Positions 1 through 64,000 of a DNA stretch of 64,000 nucleotides are shown one piece after another. Within the stretch, counting starts at the first letter, position 1. Every line of letters begins with the position of its first letter. Location: IMG/VR virus record IMGVR_UViG_3300009108_000751, positions 124,001 through 188,000 of that record. One strand, given 5' to 3'. Under the pieces are notes generated by a model. That model was not told the origin of the DNA and did no database searches. It saw only the letters and a program-made list of their open reading frames with translations. Both the position numbers and the translations under genes were made by a program.

Positions 1-1
1 T

Positions 2-514
2 AAGTTGAATGACAGCTTATCTGCAGGTCCTCGTTTCACAGGCACAGTTCGCGAATGGTACGAGACCCTGGTCGAGTCCGTTATCGATGTTGCTAACACC
101 ATCCACCGCAAGACACTCCGTGGTTCCGCGAACTTCGTGGTCACCTCTCCGGATGTCTGCACAATGTTCGAAGCTTCAGTGATGTATCGCCCAAGCCTCA
201 GCATTGACAGCGAAGGTCAGGTTTCCTCCCCATTCAGCCTCGGTGCTGAAAAGGTTGGTACCTTGAGCAACCGCTTTACGGTCTACAAGGACCCATACTT
301 CCCTCGCAACAAGATTCTTGTTGGTTATAAGGGTGGTAGCTACCTTGAGACAGGATACGTTTATGCTCCGTATGTTCCGCTGATCGTCACACCAACGATC
401 TTCGCGCCAGAAGACTTCACCCCTCGTAAGGGCGTGATGACTCGCTACGGCAAGAAGATGGTTCGCGCTGACTTCTACGGTACCGTTACGGTTGCTGACT
501 TGAACGTCATCTAA
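2..514 (+). CDS. Major capsid protein, C-terminal part (T4 gp23-like), truncated by window start
   Basis: Motifs 'RGSANFVVTSP', 'VYKDPYF', 'VGYKG..YLETGYVYAPYVPL', 'F.P.KGVMTRYG' match the gp23 C-terminus; frame is open from position 2. Confidence 0.93.
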   Translation, partial: KLNDSLSAGPRFTGTVREWYETLVESVIDVANTIHRKTLRGSANFVVTSPDVCTMFEASVMYRPSLSIDSEGQVSSPFSLGAEKVGTLSNRFTVYKDPYFPRNKILVGYKGGSYLETGYVYAPYVPLIVTPTIFAPEDFTPRKGVMTRYGKKMVRADFYGTVTVADLNVI

Positions 515-523
515 GCGACAATA

Positions 524-570
524 GAAACTTCGGTTTCATGAAGGGGAGTCCGAAAGGGCTCCCCTTTTTT
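524..570 (+). terminator. C(UUCG)G hairpin followed by an intrinsic terminator after the capsid gene
   Basis: gaaac-ttcg-gtttc (524-537), then aaggggagtcc-gaaa-gggctcccctt and a T-run. Confidence 0.9.
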
Positions 571-606
571 TTGTCTCTTTATTTCCTTAAGATTCCAGCA
601 CGGGAA

Positions 607-705
607 CATATCTAATAGTAGGCCCGTCACATTGCATAAGGGTGAACTCGCCACCGTGCCGGAATCATGCGAACAAAATAAAGGAGAAAATTATGCCAAA
701 GGTTA
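607..705 (+). repeat. 99-bp direct repeat, copy 1 (late promoter, structured leader, SD and first codons)
   Basis: Identical to 1150-1248 by direct comparison. Confidence 0.97.
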
Positions 706-1061
706 TTATTTCTGATGATAAAGGTCTGAACCAAACCGCAGGTTCGGGGCTGGAGTCTAGGAGCGCTCACTATAGTAGCTACGGGACTACTACAGCTTTA
801 GCAACAGGTTCTTTCCCGCTTCTTCCTGCGGGAATAGTAAACACTGTTGACAGCACTAACAACGCACATGGTGTTAGATTGCCCAACGCTGCAGGAGCAG
901 GTCAGATCATGATCGTTAGAAATGTAGACAGTGCTCAGGACTGCGTTATTAGAAATCAAGCTGAGACAGGTGCCATCCTTGTCACGCTCGGCGAAGGTAA
1001 GACTGCTCTTTTCGTAAGTACAGCTTCTGGAAATAACTGGTCTGGAAGTCAGCTCGACTAA
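693..1061 (+). CDS. Putative capsid decoration/head-fibre-like protein, paralog A (122 aa)
   Basis: SD aaggag 681-686, ATG 693; directly after the MCP; N-terminus MPKVIISDDKGL matches paralog B; 'LP..AG.GQIMIV...LFV...W' fibre-like domain. Confidence 0.6.
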   Translation: MPKVIISDDKGLNQTAGSGLESRSAHYSSYGTTTALATGSFPLLPAGIVNTVDSTNNAHGVRLPNAAGAGQIMIVRNVDSAQDCVIRNQAETGAILVTLGEGKTALFVSTASGNNWSGSQLD

Positions 1062-1089
1062 AAGAAAACTCAAAAGTGTTATTGCAATC

Positions 1090-1116
1090 AAGGTGCTCAA
1101 TCGAGCACCTTTTTTG
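1090..1116 (+). terminator. Intrinsic terminator
   Basis: aaggtgctc-aatc-gagcacctt followed by a T-run. Confidence 0.85.
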
Positions 1117-1149
1117 TTTGAATATTTTCTTCTTTTTTAAGATCTTCCC

Positions 1150-1248
1150 CATATCTAATAGTAGGCCCGTCACATTGCATAAGGGTGAACTCGCCACCGT
1201 GCCGGAATCATGCGAACAAAATAAAGGAGAAAATTATGCCAAAGGTTA
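1150..1248 (+). repeat. 99-bp direct repeat, copy 2
   Basis: Identical to 607-705. Confidence 0.97.
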
Positions 1249-1682
1249 CGTATTCAGATTCGAAGGGGCTCGTCCAGACGTCAGGTGCTGGGATGGCTCT
1301 AACCGGCTTCATGCATGGTCAAAAATGCCCACAGAAGTCGGTAACAAGCACAGACACGCTTACTGTTGAAGACAGTGGCAAGTTAATTACCCTGACGGGA
1401 TCAGCATTTACTTTGTCGCTGCCCAGTGTCTCAGCGGCAAAAGGATGCCACTATACGATCGTTGCTGGTCAAGCTGCGAATTATGTCCTTTCTGAGCTCG
1501 TCGGAACTGACGACAACGTTTTGACGATGGTAAGCGTAAATGCGTCTGCTACTGAAAGAGATCACGCTTTTACCACAGCTACTCTGAGTGGCGGAGCTAT
1601 CGGAGACAGGTTTTACGCCGTCTCTAACGGAACTTGGTGGGTCATCACGGCCTTCGCCAATGCTGCCGTAGCCGCCGCATAA
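1236..1682 (+). CDS. Putative capsid decoration/head-fibre-like protein, paralog B (148 aa)
   Basis: SD and ATG lie within the repeat; MPKVTYSDSKGL; 'LTVEDSGKLI..TLSLP...G..YTI...SNGT.W' pattern. Confidence 0.6.
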   Translation: MPKVTYSDSKGLVQTSGAGMALTGFMHGQKCPQKSVTSTDTLTVEDSGKLITLTGSAFTLSLPSVSAAKGCHYTIVAGQAANYVLSELVGTDDNVLTMVSVNASATERDHAFTTATLSGGAIGDRFYAVSNGTWWVITAFANAAVAAA

Positions 1683-1727
1683 TATAGTGGTTGACAGCTA
1701 AGACTTAGTACTGTCACACTAGAAGAG

Positions 1728-1760
1728 AAAGGCGCCCCCAAGTGGGGCGCCTTTTTTTTT
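1728..1760 (+). terminator. Intrinsic terminator
   Basis: aaaggcgcccc-caagt-ggggcgccttt followed by a long T-run. Confidence 0.9.
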
Positions 1761-1796
1761 GTTCGTTTTTTCGTCTAGACCTAAGTCTCGTGACTT

Positions 1797-1806
1797 CATA
1801 CTTATA
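1797..1806 (+). promoter_or_regulatory. Putative late promoter (catacttata)
   Basis: ATA(T/C)TTA motif recurring upstream of virion genes. Confidence 0.6.
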
Positions 1807-1830
1807 CTGTGAGAGTTTCTGGAGAGCCTT

Positions 1831-3003
1831 GTGGCAACATTCGCTAATACAACTAACCCAACACCATTCGGTGCTTTTGATAGTGACTCAGAGTTTCAAT
1901 CTGAAGCAGACAAGATGGTTACTTTTGTTAAGAGGAAGCTCGGAGATGACATTCTGTCTGTCGAGTTGACCAAAAAGCAGATCTGGGCTTGTTTCGAAGA
2001 ATCTTTCTTCCAGTACGGGCAGATTGTTAATGAATACCAAGCTAGGTCACAATTATCGACTTTTTTAGGGACTTCAACTGGAAGCATGTCGGGATCTGAG
2101 CAAAAGTTCCCGCATGAGACACTGCAGTTCTTAGAGAGGATGGCAGAGCCCTATGCCTTTGAAGCAGGTGTAGGAGGCTCGTACGACTCAGTCTCAGGAT
2201 CGATTCAGCTAATCAAAGGCCAGCAAGATTATGACATTTACGATAAGCTACAAGATGATTCTGGAAATTTGTTGTATTCTTCGTCTCTCAATACCTACAG
2301 TTCCAAAATGAAGATTCAAGAAGTTTTCCACTTCAATCCCCAAGCAGCATATCGATTCTTCGATACAACCTCAGCTATCAATTACCTTAATAATGAATTT
2401 TCTTTTGAGTCTTTCACCCCGGAAACTATCTTTTATGTTCTCCCTGTTTTTGAAGATATCTTGAGGGCAGGGCAAATGGATGTTTCCCACCGTGTACGAA
2501 GATCTAATTATTCTTTTAAGGTGATCGGAACCAAGATAAGAATCTACCCAACGCCTTCAGGAGATCAGACTAATCGAAAACTATGGATAAGAGTGGCATT
2601 TGCACCTGACCCCCTTAACCCCTCTTACGGGGATGATACAATATACGGTGTATCCAATTTATCCAATGTTCCCTTTGGAGATCTTACTTATTCTAACGTA
2701 AATTCAATAGGTCGTCAATGGGTAAGGCAGTATGCACTTTCTCTTTCTACAGAGCTTCTGGGCCTGGTAAGATCTAAGTTCAAATCTTTACCAATACCAA
2801 ATGCAGATATCCAGCTTGATGGAGATAATCTGATATCACAGGGAAGAGAAGATAAGAAAGAGCTGGTTACAAAGCTCCGTGAGATGCTTGATTCTCTGAC
2901 GTATGATAAGATTATTGAGATGAACGCTATCAAGGCCGAGAATATACAGAAACAACTTAGAACCATTCCGATACCTAACGGTAATGCAATTACAATGGGT
3001 TAG
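1831..3003 (+). CDS. Neck/head-tail adaptor protein (T4 gp13-like)
   Basis: 'KRKLG.....VELT..QI' N-terminus and 'WVRQYAL....ELLG.VRSKF...PIP...LDG' C-terminus; position after capsid genes. Confidence 0.75.
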   Translation: MATFANTTNPTPFGAFDSDSEFQSEADKMVTFVKRKLGDDILSVELTKKQIWACFEESFFQYGQIVNEYQARSQLSTFLGTSTGSMSGSEQKFPHETLQFLERMAEPYAFEAGVGGSYDSVSGSIQLIKGQQDYDIYDKLQDDSGNLLYSSSLNTYSSKMKIQEVFHFNPQAAYRFFDTTSAINYLNNEFSFESFTPETIFYVLPVFEDILRAGQMDVSHRVRRSNYSFKVIGTKIRIYPTPSGDQTNRKLWIRVAFAPDPLNPSYGDDTIYGVSNLSNVPFGDLTYSNVNSIGRQWVRQYALSLSTELLGLVRSKFKSLPIPNADIQLDGDNLISQGREDKKELVTKLREMLDSLTYDKIIEMNAIKAENIQKQLRTIPIPNGNAITMG

Positions 3004-3013
3004 GGAGAGATAG

Positions 3014-3676
3014 TTGGGACGCCTTTTTATAACGCCAAGAGAGATTGATCTTGTAAATGATCTAACCAAAGAGATCATCAAGGATGTAGTCGGTCAAAAG
3101 ATTTACTACTACTCTATATCTGCAGCCAAAACCAAGATCAGCACGCTTTATGATGAAGCACCAGAAAAGATTTTTGAGACCCCCTTGGAGTTGGACTGCT
3201 TAGTAGATTACCAAGAACCAACTTTCAAAACTGACAAGTACGGACCAGAAAAGACCCAAAATATTGAGGTGTTTATCCAGTCTAGAGATTTACTGGATAA
3301 GGAAATTAATATTCTCGTAGGAGACTTTTTCACTTACGGGACAGTCATATTTGAAATAACGTCAGTGACGACAACAAGAAATCTTTTTGGTCAGATTGAG
3401 CACAGTGACGGAATTAAGCTTATTGGCAAGCAAAGCCGCAAGCAGGTTTTCTTCACTAAGGTGCTTGGACCAACAGATGAGGAATACTCAGATCCTGATG
3501 CTGTGCAAGATACATTTGTCCAGCAACGTGGGTTTAAAGATAATGAGCTTGGGCCTACGGGTGATGTTCGATCATTGAGAGAAAAAGGTGTCCTTGCTGA
3601 TCCTATCACAGGTCCTAAGCAGGTCTCTGAAAAGGGTGACCCGCAGGATGTGGGATCTGCTTTCTATGACGAGTAA
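3014..3676 (+). CDS. Neck/head-closure protein (gp14-like)
   Basis: 'E.I...GQKIYYY...LYDEA..K.F' and 'GDFF.YG..FEI' pattern; synteny. Confidence 0.6.
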   Translation: MGRLFITPREIDLVNDLTKEIIKDVVGQKIYYYSISAAKTKISTLYDEAPEKIFETPLELDCLVDYQEPTFKTDKYGPEKTQNIEVFIQSRDLLDKEINILVGDFFTYGTVIFEITSVTTTRNLFGQIEHSDGIKLIGKQSRKQVFFTKVLGPTDEEYSDPDAVQDTFVQQRGFKDNELGPTGDVRSLREKGVLADPITGPKQVSEKGDPQDVGSAFYDE

Positions 3677-3681
3677 ATAAA

Positions 3682-4893
3682 ATGACTGTAAGACAATCAA
3701 TTACGAATCCATCTCTCAATCCTGCGAATAAGCAGGATAGAATTAATTCTGGGCTAGAGGGACAAAACATTCCTGATGATTTTTATCTTCCTCCGTGCGG
3801 CCTAGAGGATATCGATCGAGCGCTCTTTGATCTCTTTGACAAAGAAATACAGTTTGCTATTACACAAAATAATGAAACTAGAAAAGTACCAGTAGTCTTC
3901 GCGACGGGAGAAAGATTCGCTCTTATTAAGCGGAATGAGCCAATCAGAGATGAAAACGAGGCTCTGATTTTACCCCTCATATCCATACGCAGAACTGGCA
4001 TCGACCAGGCTGCAGGCTTTGAAAGGCTTGCAGACACGGGTGACCTGGTTATTAAAAGAAGATTAAGCAAAAGAGATCCCATTTATCAAAACCTAGTAAA
4101 TCCAAAAAATATTAGAAACCAAGATAATGTGAGATCCGAGGAGCATAATGCAAATGCTACCAATCCTATCTCCGCTAAGCCGGGCACTGTTAATTCTCGA
4201 CGCCTCCCTGTAAAAACAGCCTCAGGAGGGCCAGTTCTTTCTAATTCTCTTGATTCTCATCACATCTATGAGATCATTACCATACCTTTTCCTCATTTCA
4301 TTAACGTGAGTTACGAGGTGACATTCTGGACATCTTACACTCTACATATGAATAACATGATTGAGAAGCTCGTGGGATCTTACACGGGCAACAGAAATCA
4401 ATTTAAGATAACTTCCGATAAGGGGTACTGGTTCGTAGCGTACCCAGACAATACAGTCACAAATCAAGATAACTTTGATGACTTCACCAACGATGAAAGA
4501 ATTGTAAGGTATAGCTTTAACATGCAGGTACCAGCTTACATCGTCGCATCAGAAAACTCAGGCGATATGCGACCATTCAGGAAGTTTGTATCTGCTCCTG
4601 ATCTCGCATTCGAGGTATTCACAGCAAATGCGCCAATCGTCCAACATCCTCCTGGATTACCCGATCCTACGGGCGATATCGATCAATTTATTTTAAGCGA
4701 TGTCAACAATATAAACTCTGCCGGAGATATCGTTGAGAATGATCGATTATCGTACTTAAAAGCCCAGGCTAGAATAAGAAATCCTTTCACTGACGAGGAT
4801 GAAATTGAGTATTTAAAAGTGCTCACTCAGAACCAAAGACAGGGCGAGACAGTTGTCAGCGCCCGGATAGTTACCAAGATCGAAGATCTGTAA
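3682..4893 (+). CDS. Tail terminator/sheath stabiliser (gp15-like)
   Basis: 'KVPVVFATGER', 'LILPLISI.R', 'P.P...NVSYEVTFW' pattern; lies between neck and sheath genes. Confidence 0.6.
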   Translation: MTVRQSITNPSLNPANKQDRINSGLEGQNIPDDFYLPPCGLEDIDRALFDLFDKEIQFAITQNNETRKVPVVFATGERFALIKRNEPIRDENEALILPLISIRRTGIDQAAGFERLADTGDLVIKRRLSKRDPIYQNLVNPKNIRNQDNVRSEEHNANATNPISAKPGTVNSRRLPVKTASGGPVLSNSLDSHHIYEIITIPFPHFINVSYEVTFWTSYTLHMNNMIEKLVGSYTGNRNQFKITSDKGYWFVAYPDNTVTNQDNFDDFTNDERIVRYSFNMQVPAYIVASENSGDMRPFRKFVSAPDLAFEVFTANAPIVQHPPGLPDPTGDIDQFILSDVNNINSAGDIVENDRLSYLKAQARIRNPFTDEDEIEYLKVLTQNQRQGETVVSARIVTKIEDL

Positions 4894-4915
4894 GGTGATA
4901 TTTGGCAGAAAGAAG

Positions 4916-4925
4916 CATATTTATA
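4916..4925 (+). promoter_or_regulatory. Putative late promoter (catatttata)
   Basis: ATATTTA motif upstream of sheath 1. Confidence 0.65.
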
Positions 4926-4959
4926 GGCGTGCATAAGAGTCCTGTAGGAGACTGAACAT

Positions 4960-7900
4960 ATGGCTGAACAGACTTTTAGATCTCCCGGATTCTTTGAGCA
5001 AGAGGTTGACTTAACACAGAGAGTTCAATCACCAACGGGAACTCCGGCAGGAGTAGTTGGTACTGCTCAGAGAGGTCCGGCATTTGTTCCTGTGACCGTC
5101 GGGTCTTTTGTAGATTTCCAGACTAAGTTTGGTAATCTTGATTCCAAAAGATTCGGCCCGTACGCAGTTAACGAATTTCTCAAGAATAGAGATGCTGTTA
5201 CGTACGTGCGCGTTCTCGGCGCCGGCGCAAATGATGAGACAGAAGAAATTAATACTACCCGTGTGCAAGGAAGCGTGAAAAATGCAGGCTTCAAGATCAC
5301 ACCAATTACAACAGATAAAAGGCTCGGTCTTTCTACGACACATATCCTTGCTGCTAAACACCACATTTCTGCATCAGAACAATATGGATTCCCAATTTTC
5401 ACACATAACGATTCATATAATTCATCTGCAGATGCCAATCTGGTAAGAGCAGTTATCTTCACTACAACAGACTCCAGAGTTGGTGTGTTGAGTGCATCTT
5501 TCGATGGCACCGACATGAGCGCTGCTTTTTGTAAGTCAGGCGGAGATGCTCTTGCAACGATCGGAACGTCAGGAGACTTAAAAGACAAGTTCAAGTTGTT
5601 TATCTCCTCATCTGATACTTCATTTGCAACAACCGACGGTCAACCGGGCATGAGGATTCTTACTGCTTCTCTTGATCCGAGGAACAAGAATTACATTAGA
5701 AATATTCTAAATACAGATCCTGCTCAATTCTCAACTCAAAAGCATCTTCTTTATGCTGCATTTGATGTTGAATACTGCCTGGCATCAATTTCTTCTGATG
5801 CTAATTCGGTAGGAATGCTTTCAGGATCAGCCGTGGTCTCTAATGACAATGCGGCAGGTGAAAGCTTCTTGACGGCGTTTGGTAGATACGACACCAGATA
5901 CAACACGCCAAAAACAACAGATTTTATCTCCCAGCCTTTCGGCACAACAGAGTATCCTCTCTTTAGTTTTGAAACTATTGACGACGGTGCCTTTGCTGCA
6001 GGCAAATATAAGATTTCTATAGCAAACATTCGCGGGTCCCTTGACGAGAATAATCCGTACGGAACCTTCACAGTCCAGGTCCGAGCTTACAGTGACAATG
6101 ACAAGTCGAAGGAAGTCTTGGAAGAATACCCACAATGCGATCTTAATCCTAATTCCGAGAAGTTTATAGGGAGAATGATCGGGGATAAAAAAGCATTCTT
6201 TAACTTTGATGCTGAGCTTGAATCAGAGAGAAAAGTAACTGTATCGGGCAAATACCCTAATATGTCAAACGTCGTTCGAGTCGTACTCAGCGACGATGTT
6301 GTCAACGGAAATGTCCCAGCAGAAGCCTTACCTTTTGGTTTCAAGGGAATCCCAGCCCTTAAGACGAATGATAAGCTTGATGACTTTACCTCGCAGGCTG
6401 AAGTCGGATATCGCCTTGGAGGAAGAATTGGCAACGCTGCAACAGCCCTTCTCCAGGCATCGATTCTGCCGCCTGTCCCTTACACGTTTAAGTCGACAAA
6501 CGGAGCAGTTAAAGACGGATCCGTTTTCTTCGTCGGCCAACAGGGAACCCAAGAAACAGTAGACAATAGAATCTACTGGGGTGCTAAAACAACTATGCTT
6601 GCAGCAGACAAGAGCGTCCAAAGTTCAGGTATTACGAACTCTGCCCTTAAGTCAAATGCAGGAACTTCTGTGAACCTAGGTTTAAAAGATCAAGCCAAGT
6701 TCCTCGGCATTTCGAAAATGGATGTGTTGCTGACAGGATCCCAGATCATTCCTGCCAAGGCAGGCGATCGCAAGACATTCAATAACAATAAGTTTACCCT
6801 CGCCCGCGTCGCACTTTCCCGACAGGCAGGACTTTCCGATACAGGGGCTTACACAGATACTGAGATCACAGGAACTATCGGTTCCAACATGCTTGAAGCA
6901 GCATACATTCGTGATGCCTATGTTGATCCCACCACTTACACAGTTTCTGACGGAACAAGGCTTAACAGAATTACATTCGCAACCCTGCTAAACCAGACGT
7001 CTTCTGTAACGTTTAATAAGTTCACGGATTACATGAAGTTTACTAACGTTTTCCACGGCGGATTCGATGGCCTTAACATCTTAGATAAGAACGCTACCAG
7101 AATGAACGATAAGTCGATTTCCCTTGATACGGGTGGTGGCGCTAATTCATCATTTACGTCTCCTGGCATGGCATCGAATATGGCAGGAGCAGGCAAAGAT
7201 AACAATGCCGTTCGATCTTATAGAGCTGCCATCGACGTAATGACAGATAGGTTTGCTTCTAATATTAATATTCTGTCTATTCCAGGCGTGAGAGAAACAT
7301 TTGTAACAGATCATGCAATAGACAAGGTCAAGGATTTTGGGCAAGCCCTCTACTTGATGGATATACCTGAATATGATAGCGACGGAAACAGGCTGTACGA
7401 TGATTCAACAAATCGCCCAAGCGTTTCCAAGACCATCGCGAATTTCGAGGCACGTACTATTGATAGCAATACAACGGCAACGTATTTTCCAGGTGTGATT
7501 ATCACGGATGATAGCAACGGATCAAGCGTTAATGTTCCTCCCTCTATAGCAGCCTTAGCTGCTCTAGGATTTAATGATCGGGTAAGCTTCCCGTGGTTCG
7601 CACCTGCAGGATTCAATCGAGGATCACTTGATTTTGTCCAGAATGTGGATGTTCGACTCTCTGCGGGAGACAGGGATTCGCTTTATGATGCACGAATTAA
7701 TCCTATTGCTACTTTCCCACAGCAAGGATTCGTGATCTTTGGGCAAAAAACCCTGCAGATGGCAAAATCTGCGCTGGATAGAGTTAACGTAAGAAGAATG
7801 CTTCTTGAGGTTAAACGAATAGTTTCGCAAGTGGCAAATGGATTTGTTTTTGAACAGAACACTCCTGCACTAAGAGCTAAATTTATTGCTGATGTATCAC

Positions 7901-8091
7901 CTTTGCTTGCAGTAGTTCAGGCACAGAGTGGGATTGAGCAATTCAAAGTTGTAATGGATGACTCTAACAACACCGCTGACGATATTGAGTCTAATAGGCT
8001 GAATGGACGCATTGTGATTGTCCCGACAAGAAGTATTGAGTTTATATCAATTGACTTCGTCATAACAAATGCCGGCGTAAGCTTTGAGTAG
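4960..8091 (+). CDS. Tail sheath protein 1
   Basis: N-terminal 'SPG...E.D', 'G.A.RGPAF.P'; C-terminal 'PWFAPAG..RG', 'INPI', 'GQKTLQ...ALDRVNVRR', 'PTRSIEFI..DF'. Confidence 0.95.
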   Translation: MAEQTFRSPGFFEQEVDLTQRVQSPTGTPAGVVGTAQRGPAFVPVTVGSFVDFQTKFGNLDSKRFGPYAVNEFLKNRDAVTYVRVLGAGANDETEEINTTRVQGSVKNAGFKITPITTDKRLGLSTTHILAAKHHISASEQYGFPIFTHNDSYNSSADANLVRAVIFTTTDSRVGVLSASFDGTDMSAAFCKSGGDALATIGTSGDLKDKFKLFISSSDTSFATTDGQPGMRILTASLDPRNKNYIRNILNTDPAQFSTQKHLLYAAFDVEYCLASISSDANSVGMLSGSAVVSNDNAAGESFLTAFGRYDTRYNTPKTTDFISQPFGTTEYPLFSFETIDDGAFAAGKYKISIANIRGSLDENNPYGTFTVQVRAYSDNDKSKEVLEEYPQCDLNPNSEKFIGRMIGDKKAFFNFDAELESERKVTVSGKYPNMSNVVRVVLSDDVVNGNVPAEALPFGFKGIPALKTNDKLDDFTSQAEVGYRLGGRIGNAATALLQASILPPVPYTFKSTNGAVKDGSVFFVGQQGTQETVDNRIYWGAKTTMLAADKSVQSSGITNSALKSNAGTSVNLGLKDQAKFLGISKMDVLLTGSQIIPAKAGDRKTFNNNKFTLARVALSRQAGLSDTGAYTDTEITGTIGSNMLEAAYIRDAYVDPTTYTVSDGTRLNRITFATLLNQTSSVTFNKFTDYMKFTNVFHGGFDGLNILDKNATRMNDKSISLDTGGGANSSFTSPGMASNMAGAGKDNNAVRSYRAAIDVMTDRFASNINILSIPGVRETFVTDHAIDKVKDFGQALYLMDIPEYDSDGNRLYDDSTNRPSVSKTIANFEARTIDSNTTATYFPGVIITDDSNGSSVNVPPSIAALAALGFNDRVSFPWFAPAGFNRGSLDFVQNVDVRLSAGDRDSLYDARINPIATFPQQGFVIFGQKTLQMAKSALDRVNVRRMLLEVKRIVSQVANGFVFEQNTPALRAKFIADVSPLLAVVQAQSGIEQFKVVMDDSNNTADDIESNRLNGRIVIVPTRSIEFISIDFVITNAGVSFE

Positions 8092-8127
8092 AGCATAGTT
8101 AGAAATGATGATTTGGAGATTTAGATA

Positions 8128-11100
8128 ATGGCCGAACGTACTTTTAAAAGCCCAGGCGTAAGAGCTTTTGAGATCGATAGGTCTGGGCCTACCCCAACCG
8201 GTCCAACGGGCGTTCCAGCAGGCGTAATAGGCACTGCTAAAGAAGGCCCAGCTTTCGTACCGATCACAGTTGCCGACTTCTCCGAATTTGAATCTAAGTT
8301 TGGATTTGTAGGCGGCGATGAGTTCGGACCTATCGCTGCACAAGAATGGCTCAGAAATGCTGGGTCCCTTTCTTATGTGCGAGTACTTGGAGCCGGCAAC
8401 GCGAAGAAAAGGTCTTCAAGCGATGGAACGGTTACGAACGCAGGATTTATCGTAGGCCAGAGATTACCTTTGGATTCTGGGCTTTTAGGAGACAATCCAG
8501 AAGCAAACACCGGCGGAGAAGGAGAAGGAAGAACTTACTTCCTCGGATGCTACATGTCGCAATCCGCAGGATCAACAATCTTCTCCGATGCCGGAATAGG
8601 ATCTGCTCAAAATCTTGGTACCACAGTCGCAGCTTCAGTCCTTCGTGGTGTGCTAATGGCAGCATCAGGTGTCAACCTAAGGCTTTCATGCTCAAATGGT
8701 ACGATGGGCCAGGGAAACACACCAACATCAACAATGACATCATCAATGTCAGGCCAGGGCAACCCATCCGCTGGTTTCTTAACGGGTACAATTAACTTTT
8801 CTAACGGGTCCCCTAAGTTTACCATGCTTTTGCCTGGCCACAAAGGAAAAGATTATCCTCGAGTTCTTACAGCATCTTTAAATCCTGATGACAAAGATTA
8901 CTTTGCAAACATCTTCAATAAAGATCCCCAACAAGTTCAGAAGCACGGCTACGTTCTTTACTCGCATTATGATGTATATCCAGAATATGCCGTCGTGACA
9001 GGTTCGGGAATCTTGGCAACAGGATCAAGCGTTGTGAACGGCGCAGTGTCAGGCTTATACTCAGGAAGCTCTGATGCTGTTTTCCTCCTTACAGGAACTC
9101 AAGGGAGAAACAACGGATCTGCCGCGGCGCCAAACTTCGAAGGATTCCGTGAGAGATTCCAGGCCGCTAAGACGCCATTCATTATCTCACAAGAATTTGG
9201 TGGAACCGCCAAGGATCTCTTCCGAGTGCATCTCTTAAGCGATGGTGTCATGAAGGGCAAATCTTCAGACTCAGTGGGTGCGAACACTAAATACAAGGTT
9301 TCTATTGAGAACGTAGGTAAATCTTCAGATGAACTTAACAAGTTCGGTACGTTCGATCTTGTCTTAAGAGACTTTTACGACAACGATGAGAATACATTCG
9401 TTTATGAGGCCTTCCGCGGCCTTAACCTTGATCCTGCATCGACCAATTACATCGGACGTCGAATTGGCGATACCGACATGTTCTACGATTTTGATCAGGC
9501 ACAGGGATCCCAAAAGCTTGTGATTGACGGAAAGTATGCTAACGTTTCTTCGCGCATAAGAGTTGAAATAGCATCTGATGTTGACAACGGTGAAATCGAT
9601 CCTGAATCTCTGCCCCTAGGGTTTAGAGGTCTAGATCACCTTGTAACCTCTGGATCAAATGTTCTTAGCGCACCTCCAAACGCAAACTTCAGCCTACAGA
9701 GAGACCCAAGCATGACGCTCAAATCAGTTGTGCAACCTCCTGTACCGCTTAGAGAGAACATCGCGATGGGTCTCGCGCCTAAGAAGGTGCCTAATAAGTC
9801 GCTTTACTGGGGCGTCCAATTCACGAAGAAAACCCTCTTAAATGAGCCCAACAAGAGCAGCGTTATTGATCCAAGCATAGTCAGCTTTACGAAATTCTTC
9901 ACTGATCACGCCGTATCTGACTTCAATGTATTGACAGGTTCTAATGCAGGTCAGGCTGATGAAAGCGGCGCAATTCTAGATTGTGATAGGTTTAATAACA
10001 ACAAGTTTACTTTAGAAAACCTGCAGGTCGGTACGGGATCTGATGGTCTTGCATTAACCACGGACGCAGCTCTTGTTAACAGCTGGTCATACGCACGCGA
10101 TGGAAACATCACTACGAATGCTGATGCCAAGACCCGAAGGTTTGAGGTAAACGATACAACAAGCCCGGCGGTTCGAAGGCTCTCTAAGTTTACGATGCCA
10201 TTCCAGGGTGGATTTGATGGATTTAACATCTTTAATAAAAACACCGCCTTGATGAACAACAACGCCGTTAAAGGTGAGATGGATGATTCTAACAGAGGTG
10301 GAATCAACGGCCCGACAGTTGCAGCCTTTAAGAAGGCTCTGGAAGTCATGGGTGAGAAGGCTGATGTTGAGATACAGCTCTTGGCTGTTCCTGGCATTAG
10401 AGAGGCTACCGTCACAAATGATGCTATAACGACTGTAGAGGACAGATTTGATGCACTCTACATCATGGATATCGGCGAGCGTGATAACGTAAACGCAGTG
10501 GTTACTTCCTCTGTGCAAAATGTCAATGTTTCAAATACCGTAGCATCATTCAACGACAGAGCCTTGGATTCATCCTTTGCTGCAGCATATTTCCCAGATG
10601 TTAATATGAACATCCAGGTGAAGACACTGAATCAATCAACGAAGACTGTAGTAGCAAATTCTGCAACAGTTCGGGTTCCGCCGTCAGTTGCAGTTTTAGG
10701 TGCTTTCTCGTTCAACGATGCAGTGGCGTTCCCGTGGTTCGCTCCTGCTGGATTTGCCCGAGGATCTATGAACGCTCTATCTACTGCAGTAAGCCTAAAT
10801 CAAACCAATATGGACGATTTGTACGATAAGGATATCAACCCTATCGTTTCGTTCCCTAATAGTTCTGGCCCGGTAGTTTACGGACAGAAAACTCTGCAAT
10901 CTGCAGCGTCTGCTCTTGACAGAGTCAACGTAAGAAGGCTCTTGATCGACGTAAGGCGCTCAGTTAAGCAAGTTGCACAGCAACTTATCTTCGAGCCTAA
11001 TAGAGAATCAACCCTTCAAAGATTCACTGCTTTGGTAACTCCAATCTTGAAGAGAGTTCAGGAAAACCAAGGTGTTGATCGATTTAGAGTTGTTATTGAT

Positions 11101-11232
11101 TCTAGCACAACTACGCAGGCAGACATTGAAAACAATACAGTTCGAGGGAAGATCTTCTTGCAGCCTACACGAACAGCAGAATTCATCTCGCTTGATTTCG
11201 TGGTAACAAATTCAGGAGTTGATGGACTTTAA
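8128..11232 (+). CDS. Tail sheath protein 2
   Basis: Same sheath motifs (SPGV, PWFAPAG, GQKTLQ, DRVNVRRLL, PTRTAEFI). Confidence 0.95.
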   Translation: MAERTFKSPGVRAFEIDRSGPTPTGPTGVPAGVIGTAKEGPAFVPITVADFSEFESKFGFVGGDEFGPIAAQEWLRNAGSLSYVRVLGAGNAKKRSSSDGTVTNAGFIVGQRLPLDSGLLGDNPEANTGGEGEGRTYFLGCYMSQSAGSTIFSDAGIGSAQNLGTTVAASVLRGVLMAASGVNLRLSCSNGTMGQGNTPTSTMTSSMSGQGNPSAGFLTGTINFSNGSPKFTMLLPGHKGKDYPRVLTASLNPDDKDYFANIFNKDPQQVQKHGYVLYSHYDVYPEYAVVTGSGILATGSSVVNGAVSGLYSGSSDAVFLLTGTQGRNNGSAAAPNFEGFRERFQAAKTPFIISQEFGGTAKDLFRVHLLSDGVMKGKSSDSVGANTKYKVSIENVGKSSDELNKFGTFDLVLRDFYDNDENTFVYEAFRGLNLDPASTNYIGRRIGDTDMFYDFDQAQGSQKLVIDGKYANVSSRIRVEIASDVDNGEIDPESLPLGFRGLDHLVTSGSNVLSAPPNANFSLQRDPSMTLKSVVQPPVPLRENIAMGLAPKKVPNKSLYWGVQFTKKTLLNEPNKSSVIDPSIVSFTKFFTDHAVSDFNVLTGSNAGQADESGAILDCDRFNNNKFTLENLQVGTGSDGLALTTDAALVNSWSYARDGNITTNADAKTRRFEVNDTTSPAVRRLSKFTMPFQGGFDGFNIFNKNTALMNNNAVKGEMDDSNRGGINGPTVAAFKKALEVMGEKADVEIQLLAVPGIREATVTNDAITTVEDRFDALYIMDIGERDNVNAVVTSSVQNVNVSNTVASFNDRALDSSFAAAYFPDVNMNIQVKTLNQSTKTVVANSATVRVPPSVAVLGAFSFNDAVAFPWFAPAGFARGSMNALSTAVSLNQTNMDDLYDKDINPIVSFPNSSGPVVYGQKTLQSAASALDRVNVRRLLIDVRRSVKQVAQQLIFEPNRESTLQRFTALVTPILKRVQENQGVDRFRVVIDSSTTTQADIENNTVRGKIFLQPTRTAEFISLDFVVTNSGVDGL

Positions 11233-11253
11233 GGGACGTTTTTGTTCGATGCA

Positions 11254-11263
11254 TATATTTATA
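11254..11263 (+). promoter_or_regulatory. Putative late promoter (tatatttata)
   Basis: ATATTTA motif upstream of the tube gene. Confidence 0.6.
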
Positions 11264-11286
11264 ACGTGTCACCCTAGGAGATTGTA

Positions 11287-11775
11287 ATGGCTGAGACCCT
11301 TTCTGTTGCTGAGATGCTTCCAAATAAATTTGAACCTAAGCGCCAGTTTAGGTGGGTATTTGCAATTGAAGGCATTGATGCCTTCTTGATGAAGTCAGCC
11401 GCAAGACCTACAATTTCCACTGAGTCTGTAACGCTTCCTTTTATTAATCACACTCGCTATCTTGCTGGTCGAACAACATTCGGCGACATGTCCGTGACGC
11501 TTTACGATCCAATCGCACCTTCCGGTGCGCAGCAGGTCATGGAGTGGATTAGAACTCATTTTGAATCTGTTTCTGGCCGAGCAGGCTACGCAGATTTTTA
11601 CAAGCGTGATTGCCAGATCAAGATGCTTGACCCAATTGGAACAGTTGTTGAGCTTTGGGACGTCAAAGGCGCGTTTATCACAAACGCTGAGTATGGATCT
11701 TTGAGCTATGACACTAACGATGCCGCAGAGATTTCCATGACTCTTCGCTTTGACAACTGCGTGCTTCAATACTGA
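11287..11775 (+). CDS. Tail tube protein (gp19-like)
   Basis: 162 aa after the sheaths; 'EPKRQFRW', 'Y.AGR..F..M.VTLYD', 'W...GAF.....G.L.Y'. Confidence 0.9.
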   Translation: MAETLSVAEMLPNKFEPKRQFRWVFAIEGIDAFLMKSAARPTISTESVTLPFINHTRYLAGRTTFGDMSVTLYDPIAPSGAQQVMEWIRTHFESVSGRAGYADFYKRDCQIKMLDPIGTVVELWDVKGAFITNAEYGSLSYDTNDAAEISMTLRFDNCVLQY

Positions 11776-11819
11776 TACTATCACCCTAAGATAAAGCTCT
11801 TTTAGTTCTGGTCATGCTA

Positions 11820-11848
11820 TTTAACAGATAATCTATCTGTAATACAAT
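11820..11848 (+). promoter_or_regulatory. sigma70-like promoter TTTAAC-N17-TACAAT
   Basis: Spacing counted directly; upstream of 11868. Confidence 0.45.
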
Positions 11849-11867
11849 TCCTATACGAGGAGCTTTC

Positions 11868-12707
11868 ATGTCTAGAAATGACGTATTTAGCGCTGCAAGC
11901 GCATCAGACCCCAGAGTGGCGGAAACATTAGAGCAGGCACAGCAGGATCTTGGATTCGATATCCCGATCGAGACTGTCCCTTTGCCTTCGCTAGGCAAGG
12001 CATATCCTCCGGATCACCCGCTGCATCTTAAAAACTCAGTTGACATTCGAGCGATGACAGCGAGAGAAGAAGATATCTTAACATCCAGAGCCTTTATTAA
12101 AAATGGTACTGTAATTACTAATCTGATTCGATCTTGCTTAACAGATAAGTCAATAGATCCGAGAACGCTCCTGTCAGGTGATCGAAACGCAATTCTTGTT
12201 GCCATTAGGATTACTGGCTACGGCGCAGATTATCATACTAATGTTACTTGCCCTGTATGCGGAACAGCTCAAGTGCATTCTTGCGCTCTGTCCGACTTGC
12301 CAATCAGGTCGCTTGAGTCAGACCCAGTTACTCCCGGGAGAAATGAGTTTGAAGTTGTCCTCCCGGTGTCAGGTAAGAAAGTGACCCTATCTTTCCCGAC
12401 AGGCTTGGACGAGGAAGAAGCACTAACTATCTCGGAGAGAAAACGAAAACAGGGGATCGTAGTAGATAATCTCGTTACAGAGAGGCTCTTTAGAGCTATT
12501 ACTTCCATCCAGGGTAATACAGACAAGTCTTACATCAGCAAGTTTATCCGCAACATGCCCGCTAGGGATTCCTTAGAAATCAGGAGGTTCCTAGAGAAAA
12601 GCGAGCCTACCGTTAACATGGTGACACTCTTCGCATGCGAAGCTTGTGAGCTGCAGGAGGAAATGCCCCTACCCATGGGGGCAAACTTTTTTTGGCCTGA
12701 AACCTGA
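11868..12707 (+). CDS. Tail assembly chaperone / baseplate-hub assembly protein (gp26-like, two CxxC motifs)
   Basis: 'LPS.G..Y', 'MTAREEDIL', 'GDRNAIL..IR...YG', CPVC and CEAC, ends 'FFWP'; between tube and tape measure. Confidence 0.75.
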   Translation: MSRNDVFSAASASDPRVAETLEQAQQDLGFDIPIETVPLPSLGKAYPPDHPLHLKNSVDIRAMTAREEDILTSRAFIKNGTVITNLIRSCLTDKSIDPRTLLSGDRNAILVAIRITGYGADYHTNVTCPVCGTAQVHSCALSDLPIRSLESDPVTPGRNEFEVVLPVSGKKVTLSFPTGLDEEEALTISERKRKQGIVVDNLVTERLFRAITSIQGNTDKSYISKFIRNMPARDSLEIRRFLEKSEPTVNMVTLFACEACELQEEMPLPMGANFFWPET

Positions 12708-12957
12708 GGATCGTGAGCTTTTCTTAGAACAGGCATTTTTGCTTATGTACTATGGGGGCTTCACGTATTCTGAGGCATATAAGATTCCTACTCGTTACCG
12801 CGTTTGGTTCATAGATAGAATCAATAAAGAGTTTAAAAAAGCCGCAGGGACGGGAAATGAGTCATCCCGTGCATCACACAATAATGATCCAGGAAGCAGA
12901 GCTATGAGGGGTATGTCGCGACAAACAGGCCCGTCTAGGACAAGAAGATTCACTTAG
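12688..12957 (+). CDS. Frameshift extension of the tail chaperone (G/GT-like; gp51-like segment)
   Basis: +1 frame reads 'FFGLKPEDRE..LEQAFLLMYYGGFTYSEAY.IP..YR.WFI.R' and is entered at the T7 run 12687-12693; no SD for an independent start. Confidence 0.6.
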   Translation, partial: FFGLKPEDRELFLEQAFLLMYYGGFTYSEAYKIPTRYRVWFIDRINKEFKKAAGTGNESSRASHNNDPGSRAMRGMSRQTGPSRTRRFT

Positions 12958-12959
12958 CG

Positions 12960-12969
12960 CATATTTAAT
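12960..12969 (+). promoter_or_regulatory. Putative late promoter (catatttaat)
   Basis: ATATTTA motif upstream of the tape measure gene. Confidence 0.6.
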
Positions 12970-12989
12970 CTTGACTCCCGAGAACCTCT

Positions 12990-15152
12990 ATGGCCACCAA
13001 AGAACAAATAGAATTACAAAAGCAGCTCATCAGACTGGCTGAAGAATATGAGACTATTCTGCAGCGCATCCAAAGCGGAGAGATAAAAGGCAGAGTAGAA
13101 ATAGAGGATGCTTACAAGCGTTTTTCTAAGCTCCAGAGAAAGGCGCAAGATGAGAGCAAGACTGATTACTCAAAGTTTCTCAAAGAAAATCCCAGGGTAA
13201 GAGACTCCTTTAACGAACTCAGCAAAGCGCAACAAAAAGCAACCGCGACATCGGATTCCTTGGGCAGAGGAATGAAAGGCCTAATGACCCAATTCGGCCC
13301 GGCAGGTCTTGGCATGGTCCTGGGCGGATCTGCTCTAGGGCTCACAAAACTCACTGGTGTTCTTAGAAAGGTCTCCGAGGGCTTTGACGGACTGTCCAAG
13401 CCTATCTTGATGTCTCGTGAGGCGATCACAAACGAGTTCGGGCAAGCTATAAACGACCAGGGTGAGTTGATGACTAACTTCGCCGGCGACGCCGCGAGGT
13501 CTCAAGAAAACCTTATGAATGAGCTTGCAAAGACCCCGCGGGGCCTTGCAGCAGCTGACCCTTACATGCGCAGCTTCTCTCAGAACTTTGCCAAAGCCCA
13601 GCAAGAACTTGTGCAACGGACCGCGAAGATGCGCCATGCCGTTGGCACTGAGATGGAGTTTTTGCAAGCCGCCTTTCGGTCTGACGCTAGCGTCAAGCAG
13701 ATAGATGAACTGCGATTAGCTTTGGGTATGCAGGAAGAAGACCTGGCCTCAGTTGCAGCGCAGGCGCAGATAGGCGGAACTACTCTAGTCAGGCAAATGG
13801 CAGTCTCTGCAGAAGCAACTGACAAGATGAGTAAAAGGTATGGTGTGAATTTTGGGCTTGTCAGAAAAGCTACAAACGCTCTTCGAAAAGACTTCGGCAC
13901 TTTCGGTACTTTTAGCGAGCAGCAGCTGGCAAAAGTTGCAGCCCAAGCAGTTAAGCTAGGCGTCTCTCTTGACGGCATCAAGAAGCTGACGATTCACGAT
14001 AGCTTTGATACTGCAGCAGAGAAAGCCGCGATGCTCGGCCAGTCCTTCGGTATGAATATCGACGCTTTTGACCTCTTTATGGAAGAAGATCCCGCTGAGC
14101 GCCTTCGAATGATCCAAGAGGCTGCTGAGCAAGCCGGGGTCGATGTCGCAAACATGTCACGTGTCGAGATGAAACACCTAGCTGATCTTACCGGCATGGA
14201 CGTCAAGGATACCATGAAAGCCCTGAGCGATTCCGGCCAGAACCTTCGAAGCCAGCTGGGTGTTGCAGAAGAAGGCAAGGTTGCGGCAGAAGATCGAGTG
14301 GCACAAAATAATCGAATGATAAGTGTCCAGGCTCGTTTAGCTGATATTATGGAGAAGGTTGCGCCTAATATCGCAACAATAGGTACTGATACCGGCGCAG
14401 ACATTGCCAAGGGCCAGCTTGAACTACTTGCTGCCCAAGGAAATACTTTCCAGAAAATGGGCAATGCACAAATCAACGCCGCGGCAGCCCTTACTAAAGC
14501 ATCCGGAAAATTAATTACTTTAAATCCTCTCATTCAAGAGCTGGCGAAAAATATGGGTGATTTCGCGTCTCGAAAGCTTGTGGGAGAGGGAACCAAGGCG
14601 ATCACCGGCGGCCTCGCCGCAACGGATGACATGCTCAAAAAGGTCCAGGCCCAGCGGGAAGCCGGCGGAGGTCTTAGGGACGAAGCGTTCTTGAAGTCCC
14701 TGGGAGATAAGAAGCAACAGGCCTTTGCCCTCCAGATCATTAAGGTGTTTGACACAATAGGGAACCAGGCCATCCAGACTGCAAAAAAAGCTGCAGATGC
14801 AATGTCTGCGAAAAAACCCCTTGCAGGTACAGCGGAAAACCCGAGTCACGTCACCCTACCTACACCACTTCCCGTAAAGATAGAACCCGGAACTATCCAA
14901 CAACCTCAGGCTGCAGCACGTCAAACTGCCACCGCGAATGTTCCAGTAACCGCAGACGGAGGAAAATTAAAGGCAGGAACACCCCAAGTTTCAAGCCCCA
15001 TACCTATTGACTTAACTGTGAATCTCCTCGCCAGTAATGACGTGCTTGCTACAGCCACTGCAAATGGAACCCCTGATGGGCAAGCTGCTCCCATAGGAAC
15101 CCAACTAAACAACGGTAACCGTGCTGCGAAGGCGGTGGGCGTTAGCGCTTGA
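12990..15152 (+). CDS. Tape measure protein
   Basis: Ala/Gln/Lys-rich helical 720 aa after the chaperone; 'QA.KLG.SL', 'LA..TGM.V' repeats. Confidence 0.7.
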   Translation: MATKEQIELQKQLIRLAEEYETILQRIQSGEIKGRVEIEDAYKRFSKLQRKAQDESKTDYSKFLKENPRVRDSFNELSKAQQKATATSDSLGRGMKGLMTQFGPAGLGMVLGGSALGLTKLTGVLRKVSEGFDGLSKPILMSREAITNEFGQAINDQGELMTNFAGDAARSQENLMNELAKTPRGLAAADPYMRSFSQNFAKAQQELVQRTAKMRHAVGTEMEFLQAAFRSDASVKQIDELRLALGMQEEDLASVAAQAQIGGTTLVRQMAVSAEATDKMSKRYGVNFGLVRKATNALRKDFGTFGTFSEQQLAKVAAQAVKLGVSLDGIKKLTIHDSFDTAAEKAAMLGQSFGMNIDAFDLFMEEDPAERLRMIQEAAEQAGVDVANMSRVEMKHLADLTGMDVKDTMKALSDSGQNLRSQLGVAEEGKVAAEDRVAQNNRMISVQARLADIMEKVAPNIATIGTDTGADIAKGQLELLAAQGNTFQKMGNAQINAAAALTKASGKLITLNPLIQELAKNMGDFASRKLVGEGTKAITGGLAATDDMLKKVQAQREAGGGLRDEAFLKSLGDKKQQAFALQIIKVFDTIGNQAIQTAKKAADAMSAKKPLAGTAENPSHVTLPTPLPVKIEPGTIQQPQAAARQTATANVPVTADGGKLKAGTPQVSSPIPIDLTVNLLASNDVLATATANGTPDGQAAPIGTQLNNGNRAAKAVGVSA

Positions 15153-15165
15153 TAGGGAGTAGAAG

Positions 15166-15387
15166 TTGTCCAAGAAGATACCTATAAAGGCGCAGCAGTG
15201 GAGTCCTGCTCACGATGAGATCATGAACTCTCCAGAGATTACGAGAATCTTACGAGAACTACCTGAAGAGAGCAGGGCTCAAGTTGAGAAGCACCTTCGA
15301 GATTATGTATCTGTCCTCGGCGGCGTGATCACGACTATGAGCAACTTCAAAACCGCGGCCCAGCAGCAGGAGGACAAAGATGGCTGA
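15166..15387 (+). CDS. Hypothetical protein
   Basis: SD gggag upstream, fills the gap and overlaps the next start. Confidence 0.55.
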   Translation: MSKKIPIKAQQWSPAHDEIMNSPEITRILRELPEESRAQVEKHLRDYVSVLGGVITTMSNFKTAAQQQEDKDG

Positions 15388-18300
15388 TGATACAAAAAAG
15401 GTCCTTATACCCAAGGATAGAAATGGTGATGACCAGCTGGGTAATGACTTCACAGCTGCCAATGCCAACTATGCCGCGCTGCCGGGCTTTGGGAACGCAG
15501 GCCAAGATGATCTGCCACTAGAATCTCCCCAGCCTCTAGACAACGTACAGCAGGTAAGCTTAGGTTCTGCAAGGCAAAAGGTTTTAGATGACACCAGAAT
15601 TAATCCTCGTCAACCTGGCGTAACTGATACGCTTGATTCGACATCACAGTTTCTACCAGATGAGCTTGCGCACTCCACAGTGGACAGACCGAGCACGCTT
15701 ACGTTGGGCAGCATGTTCAACAAGGGCTTGCCTGGAATTAGGAAGTCACCCGCTGTCCCACGAGCCGGCGATGCACTAAGAGATATCAGCACTGATTCGC
15801 AGTCTTTGGATCCGCAAAACGCGCCACAGGGTCGAACAGTGGCCGGAACTCCGGGGCCCGCATACGGCAACCCCGATGAACAATCCGGCGCCGGCCCAGT
15901 TGTGCAGCGCACAGTATCAGCAGTGCTCACTAGAAATCGCTTTGCTGGCATGCACAAAAGAGTTTATGCTCCGGCCAACTCAAACCCCGATGATCAAGTC
16001 GTTGGCTCTTTTCAATCTCAGGTAGGAGCTTACGATTCTGAGGCTCCCACGAATGAGCCGACTCAAGCAGGATATGCCTTCACCCTTGAGGATCTTAAGG
16101 GCACAGCCGCTCAATTAATCAGTCAAGCTGCAGGGTTTTCTACCCAGAGCAGAGAGACAAATCAAGATCAGCGATATGCTAGTGAAGGTGTCGCAGTCTC
16201 TTCTGTTCGCCCTAGGAATCTCCAGGAGGGCGATATTACCAATGATGCCTTCATCAAGTCTAAAGCATCCACGGGAGAGTTTGATGAGCCCAATGACGGA
16301 GAGCCAATAGAAACTTTCGGACAGCTTAACACCCCAGATTCACCTTACGCTGGAATGAATCCAGTCCAGATGAAAAGTCTTGCAGATGCTATTATTGCTG
16401 CGACAGTGCTGGCTTTGGATACGGGTGCAGAGAGATCTTTTATAGATCTGCTCACTTCTAATGCAAGTCAAGGATCTGCCCCGGGTAGCCGACCCTACAC
16501 TAAGGGCAAGTTCATCGAGAATAATACATGGGGCAAACCCGCTCTTAGGTCTGACTTAGGGTTCGCACACACTTCTTTCCCTTATGACAAGGCAATTGAT
16601 GCGGGTAAGTCTTTAGTCTTTGGAATTGAGGACACTGCGATAGCTACGTCTGACATTGGTGAAAGAGCTAATCTTACTGGAAACGCCCGGGCGACCAGGG
16701 GTAATATAGCTAATAATCCCGGATTTTATGTTGTTTTCTGCAGGGCGGTCTTAAGAGACTCGCAGAATCTTCGGCAGAAGTTTGCAGAATTAGGATCCAT
16801 AGCCTCGGGCGCCTCGCAGGAATCATTAGTCGCATCAGCAACGCTAGTTGAATCTTTTAGATCTTCAAAACTAGTTGCTTGCATGAACGTCTTGGCGATG
16901 ACGGGAGATTCTATTTTATCCCGGGCCCAAAGCCCATACAAAGTTGACCAAATAAAGTCCTCAGGGGACCCAGCGTTCTCTGCATTTGGTAGACCCTTAG
17001 AAGTGGGCAAAATACATTACAGGCCTTCTTCTCACGCTATGAAAAGCAGAGATAGCGAAATTGAACCAGGTGTAAGCCCAGCTTCTATGCGTCTTGCCTG
17101 GAGGAATGCTTCTGTCCCCAGCATGTACTTGCTACCTGCAGAGATCGAGTATGGGAGTGTCCAGAACGCCCTTTCTACTCTTAGTAATGATTCACCAGCA
17201 GGTGCACACATCAGCATGGAGGGTATTACGAAAGCTGAGTCTAACGGCCGCCTGCCACAAGAGTTTGTCGAAAATCACGAGCGAACCCTCGACGCTGAAT
17301 ACGTTCCCTTCTATTTTCACGACCTTCGCACAGGAGAGATAATAGCTTTTCACGCTTTCTTAGACAACCTAAGCGATAGTTTCTCAGCACGCTATAACGG
17401 TCAAAAAGCAATTGGTAGAGCAGAGGAAGTCCAGATTTATGACTCAACTTCAAGAGATATCGGATTTTCTTTCTACGTTGCTGCAACATCCCGTGAAGAT
17501 TTTAATGAGATGTGGTTTAAGATCAATAAGCTCGTAACGATGCTCTACCCACAATACACGCAGGGAAGAGGTACAGGAGATCAATCTTTCCAGCCAAAGA
17601 GAAATCCCATTGATTTCCTGGCAGGGCTTTCCGGTGAAAACTTCATTATGCCGTTCTCGCAAGTCCAATCGGCATCTCCAATGATCCGCCTCCGGATTGG
17701 CGATGTTGTGAAAACTAACTTTTCTAAGTTTAACCTGTCTCGCCTGTTTGGGCTAGGGACTGAGCAGTTTTCTCCTGTCCCGGGTGCTTCGATAGCAAAC
17801 GCAGCTACTCTGAATATCATGCGACTTCTTTTCCAAGGATTGGGACTTTTGCACAATAATCGAGGCTCTTCAGCTGGGGCTCAAGCCGGATCAAGCGCAG
17901 TTCTTTCATCACCAGCAACTTCAATTAACTTCTTAGAGATAATGAGGCTTCTTCGGCAAAGAGCACGCCAAAAACCTGAGGGTGTAGGTACGTTCTGGAG
18001 CAGAAGAAGCGGACTTAAAATAGGGGATGTAGTGAGAATTAGCTTTCCAAGCGTGAGGACTCTTAATAGAGTTGACGGTTCCGGAAAGCTGTTTATTCCT
18101 TTTAAAGATGTGTATGCTAAGATTGTAACTGATCCCGTCAATAAAGATGGCGAGCTTTCGATTGATCCGAACGGAGATGTCTTCTACAAGGTGCAAGTTG
18201 CATCTTCAGCAGACATGGCCCGACTTGGAATTTATGACGTCGGTGGCGACGCGACGTACTTGATGAATCATCATGATGCATCGCTGATACCCATGGGCCT

Positions 18301-18793
18301 ATTCAAGGAGTTCGCGGCTGTTAATGTCGTGAGAATTGTAGCAGGCACCGGTGCTTACCTCGCAGGCGCTTTCTCAAGCCAGCTCTTTCTCTCTAACTTT
18401 AATAATGCAGTTGCTAGATCGTTCGATCAATCCAGCGGCAAGGGTCTTCCTGGATTTATCACACAGATGTCATTTGACTGGATTGGGAACGATGTAACGT
18501 GGGAAGTTGATCAAGGAGCAAGAGCGCCCAAGCTCGCAAAGATAACGTGCCGATTTAAACCTGTTCACGACATTGCTCCTGGTATTGATCACTTGGGCTA
18601 TAACAGAGCACCAGTATACCCAGTAGGCGATGTGATGAACGATATCGTCGGAACCTCAGGTGATATACTAGATTCCCAGCTAGCTCAAGCAGCTGGTGAT
18701 GCTATCGCGCATGGGACGTCAGTCGGGGTTAACGGAGCCACTGATGGCTTAACCAAGGATATCTTGGGAATGAAGCTCGGAGATGAGTCATGA
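15380..18793 (+). CDS. Large baseplate / tube-initiator-like structural protein
   Basis: Tube-fold-like segment 'F.AFL..LSDSFS..Y......GR.E....Y..TSR.I.FSF' and C-terminal 'GFI..MSFDW...WE...G.RAP'; synteny. Confidence 0.55.
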   Translation: MADDTKKVLIPKDRNGDDQLGNDFTAANANYAALPGFGNAGQDDLPLESPQPLDNVQQVSLGSARQKVLDDTRINPRQPGVTDTLDSTSQFLPDELAHSTVDRPSTLTLGSMFNKGLPGIRKSPAVPRAGDALRDISTDSQSLDPQNAPQGRTVAGTPGPAYGNPDEQSGAGPVVQRTVSAVLTRNRFAGMHKRVYAPANSNPDDQVVGSFQSQVGAYDSEAPTNEPTQAGYAFTLEDLKGTAAQLISQAAGFSTQSRETNQDQRYASEGVAVSSVRPRNLQEGDITNDAFIKSKASTGEFDEPNDGEPIETFGQLNTPDSPYAGMNPVQMKSLADAIIAATVLALDTGAERSFIDLLTSNASQGSAPGSRPYTKGKFIENNTWGKPALRSDLGFAHTSFPYDKAIDAGKSLVFGIEDTAIATSDIGERANLTGNARATRGNIANNPGFYVVFCRAVLRDSQNLRQKFAELGSIASGASQESLVASATLVESFRSSKLVACMNVLAMTGDSILSRAQSPYKVDQIKSSGDPAFSAFGRPLEVGKIHYRPSSHAMKSRDSEIEPGVSPASMRLAWRNASVPSMYLLPAEIEYGSVQNALSTLSNDSPAGAHISMEGITKAESNGRLPQEFVENHERTLDAEYVPFYFHDLRTGEIIAFHAFLDNLSDSFSARYNGQKAIGRAEEVQIYDSTSRDIGFSFYVAATSREDFNEMWFKINKLVTMLYPQYTQGRGTGDQSFQPKRNPIDFLAGLSGENFIMPFSQVQSASPMIRLRIGDVVKTNFSKFNLSRLFGLGTEQFSPVPGASIANAATLNIMRLLFQGLGLLHNNRGSSAGAQAGSSAVLSSPATSINFLEIMRLLRQRARQKPEGVGTFWSRRSGLKIGDVVRISFPSVRTLNRVDGSGKLFIPFKDVYAKIVTDPVNKDGELSIDPNGDVFYKVQVASSADMARLGIYDVGGDATYLMNHHDASLIPMGLFKEFAAVNVVRIVAGTGAYLAGAFSSQLFLSNFNNAVARSFDQSSGKGLPGFITQMSFDWIGNDVTWEVDQGARAPKLAKITCRFKPVHDIAPGIDHLGYNRAPVYPVGDVMNDIVGTSGDILDSQLAQAAGDAIAHGTSVGVNGATDGLTKDILGMKLGDES

Positions 18794-19086
18794 CAATTTC
18801 TCGATACTCTAGAGACGATATCATTAGCAGGGGAAAAGCTTACGGTTCTGCAGAGGGTGTCATGAGAATACGCGAAGCAGTTCGCCAGAACCGTCTTGCA
18901 GTGTCAGAAACTGTTCTTGAGCAAGCTTCGAGGCTGGATGTCATGGCCGGCCAAAAATATGGAGATGCCTCTCTGTGGTGGGTCATCGCAGCAGCCAGTA
19001 ATATAGGCTGGGGCTTGCAAGTTCCTGCGGGAACAAGAGTCTTAATCCCTAGCAGTATTGAGCAAATTGCGGAAATCGTGGAATGA
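18790..19086 (+). CDS. Baseplate wedge LysM-like protein (gp53/gpX-like)
   Basis: 'RLD.MA...YGD.SLWWVIA.A.NI....VPAG....IP'. Confidence 0.8.
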   Translation: MTISRYSRDDIISRGKAYGSAEGVMRIREAVRQNRLAVSETVLEQASRLDVMAGQKYGDASLWWVIAAASNIGWGLQVPAGTRVLIPSSIEQIAEIVE

Positions 19087-21956
19087 GCCGACTCAAAAAC
19101 AGAAGGCTCCGAGTTGCTGCCAACGAAATTCGTAAAGGATCCGGTATAGGCGGAATGTCCCGTGCCCTCGGAGGGAAACTTAGCCCCGTCTCCCAGTATC
19201 AAGAGGATTTAAACCAGAACATTCTTCGGCTATCAAGAGAGATCTTAGAGAATCTTGATGGAGCCCTCTTGGGGAAAGACATAAAGGTCAAGGCAGACAA
19301 GTTGTTTTCCGCCCCGGGCCAGGCCGAAGCCATAAAAAAAGGAGAGCAAAGAGCGTTTACTGCAGATAATCCCTTTAAGAGTAACTTTAATCTTTACAAT
19401 GAGAATAAGGATGACTCTAGCGGAGAAGTCGCTAGCAATTTCCAATGCTCTGATTTTGCTCCAAAAATTAGTGTGAATGTAAAGGAGCTTGGAAGCACGG
19501 GAAAAGAGAGCGAACCTGAGTATACAGTCACAGGCCTGTCATCCCAGGCAATAAAACCTCAGGATGCCCGACTCAGCGTTTTAACTGCTAAGCATTTCGA
19601 GTTTTGTCCTACGAATGCCCTGACTTCTGAAATAGAAGTTTTTGCCAATGCGATTCCAACACATGAGCTGTCGAGATGTGTGCCCTATCTGGATGTAACT
19701 TTCTTTACTGCTGCTCCCCCTACGAAGGATAAAAAACCGTTCTCCCTCAGCTTAGCCAAGGCTCTCGTAGGGGATAGCGACGTCTCAAATGAGTCAGGTA
19801 CCAAGCAGCTGGCACAGTCTTATAAGGGGCCACAGGGTGAGGAGATGACCCAGTTCGGAATGGAGCTTTTCACTCTTCCTCAAACTGTTACTCCGCTCAA
19901 CAGGAAAGGTCGTACAGTTCCTATACTTGACCCATTCCGCCCTCTAATGTCAATTACAAGTTTTGATGTTTCAGTTGTACCTGCTGCAGGCTTAATGGAG
20001 AAAAAGAAGGCAAAGCTTTCTATTACACTTCACGACAGATCTCGTCTGCATGAAGTAGCAGAATTCGTTAGACCTCAAAACTATGCGGGATTAGAGCTAC
20101 TGATTGAGTACGGGTGGTCTCACCCAGATTCTAGTGGCCGCAACGCTTACGGTGAGTTTCTTAACGCGATGAGAAAGAAAGAGAAATACAGGCTTTATAA
20201 CTCATCCTTCTCCCTGCAGAATAACGGTGAGGTTAGCATAACTCTTGAGCTGATAGCATTAGGTGTAATTCACACAGAGGATACTTCTATTCTCAATAAT
20301 AACACGATGAAACCTATTGGACAAGCTGTTGGTAATATCCGCGCCAAAGTTCAAGCTCAATTAAAGAAGCTGGCCAAGGGTAAAGTAAGAAAAGATATCA
20401 AGCCCCTGATATCTCTCGATGAAGGTCTTCTTAGCAATGCGACTGTATACACTGAGGACAACCCTATTTTTGATAAACCCTTTAGTAAAAAATCTATAGG
20501 TAAAATTGCAGGTGCCACCAGCGATGACGTTGATGCCCTTGTTAAAAATCTAGAAAGCCTTAAACAATCCAGGAATCAGTTTAATACGCAGAAGAAAGTC
20601 TTAATTGAAGGTATTAAAACAACTTTGTTTAACGAAACTGACGATCCGTTTTATCCAGAGAAACCAGATAAATTTGGCGGCGCAATTCGCCGAACAAAGG
20701 CGGCCAAGGGAGATGAGGGAAGCAGGCCTGAATACATTACTCTTGGAAAGCTTTTCTCTTTCTTTGTAGGGCGTCCCCTTGCTTCCACTAATAACTTCTC
20801 AGAAGTCCAGTTGTTTTTCTACGCATTTAGCACAGAAAGTGGATTTCAAGGAGAAGCTGTTAAAGATAATCCTCTATCGAACTACACGATCGACCAGTTT
20901 CTTATAAAGAAAGAAGATGTAGTTCAGGTATTAGATAGAATGATGCAGAACTTAGGTACTGCAGAGATCCCGATAGAAACCTTTATGAACTACATCATAA
21001 AGACATTTGTCGTGTATCCTTTTGCACCACTCACTAAGCCCGACATGGTCGACGACGAAGTAGTGCAGGCAACTCTCGTAAAAAATGGACAGAGAAGCAA
21101 CATCAGTGCTGACGCTAAAGATCCAATCCGAGAAAAGTATAAAGCAGCTACGGAAGGATTTAGGCCCCCAAAGATCCAGGTTATGTTCGACGCTATGCCT
21201 CTTGATCCTACCAGTTCTCCCTCTAGATCAGCGGCAAATGAAGCCACAGTTTTGAGGGTGCACATATTTGACAATCACACAGGGCGACATGCCACAATTG
21301 TTAATGGACTCAAAGCTGGAAGTGATACTTTAGATCTTTTAAAGCAAGCAAACAAAGCGCACTCAAGTGCGCTAAGATCAGGAGAAGCTGCAAAATCCGA
21401 TCCCGCACAAGCTAAAAATAAATTCATGAGAGATCTGGAAGCTGCAGGCGTAAAGCTAAAGGCGATCAAGACTGGAGGCGTCCTCGATGGGTATATGTTG
21501 GATACCAGCTTTGAAAAACTTAAGAAAGTTATAAAGCGCGGTTTCCCTTCTTTGACCTACGGGGCTGATGGCTCTGTGATCACGTCGGCGCGCTTTAGCT
21601 CCTTGCAGAGTAGCGGGTACAAAAACACGATGATGAAAAGAGCAGGAAGAAACACTGAGATGACAGCTAGGGGTACACAGCCAAATGGCCTACCCCTTCA
21701 AATTCAACCTGCAGACGCTAGCATCTCCATGCTAGGGTGCCCAATAATCAGATATGCGCAACACTTTTTCGTGGATTTTGGAACAGGGACTTCAATGGAC
21801 GACCTCTACTTCGTAAAGACCATAAATCACAAGATCTCCCCTGGAACATTTACAACTTCTTTAACTCTAGCGAACAGAGACGGCGATGCAGCATTCCAGA
21901 GCATGTTCAACCTTCTTAACAAGTCAATCGAGATGATCAAGGGGGCAGGTGGCTGA
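19083..21956 (+). CDS. Baseplate hub protein (gp27/late control D-like)
   Basis: 'LLIEYGWS' and C-terminal 'ISMLGCP.I....F.VDF.......Y.V..INHKI.PG.FTT.L'. Confidence 0.6.
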   Translation: MSRLKNRRLRVAANEIRKGSGIGGMSRALGGKLSPVSQYQEDLNQNILRLSREILENLDGALLGKDIKVKADKLFSAPGQAEAIKKGEQRAFTADNPFKSNFNLYNENKDDSSGEVASNFQCSDFAPKISVNVKELGSTGKESEPEYTVTGLSSQAIKPQDARLSVLTAKHFEFCPTNALTSEIEVFANAIPTHELSRCVPYLDVTFFTAAPPTKDKKPFSLSLAKALVGDSDVSNESGTKQLAQSYKGPQGEEMTQFGMELFTLPQTVTPLNRKGRTVPILDPFRPLMSITSFDVSVVPAAGLMEKKKAKLSITLHDRSRLHEVAEFVRPQNYAGLELLIEYGWSHPDSSGRNAYGEFLNAMRKKEKYRLYNSSFSLQNNGEVSITLELIALGVIHTEDTSILNNNTMKPIGQAVGNIRAKVQAQLKKLAKGKVRKDIKPLISLDEGLLSNATVYTEDNPIFDKPFSKKSIGKIAGATSDDVDALVKNLESLKQSRNQFNTQKKVLIEGIKTTLFNETDDPFYPEKPDKFGGAIRRTKAAKGDEGSRPEYITLGKLFSFFVGRPLASTNNFSEVQLFFYAFSTESGFQGEAVKDNPLSNYTIDQFLIKKEDVVQVLDRMMQNLGTAEIPIETFMNYIIKTFVVYPFAPLTKPDMVDDEVVQATLVKNGQRSNISADAKDPIREKYKAATEGFRPPKIQVMFDAMPLDPTSSPSRSAANEATVLRVHIFDNHTGRHATIVNGLKAGSDTLDLLKQANKAHSSALRSGEAAKSDPAQAKNKFMRDLEAAGVKLKAIKTGGVLDGYMLDTSFEKLKKVIKRGFPSLTYGADGSVITSARFSSLQSSGYKNTMMKRAGRNTEMTARGTQPNGLPLQIQPADASISMLGCPIIRYAQHFFVDFGTGTSMDDLYFVKTINHKISPGTFTTSLTLANRDGDAAFQSMFNLLNKSIEMIKGAGG

Positions 21957-21986
21957 GTTATTGAAACTGCATCCGGCCTAGTAAGA

Positions 21987-22015
21987 GTGTAAATCTTGAG
22001 CTGAGTCCATATAAT
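21987..22015 (+). promoter_or_regulatory. sigma70-like early/middle promoter GTGTAA-N17-TATAAT
   Basis: Same GTGTAA...TATAAT layout at 44184 and 48940. Confidence 0.65.
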
Positions 22016-22020
22016 AGCGT

Positions 22021-23211
22021 GTGAAAGTTTGCATCAACCAGAGTATCCTAGGATCCGAACAGCACCTAGTAACTGATTTTAAGTCAGGTGCATCTTGGGT
22101 TAATGAGCCACCCGAAGATGCACTTACGGTGGGATTCAGTGACAGCGAAGAGCTTCAAGTAATATCACGCCTTTCAGGAATCTCAATACCCCGCCACCCC
22201 GACCCTAAGTTTGCAGGCCCTTTTAAGACATTTGGAATTAAAAATATACTCTGGTCGCAAGCTTTGCCTAGGAGTGTGTACAAGAAGTACTTTCAGAATA
22301 TCCAGGATGCTATCAGATTGAACGCGGACTCTGATCAATACGATTACTTTAAAGAGAGGGTTTCAAGGCAACAGAAGCTAATCTCGTCATTGCAGCCTGC
22401 CCACATCGATGAAAAGATCTTTGCTCGAAGGTACGGAGATCCTGCTACTGTTAATAAGTCGGTCTTGACTTCCTTCATGCCTATGAAGGGTGTGACTAAG
22501 AAAGTAGGCTACAATCTTACCGGCACCAACACAGGACGACTCACGATATCAGAAGGCCCCCAGATTCTTACGCTTAAGGCGGAGATGAGGGATATCTTGA
22601 CCTCTCGCTATGAAGGGGGAAAGATCATGCAGTTCGATTACGTAAGCCTGGAGCCTCGCGTTGCACTCATCCTCTCCGGCCAGGATCCTATCAAAGATAT
22701 CTACACTGACCTCTGCGACAAAGTTCTGGACAGCCAGCACGGTCGACAAACTGCAAAGTTGCTGACCATTGCCACGCTGTATGGCATGGGTGTTCGCCGG
22801 GTCAAAGAGTTGATCGGGGTGAGCAAGCACACAGCGCTGGATGTTCTCAAGAATCTGGAGATCTTCTTCGGGGTGGGTGAGGTAAAAGCTCACTTGGAGG
22901 AAGAAGCAAAGTCTGGTTTTATCAAGAATCACTTTGGTAGAAACATCCGAGTTCGCAATAATGCGTCACACGTGCTCTACAACAACTATATACAATCCTC
23001 AGCGATGGATGCAGCACTCGAAGGCTTTTATCAGATTGTGCAAGGTGTAGAGAAGGAAGGCCACAAGTGTGTTCCGCTCTTTCTTTTGCATGATGCGATT
23101 ATTTTTGACTGCCACCCTGAGTGCTTTGACAAGCTTGAGGATATAATGGCACCAGGGCAACAAATACCTGCTTTTAAATCGCGGCTCTACATGGGCGCGG
23201 AGGAACTATAA
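22021..23211 (+). CDS. Minimal family-A DNA polymerase-like protein (no exonuclease domain)
   Basis: 'TGRL', motif A 'DYVSLEPR', motif B 'RQTAK....TLYGMG', 'NYIQS', motif C 'LHDA'. Confidence 0.8.
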   Translation: MKVCINQSILGSEQHLVTDFKSGASWVNEPPEDALTVGFSDSEELQVISRLSGISIPRHPDPKFAGPFKTFGIKNILWSQALPRSVYKKYFQNIQDAIRLNADSDQYDYFKERVSRQQKLISSLQPAHIDEKIFARRYGDPATVNKSVLTSFMPMKGVTKKVGYNLTGTNTGRLTISEGPQILTLKAEMRDILTSRYEGGKIMQFDYVSLEPRVALILSGQDPIKDIYTDLCDKVLDSQHGRQTAKLLTIATLYGMGVRRVKELIGVSKHTALDVLKNLEIFFGVGEVKAHLEEEAKSGFIKNHFGRNIRVRNNASHVLYNNYIQSSAMDAALEGFYQIVQGVEKEGHKCVPLFLLHDAIIFDCHPECFDKLEDIMAPGQQIPAFKSRLYMGAEEL

Positions 23212-23813
23212 TGGATTTAGATATCGAAAAGATGCAAGCTGATTATGAGAAGTTTAAAGCTCTCACTGGAAAGACAGGCAAGCGGGCTAAACAGCTTAAT
23301 GCACTGATCGATAAGCTTGGAGAACGCCTTGTGATGGCTCCCTCTTCAGAGCGCAACGAGTATTTTAACTCTTTCCCTGGGGGTCTGCTAGATCATGCAC
23401 TTAAGATCCTGGAGGCTAGCTACAAGGTTGCTAAGGGATGTGGCATCGAGGTGTCCAACGAGTCTGTGATCTTGTGTTCTTTGTTTTGTCTGATTGGGAA
23501 GGTAGGGGATGATAATCAAGATCTTTATCTACCCCAAGACAACAAGTGGCGAAAGGACAACCTTGGTGAGAACTACAAGTTCAATGATAAACTTCGCCAC
23601 ATGCGAACCACACACCGAAGCCTCTACTTGCTTCAAAAGTTTGGTGTTGGGTTAAACTACGATGAGTGGATGGCTATTCTGCTTGCTGATGGTTTGACAG
23701 ACGACACGCGCCTTTACTCTATGAGAGAGCCCTCACTAGCGCTCGTAATTTCCTCGGCAAACAAGCTTGTTCAGGCACGTTCTCGAGAAGATAGTATTCC
23801 AGTTCCGTTTTAA
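23211..23813 (+). CDS. HD-domain (YhaM-like) protein with a degenerate active site
   Basis: 'APSS....SFPGGLLDH' and 'LFCLIGK' where HD-family proteins have 'LHDIGK'. Confidence 0.65.
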   Translation: MDLDIEKMQADYEKFKALTGKTGKRAKQLNALIDKLGERLVMAPSSERNEYFNSFPGGLLDHALKILEASYKVAKGCGIEVSNESVILCSLFCLIGKVGDDNQDLYLPQDNKWRKDNLGENYKFNDKLRHMRTTHRSLYLLQKFGVGLNYDEWMAILLADGLTDDTRLYSMREPSLALVISSANKLVQARSREDSIPVPF

Positions 23814-23816
23814 GTC

Positions 23817-23826
23817 AATACTTATC
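23817..23826 (+). promoter_or_regulatory. Putative late promoter (aatacttatc), probably leaderless transcript
   Basis: ATACTTA a few nt before ATG 23830; no SD. Confidence 0.5.
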
Positions 23827-23829
23827 TAC

Positions 23830-24495
23830 ATGGCTAAAGTAGTAAAGAGATTTAGACCGAAATACGTGAAGCGTCTGAGAGACCGCCCGTCAGGCATAGG
23901 ACAGACGGGTGCTAGCGCAACTTCAGATCGTCAAAATCCACCAGACATTCATCGTCTAGGTTGGGCCCCAAGGCCCTTTCCAAGATCGGGAATGACAGGC
24001 GAGCCTAATAGTTCGATTATGGGCAGAATGGGATCTGGCACACTCTCAGCATACACTGATACTGATCGAGAAGAGTTTGAAGATCAGTCTGGCATGCCTG
24101 GAAAAGGCGGGAACTATAAGAGTGATATGACAAGACAGTATATTAGCAAACTAAAGGCGCGCCCAGTAATTGGATTACCTGTAGGCCCTATCGGAGAATC
24201 AGAGCTTCGCGAAGTAATACGAGGAATGATAGCCGATCTCAACGAAGACCCCATGGGAAGAGAAGCTTTCAATTATGAGATGCTTAGAAGCCAAGAAGAA
24301 GACGACGAAGAAGAGGACGACGAAGATGATCTTGATGAGTTCTCTGGGGCAGGTGCAGTCGCGGGATTTACACTACCTTTAGGCGCTTCCAATCACCCGT
24401 CTACCCTGAAATCTCGAGGAGATTTTACTGCCAAAATGTACGGCGGAGAGCGTGTGAGAACTATTAAATTACAGCGAATGAAATTGACTGATTAA
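23830..24495 (+). CDS. Hypothetical late protein, probably head-internal
   Basis: Carries 'ESELREVIRGMI' helix, an acidic tract and 'LDEFSGAGAVAG..LPLG'. Confidence 0.6.
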   Translation: MAKVVKRFRPKYVKRLRDRPSGIGQTGASATSDRQNPPDIHRLGWAPRPFPRSGMTGEPNSSIMGRMGSGTLSAYTDTDREEFEDQSGMPGKGGNYKSDMTRQYISKLKARPVIGLPVGPIGESELREVIRGMIADLNEDPMGREAFNYEMLRSQEEDDEEEDDEDDLDEFSGAGAVAGFTLPLGASNHPSTLKSRGDFTAKMYGGERVRTIKLQRMKLTD

Positions 24496-24498
24496 TCA

Positions 24499-24527
24499 TT
24501 GAACATCCTTGCATGCTAGGTTAGAAT
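24499..24527 (+). promoter_or_regulatory. sigma70-like promoter TTGAAC-N17-TAGAAT
   Basis: Spacing counted; upstream of SSB. Confidence 0.7.
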
Positions 24528-24559
24528 ACACCTGACCATCAAGCTACAAGGAGAAAAAG

Positions 24560-25366
24560 ATGGCTATTGATTTTGATGCGATTCGTCGCAAGGTTGCTCA
24601 ACTTTCTGGCAACGGACGTCGAGGCTCTGCCTTTTGGCGCCCAGAAGAGGGTGAGCACACCGTTCGGATTGTGCCCTTCACCGATAACGACGGGCAACCT
24701 TTTAAAGAGCGTTGGTTCTACTACAATGTAGGTGAGAACCGCGGCATTCTGGCACCGAAGCAGTTCGGCAAGCCCGATCCCATTCAGGAGCTGATCAACA
24801 AGCTTCGTGATGAAGGCTCGCCCGAGTCGGCTGAGCTCTGCAAGCGCCTCTATCCCAAGATGCGTGCATACGCTCCGGTTGTTGTCCGCGGCGAAGAAGA
24901 CAAGGGCACCCAGCTCTGGTCGTTCGGCAAGATGGTCTACCAGGACATCCTCAACATTATGCTTGACCCCGACTACGGTGATATCACGGATCCTCTAGAA
25001 GGTCGTGACATCAAGGTGACCCTGTCCAAGCAGCCTGGTCAAAACTGGGCCAAGACGTCAGTCATGCCTCGAGGTAAAGCAACTAAGCTTTCCGGTGACG
25101 ACGACAAGATTAAAACGTGGACTTCTACCATTCCTAACTTGGATGAGATCTATTCTCTTGAGTCGTATGAAGAGATTGAAAAGAAAGTCAATGACTGGCT
25201 TAACGGCTCTTCAGCGGCAGACGACGACGGCATGACCGGCGGGTCCTCCACCAAGACTACAACTACAAGTGCTCCCACTACTGAAAGCACTACCAAAACC
25301 ACCACTGAGTCGAAGTCATACACTTCACTCGATGACGCGTTCGCTGATCTACTCGGCGACGACTAG
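24560..25366 (+). CDS. Single-stranded DNA-binding protein (T4 gp32-like)
   Basis: 'FWRP..G...VRIVP', 'LWSFGK', 'DITDP.EGRDI', acidic tail 'DDAFADLLGDD'. Confidence 0.85.
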   Translation: MAIDFDAIRRKVAQLSGNGRRGSAFWRPEEGEHTVRIVPFTDNDGQPFKERWFYYNVGENRGILAPKQFGKPDPIQELINKLRDEGSPESAELCKRLYPKMRAYAPVVVRGEEDKGTQLWSFGKMVYQDILNIMLDPDYGDITDPLEGRDIKVTLSKQPGQNWAKTSVMPRGKATKLSGDDDKIKTWTSTIPNLDEIYSLESYEEIEKKVNDWLNGSSAADDDGMTGGSSTKTTTTSAPTTESTTKTTTESKSYTSLDDAFADLLGDD

Positions 25367-25374
25367 GAGAAGAG

Positions 25375-26562
25375 ATGGCAAAGAAAGCCGCAGGAAGAAA
25401 GTCAAAAGGTTCTGACGACTTCACAGCGGATCTCATCAAGTCACTGAATAAAGATCACGGAAGCAGAATTGCTTACAATCTCAGTGTTGATGAGTCGCCA
25501 ACTCACGTGAAGGCTTGGGTGTCGACAGGCATCCGACAGCTGGATTACATTGTTGCTAATCGTAAGGGAGGCGGACTTCCTTGTGGCAGGATCGTAGAAA
25601 TCTTCGGCCCTCCTTCGATCGGTAAATCACATATCGCCCTACAAATCGCCCGCAATACGCAGGCGATGGGCGGTGTTGTGGTTTATATCGACACAGAAAA
25701 CGGCACCTCAGTGGAAAACCTGGGGCTGCTAGGTATCGATGTTTCCAAGCGTTTCGTCTTCATTGAAACTGCTTGCACTGAAGAAGTATTTGCTGTTGCT
25801 GAGTCCACAATCGCCAAGGCAAGGGGCTTAAATAAAAAAGTTCCTATCACCATTGTGTGGGATTCAGTCGCTGCATCTTCTCCCAAAGCGGAGCTTGTAG
25901 GTGACTATGATAAGGACTCCATAGGTCTGCAAGCTCGCGCCATCTCGAAGGGTATGCGCAAGATCACACAGGTGATTGGAAACACGAACACGCTCTTTAT
26001 CGCTTTGAACCAGACGAGAACGAAGATCGGTGTAATGTATGGAGATCCTACAACTACACCGGGTGGTATGGCACTTCCTTTTCACTCGTCTGTACGAATT
26101 AAGCTCGGTGCCGGCTCCCCTATCAAAAACAAAGACGGCGATGTTGTCGGTATTAACGTGTCAGCAAAATCTATCAAGAACAAGGTAGCGCCACCGTTCA
26201 GGACTTGCCAGTTTGAGATCCACTTCGGCGTGGGTGTCAAAGAGCATGAGCAAGTCACCGATTTACTGCGATCTTCTGAAGATGTAACTGTAGATGGAAA
26301 GACATACTCAGTTGAAGGTTCAGGTGCCTGGAAGACGCTGGCGGTCTCTGATGAAAAGACCGGAGAAGTCTTAGTAGAGAAGAAGTTCACCAAGAGCGGC
26401 ATGGAAGATCTACTTAAGAGCCCTGAATATAGCCCACATATTGAGTTGATGCTGGAACACATCTTGGTAAAGAAGTTTCAGGGCAATCCTGACTTTGATA
26501 CCGACTCTTACGAGGAAGTTCGAGCAGTTGCAATGGATTTGGCGGAGAATGATCTAAGTTGA
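25375..26562 (+). CDS. recA: RecA/UvsX recombinase
   Basis: 'GLPCGRIVEIFGPPSIGKS', 'YIDTE', 'DSVA', 'NQ.R.KIG.MYG.P.TTPGG.AL.F', 'KNKVAPPFR'. Confidence 0.95.
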   Translation: MAKKAAGRKSKGSDDFTADLIKSLNKDHGSRIAYNLSVDESPTHVKAWVSTGIRQLDYIVANRKGGGLPCGRIVEIFGPPSIGKSHIALQIARNTQAMGGVVVYIDTENGTSVENLGLLGIDVSKRFVFIETACTEEVFAVAESTIAKARGLNKKVPITIVWDSVAASSPKAELVGDYDKDSIGLQARAISKGMRKITQVIGNTNTLFIALNQTRTKIGVMYGDPTTTPGGMALPFHSSVRIKLGAGSPIKNKDGDVVGINVSAKSIKNKVAPPFRTCQFEIHFGVGVKEHEQVTDLLRSSEDVTVDGKTYSVEGSGAWKTLAVSDEKTGEVLVEKKFTKSGMEDLLKSPEYSPHIELMLEHILVKKFQGNPDFDTDSYEEVRAVAMDLAENDLS

Positions 26563-27023
26563 GCCTATACATCAAAGTAAAAAAGACACATCCGGACGCA
26601 GTAATCCCGCGCCAAAAAGTTGGTGATGTGGGGTGGGACCTTACCGCAGTCGAAGATGGAACCATTCAGCCTGGAAAAGTTGCAGTAGCACCCACAGGCT
26701 TGATGTTAGCTGAGAATCCTTTTGCTAACGATATTCACAACCAGATCTTGCTTAAGATCGAGGGTCGAAGCGGCCTAGCTAGCAAGCACTGTGTTTTCCC
26801 AGTAGGAGGCATAATCGACCCCAGCTACCGCGGAGAGATGGGTGTGATGCTCTACAATGGTGGAGATACTCCTTACGAGTTCAAGAAGGGTGACAGAGTT
26901 GCTCAGATTGTCGTTTATGAGGTCCATGCAAAAACTATGAGCAATAAAACATGCTTCATGGAAGCAGACACTGTACGCACATCTGAGCGAGGTAGTAAAG
27001 GTTTTGGCTCCTCTGGAAGATAG
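26559..27023 (+). CDS. dut: Trimeric dUTPase
   Basis: 'GWDL', 'GRSGLA', 'GIIDPSYRGE', 'GDRVAQ', 'RG.KGFGSSG'. Confidence 0.93.
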   Translation: MSLYIKVKKTHPDAVIPRQKVGDVGWDLTAVEDGTIQPGKVAVAPTGLMLAENPFANDIHNQILLKIEGRSGLASKHCVFPVGGIIDPSYRGEMGVMLYNGGDTPYEFKKGDRVAQIVVYEVHAKTMSNKTCFMEADTVRTSERGSKGFGSSGR

Positions 27024-27960
27024 ACCTGTCCTCATCTTCGACGCGATGAACCTGTTTCTACGTGTCTATTCGGCAAACCCGTCGATTAGCAAGCACGGTC
27101 ATCACGTCGGAGGTGTGGTCGGTTTCTTAAAGTCGATGCGCAACATCATAGATCGCTTTAGCCCTAGGCAGATCTATGTTGTGTGGGAAGGCGGAGGTTC
27201 TTCTAGGAGAAGATCCATCTACCCGGAATATAAGAAGGGTAAAAAGCCAGCTCGAATGAACAAGTTTTATGAGCAGGACATTCCCGACACTCAGCAGAAT
27301 CGAAATAAGCAGATTGCTAGCTTAATTAGCATGATGAAAAAGATGCCCATCTGCCAGCTCTACGTCGGTGACTGTGAGGGCGACGACGTCATTGGTTATC
27401 TCTGCAAGTATAAATTACGTGATCTGCCCAAGGTGATAGTGTCCTCAGATCAGGATTATTACCAGCTCTTAAATGATAATACAAGAATCTTTCGCCTGGG
27501 GCGCAAAGAGATCGTAACTCGCGATCACATTCCTGATCTTTTAGGTGTGAGCGCTAATAACTACTGTGTTGCTAAAGCGGCAGTCGGTGACAGCTCCGAC
27601 AACATCGCCGGGATCAAAGGTGCCGGCTACAAGACAATGGCTAAAAGATTTTCTTTCCTTGCTGACGATGAAGAAGCTGACATACAAAAAATATTTGAGT
27701 ATGCTTCTGCACACGCAGAGGGAAAAATTAAAATCTACCGAGAGATAGCGGACAACTTTGACATCTTGGAACGTAACTGGCGCCTGACATATTTAGATTC
27801 GCGAAATTTAGCGGCGGGCCAAGTGAATCAAATCGAACAAATCGTAGATACATTTGAACCAAAGAGGAATAAGATCGGGATGATGAGAGATCTGATTGCT
27901 GAAGGCATCCAAAACTTTGACGTCGAATCGCTTTTCCTTAGCTTTACTTACCTAGATTAA
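27004..27960 (+). CDS. 5'-3' exonuclease / flap endonuclease (T4 RNase H, PolI N-terminal-like)
   Basis: 'LIFDAMN', 'YPEYK', 'EGDDVI', 'SSDQD', 'GDSSDNI.GIKGAG.KT'. Confidence 0.92.
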   Translation: MAPLEDRPVLIFDAMNLFLRVYSANPSISKHGHHVGGVVGFLKSMRNIIDRFSPRQIYVVWEGGGSSRRRSIYPEYKKGKKPARMNKFYEQDIPDTQQNRNKQIASLISMMKKMPICQLYVGDCEGDDVIGYLCKYKLRDLPKVIVSSDQDYYQLLNDNTRIFRLGRKEIVTRDHIPDLLGVSANNYCVAKAAVGDSSDNIAGIKGAGYKTMAKRFSFLADDEEADIQKIFEYASAHAEGKIKIYREIADNFDILERNWRLTYLDSRNLAAGQVNQIEQIVDTFEPKRNKIGMMRDLIAEGIQNFDVESLFLSFTYLD

Positions 27961-27970
27961 GAGGTTCTAC

Positions 27971-29395
27971 GTGACACAAGAGTCCGGCATATCATTCGCG
28001 TCTTATGGAAAAGACTTCCAAGAAAAAATCGTTCAAGGACTCCTTACAGACAGCATGTGGGCAGAACAAATGGCTGAGGTTATCGACACTCAGTTCTTTG
28101 ACCTGAAGTATCTCAGGTTCCTGGCAGATCGATACTTCACTTACCACCAGAAATACAAGGATTTTCCAACTCTTCCGCTTCTTGTCTCTATCATTCGTGA
28201 CGACCTGAAGACGGGTAATGATACAATCCTCCGCGACCAGATCGTTGAGTATCTCCAGCGCATCCGCCACAATCCCAACATGGGAGATTTGGAATATGTC
28301 AAGGATAAAGCACTCGACTTCTGTCGCAAGCAAGCTTTCCGAGGCGCCCTGGAAGAAGCTGTTGATCTTATTCAGGTTGACAAGTTCGACTCGGTGATGG
28401 ATCTGATGAGAAACGCCCTGTCAGTTGGTACCACACCCTCCGTTGGCCACGATTTCTTTGAAGATATGGAAGCTCGCTTCGTTCGAGTTAGTCGATCACC
28501 CATTCCAACGGGCATTGACAAGATTGATGCAAAAGATATCCTCAACGGTGGTCTAGGCAAAGGCGAGATCGGTGTCATCACAGCACCTACAGGAGTTGGC
28601 AAGTCACACATGCTGGTAAATCTTGGATGCTCAGCTTTAAAAGCAGGATTTAACGTAATACACTATACCTTTGAGCTTACCGAGACAGGTACAGGCCTTC
28701 GTTACGATTCCAATCTTTGCCAGATCCCTAGCAACGAAGTTCAGGATCGCAAGGATGAAGTTATCGAATACTACAAGGAAAAAGGTGATCAGCTCGGAAA
28801 ACTGATGATCAAGGAGTATCCTACGGGAACTGCTACCGTACAAACCCTCAGAGCGCATATAGAAAAATTAAGCTTAAAAGGATTTATTCCGCAAGTGCTG
28901 ATTATCGATTACGCAGACATTATGAGATCATCCCGACAGTATGATTCAATGAGGCATGAGCTAAAGAAGGTGTATGAGGATCTCCGAAATTTAGCAATGG
29001 AAAAGAACATGCCCATCTGGACAGCGTCCCAATCTAATAGAGACTCAGCTAACTCTGATATCGTGGGATTGGAAAACATGTCAGAATCTTACGGAAAAGC
29101 ACAAGTTGCCGATGTTGTGATCTCCATATCTCGGAAGCCCGCAGAGAAATCCGAGGGTTTCGGGCGCCTGTATATTGCTAAGAACCGAGCAGGTCGGGAC
29201 GGAATCGTGTTTCCTGTAAAACTCAATACAGCAATGAGCAGGTTCAGCATACTAGAAAATTCAGAAGAAATGTCCTTTATGGACGCAAAGAAAAAGAATG
29301 AAGGTGACCTGAAACATCTCTTGCAACAAAAGTGGAAACAAGTAAGCAAAGTTGAAGTAAAAGATAATAAGGTAAAGGAAGAAGGTAAGACGTAG
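27971..29395 (+). CDS. Replicative DnaB-like helicase (gp41-like)
   Basis: Walker A 'APTGVGKS', 'IIDYAD', 'WTASQ.NR', 'KNRAG'. Confidence 0.92.
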   Translation: MTQESGISFASYGKDFQEKIVQGLLTDSMWAEQMAEVIDTQFFDLKYLRFLADRYFTYHQKYKDFPTLPLLVSIIRDDLKTGNDTILRDQIVEYLQRIRHNPNMGDLEYVKDKALDFCRKQAFRGALEEAVDLIQVDKFDSVMDLMRNALSVGTTPSVGHDFFEDMEARFVRVSRSPIPTGIDKIDAKDILNGGLGKGEIGVITAPTGVGKSHMLVNLGCSALKAGFNVIHYTFELTETGTGLRYDSNLCQIPSNEVQDRKDEVIEYYKEKGDQLGKLMIKEYPTGTATVQTLRAHIEKLSLKGFIPQVLIIDYADIMRSSRQYDSMRHELKKVYEDLRNLAMEKNMPIWTASQSNRDSANSDIVGLENMSESYGKAQVADVVISISRKPAEKSEGFGRLYIAKNRAGRDGIVFPVKLNTAMSRFSILENSEEMSFMDAKKKNEGDLKHLLQQKWKQVSKVEVKDNKVKEEGKT

Positions 29396-29398
29396 AAG

Positions 29399-31867
29399 AT
29401 GGCAACCTATGATGACGTTTTCTCGGAGAGTTTAGAATATTTTGATGGCGACGAGCTGGCAGCCTCAGTATTCGCCACCAAGTACGCATTGCAAGATACC
29501 GAAGGTAATTTCCTAGAATCAAACCCTGATCAGATGCACCGCAGGCTCGCACGTGAGTTCGCTCGCGTTGAGGCTAAGTATGATAATCCCATGACTGAAG
29601 AGGAGGTTTACAACCTTCTAAAGGGCTTTAAGTATGTAGTCCCACAAGGATCACCAATGTCAGGTATTGGCAACTCTCACCAGATCCAGTCTCTATCTAA
29701 CTGCTTTGTAGTCGATAACCCACAAGATTCGTACGGGGGCATTCTTAAGACTGATCAAGAGCAAGTTCAGATTATGAAACGACGCGGAGGCGTAGGGTTC
29801 GATATCTCTACCATCCGTCCGCAGGGGCTGAGAACATCTAATGCTGCTAAGACAACTGACGGCATCGGTGTTTTTATGGAGCGCTTTTCTAACTCCTGTC
29901 GTGAGGTGGCGCAAGGCGGTCGCAGAGGTGCACTCATGCTCACCATCTCAGTTCATCACCCTGATATTGAGACATTCATCAACATCAAGCGCGATCTGTC
30001 CAAAGTGACAGGGGCTAATATTTCAATTCGACTGACTGATGAGTTTATGCAAGCTGTCGAGAACGACGCTGATTACGAGTTGCGCTTCCCGGTAGAACCC
30101 GAAGAAGAAAGAGTTGTAACTCAGCAAGCTTCTGCATCTAATATTTGGGATCAGATCATCGAGTCAGCACACGGGTCAGCAGAGCCAGGTTTGCTCTTCT
30201 GGGATAATGTTCTCAATTATACACCTGCGCAGATCTACAAGGACCAGGGATTTCACACCATTAGCACCAATCCGTGCAGTGAGATCACGCTGTCAGCTTA
30301 CGATAGCTGCAGACTTCTTCTCCTCAACCTGACTTCTTTTGTTGAAAATCCCTTCCAGGATAGCGCTCGTTTCGATTACGAGCTTTTTAGCGAATGCACC
30401 CAGAAGGCACAAAGATTAATGGACGATCTTATTGATCTTGAGATTGAGTGCGTTGATCGAATTATTAAAAAGATCAAGAAAGATCCGGAGTCAAAGGATG
30501 CAAAGCGTGTTGAGCTTGAACTCTGGCAGAAGATCCGCAAGGCAGCCCTCGACGGCCGCCGAACCGGCCTCGGTGTGACAGGCTTGGGTGATACCCTCGC
30601 GATGCTCAATCTCAACTACGGTTCTCCCGATAGCATTCAAGAGACAGAGGACATCTACCGCACGCTTTCCATCGCTGCTTACAAGAGCTCATGTCAGCTT
30701 GCAGCTGAACGAGGTGCCTTCCCTGTCTACAGCTACGAGCAAGAGGAGGGGCACCCCTTTATGGAGCGCCTCTTTAAAGCCTACCCACAGTTACGACATT
30801 TACACCGAGAGCACGGAAGGCGTAACATTGCCTTAACCACCACTGCTCCGTGCGGAAGCGTTTCTACGTTAACGCAGACAACGTCAGGTATCGAACCTGC
30901 ATTCATGCTCAAGTACACGAGGCGCAAGAAGATCAATCCGAATGATCCTGATGCTCAAGTTGATTTCGTGGACGATCTCGGTGATAAGTGGCAGGAGTTT
31001 GATGTCTATCACCACAACTTCAAGAAGTGGATGGACGTCACTGGTAAAGCTGAGATCAATGATAGCCCATACGCAGGATCGACCGCCAACGAGATCGTAT
31101 GGGAGTCAGCAGTAGATATCCAGGCTGCAGCACAGCTCTGGGTGTGCCATGCGATCAGCAAGACGATCAATCTACCCGGGGATGTTTCTGTTGACGATGT
31201 TAAGAAAGTGTATTGGCGTGGGTGGAAGAAGGGCCTGAAGGGAGTCACAGTATATCGCGACGGTTCCCGCTCAGGTGTATTAGTATCTGATGATGCTGCA
31301 GCAAAAAACCAAGACGGTTTTTATGAGACTCCTGCCCCAAAACGCCCAGAAACTTTGACATGTGAGATTCATCACGCCTCTATCAGGGGTGAGAAATGGA
31401 CCATTGTCATGGGATTGATGGACGGAAAGCCATACGAGATCTTTGGGGGAATGGCTAACAAGATTGAGATTCCTCGATACTATAAGAAGGGAACACTCAC
31501 TAAGCGCCCACGAAAGACAAAGAACTCTATTTATGATCTTCGTTTCGGTCATGAAGGAGATGAGTTTTGCATCAAGGACGTGGTTGAAGTATTTGATAAT
31601 CCAAACTACTCAGCATTCACTCGAACTATCTCACTGGCTTTGCGCCACGGAGCTCCTGTTTCCTTTATGGTCGAGCAGCTCCAGAAAGACAAAGAAGCAG
31701 ATATGTTCTCTTTTTCTCGAGTCATCGCTCGAGTTCTCAAGAACTACATCAAAGATGGAACTAAAGCCTCTGAAAAGACGTGCGAAAATTGTGGAGCTGA
31801 AGGGACATTAATCTATCAAGAAGGTTGTGTTACTTGCCTAAGCTGCGGCACTGGCAAGTGCGGTTAA
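29399..31867 (+). CDS. nrdJ: Class II (B12-dependent) ribonucleotide reductase with C-terminal Zn-ribbon
   Basis: 'LSNCFV', 'GGVG', 'RRGALM', 'TNPCSEI', 'TAPCGS', 'KGVTVYRDG', C-terminal 'C..CG...EGC..C..CG..KC'; no beta subunit nearby. Confidence 0.9.
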   Translation: MATYDDVFSESLEYFDGDELAASVFATKYALQDTEGNFLESNPDQMHRRLAREFARVEAKYDNPMTEEEVYNLLKGFKYVVPQGSPMSGIGNSHQIQSLSNCFVVDNPQDSYGGILKTDQEQVQIMKRRGGVGFDISTIRPQGLRTSNAAKTTDGIGVFMERFSNSCREVAQGGRRGALMLTISVHHPDIETFINIKRDLSKVTGANISIRLTDEFMQAVENDADYELRFPVEPEEERVVTQQASASNIWDQIIESAHGSAEPGLLFWDNVLNYTPAQIYKDQGFHTISTNPCSEITLSAYDSCRLLLLNLTSFVENPFQDSARFDYELFSECTQKAQRLMDDLIDLEIECVDRIIKKIKKDPESKDAKRVELELWQKIRKAALDGRRTGLGVTGLGDTLAMLNLNYGSPDSIQETEDIYRTLSIAAYKSSCQLAAERGAFPVYSYEQEEGHPFMERLFKAYPQLRHLHREHGRRNIALTTTAPCGSVSTLTQTTSGIEPAFMLKYTRRKKINPNDPDAQVDFVDDLGDKWQEFDVYHHNFKKWMDVTGKAEINDSPYAGSTANEIVWESAVDIQAAAQLWVCHAISKTINLPGDVSVDDVKKVYWRGWKKGLKGVTVYRDGSRSGVLVSDDAAAKNQDGFYETPAPKRPETLTCEIHHASIRGEKWTIVMGLMDGKPYEIFGGMANKIEIPRYYKKGTLTKRPRKTKNSIYDLRFGHEGDEFCIKDVVEVFDNPNYSAFTRTISLALRHGAPVSFMVEQLQKDKEADMFSFSRVIARVLKNYIKDGTKASEKTCENCGAEGTLIYQEGCVTCLSCGTGKCG

Positions 31868-31887
31868 TTTAATTAAAAGAGGTAAAA

Positions 31888-32490
31888 TTGAAGAAGCAGG
31901 TTAAAGTTGATGGACGAATTAGCGAAGTAAAGCTAATGAACAATCCTATTGTGGTTCGGGTTAATAAATTTAATGAAGATGGTGCTAAGAAGTTCACGCA
32001 GGATATGGCGTCAGCTCATAACTCTGGTCAAAGCATCATTCCTATCGTGATCGACTCCTACGGAGGTCAAGTTTACTCTTTGATGTCAATGATCTCAGAC
32101 ATCAAGTGTGCAGACTTACCTGTTGCTACCATAGTGGAAGGTAAGGCTATGTCTTGCGGAGCTGTTCTTTTCACGTTTGGAGAAGACGGTCATCGATACA
32201 TGGCACCTGATGCTACGGTGATGATTCACGACGTGAGCAGCGGCGGTTTTGGCAAAGTGGAGGAACTTAAAGCTGATGCAGCCGAAGCCGATCGATTAGA
32301 CCAAAAGATCTTCTCGATGATGTCACAAAACTGCGGTAAGAAAGACGACTACTTCAAGAAGATCGTCCATAAGAAAGGTCACGCCGACTGGTTCCTGGAT
32401 GCTGATGAGTGCAAGAAACATAACATCTGCAATCACATTCGTGTTCCGTCATTTACGGTTAGCATCGACGTGAATATGGAACTTGACTAG
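31888..32490 (+). CDS. clpP: ClpP-like protease
   Basis: 'IDSYGG', 'GKAMSCG' (Ser), 'MIHD' (His), 'DWFLDA.E'. Confidence 0.85.
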   Translation: MKKQVKVDGRISEVKLMNNPIVVRVNKFNEDGAKKFTQDMASAHNSGQSIIPIVIDSYGGQVYSLMSMISDIKCADLPVATIVEGKAMSCGAVLFTFGEDGHRYMAPDATVMIHDVSSGGFGKVEELKADAAEADRLDQKIFSMMSQNCGKKDDYFKKIVHKKGHADWFLDADECKKHNICNHIRVPSFTVSIDVNMELD

Positions 32491-33112
32491 CAAGCGACTA
32501 GTACTCATTGGATTTTTTCTTTTGGGGTGCGAACCAGAAGAGCACGTAGTTGATTATCCGGATCACGGCGCTCACCCCATCAAGGTTACGAGCATAGAAG
32601 AAGGTATCCAGGCTTTCTCTCTAGACGATGACTTTGTGCTAGGAAAGCTATCAGACAATCAGCTTGTTAACGTTGTCACGATTATGGATGTTGCTAAAAA
32701 GCAAAAATTTGATGAGTTTACGCTGCTGGCTATTGCATTCCGAGAATCATCTTTCAAGACGGGACTAATATCCAGACAGGGAGATGTAGGAGTCTTCCAG
32801 ATCAACGGTCGCTGGTGGTGGAAGAAACTAGGATACACAAGTCGGGCAGACTTTACTGCAAAAAACCAAGACGTAGCTACCAGCGCAAGAAACGCGATCA
32901 TTATTATAAAAAAATTTAAGAGATTCAAGACCTGTCGAGGAGATAAGGTTTTTGCCTGCTATAACGGCGGGCCAGGATGGCAACTCTCCAAGAACGTTGA
33001 AAAGATCAAAGCTTACCAGAAACGTGTTATTCGTGCCCGATACTTAATTTCGCGCCACATGAAGCGTTGGAAGCAGGAGATCAAAGGTGAGCGATCCCAA
33101 CCATCCCCGTAA
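32483..33112 (+). CDS. Lytic transglycosylase (SLT), predicted lipoprotein
   Basis: Lipobox LLGC; 'AIAFRESSF', 'GVFQIN', 'YNGG'. Confidence 0.8.
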   Translation: MTSKRLVLIGFFLLGCEPEEHVVDYPDHGAHPIKVTSIEEGIQAFSLDDDFVLGKLSDNQLVNVVTIMDVAKKQKFDEFTLLAIAFRESSFKTGLISRQGDVGVFQINGRWWWKKLGYTSRADFTAKNQDVATSARNAIIIIKKFKRFKTCRGDKVFACYNGGPGWQLSKNVEKIKAYQKRVIRARYLISRHMKRWKQEIKGERSQPSP

Positions 33113-33374
33113 GTTCGGTGGGGGAAAGTTTCGTATCCACCATGTTGTGGATGACTGGGATCTTGGGTTCTATGATGGAAGCGCAGTCAAGCTCATTCTC
33201 GAGGCAAAATTTGGCGAGCAAGAGATACAAGATATAGAAAAAGCGATAGAGTATCTTAGGCACCAAATTAGGTCGAGGGGTGAAGAGATTGAACGAGCAA
33301 ATGAGGAACAGACTGCGACTTGGCGCCCTGGCTGTGGTAATTACATCGTTAGTGATACCGAATCCGACGATTGA
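33087..33374 (+). CDS. DUF3310-like protein
   Basis: 'NHP..F', 'GF..GSAVK.I', 'QDIEKAIEYL'. Confidence 0.6.
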   Translation: MSDPNHPRKFGGGKFRIHHVVDDWDLGFYDGSAVKLILEAKFGEQEIQDIEKAIEYLRHQIRSRGEEIERANEEQTATWRPGCGNYIVSDTESDD

Positions 33375-33476
33375 CGCCCTCTCTCGCATAGCCCTTATCG
33401 GACTTTTTGCCGACTGGGCATATCAGCTATATAAACGTTCATAAAACTTAGTATAATACGTCATTGGAGCTTTGAA

Positions 33477-33713
33477 ATGGCAAAGAAGATTTATCGTCTT
33501 GATGATGAAGTGGTCGCAGAAGTGGCCCGTTCCCTACAGCGCGCCCTGCTTACAGGCACTGACATTGTTGATCACATTCGCGCTATTGAACTTAACGTTG
33601 CTCGAGGGTCAAACATGATCGTATTAAGCCCAGAGTATCTTGAAAGAACCCAGACAAATGACCAACGCATGGTCGACGAAGCTGAAGAATTATCTTTCGA
33701 GGGTGAAAAATAA
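33477..33713 (+). CDS. Hypothetical protein
   Basis: SD ggag; 'LQRALLTGTDIVDH.R'. Confidence 0.7.
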   Translation: MAKKIYRLDDEVVAEVARSLQRALLTGTDIVDHIRAIELNVARGSNMIVLSPEYLERTQTNDQRMVDEAEELSFEGEK

Positions 33714-33714
33714 A

Positions 33715-34083
33715 TTGGATCGTCTTGAGCAGATATTCTGGCTGCAAGAATCATTTATGAAGGTGCTCTCCGACAACAAGGAGAAGCTTCCAGAATGGCC
33801 TGTGGATCCTTCTGACAAGAAAGCCCAGCAGTTTATAAGGGATATTATCCATCGAGGCACAGAGGAGGCTTTCGAAGCTCTCCTCCACCTTAAGAACTGG
33901 AAGCCTCATAAGCACACCGAGGTCAAAGAGTTTGACAGAGATGCTTTTCTCGAGGAAATGGTAGATGATTTCACCTATAAGCTCGAAGCTCTTATTCTAA
34001 TGGGGTTTACACCCGAAGACTTCTTTAAGTCATTCTGCTTGAAAAACGGCAAGAATGTTAATCGTGTAAGAGGTGATTATTAA
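33715..34083 (+). CDS. All-alpha NTP pyrophosphatase (dimeric dUTPase/dCTPase, MazG-like)
   Basis: 'EEAFEAL...NWKPHK', 'LEEMVD', 'KN..N..R'; start at TTG 33715 or GTG 33703. Confidence 0.75.
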   Translation: MDRLEQIFWLQESFMKVLSDNKEKLPEWPVDPSDKKAQQFIRDIIHRGTEEAFEALLHLKNWKPHKHTEVKEFDRDAFLEEMVDDFTYKLEALILMGFTPEDFFKSFCLKNGKNVNRVRGDY

Positions 34084-34092
34084 GTCTTAAGT

Positions 34093-34102
34093 GATATTTA
34101 GT
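34093..34102 (+). promoter_or_regulatory. Putative late promoter (gatatttagt)
   Basis: ATATTTA upstream of the fibre cassette. Confidence 0.6.
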
Positions 34103-34118
34103 ATTGCGAGAGACTATA

Positions 34119-35426
34119 ATGCCCCTTACTCGAATCCGAACAGACGATCTACTGTCAGGTTCTGTAGCTAACGGAACTTTAAATGCGACTGCGATCACCG
34201 GACAAGCTGCTGCAACGTCAGCAGATGACGCTGACTTAGTCCTAATATACGACAACGGCGCTTCTGCTCTTAAAAAGATGACGCGTGCTAATTTTACCGC
34301 AGGCCTCTCAACCACGCTTTCCGGTGCATATGACGCAGGCAGATTTATCACTGCTTCTAATGGCGCCGTTGATATTCAAGTTTCAAGTAATACAAACGCT
34401 CCAACTGAACTGCTCAGGCTTGTAGTATCAGGTAATGTAAGCGGCACCGACTCCGGGCCAAGATTATCTTTCCATGTACCGTACTCAGACACCGCTTACA
34501 TAGGTGCAGCGATTGACGGAATTAAAAGTCAGACGTCAGAGAATAACTCTACAACTGAGTTCCAGTTCTCCACGTCAGATAATAATCAAACCCTTTCGCA
34601 TAACGTAACAATAAATACAAACGGCCTAGCAGTCGCAGGCACCTCGGCCACAGTTCCCACCCTCGGCAGCGAACCTCATGCATTTTATGTCGCGACCACC
34701 GGTGACGGTAGTGCGCTGACTGTTAAAAATAGCAATGGTTACGTAGGCATAGGTGAGACAAGCCCAGATTATAATCTTCACATATCTTCTACAGGAGATG
34801 CGGCGATCTTTATCGAAGCAGACACTGACAATTCAGGCGAGGCGGATAATCCCTTTATAAAGCTTTCGCAAGACAACACAGCAGTGCAATCTATCATAGG
34901 TCTTTGCGGCGCTACTGACAAGGATCCTGAGAATAACACTTACACAGGTGTTGTTAATAACAACATGCTGATAGGAACCACGACAAACTACGGTTTACAG
35001 ATTGGCACCAACGATAACGTAAGGATAACAGTTGAGAACGATGGTGACATTAAGCTAGTATCAACTAAAGACGACACAACATCTTCCTCTGCTAACTTGT
35101 TTATAAATTCAAGCACGGGATTCCTTGCAAGGTCAACCTCGGACAGGCGTCAAAAGAAAGATATAACTGCTATTTCAAGTTCTCTTGATGATCTCTGTAG
35201 GCTTTCTCCTAGGCATTTTTACGACGTCAATGACGAAAACAACGAAGTTAGAATTGCGGGCTTTGTTGCTGATGAAGTTCAACCTGTTTTCCCCGAGCTT
35301 GTACCTGAGAGAGAGCTACCAGAGGAGATCTACAGGTCAGTAGCTTACGATCGACTTGGTGCATATATAGTTAGCGCGATTAAAGAGATAAAGCAGCGAT
35401 TAGAAGCTTTAGAAGGCGGGAGTTAA
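34119..35426 (+). CDS. Tail fibre/spike with C-terminal intramolecular chaperone (peptidase S74)
   Basis: 'SDRRQKKDI', 'GFVADEV..VFPELV', 'VAYD.L...IVSAIKE' coiled coil; 'VGIG...P..LHI' repeat. Confidence 0.85.
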   Translation: MPLTRIRTDDLLSGSVANGTLNATAITGQAAATSADDADLVLIYDNGASALKKMTRANFTAGLSTTLSGAYDAGRFITASNGAVDIQVSSNTNAPTELLRLVVSGNVSGTDSGPRLSFHVPYSDTAYIGAAIDGIKSQTSENNSTTEFQFSTSDNNQTLSHNVTINTNGLAVAGTSATVPTLGSEPHAFYVATTGDGSALTVKNSNGYVGIGETSPDYNLHISSTGDAAIFIEADTDNSGEADNPFIKLSQDNTAVQSIIGLCGATDKDPENNTYTGVVNNNMLIGTTTNYGLQIGTNDNVRITVENDGDIKLVSTKDDTTSSSANLFINSSTGFLARSTSDRRQKKDITAISSSLDDLCRLSPRHFYDVNDENNEVRIAGFVADEVQPVFPELVPERELPEEIYRSVAYDRLGAYIVSAIKEIKQRLEALEGGS

Positions 35427-35428
35427 TA

Positions 35429-37777
35429 ATGGGCACAACAGGAATACGCGGAACACAGATTAAAGACGAGACGGTGAAGTCCATCGACATAGCGTCGGGA
35501 TCCATCAAGAAGGGCGAAGTCAGCTCGCAAGTGATATCAAGCCAGGCGACCATAGACTCGGTTGACACTTCCAACGACATGCTCCTTATTTACGATGCTA
35601 ACAATGATGCACTTAAGAAAGTGGCACCTACCAACCTAGGCGTAGGCGGATCCGGATCTCCTGGTGGGTCTGATACTCAAGTTCAATACAATAATGGCGG
35701 CTCCTTTGGCGGTGCCACACAGCTTATATACGATGATTCAAACCATCGGTTAGGCATAGGATCAACTAGTGCTCCCGACTACACACTAGATGTAGCCGGA
35801 AACATTGGAGTAGATCAATACATCTATCACAATGGAGATGGCAACACGCTCATCAATTTTACTGATGATAAAATAATCCTCAAGGCTGGCGGCAAAGCCA
35901 TGATTACTATGGAGGAAAAAGGTTCTGCACCCCACGAAATTACGCTTAACGATGGAGGCAACAATATTGACTTTGTTGTCAAGGGTAACGGCTCCAATGC
36001 AGGAAACCCCGCATTTAAGGTGGACGCTTCTAACAATAGGGTGGGGATTAACGGGGTGGGCGACCCCAGCGTGGAGTTGGACGTCAGTGGCGATGTTAAC
36101 TTTGATGGTGCTGCCGTGTTCAACGAATCAAGCGCAGACAAAGATTTTCGTGTAGAGAGCAATGGCAATGCTAACATGCTTTTCGTCAACGGCGGCACCG
36201 ATCGGGTTGGTATCGGAACTGATACACCTCTAACTACATTGCATATAAGTGGAGCCGCGGCAACCGATTCTTGCATTACTATTCAAGGTCAGGCCGACGC
36301 CGGCATACGTCTTGCAGCGGATAAAGCCAACGGTGATGAAGGCAACAACCCCTATATCGACTGGTATCAAGACGGTCAAAACCCGACAAGTAGAAACAAT
36401 AGAGTGGCAGTGATTGCTATGGAAGGTGACGCCGGCACCGCCTTTACAGGATCCTTGGCGAACTCTCTTTTCGTCGACACTTTCTGCCCTAATTCACAGC
36501 AGTCAAATGTAAGAAGATTCCAGATCGCCACTGATTGCTCCTCCTCATCGGACGGTGCAAACCACAGCGCTAGATTAACCATTGAGGGAGGCCACGGTTA
36601 TGTCGGGCTTCACACGAATGCTGCAACATCTCCTCTCCACGTCTACTCAAATGAAAGTGGAAACTTCGCCGCACTGATCGACAATGATAACGGTTCATCT
36701 GGGCACGGCTTAAAAGTTACAAGCGACGGCACAGGCACCGGAACTAACCTTCTCGATGTTGAGGCAGCTTCAACTACGGTATTCCGAGTTAGAGGCGACG
36801 GTCGCGTTGGTATCGGCAAGGTATCATCGCTGCCGGCAGCTGTTCTCACGGTTTCCAGCAGTAATACAGACGGCGATATCGCTGTAGCACACAAGATACA
36901 ACACATTGGTGACTCGGATACCTACATTGAGTTTGCTGACGATGAAATTGCACTGGCCGCCGGCGGCAGAACATTCATAAAAATAGAAGAAGCCAGCACA
37001 GATAAATTGATAATAAATAACGGCGGTTTAGACATTGATTTAAAAGTAAGTGGTGAAAATCTAGCCAATCTTATTCGAACCGACGCCGCGAATGATCGGG
37101 TTGGCATAGGAACAAGCAGTCCGGACGGTATCCTTCACATCGATAACGGAACCTCCAACACCGAGGTCATCATCGAGAAAGACGCAGGCACTTCAGGTAG
37201 CATCGTGTTCCACAACGCTGGAACCCGAGAAGCAGACATCGCCTTCTCTACCAACGAGGACATTGAGATCACCAACTGGGTGGCCGACAAGGACATCACG
37301 CTTAATATTGTCTCCGGAAGTACAGAAGCAGCAGCACTTACAATAGATGCTAGCACAGGTGCACTCATCGCTAATAAGCAGTTCGCTCGAGGAGTTGCTT
37401 CGCTCAATCTGGGCAGCGGCACAACTTCAACTATAGATCCCTCAGTGGAAGGTGCTGGAACTATTCTAGTAACCTGTTCTTCGATCACTGTTCCCACCAG
37501 TGAGCCAAACGAAAGCCAACACATTTGCTCCATTCCTGACGGCAAGATCGCCGGCCAAATATTGACCGTCTGCCTCATCACAGATTGCCTAGATGGTTCA
37601 ACCGGTCTCGATAGCATGGGCGCATTAATTTTTGGAATGGACACTCCCATACCGTCGTCCAGGGCACTCACGACCATGGGCTCAGCGCTGGGTGGCACAC
37701 CGCAAGGTGCCAGCTTTACCTTATTGTGGACTGGGAGCGGATGGATGGTATTGTCCACGTTCGGCGGCATATCCTGA
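35429..37777 (+). CDS. Long fibre-like virion protein with repeated beta modules
   Basis: Repeated 'RVGIG...P...L.V' units, 'PGGSDTQVQYN.GG.FGG', internal duplications. Confidence 0.75.
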   Translation: MGTTGIRGTQIKDETVKSIDIASGSIKKGEVSSQVISSQATIDSVDTSNDMLLIYDANNDALKKVAPTNLGVGGSGSPGGSDTQVQYNNGGSFGGATQLIYDDSNHRLGIGSTSAPDYTLDVAGNIGVDQYIYHNGDGNTLINFTDDKIILKAGGKAMITMEEKGSAPHEITLNDGGNNIDFVVKGNGSNAGNPAFKVDASNNRVGINGVGDPSVELDVSGDVNFDGAAVFNESSADKDFRVESNGNANMLFVNGGTDRVGIGTDTPLTTLHISGAAATDSCITIQGQADAGIRLAADKANGDEGNNPYIDWYQDGQNPTSRNNRVAVIAMEGDAGTAFTGSLANSLFVDTFCPNSQQSNVRRFQIATDCSSSSDGANHSARLTIEGGHGYVGLHTNAATSPLHVYSNESGNFAALIDNDNGSSGHGLKVTSDGTGTGTNLLDVEAASTTVFRVRGDGRVGIGKVSSLPAAVLTVSSSNTDGDIAVAHKIQHIGDSDTYIEFADDEIALAAGGRTFIKIEEASTDKLIINNGGLDIDLKVSGENLANLIRTDAANDRVGIGTSSPDGILHIDNGTSNTEVIIEKDAGTSGSIVFHNAGTREADIAFSTNEDIEITNWVADKDITLNIVSGSTEAAALTIDASTGALIANKQFARGVASLNLGSGTTSTIDPSVEGAGTILVTCSSITVPTSEPNESQHICSIPDGKIAGQILTVCLITDCLDGSTGLDSMGALIFGMDTPIPSSRALTTMGSALGGTPQGASFTLLWTGSGWMVLSTFGGIS

Positions 37778-37787
37778 TCTTCCTGGC

Positions 37788-37816
37788 TTGAACAATATGA
37801 AAATAGTGCATACAAT
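37788..37816 (+). promoter_or_regulatory. sigma70-like promoter TTGAAC-N17-TACAAT
   Basis: Spacing counted; ATG 37823 follows closely. Confidence 0.7.
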
Positions 37817-37822
37817 GCTTAT

Positions 37823-38779
37823 ATGAAAACGCTACCACAGTTGTTCCAGATCCAGGACCAGTTCTCAGAACTATTCCAAAAGAAGGATGACCTTTCCTTG
37901 GAGGAGAGGGAGCGGCTAACACAGGAGTTCTCTCTAGCACTCCACAGTGAGGTGTCAGCCCTGATCAGTGAGATCAACTTTAAGAACCATCATCAGGATC
38001 GTAAGCAGGTGGTGGAGAACAGCATCCTTTTCGAGGGCGTTGATGTCTTCCGATATCTCTTAGCTATCTTAAATCTCTGGGGCTTCAGTGCAGAGGATTT
38101 CTCGCAGGCTTTCGACGACAAGGAGAACTACCTCCAGGTCAAGTATGTCAAGAACGCGCAGAAGTGGCAAGGCCAACCGGTCATCCTCGTGGATGCCGAC
38201 GATGTGATTGTGGAGTTCCGGAAGGGCTACAGTGAGTATCTTAATGCTATGGAAGGCATCGATGTTGACGTCAACTCCAAAGAATATTATTTCACCAACG
38301 GCATTCCAAAGGACCGCTACAATCCTGAGCAACTATTCCAGGATTTCATCGATCAGCGACGCCTCAGAGATTTAGAGCCTATCACGCCCACAATTCAAGC
38401 AATCAACGACTTGTACGACCAGGGCTATTGGATCCAGATTCTTACAGCTAGACCTGACTGGAACAAAACATGCCAGTATGACACTTATACTTGGCTTGAA
38501 AATAGCGGCCTAAAATTCCACAAAATTGACTTTTCGCCTGAGAAGATGATTTGGGCTGCAAATAGTGAGTATTACGATTCTGAGTCGATTGTGTGCGCTA
38601 TTGATGATAGTTCCAAGCACACTATGGAATATGCTAAGCATGGGATCAAAGTGGCATCGCCAGTCACGCCTTATAACGAGGAGTTGCGAGGGGTAGAGAA
38701 CGTCATTATGTTCGAGACAAAGCAAGAACTTGCTGATATCATTAAACAGTTCTCACTCCGGCGCATATTTAGCGTATGA
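37823..38779 (+). CDS. Fusion of an all-alpha NTP-PPase (MazG-like) and a HAD 5'(3')-deoxyribonucleotidase
   Basis: N-terminal 'SEVSAL....NFK.H', 'FEGVDVFRY'; C-terminal 'LVDADDVI', 'ILTARP', 'T..WL', 'AIDDS'. Confidence 0.75.
   Translation: MKTLPQLFQIQDQFSELFQKKDDLSLEERERLTQEFSLALHSEVSALISEINFKNHHQDRKQVVENSILFEGVDVFRYLLAILNLWGFSAEDFSQAFDDKENYLQVKYVKNAQKWQGQPVILVDADDVIVEFRKGYSEYLNAMEGIDVDVNSKEYYFTNGIPKDRYNPEQLFQDFIDQRRLRDLEPITPTIQAINDLYDQGYWIQILTARPDWNKTCQYDTYTWLENSGLKFHKIDFSPEKMIWAANSEYYDSESIVCAIDDSSKHTMEYAKHGIKVASPVTPYNEELRGVENVIMFETKQELADIIKQFSLRRIFSV
38764..38773 (+). promoter_or_regulatory. Putative late promoter (catatttagc)
   Basis: ATATTTA immediately before the start of 38776. Confidence 0.55.
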
Positions 38780-39447
38780 TGCGTATTACAGTTGGACAAT
38801 TACGAACCCTTATAAAGGAAGCAATGCAGGAGCTGAATCCTGATCTTGACCCAGATTGCAAGAGCTTTGCAGTATTTGATTTCGATGAGACGCTGGCACT
38901 GACGGATTCGAAAATTTTGATAACAGATGACCAGGGAAAAAAGATCCGATCTCTTACCCCCGCGCAGTATGCTCTTTATGTTCCCGAGCCGGGAGAGAAC
39001 TTTGACTTTAGTGAATTTGAAATTGTCAAAGACGGTAAACCAACTGCTTTGATGGATGTTCTGCGAGATGTGGCTGCCTGCGGAACCACCGCCGCGGCCA
39101 TTTTAACAGCTCGAGGCCCTAAATCACAAGACCCTATTAGAGAGTTTCTTGCAGACATGGGGGTAAAATTGCAGATAATCGACACTGTAAACACCTCAGA
39201 TCCCCAAGCCAAAGCCCGGAAGATAAAAGGCTACGTTAGATCTTATAGCCCACAAGTCTTGCACTTTTTTGAGGATTCACCTAAGAATCTCGCTGCAGTA
39301 AAGAAGATGGCAGAGTCTGATCGTGAATTTGAGAACGTAGATGTGATTTTGCATAAGATGGTGGATGGCAACAAGGTAGACGTCGAGCACGTCGTGTATA
39401 AAGGATTAAGCGCAATCGCAGCTCCTGAAGATTCAAAACACATTTGA
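38776..39447 (+). CDS. HAD-family phosphatase with N-terminal 'LRTLIKE' tag
   Basis: 'VFDFDETL', 'ILTARG', 'K', 'FFEDSPKN'. Confidence 0.8.
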   Translation: MMRITVGQLRTLIKEAMQELNPDLDPDCKSFAVFDFDETLALTDSKILITDDQGKKIRSLTPAQYALYVPEPGENFDFSEFEIVKDGKPTALMDVLRDVAACGTTAAAILTARGPKSQDPIREFLADMGVKLQIIDTVNTSDPQAKARKIKGYVRSYSPQVLHFFEDSPKNLAAVKKMAESDREFENVDVILHKMVDGNKVDVEHVVYKGLSAIAAPEDSKHI

Positions 39448-39472
39448 ACAACTAGCTTACTCAACATATAAT
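39444..39472 (+). promoter_or_regulatory. sigma70-like promoter TTGAAC-N17-TATAAT
   Basis: Spacing counted; upstream of the ThyX-like gene. Confidence 0.75.
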
Positions 39473-39501
39473 AACTTATAACTTCACACAAGGAGGCAGT
39501 T

Positions 39502-40485
39502 TTGCCACAGAACCTTAGTCTTGAGCCCGTTACCCTTCCTATGCCCCTTCGCTTCGGCGAGGAACCACAGACCGAGTTTGTCAATGATCTTGACGCACTG
39601 CGTGTTGAGCTTGTCGATAGTCCAACAGCTGAGCAGATGCGTCATGTGGCATATCGCTACGTGAAGGCAACGTGGGCCGACGCGCCCGAAGATACTGATC
39701 CGATGAATGCAACTCAAAAAGAGTTGTCAGAAACTCTTGAGGACGTGATGCAGTTTCGAGCACTCCCAGCCGGAATGGAGGCTATGAGCTTTACATTCTT
39801 AATCGGCGGGATCGATCTGCAGACCGTCACTCACCTAATCCGTCACCGTGCCGGCACCTTTGCAGCACAATGCACCGGTGATCGCTGGCAGTCGCATAGC
39901 CGAGTACTGGCACCTGCTGCTGTTCAAAACAGCCCGGAAATCTATGGCCGCTGGAAGGACCACATTGAAGCAGGCAAGAAGCTTTACGCAGATATGATCG
40001 ATACTAGGCAGATCAGCATTATGGACGCACGGACCATTCTGCCCCGTGCTATCGAAACCTTCTACTACGCGCGTTTCAACCTGAAAGATCTGATCGGTTT
40101 CATCCGCCAGCGATGTGACAAGCAGATCCAGCCCGCAGCAGACAACCTGATGGCTGCCAAGATGGCTCTGGAAGTTTGCAAGGTTATTCCTGAGGCTGCA
40201 GCCTGCATCGGTACTCGGACCCTTACTGCGCCTGCCATGCACTACGTTCGCAACATGCGCACTGGCACCGGAACCAACCTCTACTGGCCTGATGCCGACA
40301 CCGATGCACACATTGAGTATCACCCCAACGACACCATCTATCAAGCTGAGCGTGATGATGTTAATGGCACCAACCCTCCGCCTGATGAGGCAGGTGAGAA
40401 TAGTAAGTTTCGGCAGCACTGGAATGCGCTTCTCGCACAGATCAGTGACATCGAGATGGAATACAAGGATAAAATGGGTCGCTAA
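39502..40485 (+). CDS. Divergent ThyX-family flavin-dependent enzyme
   Basis: 'E.MSFTF.I.G', 'THLIRHR', 'DAR.ILP', 'F...R'; canonical S-x-R-Y replaced by 'CTGDR'. Confidence 0.8.
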   Translation: MPQNLSLEPVTLPMPLRFGEEPQTEFVNDLDALRVELVDSPTAEQMRHVAYRYVKATWADAPEDTDPMNATQKELSETLEDVMQFRALPAGMEAMSFTFLIGGIDLQTVTHLIRHRAGTFAAQCTGDRWQSHSRVLAPAAVQNSPEIYGRWKDHIEAGKKLYADMIDTRQISIMDARTILPRAIETFYYARFNLKDLIGFIRQRCDKQIQPAADNLMAAKMALEVCKVIPEAAACIGTRTLTAPAMHYVRNMRTGTGTNLYWPDADTDAHIEYHPNDTIYQAERDDVNGTNPPPDEAGENSKFRQHWNALLAQISDIEMEYKDKMGR

Positions 40486-40486
40486 C

Positions 40487-40759
40487 TTGCCTTTCTCTAA
40501 TCCAAACACAGCACGAAGGCGCCGGGCCATTTACCGGTGCTTTCACTTAGGTCTCACTTACTTTTCGATTAATGAGGCTCTTAATAATCAGGACGAAAAA
40601 CCCTTGTCGATCGAAGATTATAAAGTTTGGAAATCTCTGCTTTACCCAATCTCAGCGGGAGATACCCTTATGAAGAAAGCTATTATCGAAGAGGGTAAAT
40701 CCCTGTCTTGGGTTGCGAAACAGATAAATAAGAGGCGACAAACCCAGACGCTATCATGA
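40487..40759 (+). CDS. Hypothetical protein
   Basis: 3' part of ORF 40292-40759; TTG directly after the ThyX stop, stop overlaps the next ATG. Confidence 0.5.
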   Translation: MPFSNPNTARRRRAIYRCFHLGLTYFSINEALNNQDEKPLSIEDYKVWKSLLYPISAGDTLMKKAIIEEGKSLSWVAKQINKRRQTQTLS

Positions 40760-40965
40760 AAGAGCTAGATTTGCACGGTCTCACTCACGATCGAATAAGG
40801 GATATCGTCACAAGTTGGGTTCACAGCAACCCTCCTCCTTGCAAGATTATCACAGGAAATAGTGCTGCTATGGAGAAGCTGGTTCGAGAAGCTCTTGACA
40901 AGCACTATCGCTGTGAGTATGAAAGCTATCACAATCTAGGAGCACTCATTGTCACAAGAAGATGA
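40756..40965 (+). CDS. Stand-alone Smr-domain protein
   Basis: 'LDLHGL', 'IITG', 'N.GAL.V'. Confidence 0.8.
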   Translation: MKELDLHGLTHDRIRDIVTSWVHSNPPPCKIITGNSAAMEKLVREALDKHYRCEYESYHNLGALIVTRR

Positions 40966-41173
40966 AGAAAAAGTAGTCGAATTACCCGAAGAGTTTGCGG
41001 GCCTCGACCTGTACACAAAATCAGAATATGAAGCTGGAAGAGCGCTAATCATGGGGCTTATCCATTCCCTTCAAATTGAACAATCTAAAGCTCAGCTGTA
41101 TTTTATGCTCATACCACTAGCGTTTTCAGTCGGATTACTGCTAGGTTACTACATTTCATTTATTAACCTTTGA
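40949..41173 (+). CDS. Small membrane protein
   Basis: C-terminal hydrophobic helix. Confidence 0.55.
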   Translation: MSQEDEEKVVELPEEFAGLDLYTKSEYEAGRALIMGLIHSLQIEQSKAQLYFMLIPLAFSVGLLLGYYISFINL

Positions 41174-41186
41174 GAGGATATCACAA

Positions 41187-41624
41187 ATGAAGGTTTATAT
41201 CGCATCCCCGTTCTTTAACCCCAAGCAAGTTGAGCAAGTTGAGTTTCTTAAAGAAGCCCTCACTGCAGCAGGTCATGAATACTTTAGCCCAAAGGATTTC
41301 TTTGTGCTCAAGCCTAATGCTACGCAAGAGGATCGCACACGTATCTTTGATGTGAACTGCGAGAAGATCCAGTGGGCTGACTTTGTCCTGTGCAACACGG
41401 AAGCCAAGGATCTTGGCACTATTTGGGAGGCAGGTTATGCTTACGGCATCGAAAAGCCGGTCGTCTTCTTTGCTGAGGGCTTGCCCGATGGTAAGTTTAA
41501 CGTGATGCTTAGTGAAGCCGGCAAGTCAGTCAACACCACGCGTGAGCAGATGCAAGACTACCTTAGTCGTGTTTCCGACGCAGGGGAGCTCATCTTCGAA
41601 CAATATTCAGGATTTACTCAGTAG
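41187..41624 (+). CDS. Nucleoside 2-deoxyribosyltransferase / N-glycosidase family (NDT, MilB, DNPH1-like)
   Basis: 'VYIASPFF', 'FSP', 'DLGTIWEAGYA' (catalytic Glu), 'KPVV', 'NVML'. Confidence 0.88.
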   Translation: MKVYIASPFFNPKQVEQVEFLKEALTAAGHEYFSPKDFFVLKPNATQEDRTRIFDVNCEKIQWADFVLCNTEAKDLGTIWEAGYAYGIEKPVVFFAEGLPDGKFNVMLSEAGKSVNTTREQMQDYLSRVSDAGELIFEQYSGFTQ

Positions 41625-41758
41625 TGAGAAAGACCCTACTGTTACTCTTTGCTTTTGGTTTAATGGCATCGTGTGTTCATAAGCCTAGGGTTACTATCCA
41701 AGGGTGGCGTCTAGTGCTTGATTGCGACCCCCAGGAACCTGCTTGCGAAGAGTTTTAA
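41624..41758 (+). CDS. 44-aa predicted lipoprotein (below ORF-track cutoff)
   Basis: GTG overlaps the upstream TAG; MRKTLLLLFAFGLMAS-C lipobox; translated by hand. Confidence 0.6.
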   Translation: MRKTLLLLFAFGLMASCVHKPRVTIQGWRLVLDCDPQEPACEEF

Positions 41759-41778
41759 GATTTAACAGGAGAAATAAA

Positions 41779-42336
41779 ATGAAATTCTTAAAAAATACAA
41801 TCACACACCTTGCACTAGCTTTTATGATTTTAGCTGGTGCTCCATCAACAGCAATGGCCGATGACCATGCTGTTGATATCACCGGAGACAGCGCGGACTG
41901 GAAAAAGCGTTCAGGCCTTCGGTTTGGGTATAACTACCTTAGTAACGGAGATAAACCCACTAATGGTGAAGAGGCAAAGCTTCGTAGCCCGCATATGTTT
42001 GCCATAGGCTATGAGCTTCAACAGACTATGTCAGGCGGCGACTGGTTAGACATCTTGTTTATCCAGAACGTTACCATTAGCGGCCTAGAGCAGAGTGTCA
42101 TTGCACCTTCTGCAAATGTTTTGGTGGGCTTTGAGATTAATGACACGCTTCAGCTAGCTGTAGGTGGCAACCTCTCGGTCTATGACCCATCTCCGGACGG
42201 AAACTATATCCACCTTGTAACTGCTTTGGGCTTTACAGCTGCCGCAGGAAAGCTGAGTGTTCCACTTCATCTTGTGTATGTTCCTGACGTTAACGGGTTC
42301 TGGCGGTTTGCGATCACCACCGGCGTGAACTGGTAG
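41779..42336 (+). CDS. Secreted outer-membrane beta-barrel-like protein 1
   Basis: SD aggag, signal peptide ending AMA, alternating beta-strands, C-terminal 'TTGVNW'. Confidence 0.6.
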   Translation: MKFLKNTITHLALAFMILAGAPSTAMADDHAVDITGDSADWKKRSGLRFGYNYLSNGDKPTNGEEAKLRSPHMFAIGYELQQTMSGGDWLDILFIQNVTISGLEQSVIAPSANVLVGFEINDTLQLAVGGNLSVYDPSPDGNYIHLVTALGFTAAAGKLSVPLHLVYVPDVNGFWRFAITTGVNW

Positions 42337-42346
42337 GAGAAGAACG

Positions 42347-42874
42347 ATGAGATATCTGTTAATTTTTAGTTTATTGCTACCTGCAGCTGCCCAAGCGGAT
42401 GAGCAACGGATCGGTTTCGTTGCTGGCTCTACACACGGCGTAGGCTTAGGATACAGTAGGCAGCATAAGGACGGAACGGGCTGGCAAGTCTCAGCTCTTC
42501 CGATTGTTGAGGATGACTTTGATGCCACCGTTTTTCTCGGGGGAACCTACTTCAAGACTCTAAACTCCACAAGCTGGGGTCGTGCATACTGGTCATTAGG
42601 AATGGCTGCTTTTTACAATCGGAATACTGACGAGCAGTTTGAGTGGGTTTGCGACGCTAATGATGAGAACTGTCGCGACGTAAGTCAGGGATCACGCTTG
42701 GATGAAGGCCTTATGCTTTCCTTTGGTCCGGGCGTAGGCTTGGAACGACGCTGGAAGCAGTTCGCTGTGTCTCTAGAGCTTCCCCTTGCAGTCCAGATCG
42801 GCTATGTCGAGCACAAGGTCCAGTTCTTGGGTATGCACCCAATTCCGAACTTCTCTCTAATGTATTTCTGGTAG
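42347..42874 (+). CDS. Secreted outer-membrane beta-barrel-like protein 2
   Basis: Signal peptide ending AQA, 'GLGY', 'GPGVGLE', C-terminal 'LMYFW'. Confidence 0.65.
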   Translation: MRYLLIFSLLLPAAAQADEQRIGFVAGSTHGVGLGYSRQHKDGTGWQVSALPIVEDDFDATVFLGGTYFKTLNSTSWGRAYWSLGMAAFYNRNTDEQFEWVCDANDENCRDVSQGSRLDEGLMLSFGPGVGLERRWKQFAVSLELPLAVQIGYVEHKVQFLGMHPIPNFSLMYFW

Positions 42875-42888
42875 GAGATTGCAGGTAG

Positions 42889-43215
42889 ATGCGCTTCGAG
42901 CTTATCACTGAAGAAAACCTTGACGACTATACCGACAACGGTGAGTTTCCTAACTTTGTTCATTATCCCATGAAGAAACTAAGAGAAGATTTCTATGATG
43001 TTAAGAAGAAAGATACACTCATCTTCTGGGGCGCCGAAGGTCACAATATAAAATCGAAGAATGTCACGTTAAAATCCATCGGAAAGTTTGACGGGACGCT
43101 AGAAGAAGCATTAGATGTCTTGAAATCTTCTTTGCCGCCAAGCCAGGTGATGCTTGTTCATACTGAGCACGGTGAGATATACAGAGCAATTGTTCCTCGA
43201 AGGAGAATGAGATGA
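42889..43215 (+). CDS. Hypothetical protein
   Basis: SD, stop overlaps the SDR start. Confidence 0.65.
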   Translation: MRFELITEENLDDYTDNGEFPNFVHYPMKKLREDFYDVKKKDTLIFWGAEGHNIKSKNVTLKSIGKFDGTLEEALDVLKSSLPPSQVMLVHTEHGEIYRAIVPRRRMR

Positions 43216-44180
43216 AATTTGTTATTACAGGTGAAGCCGGTTTTATCGGGCGCAACCTCCCTCTAGCATTTGAGAAGCACGGTCACACGTTTGTTTCACT
43301 ACTTAATCATTCAGCTTTTGTTTGTCTCCCTACAGGTGAGCCCTGTGTGCATCGCAACTCAGAAGATCGCTGGTTCTCTGTCCTGGAAGAGAATGATATC
43401 GACCTGGTGATCCACAATGCAGCCTTGGTAGGCACGGATGTGGTGGCACTAAACCCAAACGAAGCATCCCTAACTAACGTCTCAGGCACACACATCATCT
43501 GTCGTGCAGCAGAACGAGCTGGAGCTGCCGTCTCCTATATGGGCACCACAGTGATCTACAATACTGCGCTTTACCAGCGCATTAAGATCCATGAACGATC
43601 TGAGCATCTACCTAAGACGCTTTACGGCTCTCAAAAGCTTGCGTCAGAATACATCGTTCAGAGTGCATGCACCCGCTGGAATGTTGTTCGCCCGCTCTTC
43701 GCTTACGGCGGCGTGGGTGACATGAACTCTCTGATTGCCAAAACCCTCTACGCTTCTCGTGATGGTCGTGATAGCATCAATATGTTCCTGGATCCGATGA
43801 AGGTGAAAGATTACATGCACGTTACCGACTACTGCGATGCCGTTGCCCTATCCTGCCACCTGCAGATGTGGGGTAGCGACTACAATGTCGCAGCTGAGAA
43901 CCCTTATAACACTCGTGAGATCGTGGAGATGATGTCCGAGGTCTCGGGCCGCGACCTAGAAGAGGTGATCAAATGGCACCCGCACACCGACTACCTCGGA
44001 AACCATCGCCTTCTTTCCAAGAAGTTTAGAGATGCCACGGGATGGGAGCCGAAATACACACTCCTCCAAGGCATTCAGGAATCCTGGGAGTCAATCTTGG
44101 AAGATAGAAGCGGCTACAATCCCCTCGTGTACCTGGATGAAGCAGATAAGCGCGGATTAGATCTCACGCAGTTCTACTAG
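43212..44180 (+). CDS. Divergent NAD-dependent epimerase/dehydratase (extended SDR)
   Basis: 'ITGEAGFIG', 'HNAA', 'YGSQK', 'KDYMHV.D'. Confidence 0.88.
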   Translation: MKFVITGEAGFIGRNLPLAFEKHGHTFVSLLNHSAFVCLPTGEPCVHRNSEDRWFSVLEENDIDLVIHNAALVGTDVVALNPNEASLTNVSGTHIICRAAERAGAAVSYMGTTVIYNTALYQRIKIHERSEHLPKTLYGSQKLASEYIVQSACTRWNVVRPLFAYGGVGDMNSLIAKTLYASRDGRDSINMFLDPMKVKDYMHVTDYCDAVALSCHLQMWGSDYNVAAENPYNTREIVEMMSEVSGRDLEEVIKWHPHTDYLGNHRLLSKKFRDATGWEPKYTLLQGIQESWESILEDRSGYNPLVYLDEADKRGLDLTQFY

Positions 44181-44183
44181 GCT

Positions 44184-44212
44184 GTGTAAATCTCTTACTT
44201 ATAGAATATAAT
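44184..44212 (+). promoter_or_regulatory. sigma70-like promoter GTGTAA-N17-TATAAT
   Basis: Spacing counted; upstream of the helicase. Confidence 0.7.
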
Positions 44213-44233
44213 AGGGCGCAAGGAGAACCTCAC

Positions 44234-45859
44234 TTGTCACTTCAAGACGCCTTTCCATTTGACGAACCACGTCAGGCACAGATCGATGCCATCGCTTTCA
44301 CTATTAATACTTTCTTAAAAAGTGATAAACGCTTCTGTATCATCGAGGCAGGAACCGGCGTAGGTAAGTCTGCTATCGGTGTCACCATCGGACGAGTTCT
44401 TAACTCTAAGTACGAGCAGTTTACCGACCAGGATCCTGTCAAAGGTACATACTTTGTCACCACGCAGAAGATCTTGCAAGACCAGTACGTCAAGGATTTC
44501 GGTGGCTACGGTAAGAAGATGAAATCTATCGCTTCCTCTGCTAACTACCCATGTAGATATCATAAGGGCAATAGCTGCGGTGAGTCAAAGCAACTCCTCA
44601 GAACAGCCGAGAGATCTAGTAAGTTCTTCAAAGTTTGCACGATGAACTGCAACTACAATCAGGCGAAGGACGAGTTTATTAACTCGCCCGAGTCAGTGGT
44701 CAACTTTCCCTACCTGCTCACCGAGGCAACCTACAGCGGCAAGCTTAAACCGCGTCACTTGCTGGTGCTAGACGAGGCACACAATATCGAGTCACAGCTT
44801 AGTCGCTTCATCGAGGTGTCAGTTTCGGAGTGGTTCTCTAAAAAGACACTCAAAGCAGGTTGGACGAAGGCAGAAACTCAGTTTCAAGCACATAAGTGGA
44901 TCAGCGAAGTTTACTACACCAAAGTTTGCGACCGACTCAAGCACATCGAAAAGATGATGAGCAAATACGGCGGGCTAAAAGACAAGCTAGATGAGATGAT
45001 GGGTTTCGCCAAGCAGTTGGACATGTTGCGCTCTCATGTTGATCGGCTCCGCATGTTTCTCAAGCACTACGACAAGGAAAACTGGATCGTGGAGTTCGAG
45101 AACTACAAAGGTCGAGGCAAACGCCGCATTACCTTCAAACCTGTGGATGTGTCCAAATTTGGGCAGGATTACCTTTTTAGGCTAGGGACCAAGGTTTTAA
45201 TGATGTCGGCGACGATCCTTGACAGAGAAGCATTCTGTCAATCTCTGGGTATCTCTGCGGGTGATGTGGAGTTTCTTTCTCTGCCTTCACCCTTTCCGAC
45301 GGAAAATCGACCTATCATCGAACTACCGGTGGGGCCAATGAATGCCAAAGAGATCGACAACACCCTGCCCAAGATGGCGAAGGTCGTGGAGGAGTTATTG
45401 GAAGCACATCCCGACGAGAAAGGGATTGTCCACTGCCACACGTTCAAGATTGCCAACTACCTAAAAGACAACATCAATTCCAAGCGCCTGCTCATTCACG
45501 AGACATCAAATCGGGAGGAGATGCTGCAAAAGCACATGCAGTCAAACAAACCAACGGTTCTGCTTAGTCCGTCAATGTCAGAGGGTGTGGATCTACGTGA
45601 TGACTGCTCACGCTTCCAGATTATCTGCAAGATCCCGTATCCCTACTTGGGTGACAAGGTGGTGAAGAAGCGCATGAACAAGTGGCCCGGCTGGTATCCC
45701 CTCCAAACCGCGAAATCCATCGTCCAGGCAGTAGGGCGCAGTATCCGGTCTGTAGACGATCACGCAGTGACTTACATTTTAGATGGCCAGTGGCGTAGCT
45801 TTTACGGAAGGAACAAGAAGTTCTTTCCTGATGATTTTCAAAAATGCATTAAGAGGTGA
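44234..45859 (+). CDS. DinG/XPD-family helicase
   Basis: Q-motif 'PR..Q', 'AGTGVGKS', Cys cluster, 'DEAH', 'SAT', 'EGVD', 'QAVGRSIR...D'. Confidence 0.92.
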   Translation: MSLQDAFPFDEPRQAQIDAIAFTINTFLKSDKRFCIIEAGTGVGKSAIGVTIGRVLNSKYEQFTDQDPVKGTYFVTTQKILQDQYVKDFGGYGKKMKSIASSANYPCRYHKGNSCGESKQLLRTAERSSKFFKVCTMNCNYNQAKDEFINSPESVVNFPYLLTEATYSGKLKPRHLLVLDEAHNIESQLSRFIEVSVSEWFSKKTLKAGWTKAETQFQAHKWISEVYYTKVCDRLKHIEKMMSKYGGLKDKLDEMMGFAKQLDMLRSHVDRLRMFLKHYDKENWIVEFENYKGRGKRRITFKPVDVSKFGQDYLFRLGTKVLMMSATILDREAFCQSLGISAGDVEFLSLPSPFPTENRPIIELPVGPMNAKEIDNTLPKMAKVVEELLEAHPDEKGIVHCHTFKIANYLKDNINSKRLLIHETSNREEMLQKHMQSNKPTVLLSPSMSEGVDLRDDCSRFQIICKIPYPYLGDKVVKKRMNKWPGWYPLQTAKSIVQAVGRSIRSVDDHAVTYILDGQWRSFYGRNKKFFPDDFQKCIKR

Positions 45860-46623
45860 TCATGAGCGAAGACGAAGAAAATAAGCTTGGTAAAGTCATT
45901 GAGTTTCCTTATCATAAGCTTAGGAAAAACTCTGCACCTACCGAAGAAAAATATGTCAATGCGCTTGACCGTTTTGACCCGTCAGAGATGGAAGATGCCA
46001 CGCTGGTAGCTACTTTGCAATCTTGCCCGCTCTATGTGATCGGAGACGTGTTTGATCCTCGCTGGTGGGCTCGACGCGTCGCCTGGATGATGAGGCTTGG
46101 AATGTCAACTAATCATCCTGTTGTTGGAGACGTTTTTCCAGAGATCAAGCACTGCACTTTAATCGAATACAGTTTTCCCAAGCTCGATTTATGCTGGTTC
46201 GACCAAGATACGATGCTCTCTGCAATTAAGATTGTGACAGATAAGTCGATCAAGCAGAATGACATCGATGTTGCAGAGAGATCCTTAGATCGAAAAGGCC
46301 ACAATCCCAAGAAGTATCTACTAAGTTTCTTTGAGCCTAACCCAAAGATTAACACGTCAGATTGGGAAGTTATTCCTATGGCGGATTTCTCATATACGCT
46401 CCACGACATGGCAGATGCCTTAGGTGAAAACCTTGATATGGCTCGGAGCTTAGATGATTGCGGTTCGTGGATGCTTCTGCTGGACGAGTTTACTACACGT
46501 TACCTGTCATATTACAACAGAAACGATGCCAACAACACAGCCATGATGCGCTACTTCGCACAGCAGTTAGGCCTAGACAAGATACTGGATAAAGTGGCCA
46601 AACAGGGCACTGGATTATTTTAA
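45856..46623 (+). CDS. Hypothetical protein
   Basis: 255-aa ORF coupled to the helicase. Confidence 0.7.
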   Translation: MIMSEDEENKLGKVIEFPYHKLRKNSAPTEEKYVNALDRFDPSEMEDATLVATLQSCPLYVIGDVFDPRWWARRVAWMMRLGMSTNHPVVGDVFPEIKHCTLIEYSFPKLDLCWFDQDTMLSAIKIVTDKSIKQNDIDVAERSLDRKGHNPKKYLLSFFEPNPKINTSDWEVIPMADFSYTLHDMADALGENLDMARSLDDCGSWMLLLDEFTTRYLSYYNRNDANNTAMMRYFAQQLGLDKILDKVAKQGTGLF

Positions 46624-46625
46624 AG

Positions 46626-46635
46626 CATATTTAGA
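46626..46635 (+). promoter_or_regulatory. Putative late promoter (catatttaga)
   Basis: ATATTTA upstream of 46650. Confidence 0.65.
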
Positions 46636-46649
46636 AACAGGAGAAAATA

Positions 46650-47783
46650 ATGGGCGGTGCAGCTGGACATATGGCACATCCTTTCGATCTTCCCGCAGTT
46701 CGAAATGGAAAAGACCTGATCAAGTTCTTTGACGACGCGTCAGAATACCTTGCCAATAATGAGTCGAGCGTAAAGATCGACGGCGTCAATGTAAGCTTTA
46801 AGCTCGTCGACGGGCCGAACGGCAAAGAGTTCGCGATGGATCGTGGAAGCTTAAGCCCGCTGGATATCGGTGGCATCACTCGAGCGAAACTTGACCAACG
46901 CTTTCCAGAGGGTCACGGTATGATCGCGGCAGGAAACGAGATGCTCGATCTGCTTAACACTGCACTCCCGGACATTCAATCAGAGCTTGAAGAGCTCGGA
47001 ATGTACGACGATCCGACAATGTTCCTAAACACGGAGTATGTTTCAGGCAAGACCAATGTGACAGATTACGACCAGAAGTTTCTGGCCATTCACGGTCTCA
47101 ACCAGTTCTACGAGAAGATATCACGCATCAAGAGTAAAGCGCGTCGACCAGGCGCTCCACGACCGGAAGGGGTAAAAGCTCCTAGTGCGGAAGTAGCATA
47201 TGACAAATCCGTCATGAAGCGTCTTATTGACAAGCTTGGAGCTGCAGCCAAGAAGCAAGGCTTCGAGGTTTACGGTGATGTCCCGGCTGCTCTCAAAGGA
47301 GATGCTCAGACTGCTGATTTCTCCGGCACTCTCTCGTCGCCGTTTGAGGTGGTGAGGTCCGAGGGCGAAGCGGAAACTAAACCCTTGTCCCAATGGCTTC
47401 AGGCAGCAAACCACCCGGGAGTTGAAAAGATAACTTTAGGTAGCGGCAAGAAGGTGAATGCTCTCAGCAAAGAGGTCTATATGTCCATTATCGATGGAGT
47501 GCCCGTTGATGAGCTTGTCCCAGACTCAGGCCAACAGCAGACTGCCATTGACGCAGCAGTCATCTACCATGCTACTCGAATGCTAGGAAACGATATCCTT
47601 GATGTGCTTACCTCACCAATGGGCGATGTTCGCGCTCACGAAGGTGTGGTTCTCCGAGACGAGCGCTTTGGTTCACGCCCAGTAAAGATCACGGGTGATT
47701 TTATCGTAGGTGGCTTGGAATCTGCGTTCCAGAAGAACGAAAGCCTTCTCAGGAACTACGTTAAAGCTATTCTTAAATCTTAA
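46650..47783 (+). CDS. Ligase-like covalent nucleotidyltransferase-fold protein (DUF6267-like) with C-terminal tag
   Basis: 'GHMAHPFD', motif I 'VKIDG.N', 'NTEYV', 'HEGVVLR', 'PVKITG'; ends 'ESLLRNYVKAIL'. Confidence 0.6.
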   Translation: MGGAAGHMAHPFDLPAVRNGKDLIKFFDDASEYLANNESSVKIDGVNVSFKLVDGPNGKEFAMDRGSLSPLDIGGITRAKLDQRFPEGHGMIAAGNEMLDLLNTALPDIQSELEELGMYDDPTMFLNTEYVSGKTNVTDYDQKFLAIHGLNQFYEKISRIKSKARRPGAPRPEGVKAPSAEVAYDKSVMKRLIDKLGAAAKKQGFEVYGDVPAALKGDAQTADFSGTLSSPFEVVRSEGEAETKPLSQWLQAANHPGVEKITLGSGKKVNALSKEVYMSIIDGVPVDELVPDSGQQQTAIDAAVIYHATRMLGNDILDVLTSPMGDVRAHEGVVLRDERFGSRPVKITGDFIVGGLESAFQKNESLLRNYVKAILKS

Positions 47784-48451
47784 TCGATCGCGGTTCGGAT
47801 GAACGCGCGCAACAGGCTTTCCTGTAAAGCTTTCCCAGATAGGATGTCAAAGATCGCCTGCTTTGAAGCATCACTCAGCTGGAAGGGAAGCATGTCTTTA
47901 AATGCCTCTTCATTCCCGTCAACCAGGTGGCGCCGCATATCGGTGCCGCTTACTGGGACAGTTTCATTGCGATCAAGGGCGACTTTGTCCAGCTTCTCAA
48001 GTACGAAATCTTGATCCAAATACCTCAGCAACTGTTCTTCGCTGTAGTTGTTTTCGATATCAACTGGGTCCGAGTAGATAGTAAAGTGATCTTCAGAGTT
48101 TTGCTCAGAGGAATTCTGTAGAAGCTCATACGCTTTGCGAATAGGCGCGCCCCCGGTGCCTAGAAGATGAAGCGTGACGTTGCTAGGTAGTATTTTGCCT
48201 AGATGATCCTCCCAGACTTTTCGCATGTCATCTCCGTAGATCGGGTGCACCCCGGGCTTCGGTACTTCGATTTTTCTTGCGCCCTGCTTGACCGTCCGCG
48301 TGTCGCTTGGATCTTTAATCTTTCTAACGCCCCTGCTAGACAGAGAGACGAAGAGCTCCACTTTGTCGTTTTCCTTTGCAGCCTTTTCGACCATAGCATG
48401 ATGCCCGGCGTGATAAGGCTTAAAACTACCTGCGACTATTCCGACTTTCAT
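47780..48451 (-). CDS. HIGH-type nucleotidyltransferase (cytidylyltransferase-like) with C-terminal tag
   Basis: 'GSFKPYHAGH', 'VSGT.MR'; ends 'ESLLRAFIRTAID'; the only clear minus-strand gene. Confidence 0.85.
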   Translation of the reverse strand: MKVGIVAGSFKPYHAGHHAMVEKAAKENDKVELFVSLSSRGVRKIKDPSDTRTVKQGARKIEVPKPGVHPIYGDDMRKVWEDHLGKILPSNVTLHLLGTGGAPIRKAYELLQNSSEQNSEDHFTIYSDPVDIENNYSEEQLLRYLDQDFVLEKLDKVALDRNETVPVSGTDMRRHLVDGNEEAFKDMLPFQLSDASKQAIFDILSGKALQESLLRAFIRTAID

Positions 48452-48465
48452 AATGAAACTCCAGG

Positions 48466-48475
48466 CATAAATATT
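48466..48475 (-). promoter_or_regulatory. Putative late promoter on the minus strand (aatatttatg)
   Basis: Reverse complement has ATATTTA upstream of the SD and ATG at 48451. Confidence 0.6.
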
Positions 48476-48535
48476 GAATCGAATTTATTATAACACACGT
48501 ATGTAGATTTACACGGTCCGGGGTAGTATTAATAC

Positions 48536-48772
48536 ATGTCTAAAAAGAGAAGATTTAAACCGGGTGACATGGTCCAGGTTTTGTCTGGGGATGATCATGA
48601 AAAATACAAGAAAGACGATGTAGGCTTAGTGCTCCCCGGGAAAATGGCGTGGCCCTTGTCAAGGGCACACTCAAACGGAAAAAGAACCCTTATGTATTCA
48701 GTCTTAATATTCGGAACTAAGCACTGGATAGATGGAAAAGCACTTCGATTGATTGAGAAGGTAAATGGATAG
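48536..48772 (+). CDS. Small SH3/KOW-like hypothetical protein
   Basis: 'FKPGDMVQV...G.V...Y.VL....W....L.LI'. Confidence 0.6.
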   Translation: MSKKRRFKPGDMVQVLSGDDHEKYKKDDVGLVLPGKMAWPLSRAHSNGKRTLMYSVLIFGTKHWIDGKALRLIEKVNG

Positions 48773-48956
48773 AGATCTCACTTATCTAAGAGAAGGAGAT
48801 CTAGTCTGTATTCCCATGCAGGAACCGCCCGTCGTAGGATTCGTTGCCAGAACTCCACCCCCAACTGCCACTTTTGTCCGGATCCTTGTTGACGGGAAGC
48901 TTGACTGGTGGCACATAACCGACTGCGATATTATAAGTTGTGTAAATCCAGAATAG
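48765..48956 (+). CDS. Small SH3/KOW-like hypothetical protein
   Basis: 'GDLV....GFV....RILVDG..W'. Confidence 0.55.
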   Translation: MDRDLTYLREGDLVCIPMQEPPVVGFVARTPPPTATFVRILVDGKLDWWHITDCDIISCVNPE

Positions 48957-48968
48957 GTGTTTTATAAT
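48940..48968 (+). promoter_or_regulatory. sigma70-like promoter GTGTAA-N17-TATAAT
   Basis: Spacing counted; upstream of dnaE. Confidence 0.7.
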
Positions 48969-48988
48969 CTTAGCACCGGAGATAAAAA

Positions 48989-51900
48989 GTGTCATTTGAC
49001 GATTTCAAGAAACCTAATCGATTCGTAGGCATGCACGGCCACGATGGTTATTCCACTTACGATGGCCTAGGATACCCAGCAGATCACCTGGACTTTGTCT
49101 TGGAGAACGGCATGGATGCCCTCTCTATTACCAACCACGGTAACTGCAACTCCCTCCCTTTCCTCTGGAAGCACGGCGAGAAACTACGCAAGCAAGGTCG
49201 AAATGTTAGAACCATCTCAGGATGTGAGTTCTATTTTGTTCCATCGCTTAAGGAGTGGGAGAAGCAGTATCAAAACCATCGAGATCGAGTAAAGGCGGAA
49301 CGGGATGCTAAAAAGCAAGAAGCCCTATCTAAGATCGATGTCAATAAAGATGCCGAGGATGATGAGGCTCAGGGGGGCCACGTTATTGAGGATGAGGAAG
49401 CCAGCAAGACTTACGACCCCGACGCCTTGGATTGGAAGCGCCGGTATCACTTAGTTGTCACAGCGCGGAACTTGACCGGCCTGCAAAACCTCTTCAGGTT
49501 AATCAAGCGCTCGTACAAGGAAGGGTTTTATCGGTTTCCACGCATTGACTTTGAAATGTTGAAGGAGCACGGGGAAGGGCTCCAGGTGTCGTCTGCCTGT
49601 CTGGCAGGCATCGCCACTGGAACCGTCTTTAAGGGGCAGGCTCACAAGAAAGATTTTGAGGAGATCATGCGGGATCTCGGTAATCTCACAGATCGCTTTC
49701 ATGATGCGCTAAGTCCGGATCGTTTCTTCTGGGAGATCCAGTTCAACTCCTTGGACGCACAACACACCACAAATCACTACCTGCTAGAGATGGCCAAACG
49801 CCACAACCTTCCTCTCATCGCCACCGCAGACAGTCACTATCCACGACCGGACCTGTGGGAAGCCCGGGAGCTCTACAAGAAGCTCGGCTGGATGCGTGAT
49901 AAGCCCACCCCTCTCCCCACCTTCGACGAGCTCAAGTGTGAGCTTTATCCCAAGAACGCGGAACAGATGTGGGAGGAGTACGGAAGGCATTACACTCAGC
50001 ACGACTTCTACAATGGCACCGAAGACATGGTCCGGCAAGCAATCGAGCGTACACATGACCTGACCTGGAACGAGTTCGAGGACGTCTGGATCGACAGCAA
50101 AGCCAAGCTGCCTAACTACGCCAATCCCCAGCGTTCACACGCGTGCTATCCCGAGCCGCCTGAGGACACCCCGTTCCAGCAGCTAGCTAAGCTGGTCAAG
50201 GCGGCGATGATCCGCGAGGGCCTAGGTGACAAGCCCGAGTACGTCGCGCGTGTCAAGGAGGAGATGGACGACATCAAGTTCCTGGGCTTCGAGAACTACT
50301 TCCTGACCATGTATGACGTGTTCCATCTCGCAGAGAAGAAGACGCTGTTCGGGCCGGCCCGTGGTTCGGGTGGTGGCTCGCTGGTCAACTACCTGCTGGG
50401 CATCACGCAGATCGACCCCCTCCCGTTTGGCCTGCTGTGGTCGCGCTTCCTGGGCCGCCACCGCACGTCCTGGCCTGACATCGACTCTGACGCGGGAGAC
50501 CGCGACGCGCTGATCGATGCAGCTCGAGTCCTCTTTGGAGAGGATGCGGTCATTCCCGTGTCCAACTTCAACACGCTGAAACTCAAGTCCATCGTTAAGG
50601 ATGTGGCCAAGTTCTACCAGATCGACTTCGCCGAAGTGAACCGGATCACTGGTCCCCTCCAGGGTGAGGTGGAACCCTTCGCCCGAGATGCCAACACCGA
50701 GAAGTCCGTCTTTGTGCTCAAGCACGACGACTGTATGAAGTACTCCGATAACTACCGGACCTTTATGGAGAAGTATCCGCACGTGGAGAAGCACGTGAGC
50801 ACGTTGTTTATGGAACAACGAGCCATCGGCCGACATGCTGGGGGCGTCCTCATCGCTGATGAGAATGAGTTAGCCGAGACCATGCCCCTGATCGGTGTGC
50901 GTGGTGAGCTCCAGACCCCCTGGACCGAGGGTATGAACTTCCGGAACCTGGAAGACAACGGTTTCATCAAGTTCGACTTCCTCGGCCTAACCCTAATGAA
51001 GGATGTGGAGAACTGCATCAAGCGCGTCCTGCGGACGCCTGACAATCCTCAGCCTAGCTTTGCGCAGATTAAAGAGTATTTTGACGAGCATCTTAACTGC
51101 CGATATGTCAAGCAGGATGACCCTAAGGTGTGGGAGCACTCCTATCACCATCAGAATTTCGCCCCGGGCCTCTTTCAGTTTACGGCTCAGGGAGCTCGCA
51201 ACTTCTGTCAGCAGGCTAAACCCGATAACATTGAGGAACTAGCGGCCATTACTGCTATCTATCGCCCGGGCCCACTCAAGGCTAATGTCCACATCAAGTA
51301 CGTGGAAGCCAAGAACGACCGGGACAACATTGTCTACGACCACCCCGTGATCGAGCGCGTCCTCGGCCCCACCTGCGGTTTCATCACCTTTCAGGAGCAG
51401 TTCATGACCCTGGCAGTCGAGCTCGCAGGGTTTACTCCCGGTGAGTCTGACAAGATGCGTAAGACGCTGGTGAAGAAGTCCTTAGACACCATCGGTAAGA
51501 AGGGTTCCGAACGTGACCAGCTGCGTAAGCAATTCGTGGAAGGTGCTCAACGCCTCCATGACCTAGATCCCAAGATCACTCACGCGCTTTTCGATAAGAT
51601 CGAGTTCTTCTCCCTTTATGGTTTCAATAAGTCGCACGCCGTGGCTTACGCCATCGATAGCTACTACGCCGCCTGGCTCTACACCTACCATCCCAAGGAG
51701 TGGATCGCTACTGTGCTCCAGTCAGAGAACAACTCCCCTAACGGTCTGGCTAAGACCATCCGGGAGGTCAAGGTCCTGGGTTACAAGTTTGCACCATCGG
51801 ATATCAACTACTCCGGTGAGGAGTGGGATTATAATCCTGAGCGAAAAGCCTTTGTACCTCCCCTGTCTTCTATTAAAGGTGTTGGTGGTAAAGCGATGGA

Positions 51901-52879
51901 GGAGATCATCGAGCATCGTCCTTTCCGCAATCTACGCGAGCTCTTCTTTAATGAGGAGGGTAAGTGGCGTCACTCCAAGGTAAATAAGACCTGCTTCGGT
52001 GCGCTCTGTCAGATTGAGGCTTTCACCTCGCTGCAGGAGTTCCAAGACGGTGACCTTGACAACCATCGCCAGCTCTACCACTTGATCGTTGATAACTACG
52101 AGCAGATCCGAAAGTCGGATGAAGGTAAGAAGAAGTGGTTGGATAAGCTAGAAGCCATCGGTGACAAGAACCGCGAGGAGGTCGATAAGATCATCTCCGT
52201 CTACACCAAGACCAAGATGCCTGAGATGGAGGAAGCCGCTCGATCTCTCGTCCTTGATGCTAATGTGATGGACTGGACTTACATCGATCACTTAGTAGAT
52301 TCCCTCAAGACTATCGAGCACCCTAAACCTCGACGACAGCTCCAGATCGATCGCTGCTTCGAACGGATTGCAAAGAACGGCGATCGTCGTGAAAAGATCC
52401 TTGAGCGCATCGATGCTTTCTTCGATCTAGACGAGGCAATGGGTTCTGTTGCGCACATTGAAGACTGGTCGCGTGATGAGAAGATTCGTCTCTACCAGGA
52501 GATCACGTCTGCTATCAATAATGCGTTGGTCTTTCCTGCCGAGGTGATGAAGCGAATCACCAAGACTGATATGCCCTCTGTCTGTGAGATCCCTGGCGGG
52601 GAGAAGGCTGTTGCTTGGGGTTGCGCCGCCGAGATCCAGAAGAAGACCACCAAGAAGGGTAAAGAGTTCTATCGCCTTCGAATGATCGATGACCAGAACA
52701 GATCTTGCTGGCTTCGAGTATGGGGTAAGTTCTTCGAGTGGGGTGAGGAGCGCGGACAAAAGCTCTACTACGAACCACCCGATTTCTCCTACTGGTTGAT
52801 GGAGGTGGATGTAGATCCTAACTGGGGCGCTTCCACCGCAGCCTTTAAGATGCGCAGGATCCCCCTAGCCGATGATTAA
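48989..52879 (+). CDS. dnaE: DNA polymerase III alpha subunit (family C)
   Basis: PHP 'H.H..YS..DG', 'DSHY'; 'GPARGSGGGSLV.YLLGIT', 'PDIDSD', 'HAGG', 'KFDFLGL', 'YRPGP', 'YGFNKSHA'. Confidence 0.96.
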   Translation: MSFDDFKKPNRFVGMHGHDGYSTYDGLGYPADHLDFVLENGMDALSITNHGNCNSLPFLWKHGEKLRKQGRNVRTISGCEFYFVPSLKEWEKQYQNHRDRVKAERDAKKQEALSKIDVNKDAEDDEAQGGHVIEDEEASKTYDPDALDWKRRYHLVVTARNLTGLQNLFRLIKRSYKEGFYRFPRIDFEMLKEHGEGLQVSSACLAGIATGTVFKGQAHKKDFEEIMRDLGNLTDRFHDALSPDRFFWEIQFNSLDAQHTTNHYLLEMAKRHNLPLIATADSHYPRPDLWEARELYKKLGWMRDKPTPLPTFDELKCELYPKNAEQMWEEYGRHYTQHDFYNGTEDMVRQAIERTHDLTWNEFEDVWIDSKAKLPNYANPQRSHACYPEPPEDTPFQQLAKLVKAAMIREGLGDKPEYVARVKEEMDDIKFLGFENYFLTMYDVFHLAEKKTLFGPARGSGGGSLVNYLLGITQIDPLPFGLLWSRFLGRHRTSWPDIDSDAGDRDALIDAARVLFGEDAVIPVSNFNTLKLKSIVKDVAKFYQIDFAEVNRITGPLQGEVEPFARDANTEKSVFVLKHDDCMKYSDNYRTFMEKYPHVEKHVSTLFMEQRAIGRHAGGVLIADENELAETMPLIGVRGELQTPWTEGMNFRNLEDNGFIKFDFLGLTLMKDVENCIKRVLRTPDNPQPSFAQIKEYFDEHLNCRYVKQDDPKVWEHSYHHQNFAPGLFQFTAQGARNFCQQAKPDNIEELAAITAIYRPGPLKANVHIKYVEAKNDRDNIVYDHPVIERVLGPTCGFITFQEQFMTLAVELAGFTPGESDKMRKTLVKKSLDTIGKKGSERDQLRKQFVEGAQRLHDLDPKITHALFDKIEFFSLYGFNKSHAVAYAIDSYYAAWLYTYHPKEWIATVLQSENNSPNGLAKTIREVKVLGYKFAPSDINYSGEEWDYNPERKAFVPPLSSIKGVGGKAMEEIIEHRPFRNLRELFFNEEGKWRHSKVNKTCFGALCQIEAFTSLQEFQDGDLDNHRQLYHLIVDNYEQIRKSDEGKKKWLDKLEAIGDKNREEVDKIISVYTKTKMPEMEEAARSLVLDANVMDWTYIDHLVDSLKTIEHPKPRRQLQIDRCFERIAKNGDRREKILERIDAFFDLDEAMGSVAHIEDWSRDEKIRLYQEITSAINNALVFPAEVMKRITKTDMPSVCEIPGGEKAVAWGCAAEIQKKTTKKGKEFYRLRMIDDQNRSCWLRVWGKFFEWGEERGQKLYYEPPDFSYWLMEVDVDPNWGASTAAFKMRRIPLADD

Positions 52880-53075
52880 TCCGGGACAACTTGTCAGAAT
52901 CACAAAGACAGCTGTGCAGGACAGTCGCCATCTAAATAAGTTGGGTGTCTTGCTGAAGGATAATGGTGTGGACGATTGTGGCATTCCAGAAGTATATATT
53001 TTAGTCGATGGTGATAGAATATGGGTATACCCAGACGGATATGAGGTGATTGATGATCAAGTTTCCGATCTCTAA
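52872..53075 (+). CDS. Small SH3/KOW-like hypothetical protein
   Basis: 'PGQLVRI...LGVL...ILVDG..W'; resembles 48765. Confidence 0.55.
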   Translation: MINPGQLVRITKTAVQDSRHLNKLGVLLKDNGVDDCGIPEVYILVDGDRIWVYPDGYEVIDDQVSDL

Positions 53076-53961
53076 GGTCGTTCTAGAGGGTTGCGACCTA
53101 AGTGGCAAGACCTCGCTCTATAACTCCATTCATAAGCGATCTGGATTCCGATGGAACATTGATGATAGGTCATCTTTGTCAATGTGCGTCTACGCTAATC
53201 AATATGATCGGGATGATTACTACCTTAGAAAGAACCTCACGATGGAGCTATCTAACCTGAACAATCACTTTGTTCTTCTCCATCCTGACCTGGACGTGAT
53301 TCATAACAGATATCTCGACCGAGGAGATGAGTTCCAGGATGTCGACTCTCTGATCGACCTGCACACAAGGTTCAGCAAGGAGTTTGAAAAGATCTGCATG
53401 TTACCTAACGTTCATGCCTTCACTTCAGGGACGCTGAAGGACCAGGCCGATCGATTGATGAGTAACTTCTCTGACTGGGAAGCAAGGACACCTGAACAGA
53501 TCGGTCGTTTGGCCTATGAGTTCGCCAAGTTCAGCCCGAACCGTGAGTGCACAACGATGCAGTTCCACTTCTACGATGACGGAACCTTTGAGGAGGTGAA
53601 TGACAATATTGAATTTACTCCTGGCGAGGAAGTGTACTACGCTCGAATCAGAGGCAAACTGATCGGAAAGATAGAAGATGAGCTTCGCGGCCGAAACCCT
53701 TATAAGCGCAAGGAGACAGACCAGTCACGAAGGTTTGTGTTCTCCGGAGAGGAATGCATCTCCTTCATCCAGGTTCTCGTTCGGGATGGTTTGATGGATG
53801 TCCACGCTGTATTTCGAAGTTCTGATACAGAGCGCAAGACAGCCACCGACATTCAGCTAATCCATTACCTAGGCAGAGAGGCCTTTAGGTTGCTCAGATT
53901 GAACCCAGATGAATATAAAGTTCGCTTCCGGTTTAACATAAACAGTGCTCACGTACTTTAA
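53053..53961 (+). CDS. Fusion of a dNMP kinase (P-loop) and a thymidylate-synthase/dCMP-hydroxymethylase fold
   Basis: N-terminal 'LEGCDLSGKTSL', 'DR...S..VY'; C-terminal 'SRR', 'CISFIQ', 'FRSSD.......D', 'NINSAHV'. Confidence 0.8.
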   Translation: MIKFPISKVVLEGCDLSGKTSLYNSIHKRSGFRWNIDDRSSLSMCVYANQYDRDDYYLRKNLTMELSNLNNHFVLLHPDLDVIHNRYLDRGDEFQDVDSLIDLHTRFSKEFEKICMLPNVHAFTSGTLKDQADRLMSNFSDWEARTPEQIGRLAYEFAKFSPNRECTTMQFHFYDDGTFEEVNDNIEFTPGEEVYYARIRGKLIGKIEDELRGRNPYKRKETDQSRRFVFSGEECISFIQVLVRDGLMDVHAVFRSSDTERKTATDIQLIHYLGREAFRLLRLNPDEYKVRFRFNINSAHVL

Positions 53962-53963
53962 TC

Positions 53964-53992
53964 TTAAACAAATCAAAATTTTTATCTAGAAT
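53964..53992 (+). promoter_or_regulatory. sigma70-like promoter TTAAAC-N17-TAGAAT
   Basis: Spacing counted. Confidence 0.55.
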
Positions 53993-54037
53993 ACCTTATC
54001 ATTAACTTACGTTCAAGGCACAGAAAGGAAAATAATA

Positions 54038-54382
54038 ATGCGCCTAGCACTAGTAACAATGTTCGCAATCGGTCTGATGGGTTGTCCCGACGACAAGGCA
54101 GCCACCACGGCTGCTGCAACCACCACAACCGGTACCGCCACAATGGCAACTGGTAATGAAGGTACGACTAATACGGAGACCACTGAGGGAACCGAAACGA
54201 ATACCGAAAATACCAACAACACTGGTAGCACCACCAATACAGAAGGTGCTGCTACTGAGACCAATGCAGCCGCGGCCAACGAAGCTGCTGCAGCAGCACC
54301 AACCACGGCAACGGAGGAAACTCCTGCCGCAACGAACACCAACACCGATGAGACGAAAACTACTAACAATAGTAACGACTAA
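54038..54382 (+). CDS. Thr/Asn/Ala/Glu-rich lipoprotein
   Basis: Lipobox 'LMG-C', low-complexity mature part, own promoter and terminator. Confidence 0.75.
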   Translation: MRLALVTMFAIGLMGCPDDKAATTAAATTTTGTATMATGNEGTTNTETTEGTETNTENTNNTGSTTNTEGAATETNAAAANEAAAAAPTTATEETPAATNTNTDETKTTNNSND

Positions 54383-54404
54383 TCAAATCGATTTTGGTAA
54401 TCGT

Positions 54405-54435
54405 GAAGGGGGCCTCTGTGCCCCCTTCTTTATTT
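54405..54435 (+). terminator. Intrinsic terminator
   Basis: gaagggggc-ctctgt-gcccccttc followed by tttattt. Confidence 0.8.
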
Positions 54436-54445
54436 GGAGACAAAA

Positions 54446-55375
54446 ATGACAAGACATGCGCTGGTGACGGGAGCCGCTGGGTTTATAGGATCTAATCTTT
54501 GCCGCAAGCTTTTGCAAGAAGGCTGGAAGGTTACAGGAGTAGACGATCTGAGCAGCGGCCATCTTGAGCTTGTCCAGGGATTAAAAGGGCTGACATTGGT
54601 CGTAAATGACTTCGCTTCTGAACCCATTGTAGAAGCTGTGGAGTCAGGAGACTTTGACGTAGTATTTCACGTCGCCGCAGTGCCACGCGTAAGCTATTCA
54701 GTCGAAAATCCATCAGATACAACTCTTAATAACGTGGCTAAGACAGTAAAGTTAATGGAGTCTTGCAGGGGAAAGATCGATAGGTTTGTATTCTCTTCGT
54801 CTTCGTCAGTCTACGGGGGCGCCGAAGTAATGCCCACACCTATAGATCAGCCTCGAGATCCAAAGTCTCCTTATGCTTGGCAGAAGTCTTCTGTAGAAGA
54901 TCTGCTTAGAATGTTTGGTAATCTATACGATTTCGACTCCGTGTGCCTGCGCTACTTTAATGTGTTTGGACCTAATCAATACGGTGACTCACCCTACTCC
55001 ACAGCCATCTCCGCATGGTGTCACGCTGTAAAAGAAGGATTACCTCTTCGAAAAGACGGCACAGGTGAACAGAGTCGTGATATGTGCTATGTTGACAATG
55101 TTGTAGATGTTAATATACGAGCAGCCAACCACGAAGGTGCACTTAAAGGTGAGGCTTTCAACGTCGCATGCGGTGATCGAACTAGCAACAATGAGATCTT
55201 GGCTGCTTTCGAGTCCCGATTTGGAGATATCGACGTAAAGCAGGCTCCATTTCGACCCGGAGATGTCATGCACACTCAGGCAGATATTTCCGAGACAGAA
55301 AGAGTATTTGGTTACAAGCCCCTTGTAAGATTTTGGGACGGTCTTGAAAAGACGTTTGACTGGTGGGGAATATAG
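54446..55375 (+). CDS. NDP-sugar epimerase/dehydratase (WbpP/GalE-like SDR)
   Basis: 'TGAAGFIG', 'VDDLSSG', 'SSSSVYG', 'PYAWQK', 'LRYFNVFGP', 'RPGDV'. Confidence 0.92.
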   Translation: MTRHALVTGAAGFIGSNLCRKLLQEGWKVTGVDDLSSGHLELVQGLKGLTLVVNDFASEPIVEAVESGDFDVVFHVAAVPRVSYSVENPSDTTLNNVAKTVKLMESCRGKIDRFVFSSSSSVYGGAEVMPTPIDQPRDPKSPYAWQKSSVEDLLRMFGNLYDFDSVCLRYFNVFGPNQYGDSPYSTAISAWCHAVKEGLPLRKDGTGEQSRDMCYVDNVVDVNIRAANHEGALKGEAFNVACGDRTSNNEILAAFESRFGDIDVKQAPFRPGDVMHTQADISETERVFGYKPLVRFWDGLEKTFDWWGI

Positions 55376-55386
55376 CAGTAGACCAT

Positions 55387-55396
55387 CATATTTATT
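55387..55396 (+). promoter_or_regulatory. Putative late promoter (catatttatt)
   Basis: ATATTTA upstream of 55423. Confidence 0.65.
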
Positions 55397-55410
55397 CCTG
55401 ATAGTGCACC

Positions 55411-55462
55411 CGGAGTGTTTTTATGAATCTCACTGAAAATGATTTACGCCTTCTGGTTCGCA
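55411..55462 (+). repeat. 52-bp RBS plus N-terminal tag module, copy 1
   Basis: 49/52 nt identical to 56098-56149. Confidence 0.9.
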
Positions 55463-56049
55463 GTATTCTACGGGAAGAATCAGCAAAACCTGGCCCGTCC
55501 AGCGTGAACAAAGCAGATTTTTATCAGAAGCTCCCTGTGGAGAAGCAAGATGATCTGCAAAAAGCTGTCGATAAGTTTGCTAAAGCACAAGTCCCCACGC
55601 TTGTCAATGTCGCAAAAAACATGTCAGGAAAGTCAGGTAAAAAAAGCTCAGAAGTACTCGCATCTTTTCTAAAAAATCCTACGCTTAAAATTCCTCCAAT
55701 GAAGCTAGGAAGAAATTTAAAACTAGGTGGTGAGTTTGGAGCTGGTAATAATTCAAAAGTAAAAGCTGTCGTTGAAAAGGGAAAGCTCAAAGGGTTTACG
55801 TTCTCAGGCGAGCTTGGCCCAGGCTTGGAAATTAAAAATGTTTTCGTACAGACCCCTACGATCTCTCTCAGCAAAGAAGCGACAGCCGAGCTAGACATGG
55901 GTCTAACGCAGGACATGGCTAGCGCAAAAGCAGGCCTAAACTATAAGATTCCAGGCGGATCTATAACAGGTGCAGCAGCAGGAAATATAGCTCTCGATTC
56001 ATCCAAGTCCGATTATGAATTCTCTATTGGCTTAAGCAAGAAGTTCTAA
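55423..56049 (+). CDS. Late hypothetical protein, N-terminal tag and beta-rich C-terminus
   Basis: 'MNLTENDLRLLVRSILREE'; ends 'EFSIGLSKKF'. Confidence 0.7.
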   Translation: MNLTENDLRLLVRSILREESAKPGPSSVNKADFYQKLPVEKQDDLQKAVDKFAKAQVPTLVNVAKNMSGKSGKKSSEVLASFLKNPTLKIPPMKLGRNLKLGGEFGAGNNSKVKAVVEKGKLKGFTFSGELGPGLEIKNVFVQTPTISLSKEATAELDMGLTQDMASAKAGLNYKIPGGSITGAAAGNIALDSSKSDYEFSIGLSKKF

Positions 56050-56097
56050 AATGAGAAAATCTACAGGAATTTGTTGCATATCTATTAAAATAGATCA

Positions 56098-56149
56098 CGG
56101 AGTGTTTTTATGAAGCTCACTGAAAACGATTTACGCCTTCTGATTCGCA
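56098..56149 (+). repeat. 52-bp RBS plus N-terminal tag module, copy 2
   Basis: See 55411-55462; preceded by the late-type motif catatctatt at 56077. Confidence 0.9.
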
Positions 56150-57516
56150 ACATCCTGCGCGAGCAGGACGAAGAAGAAGTTGAAGAAGAAACCGAAGAAG
56201 AGGCTGAGGCCGAAGAAGCGGTCGTTGAACCCGAAGTCAAAGAACCCGAGGTTGATCCTGAGCTCCAGTCCCTAGCAAAGGAATATGAAGACGCAAGTTC
56301 ATTTAAAGCGAAAGCTGAGGCTATAGCTAATATCTTGCGTCGCCCTGAGTTCTTTGGAACTGATATCGTAGGGCCCACCAAAGGGAAGCAGGTAAAAGGC
56401 AAGAATTCCATGCGGTTCGGAGTAGGTGCAGGTGCAAAAGACAAGCATGATTTTAAAGACATCGCTGATAAGATCTATGCTGTCTTGGCTCCAGAAAAAG
56501 TAAATCCAGTTCGCGTGTTCGGTCCCGATACTGGCCCCAATGAGAGCGGAACTTACACATCTTATGTTCTTCCTGACCTGGACAACCTAATGTTCACGTT
56601 CGGAGGAGCAGGTGAGACATCTGGACAACGCAAAGGTGGCTACGAATATGAGATGAACGTGATCTTCCCGAACCTGAAGGATGCAGGTTTAGAAGCAGAG
56701 CTTGGCGCAGATAATACAATCTCAGATGTTTACGTTGTGACTAAGGATGGCAAGCTTGGTATTGAGGTAAAACTCCCTGACGCACAGCTCGGTGAACCCA
56801 CACTCAAGTATAATATTAAAGATAAATCTTTCTTCCCGTCAGTTGAGAAGGGCATTAACGTAGATGTAGCTAATCTGATCAATGCTGACGACACAAGCAC
56901 AGACGCTTATAACCGAATGGTGATTATTCGTGATAAGGTCAACACACAAAGATCAGCTGACGGAGAAGATTCTGAGCTTTCACCCTTCCAGGACATTATC
57001 GATAAGATCACTAGAGCCGAGTATGACCAGATTGTTAAGCCTGCCCTGCGCGCAGACACAGAAGCAGGAAGTGATATCAGCGGAGTGAAGATCGGTGAGT
57101 TTAAGATCGGTTCTGACCGCATGAGGGACTACTACCTTGGAAAGAAAGCAGGCCTAGTTCAAGTGAAGGGTAAGGGACTCTATCATTTGCATCCGGATTT
57201 TGAGATCAAGATTAAAGACGAGGATGGCAACGAGAAGAGAACCATCCTCTTCGACTTCAGTGATCAAGTCTCAGGCGGAGTCCAGTTTCGAAACATGAAG
57301 GGCAACCGATATGGCATCAGATCAGACACAAGAAGTGCTCCTCTTAAAAAGATCCGACAGTCCCCCATCGATCTTGACAGCGAAGCTGACAGAGAGGCAT
57401 TCGCAGCAGTTGTGCCTGACATGACCTTTCCAGATCCAAAATCTTTGATGGATGACAAATCCCTAGCAGAGTCAGTTCAAAACCGCTGGCAACTTTTGGC
57501 CGGCATAAAAGAATAA
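56110..57516 (+). CDS. Late protein with a putative PD-(D/E)XK nuclease domain, tagged at both termini
   Basis: 'MKLTENDLRLLIRNILRE', acidic tract, 'G.EYE', 'SDVYV.......IEVK', C-terminal 'ES..NRWQLLAGIKE'. Confidence 0.6.
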   Translation: MKLTENDLRLLIRNILREQDEEEVEEETEEEAEAEEAVVEPEVKEPEVDPELQSLAKEYEDASSFKAKAEAIANILRRPEFFGTDIVGPTKGKQVKGKNSMRFGVGAGAKDKHDFKDIADKIYAVLAPEKVNPVRVFGPDTGPNESGTYTSYVLPDLDNLMFTFGGAGETSGQRKGGYEYEMNVIFPNLKDAGLEAELGADNTISDVYVVTKDGKLGIEVKLPDAQLGEPTLKYNIKDKSFFPSVEKGINVDVANLINADDTSTDAYNRMVIIRDKVNTQRSADGEDSELSPFQDIIDKITRAEYDQIVKPALRADTEAGSDISGVKIGEFKIGSDRMRDYYLGKKAGLVQVKGKGLYHLHPDFEIKIKDEDGNEKRTILFDFSDQVSGGVQFRNMKGNRYGIRSDTRSAPLKKIRQSPIDLDSEADREAFAAVVPDMTFPDPKSLMDDKSLAESVQNRWQLLAGIKE

Positions 57517-57562
57517 ATTTCACCGCGTTGTGTTATAATCCATAGTAAGCAACGGAGAGAGC

Positions 57563-58588
57563 GTGAAGATCCCTGAAACACTATCCTACGACGACGTGCT
57601 ACTGGTTCCGCAATACAGCGAAATCAGATCCCGCGAGGAGTGCGACACTTCCACAGTGCTCGGACCTGGTGTGGAGCTAAAGATACCGATCATCTCATCC
57701 TGCATGGACACTGTGACAGAGGCAGAGATGGCAGCGGTACTGGCTAGGATGGGTGGATTAGGCATCATTCACCGCTACAACACACCCAAAGATCAGGCTG
57801 AGCTCGTGAGGAGAGCAGTTGAGCATGCAGAGGGTGGCCCCGTTGCTGCAGCTATTGGAGTGACAGGTGACTATTTCAAACGCGCAAGCTTACTACTGGA
57901 TGCTGGAGCCTCTGCTCTTTGTGTCGATGTGGCACACGGCCACCATATCCTTGTGAAAGAGGTGCTGGAGGAGCTACGTGCAACTCACGGAGAAGAGCTC
58001 TGCATCATCGCAGGAAACGTGGCAACCAAGCAAGGCATTAATGACTTAGCAGATTGGGGAGCAAATGCCGTACGATGCAACATTGGTGGAGGCTCTATAT
58101 GCAGCACTCGAATCCAAACGGGACACGGTGTTCCGGGCTTTGAGACGATTTTACGATGCTACCAGACAGACCGGAACGTAGCGATCATTGCTGATGGCGG
58201 CATTCGAAACAGCGGCGATATCGTTAAGTCCATTGCTGCAGGATCTGACTGCGTGATGCTAGGCTCTCTTCTTTCTGGAACTGATGAGTCACCCGGTGAT
58301 TTCGTGTATGTTAACGGAGAAAAGCGCAAGGTCTATAGAGGCATGGCTAGCCAAGAAGCACAGTTCGACTGGCGAGGAAGAGCTAGCAGTCTAGAAGGTG
58401 TATCCGCCACTGTACCTTACAAAGGATCTGCCGATTTAATACTTAATAATCTGGTGCAAGGTTTGCGGAGCGGCATGTCTTATTCCGGGGCAAGAACTCT
58501 CAAGGAGTTGCAGCACCGCGCACAATTTATCAAGCAGACTTCTGCAGGAGAGACCGAAAGTGGAACGCATATTCTCTCTAATCGTTAA
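57563..58588 (+). CDS. guaB: IMP dehydrogenase / GMP reductase family (no CBS domains)
   Basis: 'YDDVLLVP', 'MDTVTE', 'DVAHGH', 'GNVAT', '[14 protein letters not shown]', 'ADGGI', 'YRGMAS', 'GMSY.GA'. Confidence 0.88.
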
Positions 58589-59291
58589 AGTAATCTTGCA
58601 AGCACTGGGTTCAAGCATGAAGCCCACACCTGATCCGGAGCCTGAAGAACCCGTACAGGTAAAGGAAGAACTCACGCCTGAACCCGTCAAGGAGAAGAAA
58701 GTGACACATCAAAAGAAGTATTTGTGGCTGTTAGACAATGGACACGGAGAGACAACGCCCGGTAAGAGATCACCGAAGTTCGATGATGGAACGCGGATGT
58801 TTGAATACGAGTTCAATCGTGCTGTTGTGGCAAGGATTAAGAATCGACTTGATGAGATAGGTGTGGCTTACCTCGACCTTGTTCCAGGGGACAGCGACGT
58901 ATCTCTGAGTGACCGTGTGTCCCTAGCTAAATCTTGTGATGATCAAGGCCTTGAAAAGGTTTACATCTCAGTGCACGGCAATGCAGCAACTGATGATTGG
59001 TCATCTGCGAATGGCATCGAAACCTTCTGTTACCCAGGATCTACCACGGGTCATAGGCTTGGTGATGTGTTCCAGAAACACTTGATCGACCAGACGGGGT
59101 GGAGAGATAGAGGGGTAAAAGAAGCCAAGTTCTATGTGCTTCGAAAAACTACTATGCCAGCTATCTTAACTGAAAACGGATTCTTTAGCAATAAACAACA
59201 ATGTGAACAAATGCTCTCGGCAGAGTATAGAGATAAGATAGCCGAAGCACACGTTCAAGCTATCCTCGAAATAGAAAAGGACAGTATCTAA
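58560..59291 (+). CDS. N-acetylmuramoyl-L-alanine amidase (Amidase_3), probable endolysin
   Basis: 'LDNGHG', 'E.EFN', 'ISVHGNA', 'VLR.T.MPAILTENGF'. Confidence 0.92.
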   Translation: MERIFSLIVKVILQALGSSMKPTPDPEPEEPVQVKEELTPEPVKEKKVTHQKKYLWLLDNGHGETTPGKRSPKFDDGTRMFEYEFNRAVVARIKNRLDEIGVAYLDLVPGDSDVSLSDRVSLAKSCDDQGLEKVYISVHGNAATDDWSSANGIETFCYPGSTTGHRLGDVFQKHLIDQTGWRDRGVKEAKFYVLRKTTMPAILTENGFFSNKQQCEQMLSAEYRDKIAEAHVQAILEIEKDSI

Positions 59292-59485
59292 TGATCGAGA
59301 TCGACAATGTAAACATCCTGCGGATCGCTATTGCCAAGTTTTTGGCAGGCTTTCCTGAGAAGACGATTAATCTTCACTCGCACGCAGCGATAAAGATCCT
59401 CTCCGGTGAACTTTCTGAGCATCTAAAATCTGAGTTCAGCTCCGATAGCGTCGAGCAGCTCCAGTTTGATTTTGACGGTGAGTAG
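59291..59485 (+). CDS. Hypothetical protein
   Basis: Translationally coupled on both sides. Confidence 0.55.
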   Translation: MIEIDNVNILRIAIAKFLAGFPEKTINLHSHAAIKILSGELSEHLKSEFSSDSVEQLQFDFDGE

Positions 59486-60058
59486 ATGCCCACACCGGAG
59501 TTTAAGATATACTGCGGTCCAATGTTTGGATCTAAAACAACACGCCTAATGGCTGCTGTTGACAGGTATCGATACCAGAATCGAAATGTTATAGCTTTCA
59601 AACCTAGGCTAGACGATCGATATGATGAATCAGATATTGTCACTCATAACGGGGGCAAGATCCCTGCAGTAACAGTTTTCGACGCGGAAGATATCTATAA
59701 ACATCTGGCCGAGTCCGACGAAGTCTATGACGTCGTTGCTGTGGATGAAGCCTTTCTCATCGAGGGTGTGTCCGATGTGCTCCGGTGGCTGTATAGCAAA
59801 GGAGTGACTATCGTGGTATCTACGCTAGATCTTTCTGCTGCTTGCAATCCTTTTGATGAAGTACAACAAATGATGCCTTGGGCAACCCATGTTGAGAAGT
59901 GCCCAGCCGTTTGTCCCGTCTGCAGTAAGGATGCCTACTACACTTACAAGAAGAATGATGACGGAATTGAGATCGCGATCGGGGGAGCCGAGCTTTATGA
60001 GCCTCGCTGCTTTGATCATCACCCTTTAATGAACCAGCGAGAAGCTCATGATTCCTAA
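59486..60058 (+). CDS. tdk: Thymidine kinase
   Basis: 'GPMFGSKTT', 'KP..D.RY', 'VDEA', 'C.VC', 'IGG.E.YEPRC'. Confidence 0.92.
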   Translation: MPTPEFKIYCGPMFGSKTTRLMAAVDRYRYQNRNVIAFKPRLDDRYDESDIVTHNGGKIPAVTVFDAEDIYKHLAESDEVYDVVAVDEAFLIEGVSDVLRWLYSKGVTIVVSTLDLSAACNPFDEVQQMMPWATHVEKCPAVCPVCSKDAYYTYKKNDDGIEIAIGGAELYEPRCFDHHPLMNQREAHDS

Positions 60059-60941
60059 TCCGCGCGACGTAGATCTCGTCATCTACCATAAAAATTGCAC
60101 TGATGGATTTGGTGCTGCATATTCAGCATGGAGACTTCTAGGCAATAGAGCCGAGTATCTTGCATGCTCTCACGGTGAAGATCCACCCAATGTTAAAGGC
60201 AAGAATGTTGCCATCTGCGACTTTTCATTTAAAAATGACGTCACAAAGAAGATGATCGAGGACGCTGACTCCCTGGTTATTCTTGACCACCACAAATCAG
60301 CAATGGTCGAGTTGCACGATATTCCTGACGCCATCTTCAATATGGAGAAATCAGGAGCTGTGATTACCTGGGAGTTTTTCCATCCGGGCAAGGACGTTCC
60401 AAAGTTTGTCCAGTATATTGAGGATAGAGATTTGTGGAAGTGGGAGCTTCCTTACTCACGTGAGTTCGCTGCAGCATTTGATATGGTCCAGTTTAACTTC
60501 GAAGATTTCGACAAATTCGTTGACGATTCTGTCTTTGACGATGCAGTGAAACGTGGATCTTACATTCTCGCTTATTCAAAGACTGTTGTGAAGAAGATTG
60601 CAGCAAAGGCTATCCCACGAAAACTTGCCGGACACGAAGCCCTCGTGGTCAATGCATCACATTGGATGTCTGAGGTTGGAAATGCGCTGTCTCCTCATTG
60701 TGATCTTGCGATGATCTGGTTTCACGATCACGAGGATAAGAAGATCAAGGTAAGCCTAAGAGCTTTCCACGACAACATCGACGCGTCAGAGATTGCCAAG
60801 AAGTACGGCGGCGGAGGTCACAAGTCAGCAGCAGGGTTTACTTGGGAAAAAGGTATCGAGGAGCTATTTGACAAGCCAAAACCGAAGCGCAAAAGATCTA
60901 CTAAAAAGACTGATTCTGCAAAATCAAAAGACAGCTCATGA
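60048..60941 (+). CDS. DHH/DHHA1 phosphoesterase
   Basis: 'YH..C.DG', 'DFS', 'LDHH', 'D.DLW', 'SLR', 'GGGH..AAG'. Confidence 0.92.
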   Translation: MIPNPRDVDLVIYHKNCTDGFGAAYSAWRLLGNRAEYLACSHGEDPPNVKGKNVAICDFSFKNDVTKKMIEDADSLVILDHHKSAMVELHDIPDAIFNMEKSGAVITWEFFHPGKDVPKFVQYIEDRDLWKWELPYSREFAAAFDMVQFNFEDFDKFVDDSVFDDAVKRGSYILAYSKTVVKKIAAKAIPRKLAGHEALVVNASHWMSEVGNALSPHCDLAMIWFHDHEDKKIKVSLRAFHDNIDASEIAKKYGGGGHKSAAGFTWEKGIEELFDKPKPKRKRSTKKTDSAKSKDSS

Positions 60942-61420
60942 TCGACGTTGAATGCGGAAATTGTGGATGCAACACCACGCCAGCATGCCCTGAGCATGAA
61001 AAAGATGGTAGGCCTTCCTGGGACAAAGTTTGGATGCGTGTGGCGCATACTATTGCTGAGAGGTCTGTCGATCCTCGACACCAGGTGGGAACAATCATCG
61101 TGACGGAGGATAACACCCAGCTTCTTTCTCTAGGCTATAATGGCAACTACAAAGGTGGGCCAAACAAAGTAGAATCAGAGGTCCCTGGCCAATCTGGTCT
61201 CATTCACGCAGAGCAGAACGCATTAATAAAACTAGATTACAATAATCCCAAGAAAAAGAAGATGTATGTGACATTGTCACCTTGCAGTCACTGTGCTAAG
61301 ATGATAGTTAACGCAAACGTAAATGAAGTGATTTATGATGATCTATACAGAGATTCCACAGGAATAGAAATCATGAAGTCCGCAGGATTAACTGTTAGAA
61401 GATTTTCTCAGCCTAAGTAA
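60938..61420 (+). CDS. dCMP deaminase
   Basis: 'RPSWD', 'GYNG', 'HAEQNA', 'SPCSHC'. Confidence 0.92.
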   Translation: MIDVECGNCGCNTTPACPEHEKDGRPSWDKVWMRVAHTIAERSVDPRHQVGTIIVTEDNTQLLSLGYNGNYKGGPNKVESEVPGQSGLIHAEQNALIKLDYNNPKKKKMYVTLSPCSHCAKMIVNANVNEVIYDDLYRDSTGIEIMKSAGLTVRRFSQPK

Positions 61421-61435
61421 TAAGCTGAAAGAGTT

Positions 61436-61445
61436 CATATTTATT
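61436..61445 (+). promoter_or_regulatory. Putative late promoter (catatttatt)
   Basis: ATATTTA upstream of the 61464-63064 cluster. Confidence 0.65.
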
Positions 61446-61463
61446 ACAGCATGGGAGTGCTCT

Positions 61464-61748
61464 ATGTCTAATCCGCTTACTCACGAAAAAGTTTTGGCAA
61501 TCATCGCCGAGGAAAGACAAAAGATACAAGATGATCTTTGCAATAGCAAGAAGCACTCCCTAGGAAAGAAGGCAGATCTAATCAGCAAAGGATTACGAGT
61601 CTGCTGCAAGAAATCTAATAAGGATTACTACGTTGCCAAAAGGAAAAAAGTAGGCAAAAACATGATGTTCATACTGGTAGACCCAGAGGGAAATAGCCTA
61701 GATCCCATGCCAGCTGAACAACTTTTAAAAGGTTATAGGTTAGATTAA
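61464..61748 (+). CDS. Late hypothetical protein
   Basis: N-terminal 'LTHEKVLAIIAEE' helix. Confidence 0.65.
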   Translation: MSNPLTHEKVLAIIAEERQKIQDDLCNSKKHSLGKKADLISKGLRVCCKKSNKDYYVAKRKKVGKNMMFILVDPEGNSLDPMPAEQLLKGYRLD

Positions 61749-61749
61749 T

Positions 61750-62436
61750 ATGAAGAAGAAAGATGTGGCAAAAAATATCCGTGAATCTTTGGGTATGAGA
61801 AATACTGAGAGCCTCGATGAGGCGCTAGTAGTTCAAGCAAAGCCGTTTGCTATTCCAACAGAAGCCCTCTCAGGCGAAAACATTAGAAATCATTACAGCC
61901 TGTACGAGACTTACGCAAAAGATTTTAACAAAATAAGCGCAGAACTCGATGGTGCAGACAGATCTAATGCTTCATCAAATCACTCAGCGTTTAGAAGCTT
62001 GAAAATAGATGAAGTCTACAATTTAAATGCCACGTATTTGCACGAGCTTTACTTTGCTAACATCGGTGATTTGCAGAGCGAAATTACAATGGATACGCTT
62101 TCTTTCATGCGCCTTGAAAGAGACTTCGGTTCTTTTGACGCATGGCAAATGGATTTTCTTGCTTGCGCAAAGTCATCTCGCTGCGGCTGGGTTATCACTG
62201 GATTTAATGTTTTTACTCACACTTACATGAACTATGTTGTTGATCTTCATTCTCTTAACATGCCCGTTGGTGTCATTCCCGTAATTGTTCTGGATGTCTG
62301 GCAGCATGCTTACTACAAGGACTACTTAAAGGATGTATCTGCATATACAGTCAACATGATGAAGGAATTAAACTGGAACGTGATTGAGCAGAGGTTTGGG
62401 CGAACTGATAAGATCGCCCAGGTTATGAGAGGTTAA
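61750..62436 (+). CDS. Fe/Mn superoxide dismutase-like protein
   Basis: 'NHYSLY..Y', 'N...LHELYF', 'DFGSF..W', 'GW', 'LDVWQHAYY.DY'. Confidence 0.85.
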   Translation: MKKKDVAKNIRESLGMRNTESLDEALVVQAKPFAIPTEALSGENIRNHYSLYETYAKDFNKISAELDGADRSNASSNHSAFRSLKIDEVYNLNATYLHELYFANIGDLQSEITMDTLSFMRLERDFGSFDAWQMDFLACAKSSRCGWVITGFNVFTHTYMNYVVDLHSLNMPVGVIPVIVLDVWQHAYYKDYLKDVSAYTVNMMKELNWNVIEQRFGRTDKIAQVMRG

Positions 62437-62437
62437 G

Positions 62438-63064
62438 ATGAACGACAAAGATCTAAGAAAATTGATTGCAGAGGAATTTGCTGCAATAATATCAGAACAA
62501 GAAACTCAAGAAGTGCCTACAGGTGATGAACCTGATGTGCCTGCCCCAGATTCAGTAGATGTCCAGATTGATGAGCTTTTGCTGCAATATGAAAAGCTTT
62601 CTCTTCCTGACGAAGAAGAGGTTCTTGAAGAAGTTTTGACTACTACTTCTCTTCGGTTTATTTTAGAACAAGAAGAAGTTGATGTTGAAGTCGACGTCGA
62701 AGAAGAGGGCGAAGAAGAAGGCGACGATGAGGGTGGAGAAGAAGCTGAAGCTGAAGAGGAAGATGAAGAAGTAGAGGTTGAGGAAAAAATGCCTAAGCTT
62801 GACGTCATTACTTTTGCAACTAAAGTGGCACGCCTCGCAGAGATCCCTGAGAAGGTTTTAGATCTAAAAGACGCGATCATCAATCGCGCTATACATTATC
62901 TTCAGACAAATTACGATGAGAATGTCGCAAAAGAATTTGAGACTGCTCTAATGGACAAGTTTCAGCTGGCCGTGCCGGAAGAAGAAGTTGAAAAGCTTGT
63001 TGCTTCTGATTTACCCGCACCTCCAGCAGTTGGAGCAGGCCCAGGAGGCGGCGCCGGAGGCTGA
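62438..63064 (+). CDS. Acidic late protein, possibly head-internal or scaffold-like
   Basis: 'DLRKLIAEE', 'SVD.QID..L..YE', long Glu tract. Confidence 0.65.
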   Translation: MNDKDLRKLIAEEFAAIISEQETQEVPTGDEPDVPAPDSVDVQIDELLLQYEKLSLPDEEEVLEEVLTTTSLRFILEQEEVDVEVDVEEEGEEEGDDEGGEEAEAEEEDEEVEVEEKMPKLDVITFATKVARLAEIPEKVLDLKDAIINRAIHYLQTNYDENVAKEFETALMDKFQLAVPEEEVEKLVASDLPAPPAVGAGPGGGAGG

Positions 63065-63346
63065 GTGGCTAAGTACAAGGACTTTGATCGACGCAAGTCT
63101 ATCCATGTAAAGCTTTATACCGAGACTCATGCAGCATTCAGAGTTGAACTCATGAAAAAGAAGCTGTCTATGCAGGAAGTCTTTGAGGATTTTGCTCAAA
63201 GGGTTGTGTCTGGAGACGGTTTTGCCCATCGGGTCCTAGAGACAATTGAGAAAAGAAAGAGAAATCGGGAGATTGAAAAGCTTTCTGAGACAGACGTTGA
63301 ATCTCTTTTTGATGCAATAGAAGATAATCAAAGTTATGAGGGATGA
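63065..63346 (+). CDS. Ribbon-helix-helix-like DNA-binding protein
   Basis: 'KSIHVKL..ETH..FR.......SMQEV.E.F'. Confidence 0.6.
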   Translation: MAKYKDFDRRKSIHVKLYTETHAAFRVELMKKKLSMQEVFEDFAQRVVSGDGFAHRVLETIEKRKRNREIEKLSETDVESLFDAIEDNQSYEG

Positions 63347-63570
63347 TGTTTAGAAACGCTAGGAAGATAAAAGATCTTGAAGCTGAAGTGAGAGACCTAA
63401 AGCTGCTTTGCACTCAACTAACCAACAACGCTATTTCTCTAATGAAAGAGCAGGCGATGCTTGCAGATGTTTTAAAAAAAGTACTTGAACATCAAAAAGT
63501 CATTGATAGGCTTATAAATACTAAATACACGATCACTACGGCGAACGACGATGATGACATCATCCACTAG
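63343..63570 (+). CDS. Coiled-coil hypothetical protein
   Basis: Coupled ORF ending 'DDDIIH'. Confidence 0.6.
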   Translation: MMFRNARKIKDLEAEVRDLKLLCTQLTNNAISLMKEQAMLADVLKKVLEHQKVIDRLINTKYTITTANDDDDIIH

Positions 63571-63578
63571 GGCGAAAA

Positions 63579-63767
63579 ATGGTACAATCACTTCTAGACT
63601 CAAAGCTTAAAAAATTCATCTCACGAAAGTTTCTTGTGTGGCTTTCTTCTACTTCCTTGCTAATGTATGGCAAAATCACCGGTGAACAGTGGGTTTACAT
63701 CTCAATGATTTATATTGGAACGCAGGCGGTCATCGACTCCTTCCTCCAGTGGAAAGGTAAATCCTAG
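63579..63767 (+). CDS. Holin-like membrane protein
   Basis: 'SRKFLV', two hydrophobic segments, 'W..I..IYIG.QA..D'. Confidence 0.6.
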   Translation: MVQSLLDSKLKKFISRKFLVWLSSTSLLMYGKITGEQWVYISMIYIGTQAVIDSFLQWKGKS

Positions 63768-64000
63768 TGATTTTTCTCTCTAAGGCATGGGCGTGGATCA
63801 AAAAGTCCTGGAAGTTGGTTGTCGGTCTCATTGTAGGATTCCTCGCCGCATTTTTTGCGCTAAGGGAAGGTCCTGTCTCCGAGGGTTTCAGGGCACTCAT
63901 GAAGATACGCAAGGACGAAGAAGAGCTAGAAGAAAAGATTGAAGATGAACTTTCATCTCAATCTGAAAAAGAAAAGAGAATCGACGAGGAAACACAAAAG
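63767..64000 (+). CDS. Partial membrane-anchored coiled-coil protein (i-spanin-like), truncated by window end
   Basis: GTG overlapping the holin TAG; MIFLSKAWAWIKKSWKLVVGLIVGFLAAFFAL then a charged coiled coil; translated by hand. Confidence 0.55.
   Translation, partial: MIFLSKAWAWIKKSWKLVVGLIVGFLAAFFALREGPVSEGFRALMKIRKDEEELEEKIEDELSSQSEKEKRIDEETQK

What the first reader, a model, noticed from the sequence alone, without database searches (positions are those of the whole stretch)
33715..55375. Dispersed, apparently undescribed pyrimidine (probably cytosine) DNA-modification pathway
Seen: alongside a normal trimeric dUTPase, thymidine kinase and dCMP deaminase, the window encodes a kinase/thymidylate-synthase-fold fusion (53053), a remodelled ThyX (39502), an NDT/MilB-type N-glycosidase (41187), two all-alpha NTP pyrophosphatases (33715; 37823, fused to a HAD nucleotidase) and two SDR enzymes (43212, 54446). 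Several sit behind sigma70-like promoters, and the kinase-TS fusion follows dnaE in one coupled run. Known: T4 replaces C with hmC using a TS-fold dCMP hydroxymethylase, a dNMP kinase and an all-alpha dCTPase. In mildiomycin synthesis a TS-fold CMP hydroxymethylase (MilA) pairs with an NDT-fold hydrolase (MilB). Inference: this phage removes a canonical dNTP and builds a modified pyrimidine nucleotide by a route unlike T4's, possibly with flavin and NAD chemistry or sugar attachment at the nucleotide level, and its own DnaE incorporates it. No glycosyltransferase is visible in the window.
Basis: partly seen in the sequence, partly recalled or inferred. Interest (0 to 1): 0.88.

Follow-up and report, generated by a model that had tools for sequence, protein, structure and literature searches.

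The report
Phage enzyme set for altered cytosine
An uncultured marine jumbo phage carries a conserved set of nucleotide enzymes, centred on an apparently undescribed kinase fused to a stripped-down thymidylate-synthase-like enzyme, that probably replaces ordinary cytosine in its DNA with a modified form, by the same logic as T4 and RB69 but with new parts.

Summary
The window is part of a 235,681-bp T4-like jumbo phage contig from a marine metagenome, with no cultured relative.

The centrepiece is the gene at 53053-53961. It encodes a ~125-aa YorR/TMPK-like kinase fused to a ~175-aa minimal thymidylate-synthase (TS) fold (AlphaFold pLDDT 94). Its nearest solved structure is the flavin-dependent dCMP hydroxylase AfhB of phage HY126, followed by T4 dCMP hydroxymethylase, MilA and TS.

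In 70 distinct homologues the catalytic Cys, the phosphate-binding arginines and an Asp at the TS Asn177 position (the cytosine-specificity switch) never vary. The folate-binding parts are missing.

The "MazG" at 33640 is a homologue of the T4/RB69 gp56 dCTPase.

In other phage lineages the fused halves are separate neighbouring genes. In one lineage the mini-TS lies inside a typical DNA-glycosylation cluster.

So the logic is T4/RB69-like rather than "unlike T4", and the enzyme class was described in 2025-2026. This protein family and its fusion were not found in the databases and papers searched here. The product and any sugar attachment remain unproven. No glycosyltransferase was found in the ~94 kb read.

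Verdict: new variant of a known kind. Interest 0.72.

The parts
53053..53961 (+). Kinase/mini-TS fusion (302 aa). Residues ~1-125 are a minimal P-loop YorR/TMPK-like nucleotide kinase. Residues ~128-302 are a minimal thymidylate-synthase fold with Cys235, Arg226/227, Arg255-Ser256, Asp266 and His300.
   Evidence: AF2 pLDDT 94.1 for the whole protein and 94.8 for the domain alone. Foldseek with the domain alone: 9iqu AfhB E 4.4e-8, 9iqc 7.6e-7, then TS, T4 dCH and MilA at ~1e-5; with the whole protein: YorR 2axp/3kb2 for the N-terminal half. hhalign to RB69 gp48: probability 84%, E 7e-6. Residues invariant in 70 sequences. 345 cluster representatives in 1.84 billion.
33640..34083 (+). gp56-type all-alpha dNTP pyrophosphatase, the candidate dCTPase. 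The likely start is the ATG at 33715.
   Evidence: phrog_12184, E 7e-11. The family profile aligns with RB69 gp56 dCTPase at probability 95%, E 3.9e-8, over 121 columns up to the shared C-terminal GY. An ExxE...EExxD metal motif is visible in the sequence.
37823..38779 (+). Fusion of a dimeric-dUTPase-type (dUTPase_2) pyrophosphatase with an NT5C-type HAD 5'-deoxynucleotidase. It would take a dNTP to dNMP and then to the deoxynucleoside.
   Evidence: PF08761 25.1 bits (cutoff 22.9). PF06941 20.6 bits (cutoff 24.8). PHROG hits. A DxDD HAD motif is visible. In L093 the same two functions are separate genes, on either side of the kinase gene and next to the mini-TS.
38776..39447 (+). Second HAD/PNK-phosphatase-like protein. 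Its membership in the set is uncertain.
   Evidence: phrog_415, E 3.8e-7 only. Found in 4 related loci.
39502..40485 (+). Remodelled ThyX-family flavoenzyme (327 aa) with an invariant Cys124 and a ~90-aa C-terminal extension.
   Evidence: Pfam Thy1 67 bits. TIGR02170 50 bits, below its 87.9 cutoff. Alignment to T. maritima ThyX: His51/53/59 lost, Arg74 to Thr, Gln75 to His, loop RHRAG[ST]FAAQCTGDR. 1342 homologues. 50% identical in Geobacillus phage GR1.
41187..41624 (+). Nucleoside 2-deoxyribosyltransferase-family enzyme.
   Evidence: PF05014, E 1.5e-16. 6evs, E 9e-15, with the D..G..WE.G catalytic motif aligned. 41% identical homologue in the GR1 block.
43212..44180 (+). Extended SDR, distantly like dTDP-glucose 4,6-dehydratases and reductases.
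   Evidence: PF01370, E 1.7e-22. Best PDB match 6bi4, E 1.7e-17. Present in 41 of 84 loci.
48989..52879 (+). DnaE-type replicative polymerase, directly upstream of the fusion.
   Evidence: PHP, DNA_pol3_alpha, finger and HHH_6 domains. Present upstream of the fusion in 84 of 84 loci. In 57 of them the last aligned DnaE residue is within 600 nt of the fusion's start.
52872..53075 (+). 67-codon ORF bridging dnaE and the fusion; it overlaps both.
   Evidence: It is called as a gene on two public contigs.
54434..55375 (+). Extended SDR, UDP-hexose/HexNAc 4-epimerase-like.
   Evidence: PF01370, E 4e-51. WbgU, WbpP and 6dnt at E ~1e-49. Below all NCBIfam equivalog cut-offs. Begins within 600 nt of the fusion's end in 57 of the 67 loci where it lies downstream.
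26559..27023 (+). Canonical trimeric dUTPase.
   Evidence: PF00692, E 1.1e-22.
59486..60058 (+). TK1-type thymidine kinase.
   Evidence: PF00265, E 4e-38. Present in 68 of 84 loci.
60938..61420 (+). dCMP deaminase.
   Evidence: PF00383, E 1.5e-20. Present in 67 of 84 loci.
37788..37816 (+). Promoter-like site TTGAACA-N16-TACAAT, directly before the dUTPase_2/HAD gene.
   Evidence: This is a consensus match only.
39444..39472 (+). Promoter-like site TTGAACA-N16-TATAAT, directly before the ThyX-like gene.
   Evidence: This is a consensus match only.
54405..54428 (+). Strong terminator-like hairpin (9 pairs, 7 of them G-C, followed by a T run) between the fusion and SDR2.

Best explanation
The window holds the nucleotide-pool section of a T4-like marine jumbo phage. 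It most likely replaces dC in phage DNA with a C5-modified cytosine made at the mononucleotide level.

Proposed steps:
1. The gp56-like pyrophosphatase (33640) turns dCTP into dCMP. This removes the canonical triphosphate and supplies substrate. The homology is shown; the substrate is inferred.
2. The mini-TS half of the fusion (53053) binds dCMP, attacks C6 with Cys235, and installs a group at C5. The fold, the catalytic constellation and the cytosine-type Asp266 are shown. The reaction is inferred.
   - The folate-binding segments and the TS C-terminus are absent, and the nearest structure is the flavin-dependent dCMP hydroxylase AfhB. Hydroxylation or another folate-independent reaction is therefore more likely than methylation or hydroxymethylation with CH2-THF.
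3. The fused kinase half phosphorylates the product on the spot. Host kinases would handle it poorly. This step is inferred from the fusion and from the separate neighbouring kinases in RB69, DLP3, RL38J1, L091 and L093.
4. The adjacent DnaE incorporates the modified nucleotide (inferred).
5. The dUTPase_2/NT5C fusion, the NDT, thymidine kinase, dCMP deaminase, trimeric dUTPase and ThyX-like enzyme drain unwanted deoxynucleotides to nucleosides. They recycle the deoxyribose and keep dTTP supplied (inferred).
6. The UDP-sugar 4-epimerase-like SDR next to the fusion hints at later glycosylation of the new base. No transferase was found.
For: **Fold and active site**
- Confident models.
- In the domain-only search 356 PDB chains match at E <= 0.001; the 50 best listed are all TS-superfamily, with AfhB first by about two orders of magnitude, then T4 dCH, MilA and TS.
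- hhalign and HMMER place RR, Cys, RS, Asp and SAH of the fusion on the same residues of RB69 gp48/AfhB and T4 dCH.
- A short-TS profile hits only the fusion genes in all the loci, and the mini-TS profile hits short TS genes in return.

**Selection**
- Lys19, Asp38, Arg39, Arg86, Arg90, Arg226, Arg227 and Cys235 are the same in all 70 distinct homologues. Arg255, Ser256, Asp266 and His300 are the same in 69 and gapped in one. Overall identity falls to about 30%.

**dCTPase link**
-.

**Literature**
- N177D selects dCMP.
- 5-hydroxy-dCMP synthases are flavin-dependent TS homologues.
- RB69 gp45, DLP3 gp78 (top fold hit YorR 3kb2, the same as here) and RL38J1 gp214 are nucleotide kinases encoded in the same clusters as those synthases (PMC13326640).

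**Context**
- DnaE, the fusion and SDR2 are linked across 84 loci whose DnaE identity falls to about 50%, or 38% in one.
- L093 has mini-TS, HAD-NT5C, small kinase, dUTPase_2, DnaE and Thy1 as separate adjacent genes.
- L091 has, in order: kinase, T4-dCH-like TS, mini-TS, an AfhF/AfhE homologue, a cytidylyltransferase-like gene, a GT8-like protein and an SDR.
- L009 and L077 have the fusion, a QueF-like gene, a cytidylyltransferase-like gene (48% identical to L091's) and SDR2.
- Geobacillus phage GR1 has an NDT, a 5'-deoxynucleotidase, a 'glycosyltransferase', a small kinase, a ThyX-like gene (50% identical) and DnaE.
Against: - No measurement of the DNA exists, and no cultured relative is known.
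- The published diagnostic for 5-hydroxy-dCMP synthases, D169N, is not met in this window's protein, which has Asp258. Across the family that position is D in 33, N in 26 and E in 10.
- The cofactor pocket cannot be identified.
- L091 and L093 carry a conventional T4-dCH-like TS beside the mini-TS. There the mini-TS is not the only, and perhaps not the first, modifying enzyme.
- No glycosyltransferase or second TS was found in the window or in about 30 kb downstream.
- The phage encodes Fpg/Nei-type and HhH-GPD-type glycosylases. Cellular relatives of these excise 5-hydroxycytosine (the substrate range is from my own knowledge).
- Synteny within one phage clade is largely inherited and does not prove coupling.
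- Trimeric dUTPase, TK, dCMP deaminase and a ThyX-family enzyme are also a perfectly ordinary dTTP supply set.
Confidence: 0.5

Rival explanations
1. This is ordinary pool management and the DNA is unmodified. The set only balances and salvages deoxynucleotides for a large, fast-replicating genome. dUTPases keep U out of DNA. dCMP deaminase plus the ThyX-like enzyme make dTMP. The nucleotidase, NDT and TK recycle host deoxynucleosides. The fusion is a dCMP/dTMP kinase whose TS-like half only binds or senses a pyrimidine nucleotide.
For: - Every accessory enzyme has an ordinary role.
- The ThyX-like protein is strongly conserved, at 55-70% identity, like a housekeeping enzyme.
- No glycosyltransferase was found.
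- Synteny within a clade can be inherited.
Against: - An invariant Cys nucleophile, together with Glu210, Arg226/227, Arg255-Ser256, Asp266 and His300, persists across about 30% identity. That is hard to explain for a mere binding module.
- Asp at the Asn177 position is the signature of cytosine-modifying TS homologues, not of dTMP synthesis.
- A gp56-type dCTPase is, to my knowledge, typical of T-even-type phages that exclude dC.
- In L091 the mini-TS sits inside a cluster with an AfhE/F homologue, a GT8-like protein and a T4-dCH-like TS.
Confidence: 0.27
2. The mini-TS is a second-step enzyme. It acts on a pyrimidine nucleotide that already carries a one-carbon group, such as 5-hydroxymethyl-dCMP. 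That precursor would come from a conventional TS homologue elsewhere in the genome or from the remodelled ThyX-like enzyme. Cys addition at C6 expels the hydroxyl, and another nucleophile is captured, giving a 5-(X-methyl)cytosine nucleotide. The fused kinase then phosphorylates it.
For: - It explains why the folate-binding elements and the C-terminus are dispensable.
- It explains why L091 and L093 keep a T4-dCH-like TS next to the mini-TS.
- It explains why the D169-equivalent residue, a cofactor contact in TS, is free to vary.
- The ThyX-like enzyme has an unusual invariant Cys and has lost conserved histidines.
Against: - It is pure chemical reasoning. No such enzyme is known to me.
- No conventional TS was seen in the roughly 94 kb read of this phage, or within 10 kb of the fusion in 84 loci.
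- The nearest structure is a first-step hydroxylase.
Confidence: 0.13
3. The modified base derives from thymine or uracil, not from cytosine. The remodelled ThyX-like enzyme makes a non-methyl C5 product from dUMP, for example 5-hydroxymethyl-dUMP. The nucleotidase/pyrophosphatase fusion removes dTTP.
For: - The ThyX-like enzyme scores below the ThyX equivalog cutoff and has a rebuilt substrate loop.
- It travels with an NDT, a 5'-deoxynucleotidase, a small kinase and an annotated glycosyltransferase in the unrelated phage GR1, which has no mini-TS in the block I examined.
Against: - A canonical TK1-type thymidine kinase, dCMP deaminase and trimeric dUTPase argue for normal dTTP use.
- The fusion's Asp266 points to cytosine.
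Confidence: 0.1

Closest known systems
5-hydroxy-dCMP synthase of phages HY126 (AfhB, PDB 9iqu/9iqc), RB69 (gp48) and DLP3 (gp80), with the kinases encoded in the same clusters (RB69 gp45, DLP3 gp78)
   Same: - TS fold, and the nearest solved structure.
- Cys nucleophile, RR, RS, Asp at the N177 position and the SAH motif all align.
- Both end shortly after that His, without the long TS C-terminus.
- A YorR/TMPK-like kinase partner is encoded in the same cluster; here it is fused.
- A gp56-type dCTPase is present in the genome.
- NDP-sugar enzymes lie nearby.
   Different: - About 50-60 residues shorter.
- 8 rather than about 25 residues between RR and Cys.
- No Pfam PF00303 signal.
- The D169N diagnostic is not met in this window (Asp258).
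- Fused to the kinase.
- Sits next to DnaE rather than a family-B polymerase.
- No arabinose genes (the AfhE/F type) and no DNA glycosyltransferase were found in the part of this phage that I read.
T4 pathway: gp56 dCTPase, gp42 dCMP hydroxymethylase, gp1 dNMP kinase, glucosyltransferases
   Same: - The same outline: hydrolyse dCTP, modify dCMP at C5 with a TS-fold Cys enzyme, phosphorylate, incorporate.
- Asp at both the D169 and N177 positions, as in gp42.
- The phage has T4-like structural genes.
   Different: - The folate-binding elements are missing.
- The kinase is YorR/TMPK-like and fused, not gp1-like.
- The polymerase is DnaE.
- No glucosyltransferase was seen.
MilA/MilB of mildiomycin biosynthesis
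   Same: MilA is a TS-fold, cytosine-specific C5 hydroxymethylase, and it appears among the fold hits. An NDT-fold gene is present in the window.
   Different: - MilA ranks below AfhB and is about 140 aa longer than the mini-TS domain.
- The window's NDT matches a true nucleoside deoxyribosyltransferase (6evs). It gave no hit to MilB at E <= 1.
- It lies about 11 kb from the fusion.
Flavin-dependent thymidylate synthase ThyX
   Same: Pfam Thy1 scores above its gathering score. Arg78, His79, Arg80, Arg147 and Arg174 are kept.
   Different: - Below the TIGR02170 cutoff.
- His51/53/59 are lost.
- The substrate loop is lengthened by two residues, with an invariant Cys where ThyX has Ser88.
- There is a ~90-aa C-terminal extension.
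Bifunctional DHFR-TS of protozoa
   Same: A TS-fold enzyme fused to the enzyme of a neighbouring metabolic step.
   Different: The partner is a kinase, not DHFR. The TS half is minimal and cytosine-type. The similarity is in architecture only.

Membership tests
Thymidylate synthase superfamily (ThyA / dCMP hydroxymethylase fold) | TS alpha/beta fold with the five-stranded core sheet | tested here: met
   Domain model pLDDT 94.8. 356 PDB matches at E <= 0.001 and TMq 0.43-0.57 among the 50 best listed, all TS-superfamily.
Thymidylate synthase superfamily (ThyA / dCMP hydroxymethylase fold) | Catalytic Cys (E. coli C146), with phosphate-binding R126'/R127' and R166-S167 and the H207 motif | tested here: met
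   Cys235, Arg226/227, Arg255-Ser256 and His300 align with these residues. They do not vary among 70 sequences.
Thymidylate synthase superfamily (ThyA / dCMP hydroxymethylase fold) | Folate-binding segment (residues ~66-125, W80/W83) and the C-terminal tail that closes over the cofactor | tested here: not met
   The protein ends 2 residues after His300. The domain is about 175 aa, against 264 in E. coli TS. There are only 8 residues between RR and Cys.
Thymidylate synthase superfamily (ThyA / dCMP hydroxymethylase fold) | Recognised by Pfam PF00303 | tested here: not met
   No PF00303 hit at E <= 0.01. No NCBIfam hit, and PHROGs matched only the kinase half.
5-hydroxy-dCMP synthase (AfhB / RB69 gp48 type) | N177D (cytosine specificity) | tested here: met
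   Asp266 aligns with the Asp of RB69 gp48 and with D179 of T4 dCH. It is Asp in 69 of 70 sequences and a gap in one.
5-hydroxy-dCMP synthase (AfhB / RB69 gp48 type) | D169N, the published diagnostic residue (PMC13326640) | tested here: not met
   The window has Asp258 (RSSD against RSQN). The family shows D in 33, N in 26 and E in 10.
5-hydroxy-dCMP synthase (AfhB / RB69 gp48 type) | Acidic residue at L143 (three residues before the Cys) | tested here: inconclusive
   The window has Gly-Glu-Glu-Cys, which is acidic at -2 and -1 but not at -3. Across the family, position -3 is D in 31, S in 13, G in 8, Q in 8, N in 5 and E in 3. The loop is shorter, so the register is uncertain.
5-hydroxy-dCMP synthase (AfhB / RB69 gp48 type) | Bound flavin and O2-dependent hydroxylation | not testable with these tools
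   This needs purified protein.
5-hydroxy-dCMP synthase (AfhB / RB69 gp48 type) | Cluster also encodes a DNA glycosyltransferase and sugar-activation genes | tested here: inconclusive
   - An SDR 4-epimerase-like gene is adjacent.
- A PMM lies about 27 kb downstream.
- No glycosyltransferase was found in about 94 kb.
- One GT2 and one GT8 occur among 112 accessory ORF clusters within 10 kb in relatives, but I could not locate them.
T4 gp56-type dCTPase (all-alpha NTP pyrophosphatase) | Full-length homology to gp56, with the metal-binding ExxE...ExxD helices | tested here: met
   hhalign probability 95%, E 3.9e-8, 121 columns. The motif is invariant in 14 homologues. Substrate was not tested.
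ThyX (flavin-dependent thymidylate synthase) | Equivalog-level score and the RHRxxSxxxxSxR motif with the conserved histidines | tested here: not met
   TIGR02170 gives 50.1 bits against a cutoff of 87.9. The loop is RHRAG[ST]FAAQCTGDR, and His51/53/59 are replaced. It is a Pfam family-level member only.
Nucleoside 2-deoxyribosyltransferase (PF05014) | Family score above the cutoff and the catalytic Glu in the D..G..(F/W)E.G motif | tested here: met
   61 bits against a cutoff of 28.8. DLGTIWEAG aligns with the DTGTAWELG motif of 6evs. Transferase versus hydrolase activity cannot be told from sequence.
MilB / DNPH1-type nucleotide N-glycosidase | Closer to MilB or DNPH1 than to true NDTs | tested here: not met
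   Only the NDTs 6evs and 1s2d were hit in the PDB at E <= 1.
UDP-hexose 4-epimerase (extended SDR) | Equivalog-level match to a named epimerase | tested here: inconclusive
   WbgU and WbpP at E ~1e-49. GalE gives 157.6 bits against a cutoff of 262. This is a family-level assignment only.

The most novel reading that the evidence does not exclude
[quoted passage not shown] It may form a composite active site with its own truncated kinase. It would make a cytosine nucleotide that is none of 5-methyl-, 5-hydroxymethyl- or 5-hydroxy-dC, for instance by exchanging the leaving group on a 5-substituted precursor supplied by the Cys-bearing ThyX-like enzyme. A widespread clade of uncultured marine jumbo phages would then carry a DNA base not yet described.
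Probability: 0.2. Interest if true: 0.92.

Novelty: new variant of a known kind. Interest (0 to 1): 0.72.

Why it matters
TS-superfamily enzymes are the entry point to nearly all known pyrimidine hypermodifications in phage DNA. These modifications decide how phages fare against restriction, CRISPR and type IV systems.

This family is recognised as a TS relative by none of Pfam, NCBIfam or PHROGs, and it gave no hit in 50,697 deposited phage genomes. It is nonetheless common in ocean metagenomes: 345 cluster representatives, on contigs of up to 200-300 kb.

If it is active, three things follow:
- It extends the known ways of making non-canonical cytosine.
- It gives a ready-made two-step enzyme (modify, then phosphorylate) for making modified DNA.
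- It marks a large group of marine jumbo phages as having modified genomes. That would affect how their DNA is sequenced, cloned and quantified.

The linked ThyX-like family, with its invariant Cys, is a second open question that can be tested directly.

Tried and rejected
**Searches for relatives**
- Nucleotide and protein searches of 50,697 phage records found no close relative. The best DnaE match is 28% identical, and the fusion gave no hit.
- Sequence-only PDB searches recognised only the YorR-like half of the fusion. They found nothing for the 33640 or 37823 proteins.
- BFVD holds no protein that covers both halves of the fusion.
- I found no paper describing a kinase/TS-homologue fusion of this kind in phages. 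I found no paper on Geobacillus phage GR1. No supplementary files for PMC13326640 were available to check which IMG/VR sequences that study tested.

**Hunt for a glycosyltransferase**
- Pfam and PHROGs on every unassigned ORF of 100 aa or more between 38 and 63 kb.
- ESM Atlas on the 468-aa ORF at 56110 gave nothing.
- ESM Atlas on the 377-aa ORF at 46650 gave a DUF6267-like family that is often fused to cytidylyltransferase-like domains. Because of this I no longer count the minus-strand nucleotidyltransferase at 47780 as sugar activation.
- I walked about 30 kb downstream of the window.
- tblastn with the L091 GT8-like protein and the GR1 'glycosyltransferase' against all loci found nothing.
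- I pooled 112 accessory ORF clusters from relatives into one Pfam scan. It showed one GT2 and one GT8.
- The ten ORFs nearest the fusion, which I then scanned, were not those two.
- About 124 kb upstream and about 19 kb at the far end of the 235,681-bp contig remain unread.

**Other checks**
- The idea that short conventional TS genes generally travel with the mini-TS is rejected. None of 80 short-TS loci holds a separate mini-TS.
- Promoter enrichment is rejected: 22 sites against 19.4 +/- 4 expected.
- I could not inspect the model coordinates, so the cofactor pocket and the interface between the two domains were not examined.

Full report
**Where the window comes from.**
- The fusion gene matches IMG/VR contig IMGVR_UViG_3300009108_000751 (JGI Ga0117920_1000015, 235,681 bp) at 100% identity. 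The window corresponds to about 124,001-188,000 of that contig.
- The left half of the window encodes T4-type structural proteins: Gp23 capsid, gp19 tube, gp15-like protein and baseplate.
- No deposited phage is close. Megablast found only a 69-nt stretch. The best DnaE match is 28% identical, to a Moorella phage.
- All homologues of the key proteins come from metagenomes, many of them marine (Tara).

**Checking the observation.**
- Trimeric dUTPase at 26559-27023.
- Thymidine kinase at 59486-60058 and dCMP deaminase at 60938-61420.
- An all-alpha pyrophosphatase at 33640/33715-34083.
- A dUTPase_2 plus NT5C-type HAD fusion at 37823-38779.
- A ThyX-family protein at 39502-40485.
- An NDT-family protein at 41187-41624.
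- Two extended SDRs at 43212-44180 and 54434-55375.
- DnaE at 48989-52879.
- The 302-aa protein at 53053-53961.

A 67-codon ORF overlaps the dnaE stop, and its end overlaps the fusion's start. The fusion's ATG follows a GAGGTGA ribosome-binding site, so the 'coupled run' is real.

Sigma-70-like sites are no more frequent than chance: 22 found against 19.4 +/- 4.0 expected. Two near-identical sites, TTGAACA-N16/17-TA(T/C)AAT, do lie directly before 37823 and 39502. I built that pattern from those two sites, so its chance estimate is circular.

**The fusion protein.**
- Sequence libraries see only a faint kinase signal.
- With an alignment of 28 homologues, AlphaFold gives pLDDT 94.1 and pTM 0.89. 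The C-terminal domain modelled alone gives pLDDT 94.8.
- Foldseek matches the N-terminal ~125 residues to SPbeta YorR (2axp, 3kb2) and to phage thymidylate kinases.
- The C-terminal ~175 residues match the thymidylate-synthase superfamily. Phage HY126 dCMP hydroxylase AfhB comes first (9iqu, E 4.4e-8, TMq 0.56; 9iqc, E 7.6e-7). TS, T4 dCMP hydroxymethylase and MilA follow at about 1e-5.
- Profile comparisons agree. hhalign to RB69 gp48 gives probability 84%, E 7e-6. The three best PDB sequence hits are AfhB (two entries) and T4 dCH.
- Profiles also find each other in both directions.

These alignments place the fusion's residues as follows:

| Fusion residue | E. coli TS equivalent |
|---|---|
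| Arg226-Arg227 | R126'/R127' |
| Cys235 | C146, the nucleophile |
| Arg255-Ser256 | R166-S167 |
| Asp258 | D169 |
| Asp266 | N177 |
| Ser298-Ala-His300 | the H207 motif |

In 70 distinct homologues drawn from 84 loci, none of these varies except Asp258. That position is D in 33, N in 26 and E in 10. The kinase residues Lys19, Asp38, Arg39, Arg86 and Arg90 are also invariant.

Asp at the N177 position is the established switch to dCMP. It is shared by T4 gp42, MilA and the 5-hydroxy-dCMP synthases (PMC13326640).

What is missing is equally clear:
- The protein stops two residues after His300.
- Only 8 residues separate RR from Cys.
- The TS segment that carries the folate-contacting tryptophans is absent.

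The family has 345 representatives among 1.84 billion. Most are ~300-aa fusions. Some are complete 165-190-aa stand-alone mini-TS proteins.

**The accessory enzymes.**
- *33640 protein.* Its family aligns end to end with RB69 gp56, the dCTPase of the T-even pathway (probability 95%, E 3.9e-8). It keeps the ExxE...EExxD helices.
- *37823 protein.* It joins a dimeric-dUTPase-type domain to a DxDD HAD of the NT5C deoxynucleotidase type. It could take a deoxynucleoside triphosphate all the way to the nucleoside.
- *NDT.* It is closest to a true nucleoside deoxyribosyltransferase (6evs, E 9e-15), and the catalytic Glu motif aligns. MilB was not hit, so I do not support the 'MilB-type' label.
- *SDR2.* It resembles the UDP-HexNAc/hexose 4-epimerases WbgU and WbpP (E ~1e-49) but is below every equivalog cutoff. 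SDR1 is a distant relative of dTDP-glucose dehydratases.
- *ThyX-like protein.* It is a family member by Pfam but scores 50 bits against the 87.9-bit ThyX equivalog cutoff.
  - Against T. maritima ThyX it keeps Arg78, His79, Arg80, Arg147 and Arg174.
  - It has lost His51, His53 and His59.
  - It has Thr and His in place of Arg74 and Gln75.
  - Its substrate loop is two residues longer, with an invariant Cys where ThyX has Ser88.
  - It carries a ~90-aa C-terminal extension.
  - I cannot tell whether it still makes dTMP.

**Do the genes belong together?** Within the clade the answer is yes, but that evidence is weak on its own.
- All 84 loci have DnaE upstream of the fusion. In 57 of them the last aligned DnaE residue is within 600 nt of the fusion's start.
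- SDR2 follows in 67 loci, within 600 nt in 57 of them.
- TK, the DHH phosphoesterase, dCMP deaminase and SOD follow in 59-68 loci.
- The gp56-like, dUTPase_2/HAD, ThyX-like and NDT genes lie upstream wherever the 10-kb flank reaches them.
- In relatives the gp56-like gene directly precedes the dUTPase_2/HAD gene. In this window two tail-fibre genes (34104-37777) are inserted between them.

The stronger evidence comes from unrelated lineages.
- *L093.* In order, its genes are: dCMP deaminase, a 214-aa TS, a 298-aa unknown, a stand-alone mini-TS, a HAD/NT5C, a small TMPK-like kinase, a dUTPase_2, DnaE and a 322-aa Thy1 protein. Its small kinase is homologous to the N-terminal half of the fusion in more than 40 loci. 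So both fusions of this window exist elsewhere as separate neighbouring genes.
- *L091.* In order, its genes are: a TMPK-like kinase; a 221-aa TS with the T4-dCH signature (RSCD, ND, and Asp three residues before Cys); a stand-alone mini-TS; a protein homologous to RB69 gp51 and gp52 (the AfhF and AfhE sugar-activation enzymes); a cytidylyltransferase-like protein; a 299-aa protein whose nearest ESM Atlas clusters are GT8-type glycosyltransferases (scores 0.96-0.97); and an SDR epimerase. That is a typical DNA-glycosylation cluster with the mini-TS inside it.
- *L009 and L077.* In these close relatives of the window (79% identity), a QueF-like gene and a cytidylyltransferase-like gene lie between the fusion and SDR2. 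The latter is 48% identical to the L091 gene.
- *Geobacillus phage GR1.* It carries a 50%-identical ThyX-like gene although its DnaE is only 21% identical. The surrounding block holds an NDT (41% identical), a YfbR-type 5'-deoxynucleotidase, an annotated glycosyltransferase, a small kinase homologous to the fusion's N-terminal half, and a nitroreductase-type flavoprotein.

**Comparison with what is known.**
- The outline is that of T4 and RB69: dCTPase, then a TS-fold dCMP modifier, then a kinase, then the polymerase.
- Lee et al. 2026 (PMC13326640) showed that RB69 gp48, DLP3 gp80 and other TS homologues make 5-hydroxy-dCMP with a flavin and O2.
- They also showed that N177D, an acidic L143 and D169N mark these enzymes.
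- They showed further that the clusters also encode a YorR- or TMPK-like 'nucleotide kinase' and sugar-activation genes.
- The crystal structures of the HY126 enzyme are the top fold hits here.
- This window's enzyme shares the fold, the nucleotide site, the truncated C-terminus and the kinase partnership.
- It fails the D169N test, is much smaller, is fused, and is invisible to PF00303.
- I therefore treat it as working like these enzymes but not as a member of the 5-hydroxy-dCMP synthase family. The product is unknown.

**What argues against a modified genome.**
- Nothing here measures DNA.
- No glycosyltransferase and no second TS homologue were found in the window or in about 30 kb downstream.
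- That downstream stretch holds a tubulin-like protein, a pterin-4a-carbinolamine dehydratase, ClpB, an Fpg/Nei glycosylase, GroEL, a phosphomannomutase, a NUDIX protein, an HhH-GPD protein, a PEP-utilising enzyme and FtsH.
- About 143 kb of the contig was not read.
- The presence of a conventional T4-dCH-like TS next to the mini-TS in L091 and L093 shows that the mini-TS need not be the first modifying enzyme. It may carry out a second step.
- The Fpg/Nei and HhH-GPD glycosylases would sit awkwardly with a bare 5-hydroxycytosine genome.
- The accessory enzymes also make sense as ordinary dTTP supply and salvage.

**Verdict.**
- My best reading is pre-replicative replacement of dC by a C5-modified cytosine. 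It would use a new minimal TS-fold enzyme fused to its kinase (confidence 0.5).
- Rivals: an ordinary pool-management set (0.27), a second-step role for the mini-TS (0.13), and a uracil-derived modification made by the ThyX-like enzyme (0.10).
- It is a new variant of a known kind. Interest 0.72.

Noticed in passing
window 39502-40485; L086 9001-9969; L001 3088-4080; L093 13773-14741: The 320-330-aa ThyX-like family has an invariant Cys at the position HMMER aligns with Ser88 of T. maritima ThyX. It lacks three conserved histidines and has a conserved ~90-aa C-terminal extension. It is 50% identical between a marine jumbo phage and a thermophilic Geobacillus phage whose DnaE proteins are only 21% identical. 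That pattern suggests horizontal transfer of a specialised enzyme.
   Followed up: partly
window 34104-37777: Two tail-fibre-like genes lie between the gp56-like gene and the dUTPase_2/HAD gene. One carries a Peptidase_S74 intramolecular chaperone domain. In relatives the two flanking genes are adjacent.
   Followed up: partly
window 54038-54382 and 54405-54428: A 114-codon ORF encodes a lipoprotein-type signal (MRLALVTMFAIGLMGC) followed by a Thr/Ala/Asn/Glu-rich low-complexity tail. The strongest terminator-like hairpin of the region follows it, between the fusion and SDR2. Relatives have other genes, or nothing, at this position.
   Followed up: no
window 46650-47783 (+) and 47780-48451 (-): This is a convergent gene pair. 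One gene encodes a DUF6267-like protein, whose family is often fused to cytidylyltransferase-like domains and distantly resembles RNA ligases in fold. The other encodes a cytidylyltransferase/NMN-adenylyltransferase-like protein. This is probably a separate nucleotidyl-transfer function, not sugar activation.
   Followed up: partly
L009 9482-9901 and 17969-18811: A close relative (79% identical fusion) has a QueF-like nitrile reductase gene right after the fusion, which hints at 7-deazaguanine chemistry in some members. Its GMP-reductase/IMPDH homologue is interrupted by a Hint (intein) domain.
   Followed up: no
L057 10933-11721: In one distant relative an N6/N4 DNA methyltransferase (PF01555, E 6e-43) takes the place directly after the fusion, where SDR2 usually sits.
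   Followed up: no
L088/L089/L095 (contig ~188-217 kb, downstream of the window): The phage carries an unusual load of chaperones and proteases: ClpP is in the window at 31888, and ClpB, GroEL and FtsH are downstream, with DnaJ/DnaK in relatives. It also carries a tubulin-like protein, a pterin-4a-carbinolamine dehydratase conserved across the clade, a eukaryotic-type phosphomannomutase, a PEP-utilising enzyme, and Fpg/Nei and HhH-GPD DNA glycosylases.
   Followed up: partly
window 57563-58588 and 61750-62436: A GMP reductase/IMPDH-family enzyme (PF00478, E 5e-109) and an Fe/Mn superoxide dismutase are encoded in the same gene run. The SOD is conserved in 64 of 84 related loci.
   Followed up: no
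window 42347-42874: A 175-aa protein with no family match is 82-83% identical in relatives whose other proteins are 60-79% identical. It appears to be under unusually strong constraint.
   Followed up: no

What the first reader, a model, noticed from the sequence alone, without database searches (positions are those of the whole stretch)
38776..48475. Possible virion-delivered nucleic-acid repair / nucleotidyl-transfer kit
Seen: 46650 has ligase-superfamily motifs (KxDG, E, EGxV, K), 47780(-) is a HIGH nucleotidyltransferase, and 38776 is a DxDxT HAD phosphatase. All three have a late promoter and the tag. 46650 and 47780 are convergent, share the TTAA at 47780-47783 as overlapping stops, and both end in 'ESLLR'. 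Known: T4 Pnkp (HAD 3'-phosphatase) with Rnl1 repairs tRNA cut by host PrrC, and NMNAT-like HIGH enzymes can rebuild NAD+. Inference: pre-packaged counter-defence against tRNA-cleaving or NAD-depleting immunity.
Basis: inference. Interest (0 to 1): 0.62.

Follow-up and report, generated by a model that had tools for sequence, protein, structure and literature searches.

The report
Tagged phage end-repair enzyme trio
A marine T4-like phage encodes a ligase-like enzyme, an adenylyltransferase and a phosphatase that other phages fuse into one protein, and each carries a short end-tag resembling T4's capsid-loading signal, so they are probably a nucleic-acid repair kit shipped inside the virus head.

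Summary
Gene 46650 encodes a divergent ligase/capping-fold enzyme. Gene 47780(-) encodes a HIGH adenylyltransferase of the NMNAT/PPAT class. Gene 38776 encodes a catalytically intact HAD phosphatase whose nearest solved structures are the 3'-phosphatase domains of T4 Pnkp and bacterial Pnkp1.

The three belong together. In hundreds of uncultured aquatic T4-like phages the ligase-like and HIGH domains are fused, in either order. Several polyproteins carry HIGH-HAD-...-ligase in one chain.

It is a terminal amphipathic helix found on at least 18 proteins of this phage's 235-kb genome. The ATATTTA motif is real too; it also precedes the portal, scaffold-like, sheath, tube and fibre genes.

In homologues with an N-terminal extension, the ligase-like domain nearly always starts right after an (L/I/V)-x-E site, which is the T4 gp21 cleavage rule. 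Some extensions read MKTFKQFILNE, against T4's capsid-targeting sequence MKTYQEFIAE. The phage encodes a gp21-type protease.

Capsid loading is therefore well supported by inference but not shown. The substrate is unknown. No kinase partner for tRNA repair was found, and no Nampt for NAD+ rescue. The ligase-like family is uncharacterised and lies near Pfam DUF6267.

The parts
46650..47783 (+). Ligase-like enzyme (covalent nucleotidyltransferase fold, DUF6267-related), 377 aa. Its mature start is probably Gly2 of GGAAGHM.
47724..47780 (+). C-terminal tag of the ligase-like protein (..NESLLRNYVKAILKS): a helix on a flexible linker.
   Evidence: Tag hits. The model shows helix 359-376 after a linker of low confidence at 357-364.
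46627..46633 (+). ATATTTA late-type promoter motif, 23 nt before the ATG and followed by a GGAG ribosome-binding site.
47780..48451 (-). HIGH-motif adenylyltransferase (NMNAT/PPAT class), 223 aa. It is the only minus-strand gene of the 78-kb contig.
   Evidence: Pfam PF01467 and PF08218. A profile of homologues matches archaeal NMNAT MJ0541 at 4.9e-9, PPAT at 6e-7 and other NMNATs at 7e-4. It is homologous to the HIGH domain of the fusions.
47783..47833 (-). C-terminal tag of the HIGH protein (..ALQE|SLLRAFIRTAID), preceded by an L-x-E site.
48468..48474 (-). ATATTTA motif 23 nt upstream of the HIGH gene. A TTATAAT (sigma-70-like -10 element) lies at 48487-48493(-).
47780..47783 (.). TTAA palindrome that gives both convergent genes their stop codons.
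38776..39447 (+). Pnkp-type HAD phosphatase, 223 aa, with an N-terminal tag (MMRITVGQLRTLIKEAMQE|L).
38765..38771 (+). ATATTTA motif only 11 nt before the HAD start codon. Its function is doubtful; it would imply a leaderless transcript, or the gene is translationally coupled instead.
55423..56049 (+). Further tagged protein (MNLTENDLRLLVRSILRE..), 208 aa and basic, with ATATTTA at 55388-55394.
56110..57516 (+). Further tagged protein (MKLTENDLRLLIRNILRE..), 468 aa. Its C-terminus NRWQLLAGIKE matches that of the scaffold-like protein beside the capsid gene.
62438..63064 (+). Further tagged protein (MNDKDLRKLIAEE..), 208 aa and acidic.

Best explanation
The three genes are the split form of one conserved phage enzyme module. 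Its parts are an NMNAT/PPAT-class HIGH adenylyltransferase, a Pnkp-type HAD phosphatase and an Rnl1-like ligase-fold enzyme related to DUF6267.

Shown: in most relatives the ligase-like and HIGH domains form one polypeptide. In some relatives all three domains sit in one polyprotein.

Shown: in this phage the module is cut into three proteins, and each piece carries its own copy of a terminal amphipathic helix.

Inferred: this helix works like the capsid-targeting sequence and propeptides of phage T4. It docks the protein to the prohead core, and the gp21-type prohead protease may clip it at (L/I/V)-x-E. The enzymes would then stay in the head and enter the cell with the DNA. Expression from the same ATATTTA late promoter as the portal, sheath, tube and fibre genes fits this timing.

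Inferred, with less confidence: inside the cell the kit heals and seals broken polynucleotide ends. The HAD would remove a terminal 3'-phosphate, and the ligase-like enzyme would join ends through a lysyl-AMP at K42.

The HIGH domain sits where T4 Pnkp has its kinase, and its role is open. It may adenylylate a terminal phosphate, or it may supply an adenylylated cofactor.

Whether the substrate is phage DNA or host RNA is unknown.
For: Functional linkage
- More than 1000 homologues were found, mostly fusions of about 650 aa with the ligase-like domain followed by PF01467.
- Microcystis phage Mel-JY01 has the reverse domain order.
- The exhaustive search found 656 clusters at 50% identity.
- The HAD is fused in the L036 and L084 polyproteins and in P0170, P0174, P0185 and P0186. 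It stands about 3 kb upstream of the fusion gene in six other loci.

Folds
- Ligase-like enzyme.
- HAD.
- HIGH domain profile.

Capsid targeting
- The head module is of T4 type: Portal_T4, Peptidase_S77 and Gp23.
- Peptidase_S77 is present in 5 of 5 other large contigs that carry the family.
- Of 76 distinct homologues with an N-terminal extension, 74 have Glu at P1 and all 76 have L/I/V at P3, directly before GGAAGHM. A further 112 start Met1-GG.
- Among the 50%-identity representatives, 85 of 88 have Glu at P1 and 87 of 88 have L/I/V at P3.
- Short extensions read MKTFKQFILNE, MKSFKQFIINE and MISFKQFVLE. The T4 capsid-targeting sequence is MKTYQEFIAE (PMC8442874).
- T4 Alt loses both an N-terminal peptide (after ITE-6) and a C-terminal peptide (after LTE-619) (PMC5694885).
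- Tag position is complementary. By a simple amphipathic-pattern score, 93 of 122 Met1 forms carry a C-terminal tag, and several forms it missed also end in a tag. By contrast, 32 of 48 forms with a long N-terminal extension end at the ligase-like domain.
- Tagged genes are enriched for a directly adjacent ATATTTA: 7 of 18 against 12 of 246 (P 6e-5).
- A tagged 138-aa ORF lies between the protease gene and the scaffold-like gene.

Precedent
- NMNAT-like or cytidylyltransferase proteins were found by mass spectrometry in virions of cyanomyoviruses S-CBWM1, S-SZBM1, S-SCSM1 and S-CREM2 (PMC10665884).
- S-CREM2 gp154 begins MKNFSSFLTE.
Against: - There is no proteomic or biochemical datum for this phage or this family.
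- The ligase-like protein's own C-terminal tag follows K-N-E, not L-x-E, so cleavage is not predicted for it.
- The genes lie in the replication and nucleotide-metabolism part of the genome, between a helicase gene and the DNA polymerase gene, not in the head module.
- Other tagged proteins include an NT5C-like nucleotidase. This would also fit a tag that assembles a cytoplasmic nucleotide-metabolism complex.
- Motif V has one lysine (VKITG) where ligases have two.
- No sequence profile links the family to a known ligase family. PF09414 gives only weak hits, best E 0.023, in 3 of 24 members.
- No polynucleotide kinase was found, so ends bearing 5'-OH cannot be healed by the classical route.
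Confidence: 0.5

Rival explanations
1. The trio is a late cytoplasmic enzyme complex and is not packaged. On this reading the terminal helices are docking peptides. They would hold separately encoded enzymes together, or fix them to a replication or packaging hub. The (L/I/V)-x-E before GGAAGHM would be part of a helix-capping motif rather than a cleavage site.
For: - The genes sit among replication and nucleotide-metabolism genes.
- Several tagged proteins are nucleotide-metabolism enzymes: this HAD, and an NT5C-like protein of 639 aa.
- When the module is split, every piece keeps a tag. A self-assembly signal would give the same pattern.
Against: - The Met1-GG forms have nothing upstream of GG, so the Glu is not part of the domain.
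- For N-terminal tags the h-x-E site lies after the helix. For many C-terminal tags it lies before the helix. That mirrored layout fits removable propeptides.
- The extensions closely resemble the T4 capsid-targeting sequence.
- A tagged ORF lies inside the head module.
- Published mass spectrometry found HIGH enzymes in cyanomyovirus virions.
Confidence: 0.22
2. The ligase-like protein is the phage's own DNA ligase. It would seal nicks in replicated concatemers before or during packaging, with the HAD cleaning 3'-phosphates. It would not be a counter-defence tool.
For: - No PF01068, PF01653 or PF09511 ligase was found in G001 or in three complete related genomes. This is therefore the only ligase-like gene.
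- It lies between a helicase gene and the DnaE-like polymerase gene.
- From my own knowledge: T4 DNA ligase is needed for encapsidation of T4 DNA (Zachary and Black 1981). I did not check this here.
Against: - The best structural neighbours are RNA ligases (Rnl1, Rnl5, Trl1, Rnl3, Rnl2), which rank ahead of most DNA ligases; one, Pmar-Lig, ranks third.
- A replicative ligase would not need a late promoter, a tag, or obligatory fusion to a HIGH enzyme.
- From my own knowledge: many T4-like cyanophages lack a DNA ligase and use the host's.
Confidence: 0.15
3. The HIGH enzyme is an NMN adenylyltransferase, and the kit restores NAD+ after depletion by Thoeris, SIR2 or similar defences.
For: - The HxGH and SGTxxR motifs are present, and the best sequence neighbours are archaeal NMNAT and NadR.
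- NMNAT-like virion proteins of cyanophages have been interpreted this way in the literature.
Against: - Scores lie far below every NMNAT equivalog cut-off (30.6 bits against 341 for TIGR01526).
- PPAT matches almost as well as NMNAT.
- No Nampt/NAPRTase was found in four genomes.
- An NAD+ pathway does not explain the near-universal fusion to a ligase-fold domain and a capless Pnkp-like HAD.
Confidence: 0.08
4. The module transfers AMP to something other than a broken nucleic-acid end. Candidates are a cap-like 5' modification, a protein, or a small-molecule phosphate.
For: - Motif V is atypical.
- HIGH enzymes normally adenylylate small phosphomonoesters.
Against: - The HAD's nearest structures are polynucleotide 3'-phosphatases of RNA-repair enzymes.
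- RNA ligases outrank capping enzymes.
Confidence: 0.1

Closest known systems
T4 Pnkp + Rnl1 RNA repair (healing and sealing of tRNA cut by PrrC)
   Same: - It pairs a HAD 3'-phosphatase with a lysine-adenylating ligase.
- The best structural neighbours of the two models are exactly these T4 proteins.
- In the polyproteins the order HIGH-HAD mirrors the kinase-phosphatase order of Pnkp.
   Different: - There is no P-loop kinase; a HIGH adenylyltransferase stands in its place.
- The Pfam Rnl1 model finds nothing.
- There is an insertion of about 165 aa between motifs IIIa and IV, and a conserved N-terminal GGAAGHMxHPFD.
- The proteins carry targeting tags, and the genes are preceded by a late-type promoter motif.
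T4 capsid-targeting sequence and propeptides of internal proteins and Alt
   Same: - A short amphipathic terminal peptide ends at (L/I)-x-E.
- The genome encodes a gp21-type protease.
- Tags sit on diverse, unrelated cargo proteins.
- Small tagged ORFs are clustered like the T4 internal-protein genes.
- Alt shows that a C-terminal propeptide can also exist.
   Different: - The tags here are longer, 15-20 aa of the type KITxxQLRxIIREE.
- The same motif is used at either end, and even at both ends of one homologue (P0010).
- The cargo consists of nucleic-acid and nucleotide enzymes.
- Neither loading nor cleavage has been shown.
Pfam DUF6267 (PF19782), an uncharacterised phage family
   Same: - The nearest ESM Atlas clusters by language-model features score 0.97.
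- The nearest by fold gives TM 0.91 over 370 residues.
- About a quarter of the members of those clusters carry DUF6267.
   Different: - The DUF6267 HMM matches neither this protein nor any frame of five genomes that carry the family, even at E up to 1.
- No paper in the held library mentions DUF6267.
NMNAT-like or cytidylyltransferase proteins detected in cyanomyovirus virions (S-CBWM1, S-SZBM1, S-SCSM1, S-CREM2)
   Same: - They are HIGH-motif nucleotidyltransferases of cyanomyoviruses, at least some of them T4-like.
- They were found in purified virions by mass spectrometry.
- S-CREM2 gp154 begins with an N-terminus resembling the capsid-targeting sequence, MKNFSSFLTE.
   Different: - Only the HIGH motif region aligns with this family (hhalign probability 60%).
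- They have no ligase-like or HAD partner.
- tblastn with the window's proteins finds no cultured cyanomyovirus.

Membership tests
Covalent nucleotidyltransferase superfamily (ligases and capping enzymes) | Nucleotidyltransferase fold | tested here: met
Covalent nucleotidyltransferase superfamily (ligases and capping enzymes) | Motif I lysine (KxDG), plus motifs III, IIIa and IV | tested here: met
   K42-I-D-G, E129, F144/H148 and E331-G-V-V-x-R336 are invariant in 24 and 32 homologues.
Covalent nucleotidyltransferase superfamily (ligases and capping enzymes) | Motif V with two lysines (KxK) | tested here: inconclusive
   Only K346 is present (V-K-I-T-G); the second position is Thr348, which is invariant.
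Covalent nucleotidyltransferase superfamily (ligases and capping enzymes) | Formation of a covalent lysyl-NMP intermediate | not testable with these tools
   This needs a labelled-ATP or NAD+ adenylylation assay, with a K42A control.
T4 Rnl1 family (Pfam RNA_lig_T4_1) | Match to the family profile | tested here: not met
   No Pfam hit for the protein. PF09511 finds nothing in four genomes, although the control genomes were silent too. Profile searches of PDB sequences return no ligase.
T4 Pnkp (polynucleotide kinase-phosphatase) | HAD 3'-phosphatase domain with DxDxT and a capless core | tested here: met
T4 Pnkp (polynucleotide kinase-phosphatase) | P-loop 5'-kinase domain | tested here: not met
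   The protein is a single HAD domain plus a tag. No AAA_33 match above cut-off was found in G001 or in three complete related genomes.
NMN adenylyltransferase (NadM/NadR type) | HxGH and SxTxxR motifs on a Rossmann-like fold | tested here: met
   GSFKPYHAGH and VSGTDMRR. The profile matches MJ0541 at 4.9e-9.
NMN adenylyltransferase (NadM/NadR type) | Reaches a curated equivalog score; NMN specificity | tested here: not met
   TIGR01526 scores 30.6 bits against a cut-off of 341. All NMNAT models match only the first 30-50 residues or so. PPAT matches nearly as well. Substrate specificity cannot be tested here.
T4-type capsid-targeted internal proteins | Terminal targeting peptide ending in an (L/I)-x-E site | tested here: met
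   HAD..AMQE. HIGH: ALQE|SLLR... Across the family, P1 is Glu in 74 of 76 and 85 of 88 cases, and P3 is L/I/V in 76 of 76 and 87 of 88. The window's own ligase-like protein has KNE instead, so the feature is not met for that one site.
T4-type capsid-targeted internal proteins | A gp21-type prohead protease and a T4-type head in the same genome | tested here: met
   Peptidase_S77, Portal_T4 and Gp23 lie just upstream of the window. The protease is present in 5 of 5 other genomes that carry the family.
T4-type capsid-targeted internal proteins | Physical presence in virions and proteolytic processing | not testable with these tools
   The phage is uncultured, and only marine DNA metagenomes hold it. 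The only precedent is more distant HIGH enzymes of cyanomyoviruses.
Phage NAD+ reconstitution pathways (Nampt + NMNAT type) | A Nampt/NAPRTase partner gene | tested here: not met
   PF04095 is absent from G001 and from three complete related genomes.
Pfam DUF6267 | Match to the PF19782 profile | tested here: not met
   No hit. The only links are fold similarity (TM 0.91) and language-model similarity (0.97) to clusters of which about a quarter of members carry DUF6267.

The most novel reading that the evidence does not exclude
The HIGH adenylyltransferase replaces the polynucleotide kinase of classical RNA repair. It would activate a terminal phosphate (for example a 3'-phosphate) by adenylylation. 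Together with the Pnkp-like HAD and the ligase-fold domain, the phage could then rejoin nuclease-cut ends without a kinase. This would be a new healing-and-sealing chemistry. Pre-loaded in the capsid of hundreds of marine T4-like phages, it would be ejected with the DNA as a first-minute antidote to tRNA- or DNA-cutting defences.
Probability: 0.12. Interest if true: 0.9.

Novelty: new variant of a known kind. Interest (0 to 1): 0.7.

Why it matters
It is largely unknown what marine T4-like phages carry in their heads besides DNA.

This finding gives a readable signal: a terminal tag followed or preceded by an (L/I/V)-x-E site. With it, candidate ejected proteins can be listed from sequence alone.

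It also points to a large, unstudied enzyme family of 656 clusters at 50% identity. The family combines a ligase fold, a HIGH adenylyltransferase and a Pnkp-type phosphatase.

If the enzymes are packaged, repair enzymes would join T4 Alt and the internal proteins as injected cargo.

If the HIGH domain substitutes for the kinase, that would be a new route of polynucleotide repair and a possible laboratory tool.

All of this can be tested with ordinary assays and with one cultured phage, Mel-JY01.

Tried and rejected
- **Complex prediction.** For the ligase-like protein with the HIGH protein the job gave no verdict: score 0.31 against a mark of 0.34, controls 0.00. I do not count this for or against binding.
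- **Cultured-phage searches.** Megablast of the region found nothing. tblastn with the ligase-like protein found only Mel-JY01. tblastn with the HIGH protein and with a 24-aa tag peptide found nothing.
- **Family scans of the ligase-like protein.** Pfam, PHROGs and NCBIfam gave no hit. PDB sequence searches with the single protein and with profiles returned no ligase.
- **DUF6267 HMM.** It was not detected in five genomes, and no papers mention the family.
- **RNA evidence.** Only marine DNA metagenomes hold the sequence, so I did not use read laying. Transcription starts remain untested.
- **S-CREM2 gp154.** Only the HIGH motif aligns, so it is a precedent and not an orthologue.
- **Atlas search of protein 56110.** Scores were at most 0.84, with restriction-endonuclease-like leads; I rejected these as noise.
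- **ADP-heptose-type sugar-nucleotide pathway.** I considered it (HAD as GmhB, HIGH as RfaE domain II, plus the nearby epimerases). I dropped it because epimerases are not conserved neighbours of the module in other phages and because it leaves the ligase-fold domain unexplained.
- **Gene neighbourhood in 80 loci.** It gave primase, an SbcD-like nuclease, terminase and portal as frequent neighbours, but no functionally decisive partner.

Full report
**Setting**

The window is bases 9529-73528 of a 78-kb IMG/VR viral contig. The same phage, at 99.995% identity, is present as a 235,681-bp contig (G001; window coordinate + 124,000), which CheckV rates 70% complete. Only marine DNA metagenomes hold the sequence.

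Just upstream of the window lies a T4-type head module. It comprises a terminase, a Portal_T4 portal, a Peptidase_S77 (gp21-like) prohead protease, several small ORFs, an acidic scaffold-like protein of 476 aa and a Gp23-type capsid protein.

The window itself holds two tail-sheath paralogues, a tail tube and tail fibres. It also holds UvsX, DnaB, ribonucleotide reductase, a dUTPase/NT5C fusion, ThyX, a helicase and a DnaE-like polymerase. No cultured phage is close; the polymerase is below 30% identical to its nearest match.

**Checking the observation**

All sequence statements are correct.

- Gene 46650-47783 encodes 377 aa with VKIDG (K42), E129, HEGVV and VKITG.
- Gene 47780-48451(-) encodes 223 aa with GSFKPYHAGH and VSGTDMRR. 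It passes the Pfam cut-offs for CTP_transf_like and Citrate_ly_lig.
- Gene 38776-39447 encodes 223 aa with DFDET.
- The two convergent genes share TTAA at 47780-47783 as overlapping stop codons.
- Both proteins carry ESLLR near the C-terminus.

**The promoter motif**

ATATTTA precedes the three genes by 23, 23 and 11 nt.

In G001 the motif occurs 29 times, 26 of them on the coding-rich strand. Nineteen copies lie 5-70 nt upstream of an ORF start, on the sense strand. Only 3.7% of strand positions fall in such windows, giving a binomial P of about 9e-21. Among all 35 permutations of the heptamer it is the most concentrated upstream of genes. The runner-up is TTATAAT, which looks like a host-type -10 element.

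The genes behind ATATTTA include those for the portal, the scaffold-like protein, the sheath, the tube and a tail fibre. Reading it as a late or structural promoter is therefore reasonable.

The copy before the HAD gene is only 11 nt from an ATG that overlaps the upstream stop codon. That one is doubtful.

**The tag**

A strict pattern, L[LIVM]Rx[LIVMFY][LIVM][RK] or a close variant of it, hit five ORFs in the contig. Each hit lay within 12 residues of a terminus.

An HMM built from nine tags found further proteins in G001 that start MKITKRKLRQIIKEEL, MKITASKLRQIIREEV, MNEKLLRQIIRQEL and similar. At least 18 proteins are tagged. Of the non-seed hits, 8 of 12 are terminal, where 8% would be expected (P about 1e-6).

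Tagged genes are enriched for a directly adjacent ATATTTA: 7 of 18 against 12 of 246 (P 6e-5).

In both AF2 models the tag is a separate helix on a linker of low confidence. It is therefore not part of the enzyme folds.

**What the three proteins are**

*Ligase-like protein.* It has no Pfam, PHROG or NCBIfam match. Its AF2 model has pLDDT 89.

Motif residues K42, R65, E129, H148, E331-G332, R336 and K346 are invariant. Motif V has one lysine where ligases have two.

The family is near Pfam DUF6267 by fold (TM 0.91) and by language-model features. It is not near by HMM.

*HIGH protein.* Through a profile of its homologues it matches the archaeal NMNAT MJ0541 (4.9e-9), PPAT (6e-7) and other NMNATs (7e-4). 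It scores far below every curated NMNAT cut-off.

*HAD.* All catalytic residues are conserved. Its model (pLDDT 81) has as its three nearest solved structures:

These stand ahead of MDP-1 at 11.5. The margin is small, but it agrees with the PHROG match to the "polynucleotide kinase" family.

**They belong together**

The word search found more than 1000 relatives of the ligase-like protein. Most are proteins of about 650 aa in which the ligase-like domain is followed by a PF01467 HIGH domain. Microcystis phage Mel-JY01 has the reverse order. The exhaustive profile search counted 656 clusters at 50% identity.

Architectures are varied, and nearly all of those examined include the HIGH domain.

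The HAD of the window has homologues inside polyproteins of the form HIGH-HAD-DUF192-...-ligase. Examples are L036 (1149 aa), L084 (1364 aa) and four further representative clusters. It also has stand-alone homologues about 3 kb upstream of the fusion gene in six loci.

**Evidence that the tag is a capsid-loading signal**

1. The ligase-like domain either begins at Met1-Gly2 (112 distinct proteins) or follows an extension of 7 to more than 1000 residues.
   - In 74 of those 76 extended proteins the residue before GGAAGHM is Glu. The residue three positions before it is always L, I or V.
   - In the more independent 50%-identity representatives the counts are 85 of 88 and 87 of 88.
   - This is the cleavage rule of the T4 prohead protease. 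Alt is cut at ITE-6 and LTE-619, and gp21 has LIE-9 (PMC5694885 and PMC9026906).
2. Short extensions read MKTFKQFILNE, MKSFKQFIINE, MTTFKEFYQLISE and MISFKQFVLE. The T4 capsid-targeting sequence is MKTYQEFIAE (PMC8442874).
3. All six large genomes checked, G001 and five others that carry the family, encode a Peptidase_S77 protease.
4. There appears to be about one tag per polypeptide.
   - By a simple amphipathic-pattern score, 93 of 122 Met1 forms carry a C-terminal tag; several forms it missed, including the window's closest relatives, also end in one.
   - By contrast, 32 of 48 forms with long N-terminal extensions end at the ligase-like domain.
   - In this phage, where the module is split three ways, each piece has its own tag.
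   - One homologue (P0010) carries the same motif at both ends.
5. N-terminal tags end in h-x-E. Many C-terminal tags are preceded by h-x-E, for example ALQE|SLLR.. and ..VDE|VMRLIMERGILR. This is the layout expected for removable propeptides. T4 Alt likewise loses a C-terminal propeptide.
6. A tagged 138-aa ORF lies between the protease gene and the scaffold-like gene. The tagged protein 56110 also shares its C-terminal NRWxLLAGIK with the scaffold-like protein.
7. Mass spectrometry has found NMNAT-like or cytidylyltransferase proteins in virions of four cyanomyoviruses (PMC10665884). The S-CREM2 protein starts MKNFSSFLTE. It is only distantly related to the window's HIGH protein.

None of this is direct evidence for this phage.

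**What the kit does**

Both structural searches point to the T4 pair that heals and seals broken tRNA. The classical route, however, needs a 5'-kinase. No kinase lies in the module, and no AAA_33-type kinase reached the cut-off in G001 or in three complete related genomes. In the polyproteins the HIGH domain occupies the place of the Pnkp kinase.

An NAD+ rescue role is weakly disfavoured. There is no Nampt/NAPRTase, PPAT matches almost as well as NMNAT, and the HIGH domain is nearly always tied to the ligase-like domain.

These genomes have no other recognisable ligase. A role in sealing the phage's own DNA therefore remains a serious rival.

My best reading is a capsid-loaded end-healing and sealing kit of unknown substrate. 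My confidence differs by step:

| Step | Confidence |
|---|---|
| The three enzymes form one functional module | about 0.9 |
| The 46650 protein has a ligase fold | about 0.9 |
| The enzymes are loaded into the capsid | about 0.6 |
| They repair broken polynucleotide ends | about 0.4-0.5 |
| The role of the HIGH domain | open |

**Limits**

- The complex prediction for the two convergent gene products gave no verdict and is not used as evidence.
- No RNA data exist for this phage.
- The counts across homologues are not phylogenetically independent, although the extension types are diverse.

Noticed in passing
window 4960-8091 and 8128-11232: Two tandem tail-sheath paralogues, each over 1000 aa. 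The first has its own ATATTTA motif.
   Followed up: partly
window 48989-52879, with the head genes in L005:1097-10042: A T4-type head (gp20 portal, gp21 protease, gp23 capsid) is combined with a DnaE-like Pol III alpha polymerase instead of a family-B polymerase. No cultured relative reaches 30% identity.
   Followed up: partly
window 56110-57516 and L005:6664-8094: The tagged 468-aa protein ends in NRWQLLAGIKE. The scaffold-like 476-aa protein beside the capsid gene ends in NRWALLAGIK. This may be a second shared signal, perhaps for capsid binding.
   Followed up: partly
window 642-1061 and 1185-1682: Tandem paralogous ORFs whose first 21 residues are identical (MNSPPCRNHANKIKEKIMPKV).
   Followed up: no
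window 37823-41624, 43212-44180 and 54434-58588: A dense set of nucleotide and sugar-nucleotide genes: a dUTPase_2+NT5C fusion, a ThyX-like protein of 327 aa, a nucleoside 2-deoxyribosyltransferase, two NAD-dependent epimerases and a dehydrogenase. Together they hint at a modified base or a sugar decoration of the DNA.
   Followed up: no
window 48487-48493 (-), and genome-wide in G001: TTATAAT is the second most upstream-enriched heptamer of its composition (13 of 54 copies). It probably marks host-type early promoters. One copy lies just upstream of the late motif of the HIGH gene, so that gene may be read both early and late.
   Followed up: partly
G001 223585-228584 (L099:3585-8584), outside the window: A late-promoter operon. 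It encodes a tagged NT5C-like 5'-3' deoxyribonucleotidase of 639 aa with a second, internal tag, followed by five small tagged ORFs. The layout recalls the T4 internal-protein genes.
   Followed up: partly
L036:5604-9053 and L084:1168-5262: The polyproteins of related phages also contain a DUF192 (COG1430) domain and a conserved basic segment (..GSGRRLYTDENP..) between the HAD and the ligase-like domain; L036 also has a Cys-rich segment there. The functions are unknown.
   Followed up: no
G001, G003, G004, G005 (whole genomes): None of these genomes, three of them complete, has a recognisable ATP- or NAD-dependent DNA ligase. The DUF6267-like protein is their only ligase-fold gene.
   Followed up: yes
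window 47724-47833: The two ESLLR tails share the codons GAA AGC CT and then diverge. With the palindromic TTAA junction, this suggests that an inverted duplication split an ancestral ligase-HIGH fusion.
   Followed up: no

Follow-up and report, generated by a model that had tools for sequence, protein, structure and literature searches.

What would a ThyX-like protein make once the residues serving methyl transfer have been replaced and those handling dUMP kept? This question is raised by a jumbo-phage gene located in the window, i.e. the whole stretch of 64,000 nucleotides analysed here. An earlier sequence-only reading of this DNA described the gene product as a ThyX homologue with a rewired catalytic motif and a long extra C-terminal segment, and suggested a flavin enzyme with altered substrate or chemistry, possibly involved in a modification pathway. 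Combining alignments, structural models, phylogeny and gene neighbourhoods, we analysed this protein (hereafter the variant), the family to which it belongs and the genes that accompany it.

Gene, predicted fold and family insert

The reading frame of the variant is open throughout its 327 residues (Table 1). Its TTG start corresponds to an ATG in 58 of the 80 relatives compared, and conservation of the N-terminus begins at residue 2. A minus-strand open reading frame overlapping the gene (39835-40530) was not retained, being a shadow of the plus-strand frame, which is conserved.

The proposed homology to ThyX was borne out by sequence and structural comparisons. Pfam Thy1 (PF02511) matched residues 38-231 with 67.4 bits (cut-off 24.8, E 1.9e-18), the AF2 model (pLDDT 89.1) retrieved ThyX in all of its top Foldseek matches, and VIA aligned this model with M. 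tuberculosis ThyX (3gwc) with a Z of 17.0 and an rmsd of 3.1 over 214 residues. Across ThyX structures (T. maritima TM0449 and M. tuberculosis), Z ranged from 15 to 17 and rmsd from 2.6 to 3.1 over about 200-214 residues. The ThyA fold (PF00303) was matched neither by the variant, a Thy1 protein, nor elsewhere in the genome of the window's phage or in 21 relatives. Sequence profile and model thus both predict a ThyX-fold protein.

Compared with ThyX, the variant has about 30 additional N-terminal residues, and the extra C-terminal segment proved to be real and conserved. In the AF2 model and VIA it appears to correspond to an insert of about 55 residues lying ahead of the terminal helix (residues 302-324), a helix that itself aligns with the C-terminal helix of ThyX. 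Conserved residues of the family in this region include H247, R253, TNLY-x-P (258-263), D277, I279 and Y280.

Table 1. Coordinates of the variant gene, its main features and accompanying genes in the window.
Feature	Position	Strand	Evidence and remarks
Trimeric dUTPase	26559..27023	+	Supplies dUMP
Empty slot	33113..33476		Relative L013 (variant 85% identical) has a canonical 238-aa ThyX there
Conserved 79-aa protein P0125, module member	33477..33713	+	77/85 loci; directly upstream of the pyrophosphatase
All-alpha dNTP pyrophosphatase (dimeric dUTPase/MazG-like, P0124)	33640..34083	+	81/85 loci
Fusion of all-alpha NTP-pyrophosphatase-like N-domain and NT5C-type HAD 5'-deoxynucleotidase	37823..38779	+	Pfam dUTPase_2, NT5C; PHROGs
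Second HAD-like phosphatase, DFDETL motif	38776..39447	+	PHROGs; lineage-specific, 18-19 loci
Ribosome-binding site AAGGAGG	39490..39496	+	5 nt ahead of the TTG start of the variant
Variant gene, predicted ThyX fold (P0001)	39502..40485	+	327 aa, TTG start; Pfam Thy1, AF2, Foldseek, VIA
Leu88 codon, at position of folate-stacking His53 of T. maritima ThyX	39763..39765	+	Alignments
Rewired loop RHR-x7-C-T-G-D-R, residues 114-128	39841..39885	+	Aligns to S88-x-R90-Y91 of ThyX
Conserved family insert, about residues 245-300	40234..40401	+	Invariant TNLY-x-P and D-x-I-Y; missing from canonical ThyX
Nucleoside 2-deoxyribosyltransferase (NDT)	41187..41624	+	Pfam E 1.5e-16; PDB 6evs E 9e-15
NAD-dependent sugar-nucleotide epimerase/dehydratase	43212..44180	+	Frequent module neighbour, 53-64 loci
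Protein with Tmk-like P-loop kinase domain	53050..53961	+	Weak dTMP-kinase N-terminal match; 30/84 loci
Thymidine kinase (TK)	59486..60058	+	–
dCMP deaminase	60938..61420	+	Supplies dUMP

Replaced and retained residues of the active site

In T. maritima ThyX, mutations of the S88/R90/Y91 triad slow methyl transfer (PMC8316439, PMC11940539), with slower use of the flavin carbinolamine in the S88A, R90A and Y91A mutants (PMC8316439) and flavin oxidation slowed about 1000-fold by mutation of Y91 (PMC11940539). Y91 and N85 also keep in place H53, the residue that stacks against the pteridine of the folate (PMC11940539). According to our alignments, the corresponding methyl-transfer parts (His53, Asn85, Ser88, Arg90 and Tyr91) are lost in the variant. 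The position of His53 is occupied by Leu in 100% of the variants and by His in 100% of the canonical ThyX co-resident with them. Asn85 (now Ala121) and Glu86 are both replaced by Ala and Glu144 by Met, and Tyr91 is gone as well.

The loop itself (residues 114-128, RHRAGTFAAQCTGDR) is encoded exactly by 39841-39885. The Ser-to-Cys, Arg-to-Gly and Tyr-to-Asp replacements announced by the sequence-only reading were reproduced in three alignments, namely HMMER against M. tuberculosis ThyX, HMMER against T. maritima ThyX and MAFFT against the co-resident canonical ThyX. The conserved Pro that follows RHR is 22 residues away, as in M. tuberculosis ThyX, so that no net indel in the loop is needed. 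The loop register nevertheless rests on sequence alignments that partly disagree: with C. glutamicum ThyX as reference, HMMER introduces 'TG' as an insertion in the loop, D-R-F then matching Q-R-F, and hhalign places the loop gaps differently again. As these two alignments gap the loop, Arg128 of the variant may stand in partly for Arg90 of ThyX.

AQCTGDR was invariant in 122 of the 122 homologues examined, at identities down to 50%, and 63 columns were invariant in an alignment of 67 sequences including members that share as little as 51% identity with the protein of the window; judged from these alignments, the conservation of the loop is not a matter of chance. The Cys is not universal in the wider clade, having been lost in some subclades, and it therefore cannot be an indispensable nucleophile family-wide. 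Its counterpart in ThyX has been altered in the same way in the crystallised S88C mutant of the T. maritima enzyme (PDB 3g4c). This mutant reportedly retains some activity.

By contrast with the methyl-transfer parts, the ThyX core, the RHR motif and the dUMP-handling arginines are kept, as alignments and model show. R114-H115-R116, the motif serving flavin and nucleotide phosphate binding in ThyX, is invariant in the family, and R177, N193, R204 and Q210 are retained, so that the variant and ThyX have in common RHR, the ARxxLP motif (which carries the R147 equivalent, R177) and the equivalents of N163, R174 (R204) and Q180. They also share a setting in phage nucleotide metabolism. R114, R177 and R204 are invariant and align with R78, R147 and R174 of ThyX, the last of which activates dUMP and favours N3 deprotonation of the uracil (PMC8316439). 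Since these phosphate-clamping and uracil-activating arginines are kept, and since a dCMP deaminase and a dUTPase encoded in the window supply dUMP, the altered substrate suggested earlier is not indicated.

Distribution of the family and its nucleotide-pool neighbours

The family is essentially virus-only and has neither name nor characterisation. It was found at 220 IMG/VR loci, against a single match in 185,579 cellular species genomes that sits on a viral-looking MAG contig. Clustering of the family at 90% identity yields 1342 clusters, and a library of 1.8 billion proteins holds 73 to 299 of its clusters at the 50% level. With the exception of UDY80709 of Geobacillus phage GR1 (OK896991), its members are metagenome-derived only. 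No description of the clade was found in the literature on ThyX relatives, on phage ThyX and base modification and on phage GR1, and a cluster look-up of ten representative relatives returned no name and no isolate.

In the phylogeny, the variant clade is separated from both canonical ThyX types with 100% SH-aLRT. Of 26 related phage contigs, 14 (12/21 and 2/5) carry a canonical S-x-R-Y ThyX in addition to the variant, as does a distant PolA-type phage. Canonical ThyX has been gained or lost among relatives while the variant persists; the slot occupied by this gene in a close relative (Table 1) holds no canonical ThyX remnant in the window, as searched by tblastn. A co-resident canonical paralogue (P0123) passes the NCBIfam thyX equivalog TIGR02170 with 155.5 bits, whereas the variant, at 50.1 bits, stays below the cut-off of 87.9. 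As the family is virus-only and often stands beside a normal ThyX, its product is probably something other than plain thymidylate. The earlier suggestion that the protein is no plain thymidylate synthase gained indirect support, from the replaced positions and invariant loop as well as from this profile score and distribution.

The variant has also moved between unrelated phages together with a partner, the NDT. Between GR1 and the window's phage, these are the two most similar proteins (50% and 41% identity, respectively), against 21% for DnaE and RNR. Such mobility bears on whether the protein could be a relic of ThyX, catalytically dead and kept for a structural or regulatory role. We consider this highly improbable: the loss of residues needed for the canonical reaction would fit a relic, but the invariant columns include the new loop and the flavin- and nucleotide-binding residues, the homologues are numerous, and the gene was transferred along with its partner.

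Neighbourhoods of the QCTGDR homologues revealed a set of module genes conserved over 84 loci. The NDT, which retains the catalytic Glu relative to 6evs, is the constant partner (79/84 loci) and also adjoins distant variants. The nucleotidase fusion is present at 75-76 of 84-85 loci and in every case lies upstream on the same strand, with a median gap of 228 bp; a PDB sequence search with this protein gave no match. Its N-domain is related to the pyrophosphatase P0124 (hhalign probability 97.8%), whose homologues in Gordonia phages are annotated as dUTPase/MazG and which is separated from the rest of the module in the window by two tail-fibre genes. The module recurs in unrelated phages, in which HAD and HD enzymes displace each other as the interchangeable nucleotidase, and the Tmk-like protein is homologous to small kinases adjoining the variant in GR1 and in another relative (L133). 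Sugar-nucleotide enzymes and glycosyltransferases are also frequent neighbours. Together with a GT2-like fusion, these glycosyl genes are suggestive of glycosylation.

The fusion concerns a distant variant (P0137), whose GT2-like N-domain shows a sub-threshold Pfam hit and IIIPCYKRE and HDND motifs. This domain has two homologues only, an AF2 pLDDT of 52 and uninformative Foldseek matches to generic Rossmann-like folds, and a PDB sequence search returned no match for it.

Involvement in a modification pathway, as proposed from the sequence, drew no particular support from these neighbours, which are nucleotide-pool enzymes also suited to a dTTP-supply module. Every gene of the module (dUTPase-like, Tmk-like, TK, NDT and nucleotidase) fits dU/dT metabolism, and context alone is therefore compatible with dTMP synthesis. 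A divergent but genuine thymidylate synthase, converting dUMP to dTMP, would use a re-registered loop with Cys124 for Ser88, Arg128 for Arg90 and a Tyr of the insert for Tyr91, perhaps with another C1 donor or reductant, and the module would then ensure dTTP supply and salvage. Doubtful in our view, this reading is nonetheless the most serious rival. The variant is the only Thy1/ThyA homologue in the genome of the window's phage (235 kb assembled, about 70% complete) and in the complete genome of GR1, and both phages also carry dCMP deaminase, dUTPase and TK, the classical surroundings of a thymidylate synthase, to which the dUTPase-like pyrophosphatase and the Tmk-like kinase would be suited as well. 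The arginines binding and activating dUMP are retained, the C. glutamicum alignment keeps R-F in register, the invariant Tyr261 and Tyr280 of the insert could form a lid, and formaldehyde can also serve ThyX as methylene source (PMC8316439). However, every residue of the H53/N85/Y91 network and of the S88/R90/Y91 triad has been replaced, the score falls below the equivalog cut-off, and canonical ThyX is co-resident in over half of the related contigs and in a distant lineage. Furthermore, thymidylate synthase answers a universal need, yet the variant is confined to viruses, and the conserved dNMP 5'-nucleotidase of the module would be counter-productive for dTMP supply.

The same genes may be read with another nucleotide in mind. 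As the window encodes a separate trimeric dUTPase, the all-alpha pyrophosphatase may differ in specificity, and it could be a dCTPase resembling T4 gp56 and serving a flavin-dependent dCMP methylase, hydroxymethylase or hydroxylase, in which Cys124 would be the C6 nucleophile and Asp127 would read cytosine N3/N4. The invariant Cys and Asp of the loop, the co-resident canonical ThyX and TK, as in hmC-type phages such as T4, and the precedent of the Asn177-to-Asp switch of ThyA-type dCMP enzymes (PMC13326640) speak for such an enzyme. We nevertheless hold it improbable, as the R174 equivalent is invariant and its role in uracil N3 deprotonation is ill-suited to cytosine, some subclades have lost the Cys, and the nucleotidase of the module would drain dCMP.

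Finally, the NDT and the 5'-nucleotidase are the most constant partners, the latter being kept through non-homologous displacement, which would suit a module whose end product is a modified nucleoside or base in free form: a dNMP modified by the variant would lose its phosphate to the nucleotidase, and the NDT, close to the true nucleoside transferase 6evs, would exchange or release its base. Alternatively, the module would act in salvage only. The MilA/MilB pair of nucleoside-antibiotic pathways, TS-like and NDT-like, resembles the scheme with a free product, and PolB offers a precedent for a ThyX paralogue in secondary metabolism. This outcome seems to us no more probable than a dCMP enzyme, given that a Tmk-like kinase and a DNA polymerase are regularly nearby, that the genes form part of the replication block in lytic phages and that export and tailoring genes typical of antibiotic clusters are absent.

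Candidate reactions and known parallels

Weighing these readings, we favour, with confidence that is evenly balanced, a neofunctionalised flavoenzyme that would still bind a dUMP-type nucleotide and make a non-thymine C5-modified pyrimidine for phage DNA. Against this reading weigh the ambiguous register of the loop, the crystallised S88C mutant and the lack of the Cys in parts of the wider clade, together with the fit of the module genes to dU/dT metabolism and the position of the variant as sole Thy1/ThyA homologue in two phages. The variant would bind FAD with the pyrimidine deoxynucleotide stacked on the flavin, R114/R116, R177 and R204 clamping the phosphate and activating the uracil as in ThyX. 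The residues lost are those with which ThyX takes the methylene from folate, delivers it and reduces it; in the alignments Leu88, Ala121 and the invariant Cys-Thr-Gly-Asp-Arg loop stand in their places, and the conserved insert with its invariant Tyr and His comes in addition. With the methylene-handling residues lost, the activated C5 would meet a different electrophile or a different fate, giving a 5-substituted pyrimidine nucleotide other than thymine. Candidate products are a 5-hydroxy derivative, formed with flavin and O2, and a 5-hydroxymethyl derivative, formed if the exocyclic methylene captures water.

The conserved module (all-alpha dNTP pyrophosphatase, dNMP 5'-nucleotidase, NDT and Tmk-like kinase) would then edit the deoxynucleotide pool and feed the new nucleotide into phage DNA, ordinary dTMP coming from canonical ThyX, where present, or from the host. 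A total exclusion of thymine, following an SPO1-like scheme, was set aside as unlikely because many relatives retain canonical ThyX and TK. More specifically, and more tentatively, the viral QC[ST]GD clade could be an unrecognised flavoenzyme class on the ThyX scaffold, making e.g. 5-hydroxy- or 5-hydroxymethyl-dUMP without folate-dependent methyl transfer. It would thereby found a widespread thymidine-type DNA hypermodification pathway in marine jumbo and Firmicutes phages, in which nucleotidase, NDT and kinase recycle deoxyribose and load the base, glycosylation perhaps following.

To our knowledge, PolB is the only characterised neofunctionalised ThyX paralogue. This UMP/dUMP C5-methylase of polyoxin biosynthesis (PDB 4p5a/4p5b) stands, like the variant in many contigs, beside a housekeeping ThyX, and its structure matches the variant with a Z of 15.8. 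However, PolB remains a methylase, with altered sugar specificity, and belongs to a bacterial biosynthetic gene cluster, whereas the variant lies among phage replication genes; specific sequence kinship between the two was not seen, the profile match being limited to E 0.002 over 35 residues.

A similar logic is found in T4 gp42, RB69 gp48 and DLP3 gp80, thymidylate-synthase homologues in which a small number of changes in the active site lead to a modified dNMP, the first being a dCMP hydroxymethylase and the latter two ThyA-fold 5-hydroxy-dCMP synthases that use flavin and O2 (PMC13326640). Like the variant, enzymes of the T4/RB69 type work alongside a dNMP kinase and a dNTP pyrophosphatase, as well as sugar-nucleotide enzymes and glycosyltransferases. 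In contrast, they have the ThyA fold, unrelated to the ThyX fold predicted here, their products are known, and an NDT/5'-nucleotidase partnership has not been described for them.

Bacillus phages of the SPO1, phi-e and PBS2 types edit the pool for their hmU- or U-containing DNA with a dTTPase/dUTPase, a dTMP nucleotidase and a dUMP hydroxymethylase. The predicted set of the variant module is equal to theirs (dNTP pyrophosphatase, dNMP 5'-nucleotidase, TS-like enzyme, dCMP deaminase and kinase), but these Bacillus phages employ a ThyA-fold hydroxymethylase and exclude thymine altogether, whereas many relatives of the variant keep canonical ThyX and TK. All phage routes to modified pyrimidine nucleotides known to us begin with ThyA-fold enzymes.

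Our results reveal a large virus-restricted family in which the methyl-transfer apparatus has been systematically replaced and the nucleotide-activating part kept. The cultured Geobacillus phage GR1 makes the question of its product directly testable. Should the variant turn out to synthesise thymidylate after all, ThyX catalysis would be shown not to need residues hitherto considered essential. If a new base is made, the family would add a new reaction to those of flavoenzymes, its gene would mark modified genomes in metagenomes, and some of the DNA chemistry of abundant marine jumbo phages, still unexplored, would be accounted for.

Fold and active site of the ThyX-like protein

The frame of this gene is open over 327 aa from a TTG codon located 5 nt downstream of AAGGAGG, a start considered sound because the homologous codon is ATG in 58 of 80 related loci and N-terminal conservation begins at Pro2. 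The product (hereafter the variant) matched Pfam Thy1 (67.4 bits, cut-off 24.8) and a PHROG annotated as thymidylate synthase, and its AlphaFold2 model was confident (pLDDT 89.1, pTM 0.88, input alignment of 67 sequences). Strong Foldseek matches of this model (E about 1e-9) were all ThyX, and VIA-align returned Z scores of 17.0 for M. tuberculosis ThyX, 15.8 for PolB and 15.7 for T. maritima ThyX, all unrelated folds staying at or below 7. Given these family and structural matches, the variant genuinely belongs, on its predicted structure, to the ThyX fold family. The NCBI thyX equivalog model (cut-off 87.9 bits) rejected it (50.1 bits) and accepted the canonical paralogue co-resident in a related phage (155.5 bits). 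The variant is a new member of a known fold family, without prior characterisation.

Canonical ThyX, the flavin-dependent thymidylate synthase, carries the loop RHR-x7-S-x-R-Y, in which the sequence-only reading had placed Cys, Gly and Asp at the Ser, Arg and Tyr positions of the variant; its transcription of the loop (residues 114-128, RHRAGTFAAQCTGDR) was exact. Three alignments (HMMER with ThyX of M. tuberculosis and of T. maritima, MAFFT with canonical ThyX of related phages) agree with this mapping, setting Cys124, Gly126 and Asp127 opposite Ser88, Arg90 and Tyr91, respectively (canonical residues numbered as in T. maritima), and the variant profile finds its best PDB match in an S88C mutant of T. 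maritima ThyX, crystallised as 3g4c. Since a conserved S-[FYW] pair after RHR-xx sets the N-terminal register, and 22 residues separate RHR from the next conserved Pro in the variant and in M. tuberculosis ThyX alike, the gapless mapping appears the most economical, though alternatives exist. With C. glutamicum ThyX, HMMER pairs D-R-F with Q-R-F by inserting 'TG', and hhalign puts the gaps elsewhere, so Arg128 might occupy the Arg90 site. Throughout the family, Arg128 is followed by W, F, D or S, and the loop therefore has no Tyr91 equivalent.

Outside the loop, His53 and Glu144, found in 100% of co-resident canonical ThyX, correspond to Leu88 (100% of variants) and Met174 of the variant, and Asn85 and Glu86 to its Ala121 and Ala122. 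By contrast, Glu58, RHR, A-R147-xx-L-P, Asn163, Arg174 and Gln180 are retained in both, and invariant in the variant. In ThyX, R174 promotes deprotonation of dUMP at N3 and so activates it, and S88A, R90A and Y91A strongly slow flavin carbinolamine consumption (PMC8316439); His53 is stacked on the folate pteridine and hydrogen-bonded by Tyr91 and Asn85, and mutating Tyr91 makes flavin oxidation about 1000-fold slower (PMC11940539). As judged from these alignments, the nucleotide-binding and -activating half of the site is conserved and the folate and methylene-transfer half is replaced en bloc. The extra C-terminal segment, already noticed in the sequence-only reading, is a conserved insert (residues about 245-300; invariant H247, R253, TNLY-x-P, D277, I279 and Y280) followed by a terminal helix predicted to superpose on the last ThyX helix. 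The strong conservation of the variant rules out a dead relic.

Distribution of the family and coexistence with canonical ThyX

A word-based search retrieved 1342 relatives, the best 120 of the 1342 all measuring 313-335 aa, and AQCTGDR was present in every one of the 122 sequences inspected, Geobacillus phage GR1 (50% identity) among them. Variant loci numbered 220 in IMG/VR; among 50,697 deposited phage genomes the variant was found in GR1 only, and 185,579 prokaryote genomes (one per species) yielded a single match. This sole cellular match, a 26-kb contig (PBHZ01000014.1) of a 'Methanobacteriota archaeon' MAG, encodes a gp32-like protein, RecA, exonuclease, DnaB, a nucleoside 2-deoxyribosyltransferase (NDT), the variant and DnaE, and appears to be phage sequence that ended up in an archaeal bin.

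Searched in full with an HMM, a set of 1.84 billion cluster representatives contained 73 sequences at E<=1e-30, rising to 299 at E<=1e-10 and to 1699 at E<=1e-3, canonical S-x-R-Y sequences being first reached near E 1e-16. Among the long relatives that carry the insert, loop motifs change step by step from AQCTGDR through CSGDK and QCTADR to QC[ST]GD-x-D-x-RH, with RxR replacing RHR; Cys is absent in some branches (QGTGDR, QTHADR, QAHGDR), and the Asp-Arg/Lys pair is the steadiest feature. Ten representative relatives had no name in any source, literature searches found no account of the clade, and the one re-tooled ThyX recorded there is PolB. Two ThyX-like relatives (P0153, P0271) were invaded by mobile elements, an HNH/His-Me endonuclease domain in one and an intein (Hint and splicing domains) in the other. 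Viral loop diversity exceeds this clade, since Xanthomonas phage XcP1 (5920-6678; RTR...ETSRAL and a C-terminal Cys cluster) and Mycobacterium phage Onyinye (3824-4756; RSR...QSMRASY) carry further non-canonical loops.

A second Thy1 gene was detected in 12 of 21 related contigs >100 kb (116-167 bits versus 55-81 bits for the variant), and both genes in 4 of 5 contigs >=200 kb; ThyA occurred in none of the 21. These second genes fall into two classes, RHR-x7-S-R-R-Y and KHR-x8-S-A-R-Y, both retaining S-x-R-Y, His53 and Glu144, and a distant PolA-type phage combines a long variant with an S-R-R-Y Thy1. In two close relatives (variants 85% identical to the window's), canonical ThyX lies about 7 kb upstream; in one, L013, an SLT lysozyme gene and a 76-aa ORF flank it, and the matching slot of the window is empty, with no remnant found. 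With this patchy presence among relatives, canonical ThyX is dispensable and intermittent, the variant being the constant element. A quick maximum-likelihood tree, of the kind the sequence-only reading had called for, set the variants apart from both canonical types (100% SH-aLRT support), with GR1 nested among marine sequences.

A recurrent nucleotide module

Features of the window, with the number of loci (of 84) having the gene <=10 kb from the variant; ranges reflect two counting methods with slightly different totals
Feature	Position	Loci	Remarks
Direct repeat	607-753 / 1150-1296		147 nt, 87% identical; core 99 identical bases; spacing 543 nt; overlaps starts of two small ORFs
396-aa polymerase-type protein	22021-23211		family-A polymerase domain only partial
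Slot of canonical ThyX in L013	33113-33476		empty
79-aa protein	33477-33713	77	no assigned function
All-alpha pyrophosphatase	33640-34083	81	separate; acidic motifs complete
Two tail-fibre-like genes	34104-37777		440 aa (Peptidase_S74 chaperone domain); 782-aa repeat protein
NTP-pyrophosphatase-like domain fused to NT5C-type HAD 5'-deoxynucleotidase	37823-38779	75-76	always upstream, same strand; N-domain 37823-38160
Variant	39502-40485 (+)		loop 39841-39885
NDT	41187-41624	79	close to 6evs; catalytic Glu kept
Sugar-nucleotide epimerase	43212-44180	53-64	
Cytidylyl/adenylyltransferase-like (NMNAT-like)	47780-48451 (-)		between helicase block and DnaE
DnaE polymerase (Pol III alpha, PHP)	48989-52879	62	1296 aa
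Tmk-like P-loop protein	53050-53961	30	
GMP reductase/IMPDH-family enzyme	57563-58588		365 bits; auxiliary
Protein with Fe/Mn superoxide dismutase C-terminal domain	61750-62436		auxiliary

Positions 124001-188000 of a 235,681-bp IMG/VR contig match the window at 100% identity; the contig comes from a T4-like jumbo phage (baseplate, gp32-like and RecA/UvsX-like proteins, DnaB, class I RNR, DnaE-type polymerase), of which the record containing the window is a 78-kb fragment. Almost every gene is on the + strand, the NMNAT-like gene being the sole clear exception in the window, which also encodes trimeric dUTPase, dCMP deaminase, TK and GMP reductase.

Inspection of homologue neighbourhoods, likewise suggested from the sequence, revealed the same partners in unrelated phages. 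GR1 and contig L140 present NDT, an HD/YfbR-like 5'-deoxynucleotidase, a few genes, the variant and DnaE; other contigs show dUTPase_2, NDT, YfbR-like HD enzyme and variant (L136), PolB, NDT, Tmk-like kinase and a GT2-like domain fused to the variant (L133), or NT5C protein, 217-aa protein and variant (L135). The nucleotidase is HAD in one lineage and HD in another, a non-homologous displacement which shows that the activity itself belongs to the module. GR1 is a siphovirus of a thermophilic Firmicute; the proteins it shares most closely with the marine T4-like window phage are the variant (50%) and NDT (41%), DnaE and RNR reaching only 21%, which indicates, from sequence similarity, that variant and NDT were transferred as a pair.

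The tail-fibre-like genes look like an insertion splitting the module, since the pyrophosphatase and the fusion that they separate adjoin in most relatives. The fusion N-domain is a paralogue of the free pyrophosphatase (hhalign 97.8%) and may be catalytically degenerate, as several acidic residues of its EExxE-type motif are missing (HSEVS versus VEEmFE). Directly upstream of the GR1 variant, a gene (7286-7885) is annotated NAD(P)H nitroreductase/dihydropteridine reductase; its product could be a flavin reductase for an enzyme in which the NADPH/folate site of ThyX is gone. Other GR1 genes include those for an amidoligase and a gamma-glutamylcyclotransferase.

Candidate chemistry

In the proposed pathway, the pyrophosphatase would convert dNTP to dNMP and the nucleotidase dNMP to deoxynucleoside, NDT would exchange bases, the variant would perform C5 chemistry on a dUMP-type nucleotide, and the Tmk-like kinase and TK would phosphorylate. 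Such pool-editing enzymology resembles that of phages replacing or supplementing thymine, but the central enzyme here has a ThyX fold. The module is also akin to ThyA-based routes to hydroxymethyl- and hydroxy-pyrimidines, later glycosylated with phage-made NDP-sugars (PMC13326640). Epimerase/dehydratase, nucleotidyltransferase, aminotransferase and GT8 genes are frequent neighbours of the variant; together with the single GT2-like fusion, they fit a glycosylated-pyrimidine picture, though only suggestively. With NDT and nucleotidase as partners, the module may alternatively make a free base or nucleoside.

The main rival, in which the variant is a real thymidylate synthase whose loop is re-registered, is not negligible: the assembled sequences of the window phage and of GR1 contain no other Thy1 or ThyA homologue, and dU/dT metabolism also fits every neighbour. 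The altered substrate envisaged by the sequence-only reading is not indicated, the residues binding and activating the nucleotide being kept; a cytosine substrate is less probable, because the residue matching R174 never varies. The altered chemistry that it also inferred is a well-motivated hypothesis. Because the uracil-activating Arg and the flavin appear to be kept and the folate apparatus is gone, the three most plausible candidates would be C5 hydroxylation by flavin and O2, capture of the exocyclic methylene by water or another nucleophile, and oxidation of dTMP supplied by canonical ThyX. The variant offers a clear testable hypothesis with a cultured entry point, phage GR1.
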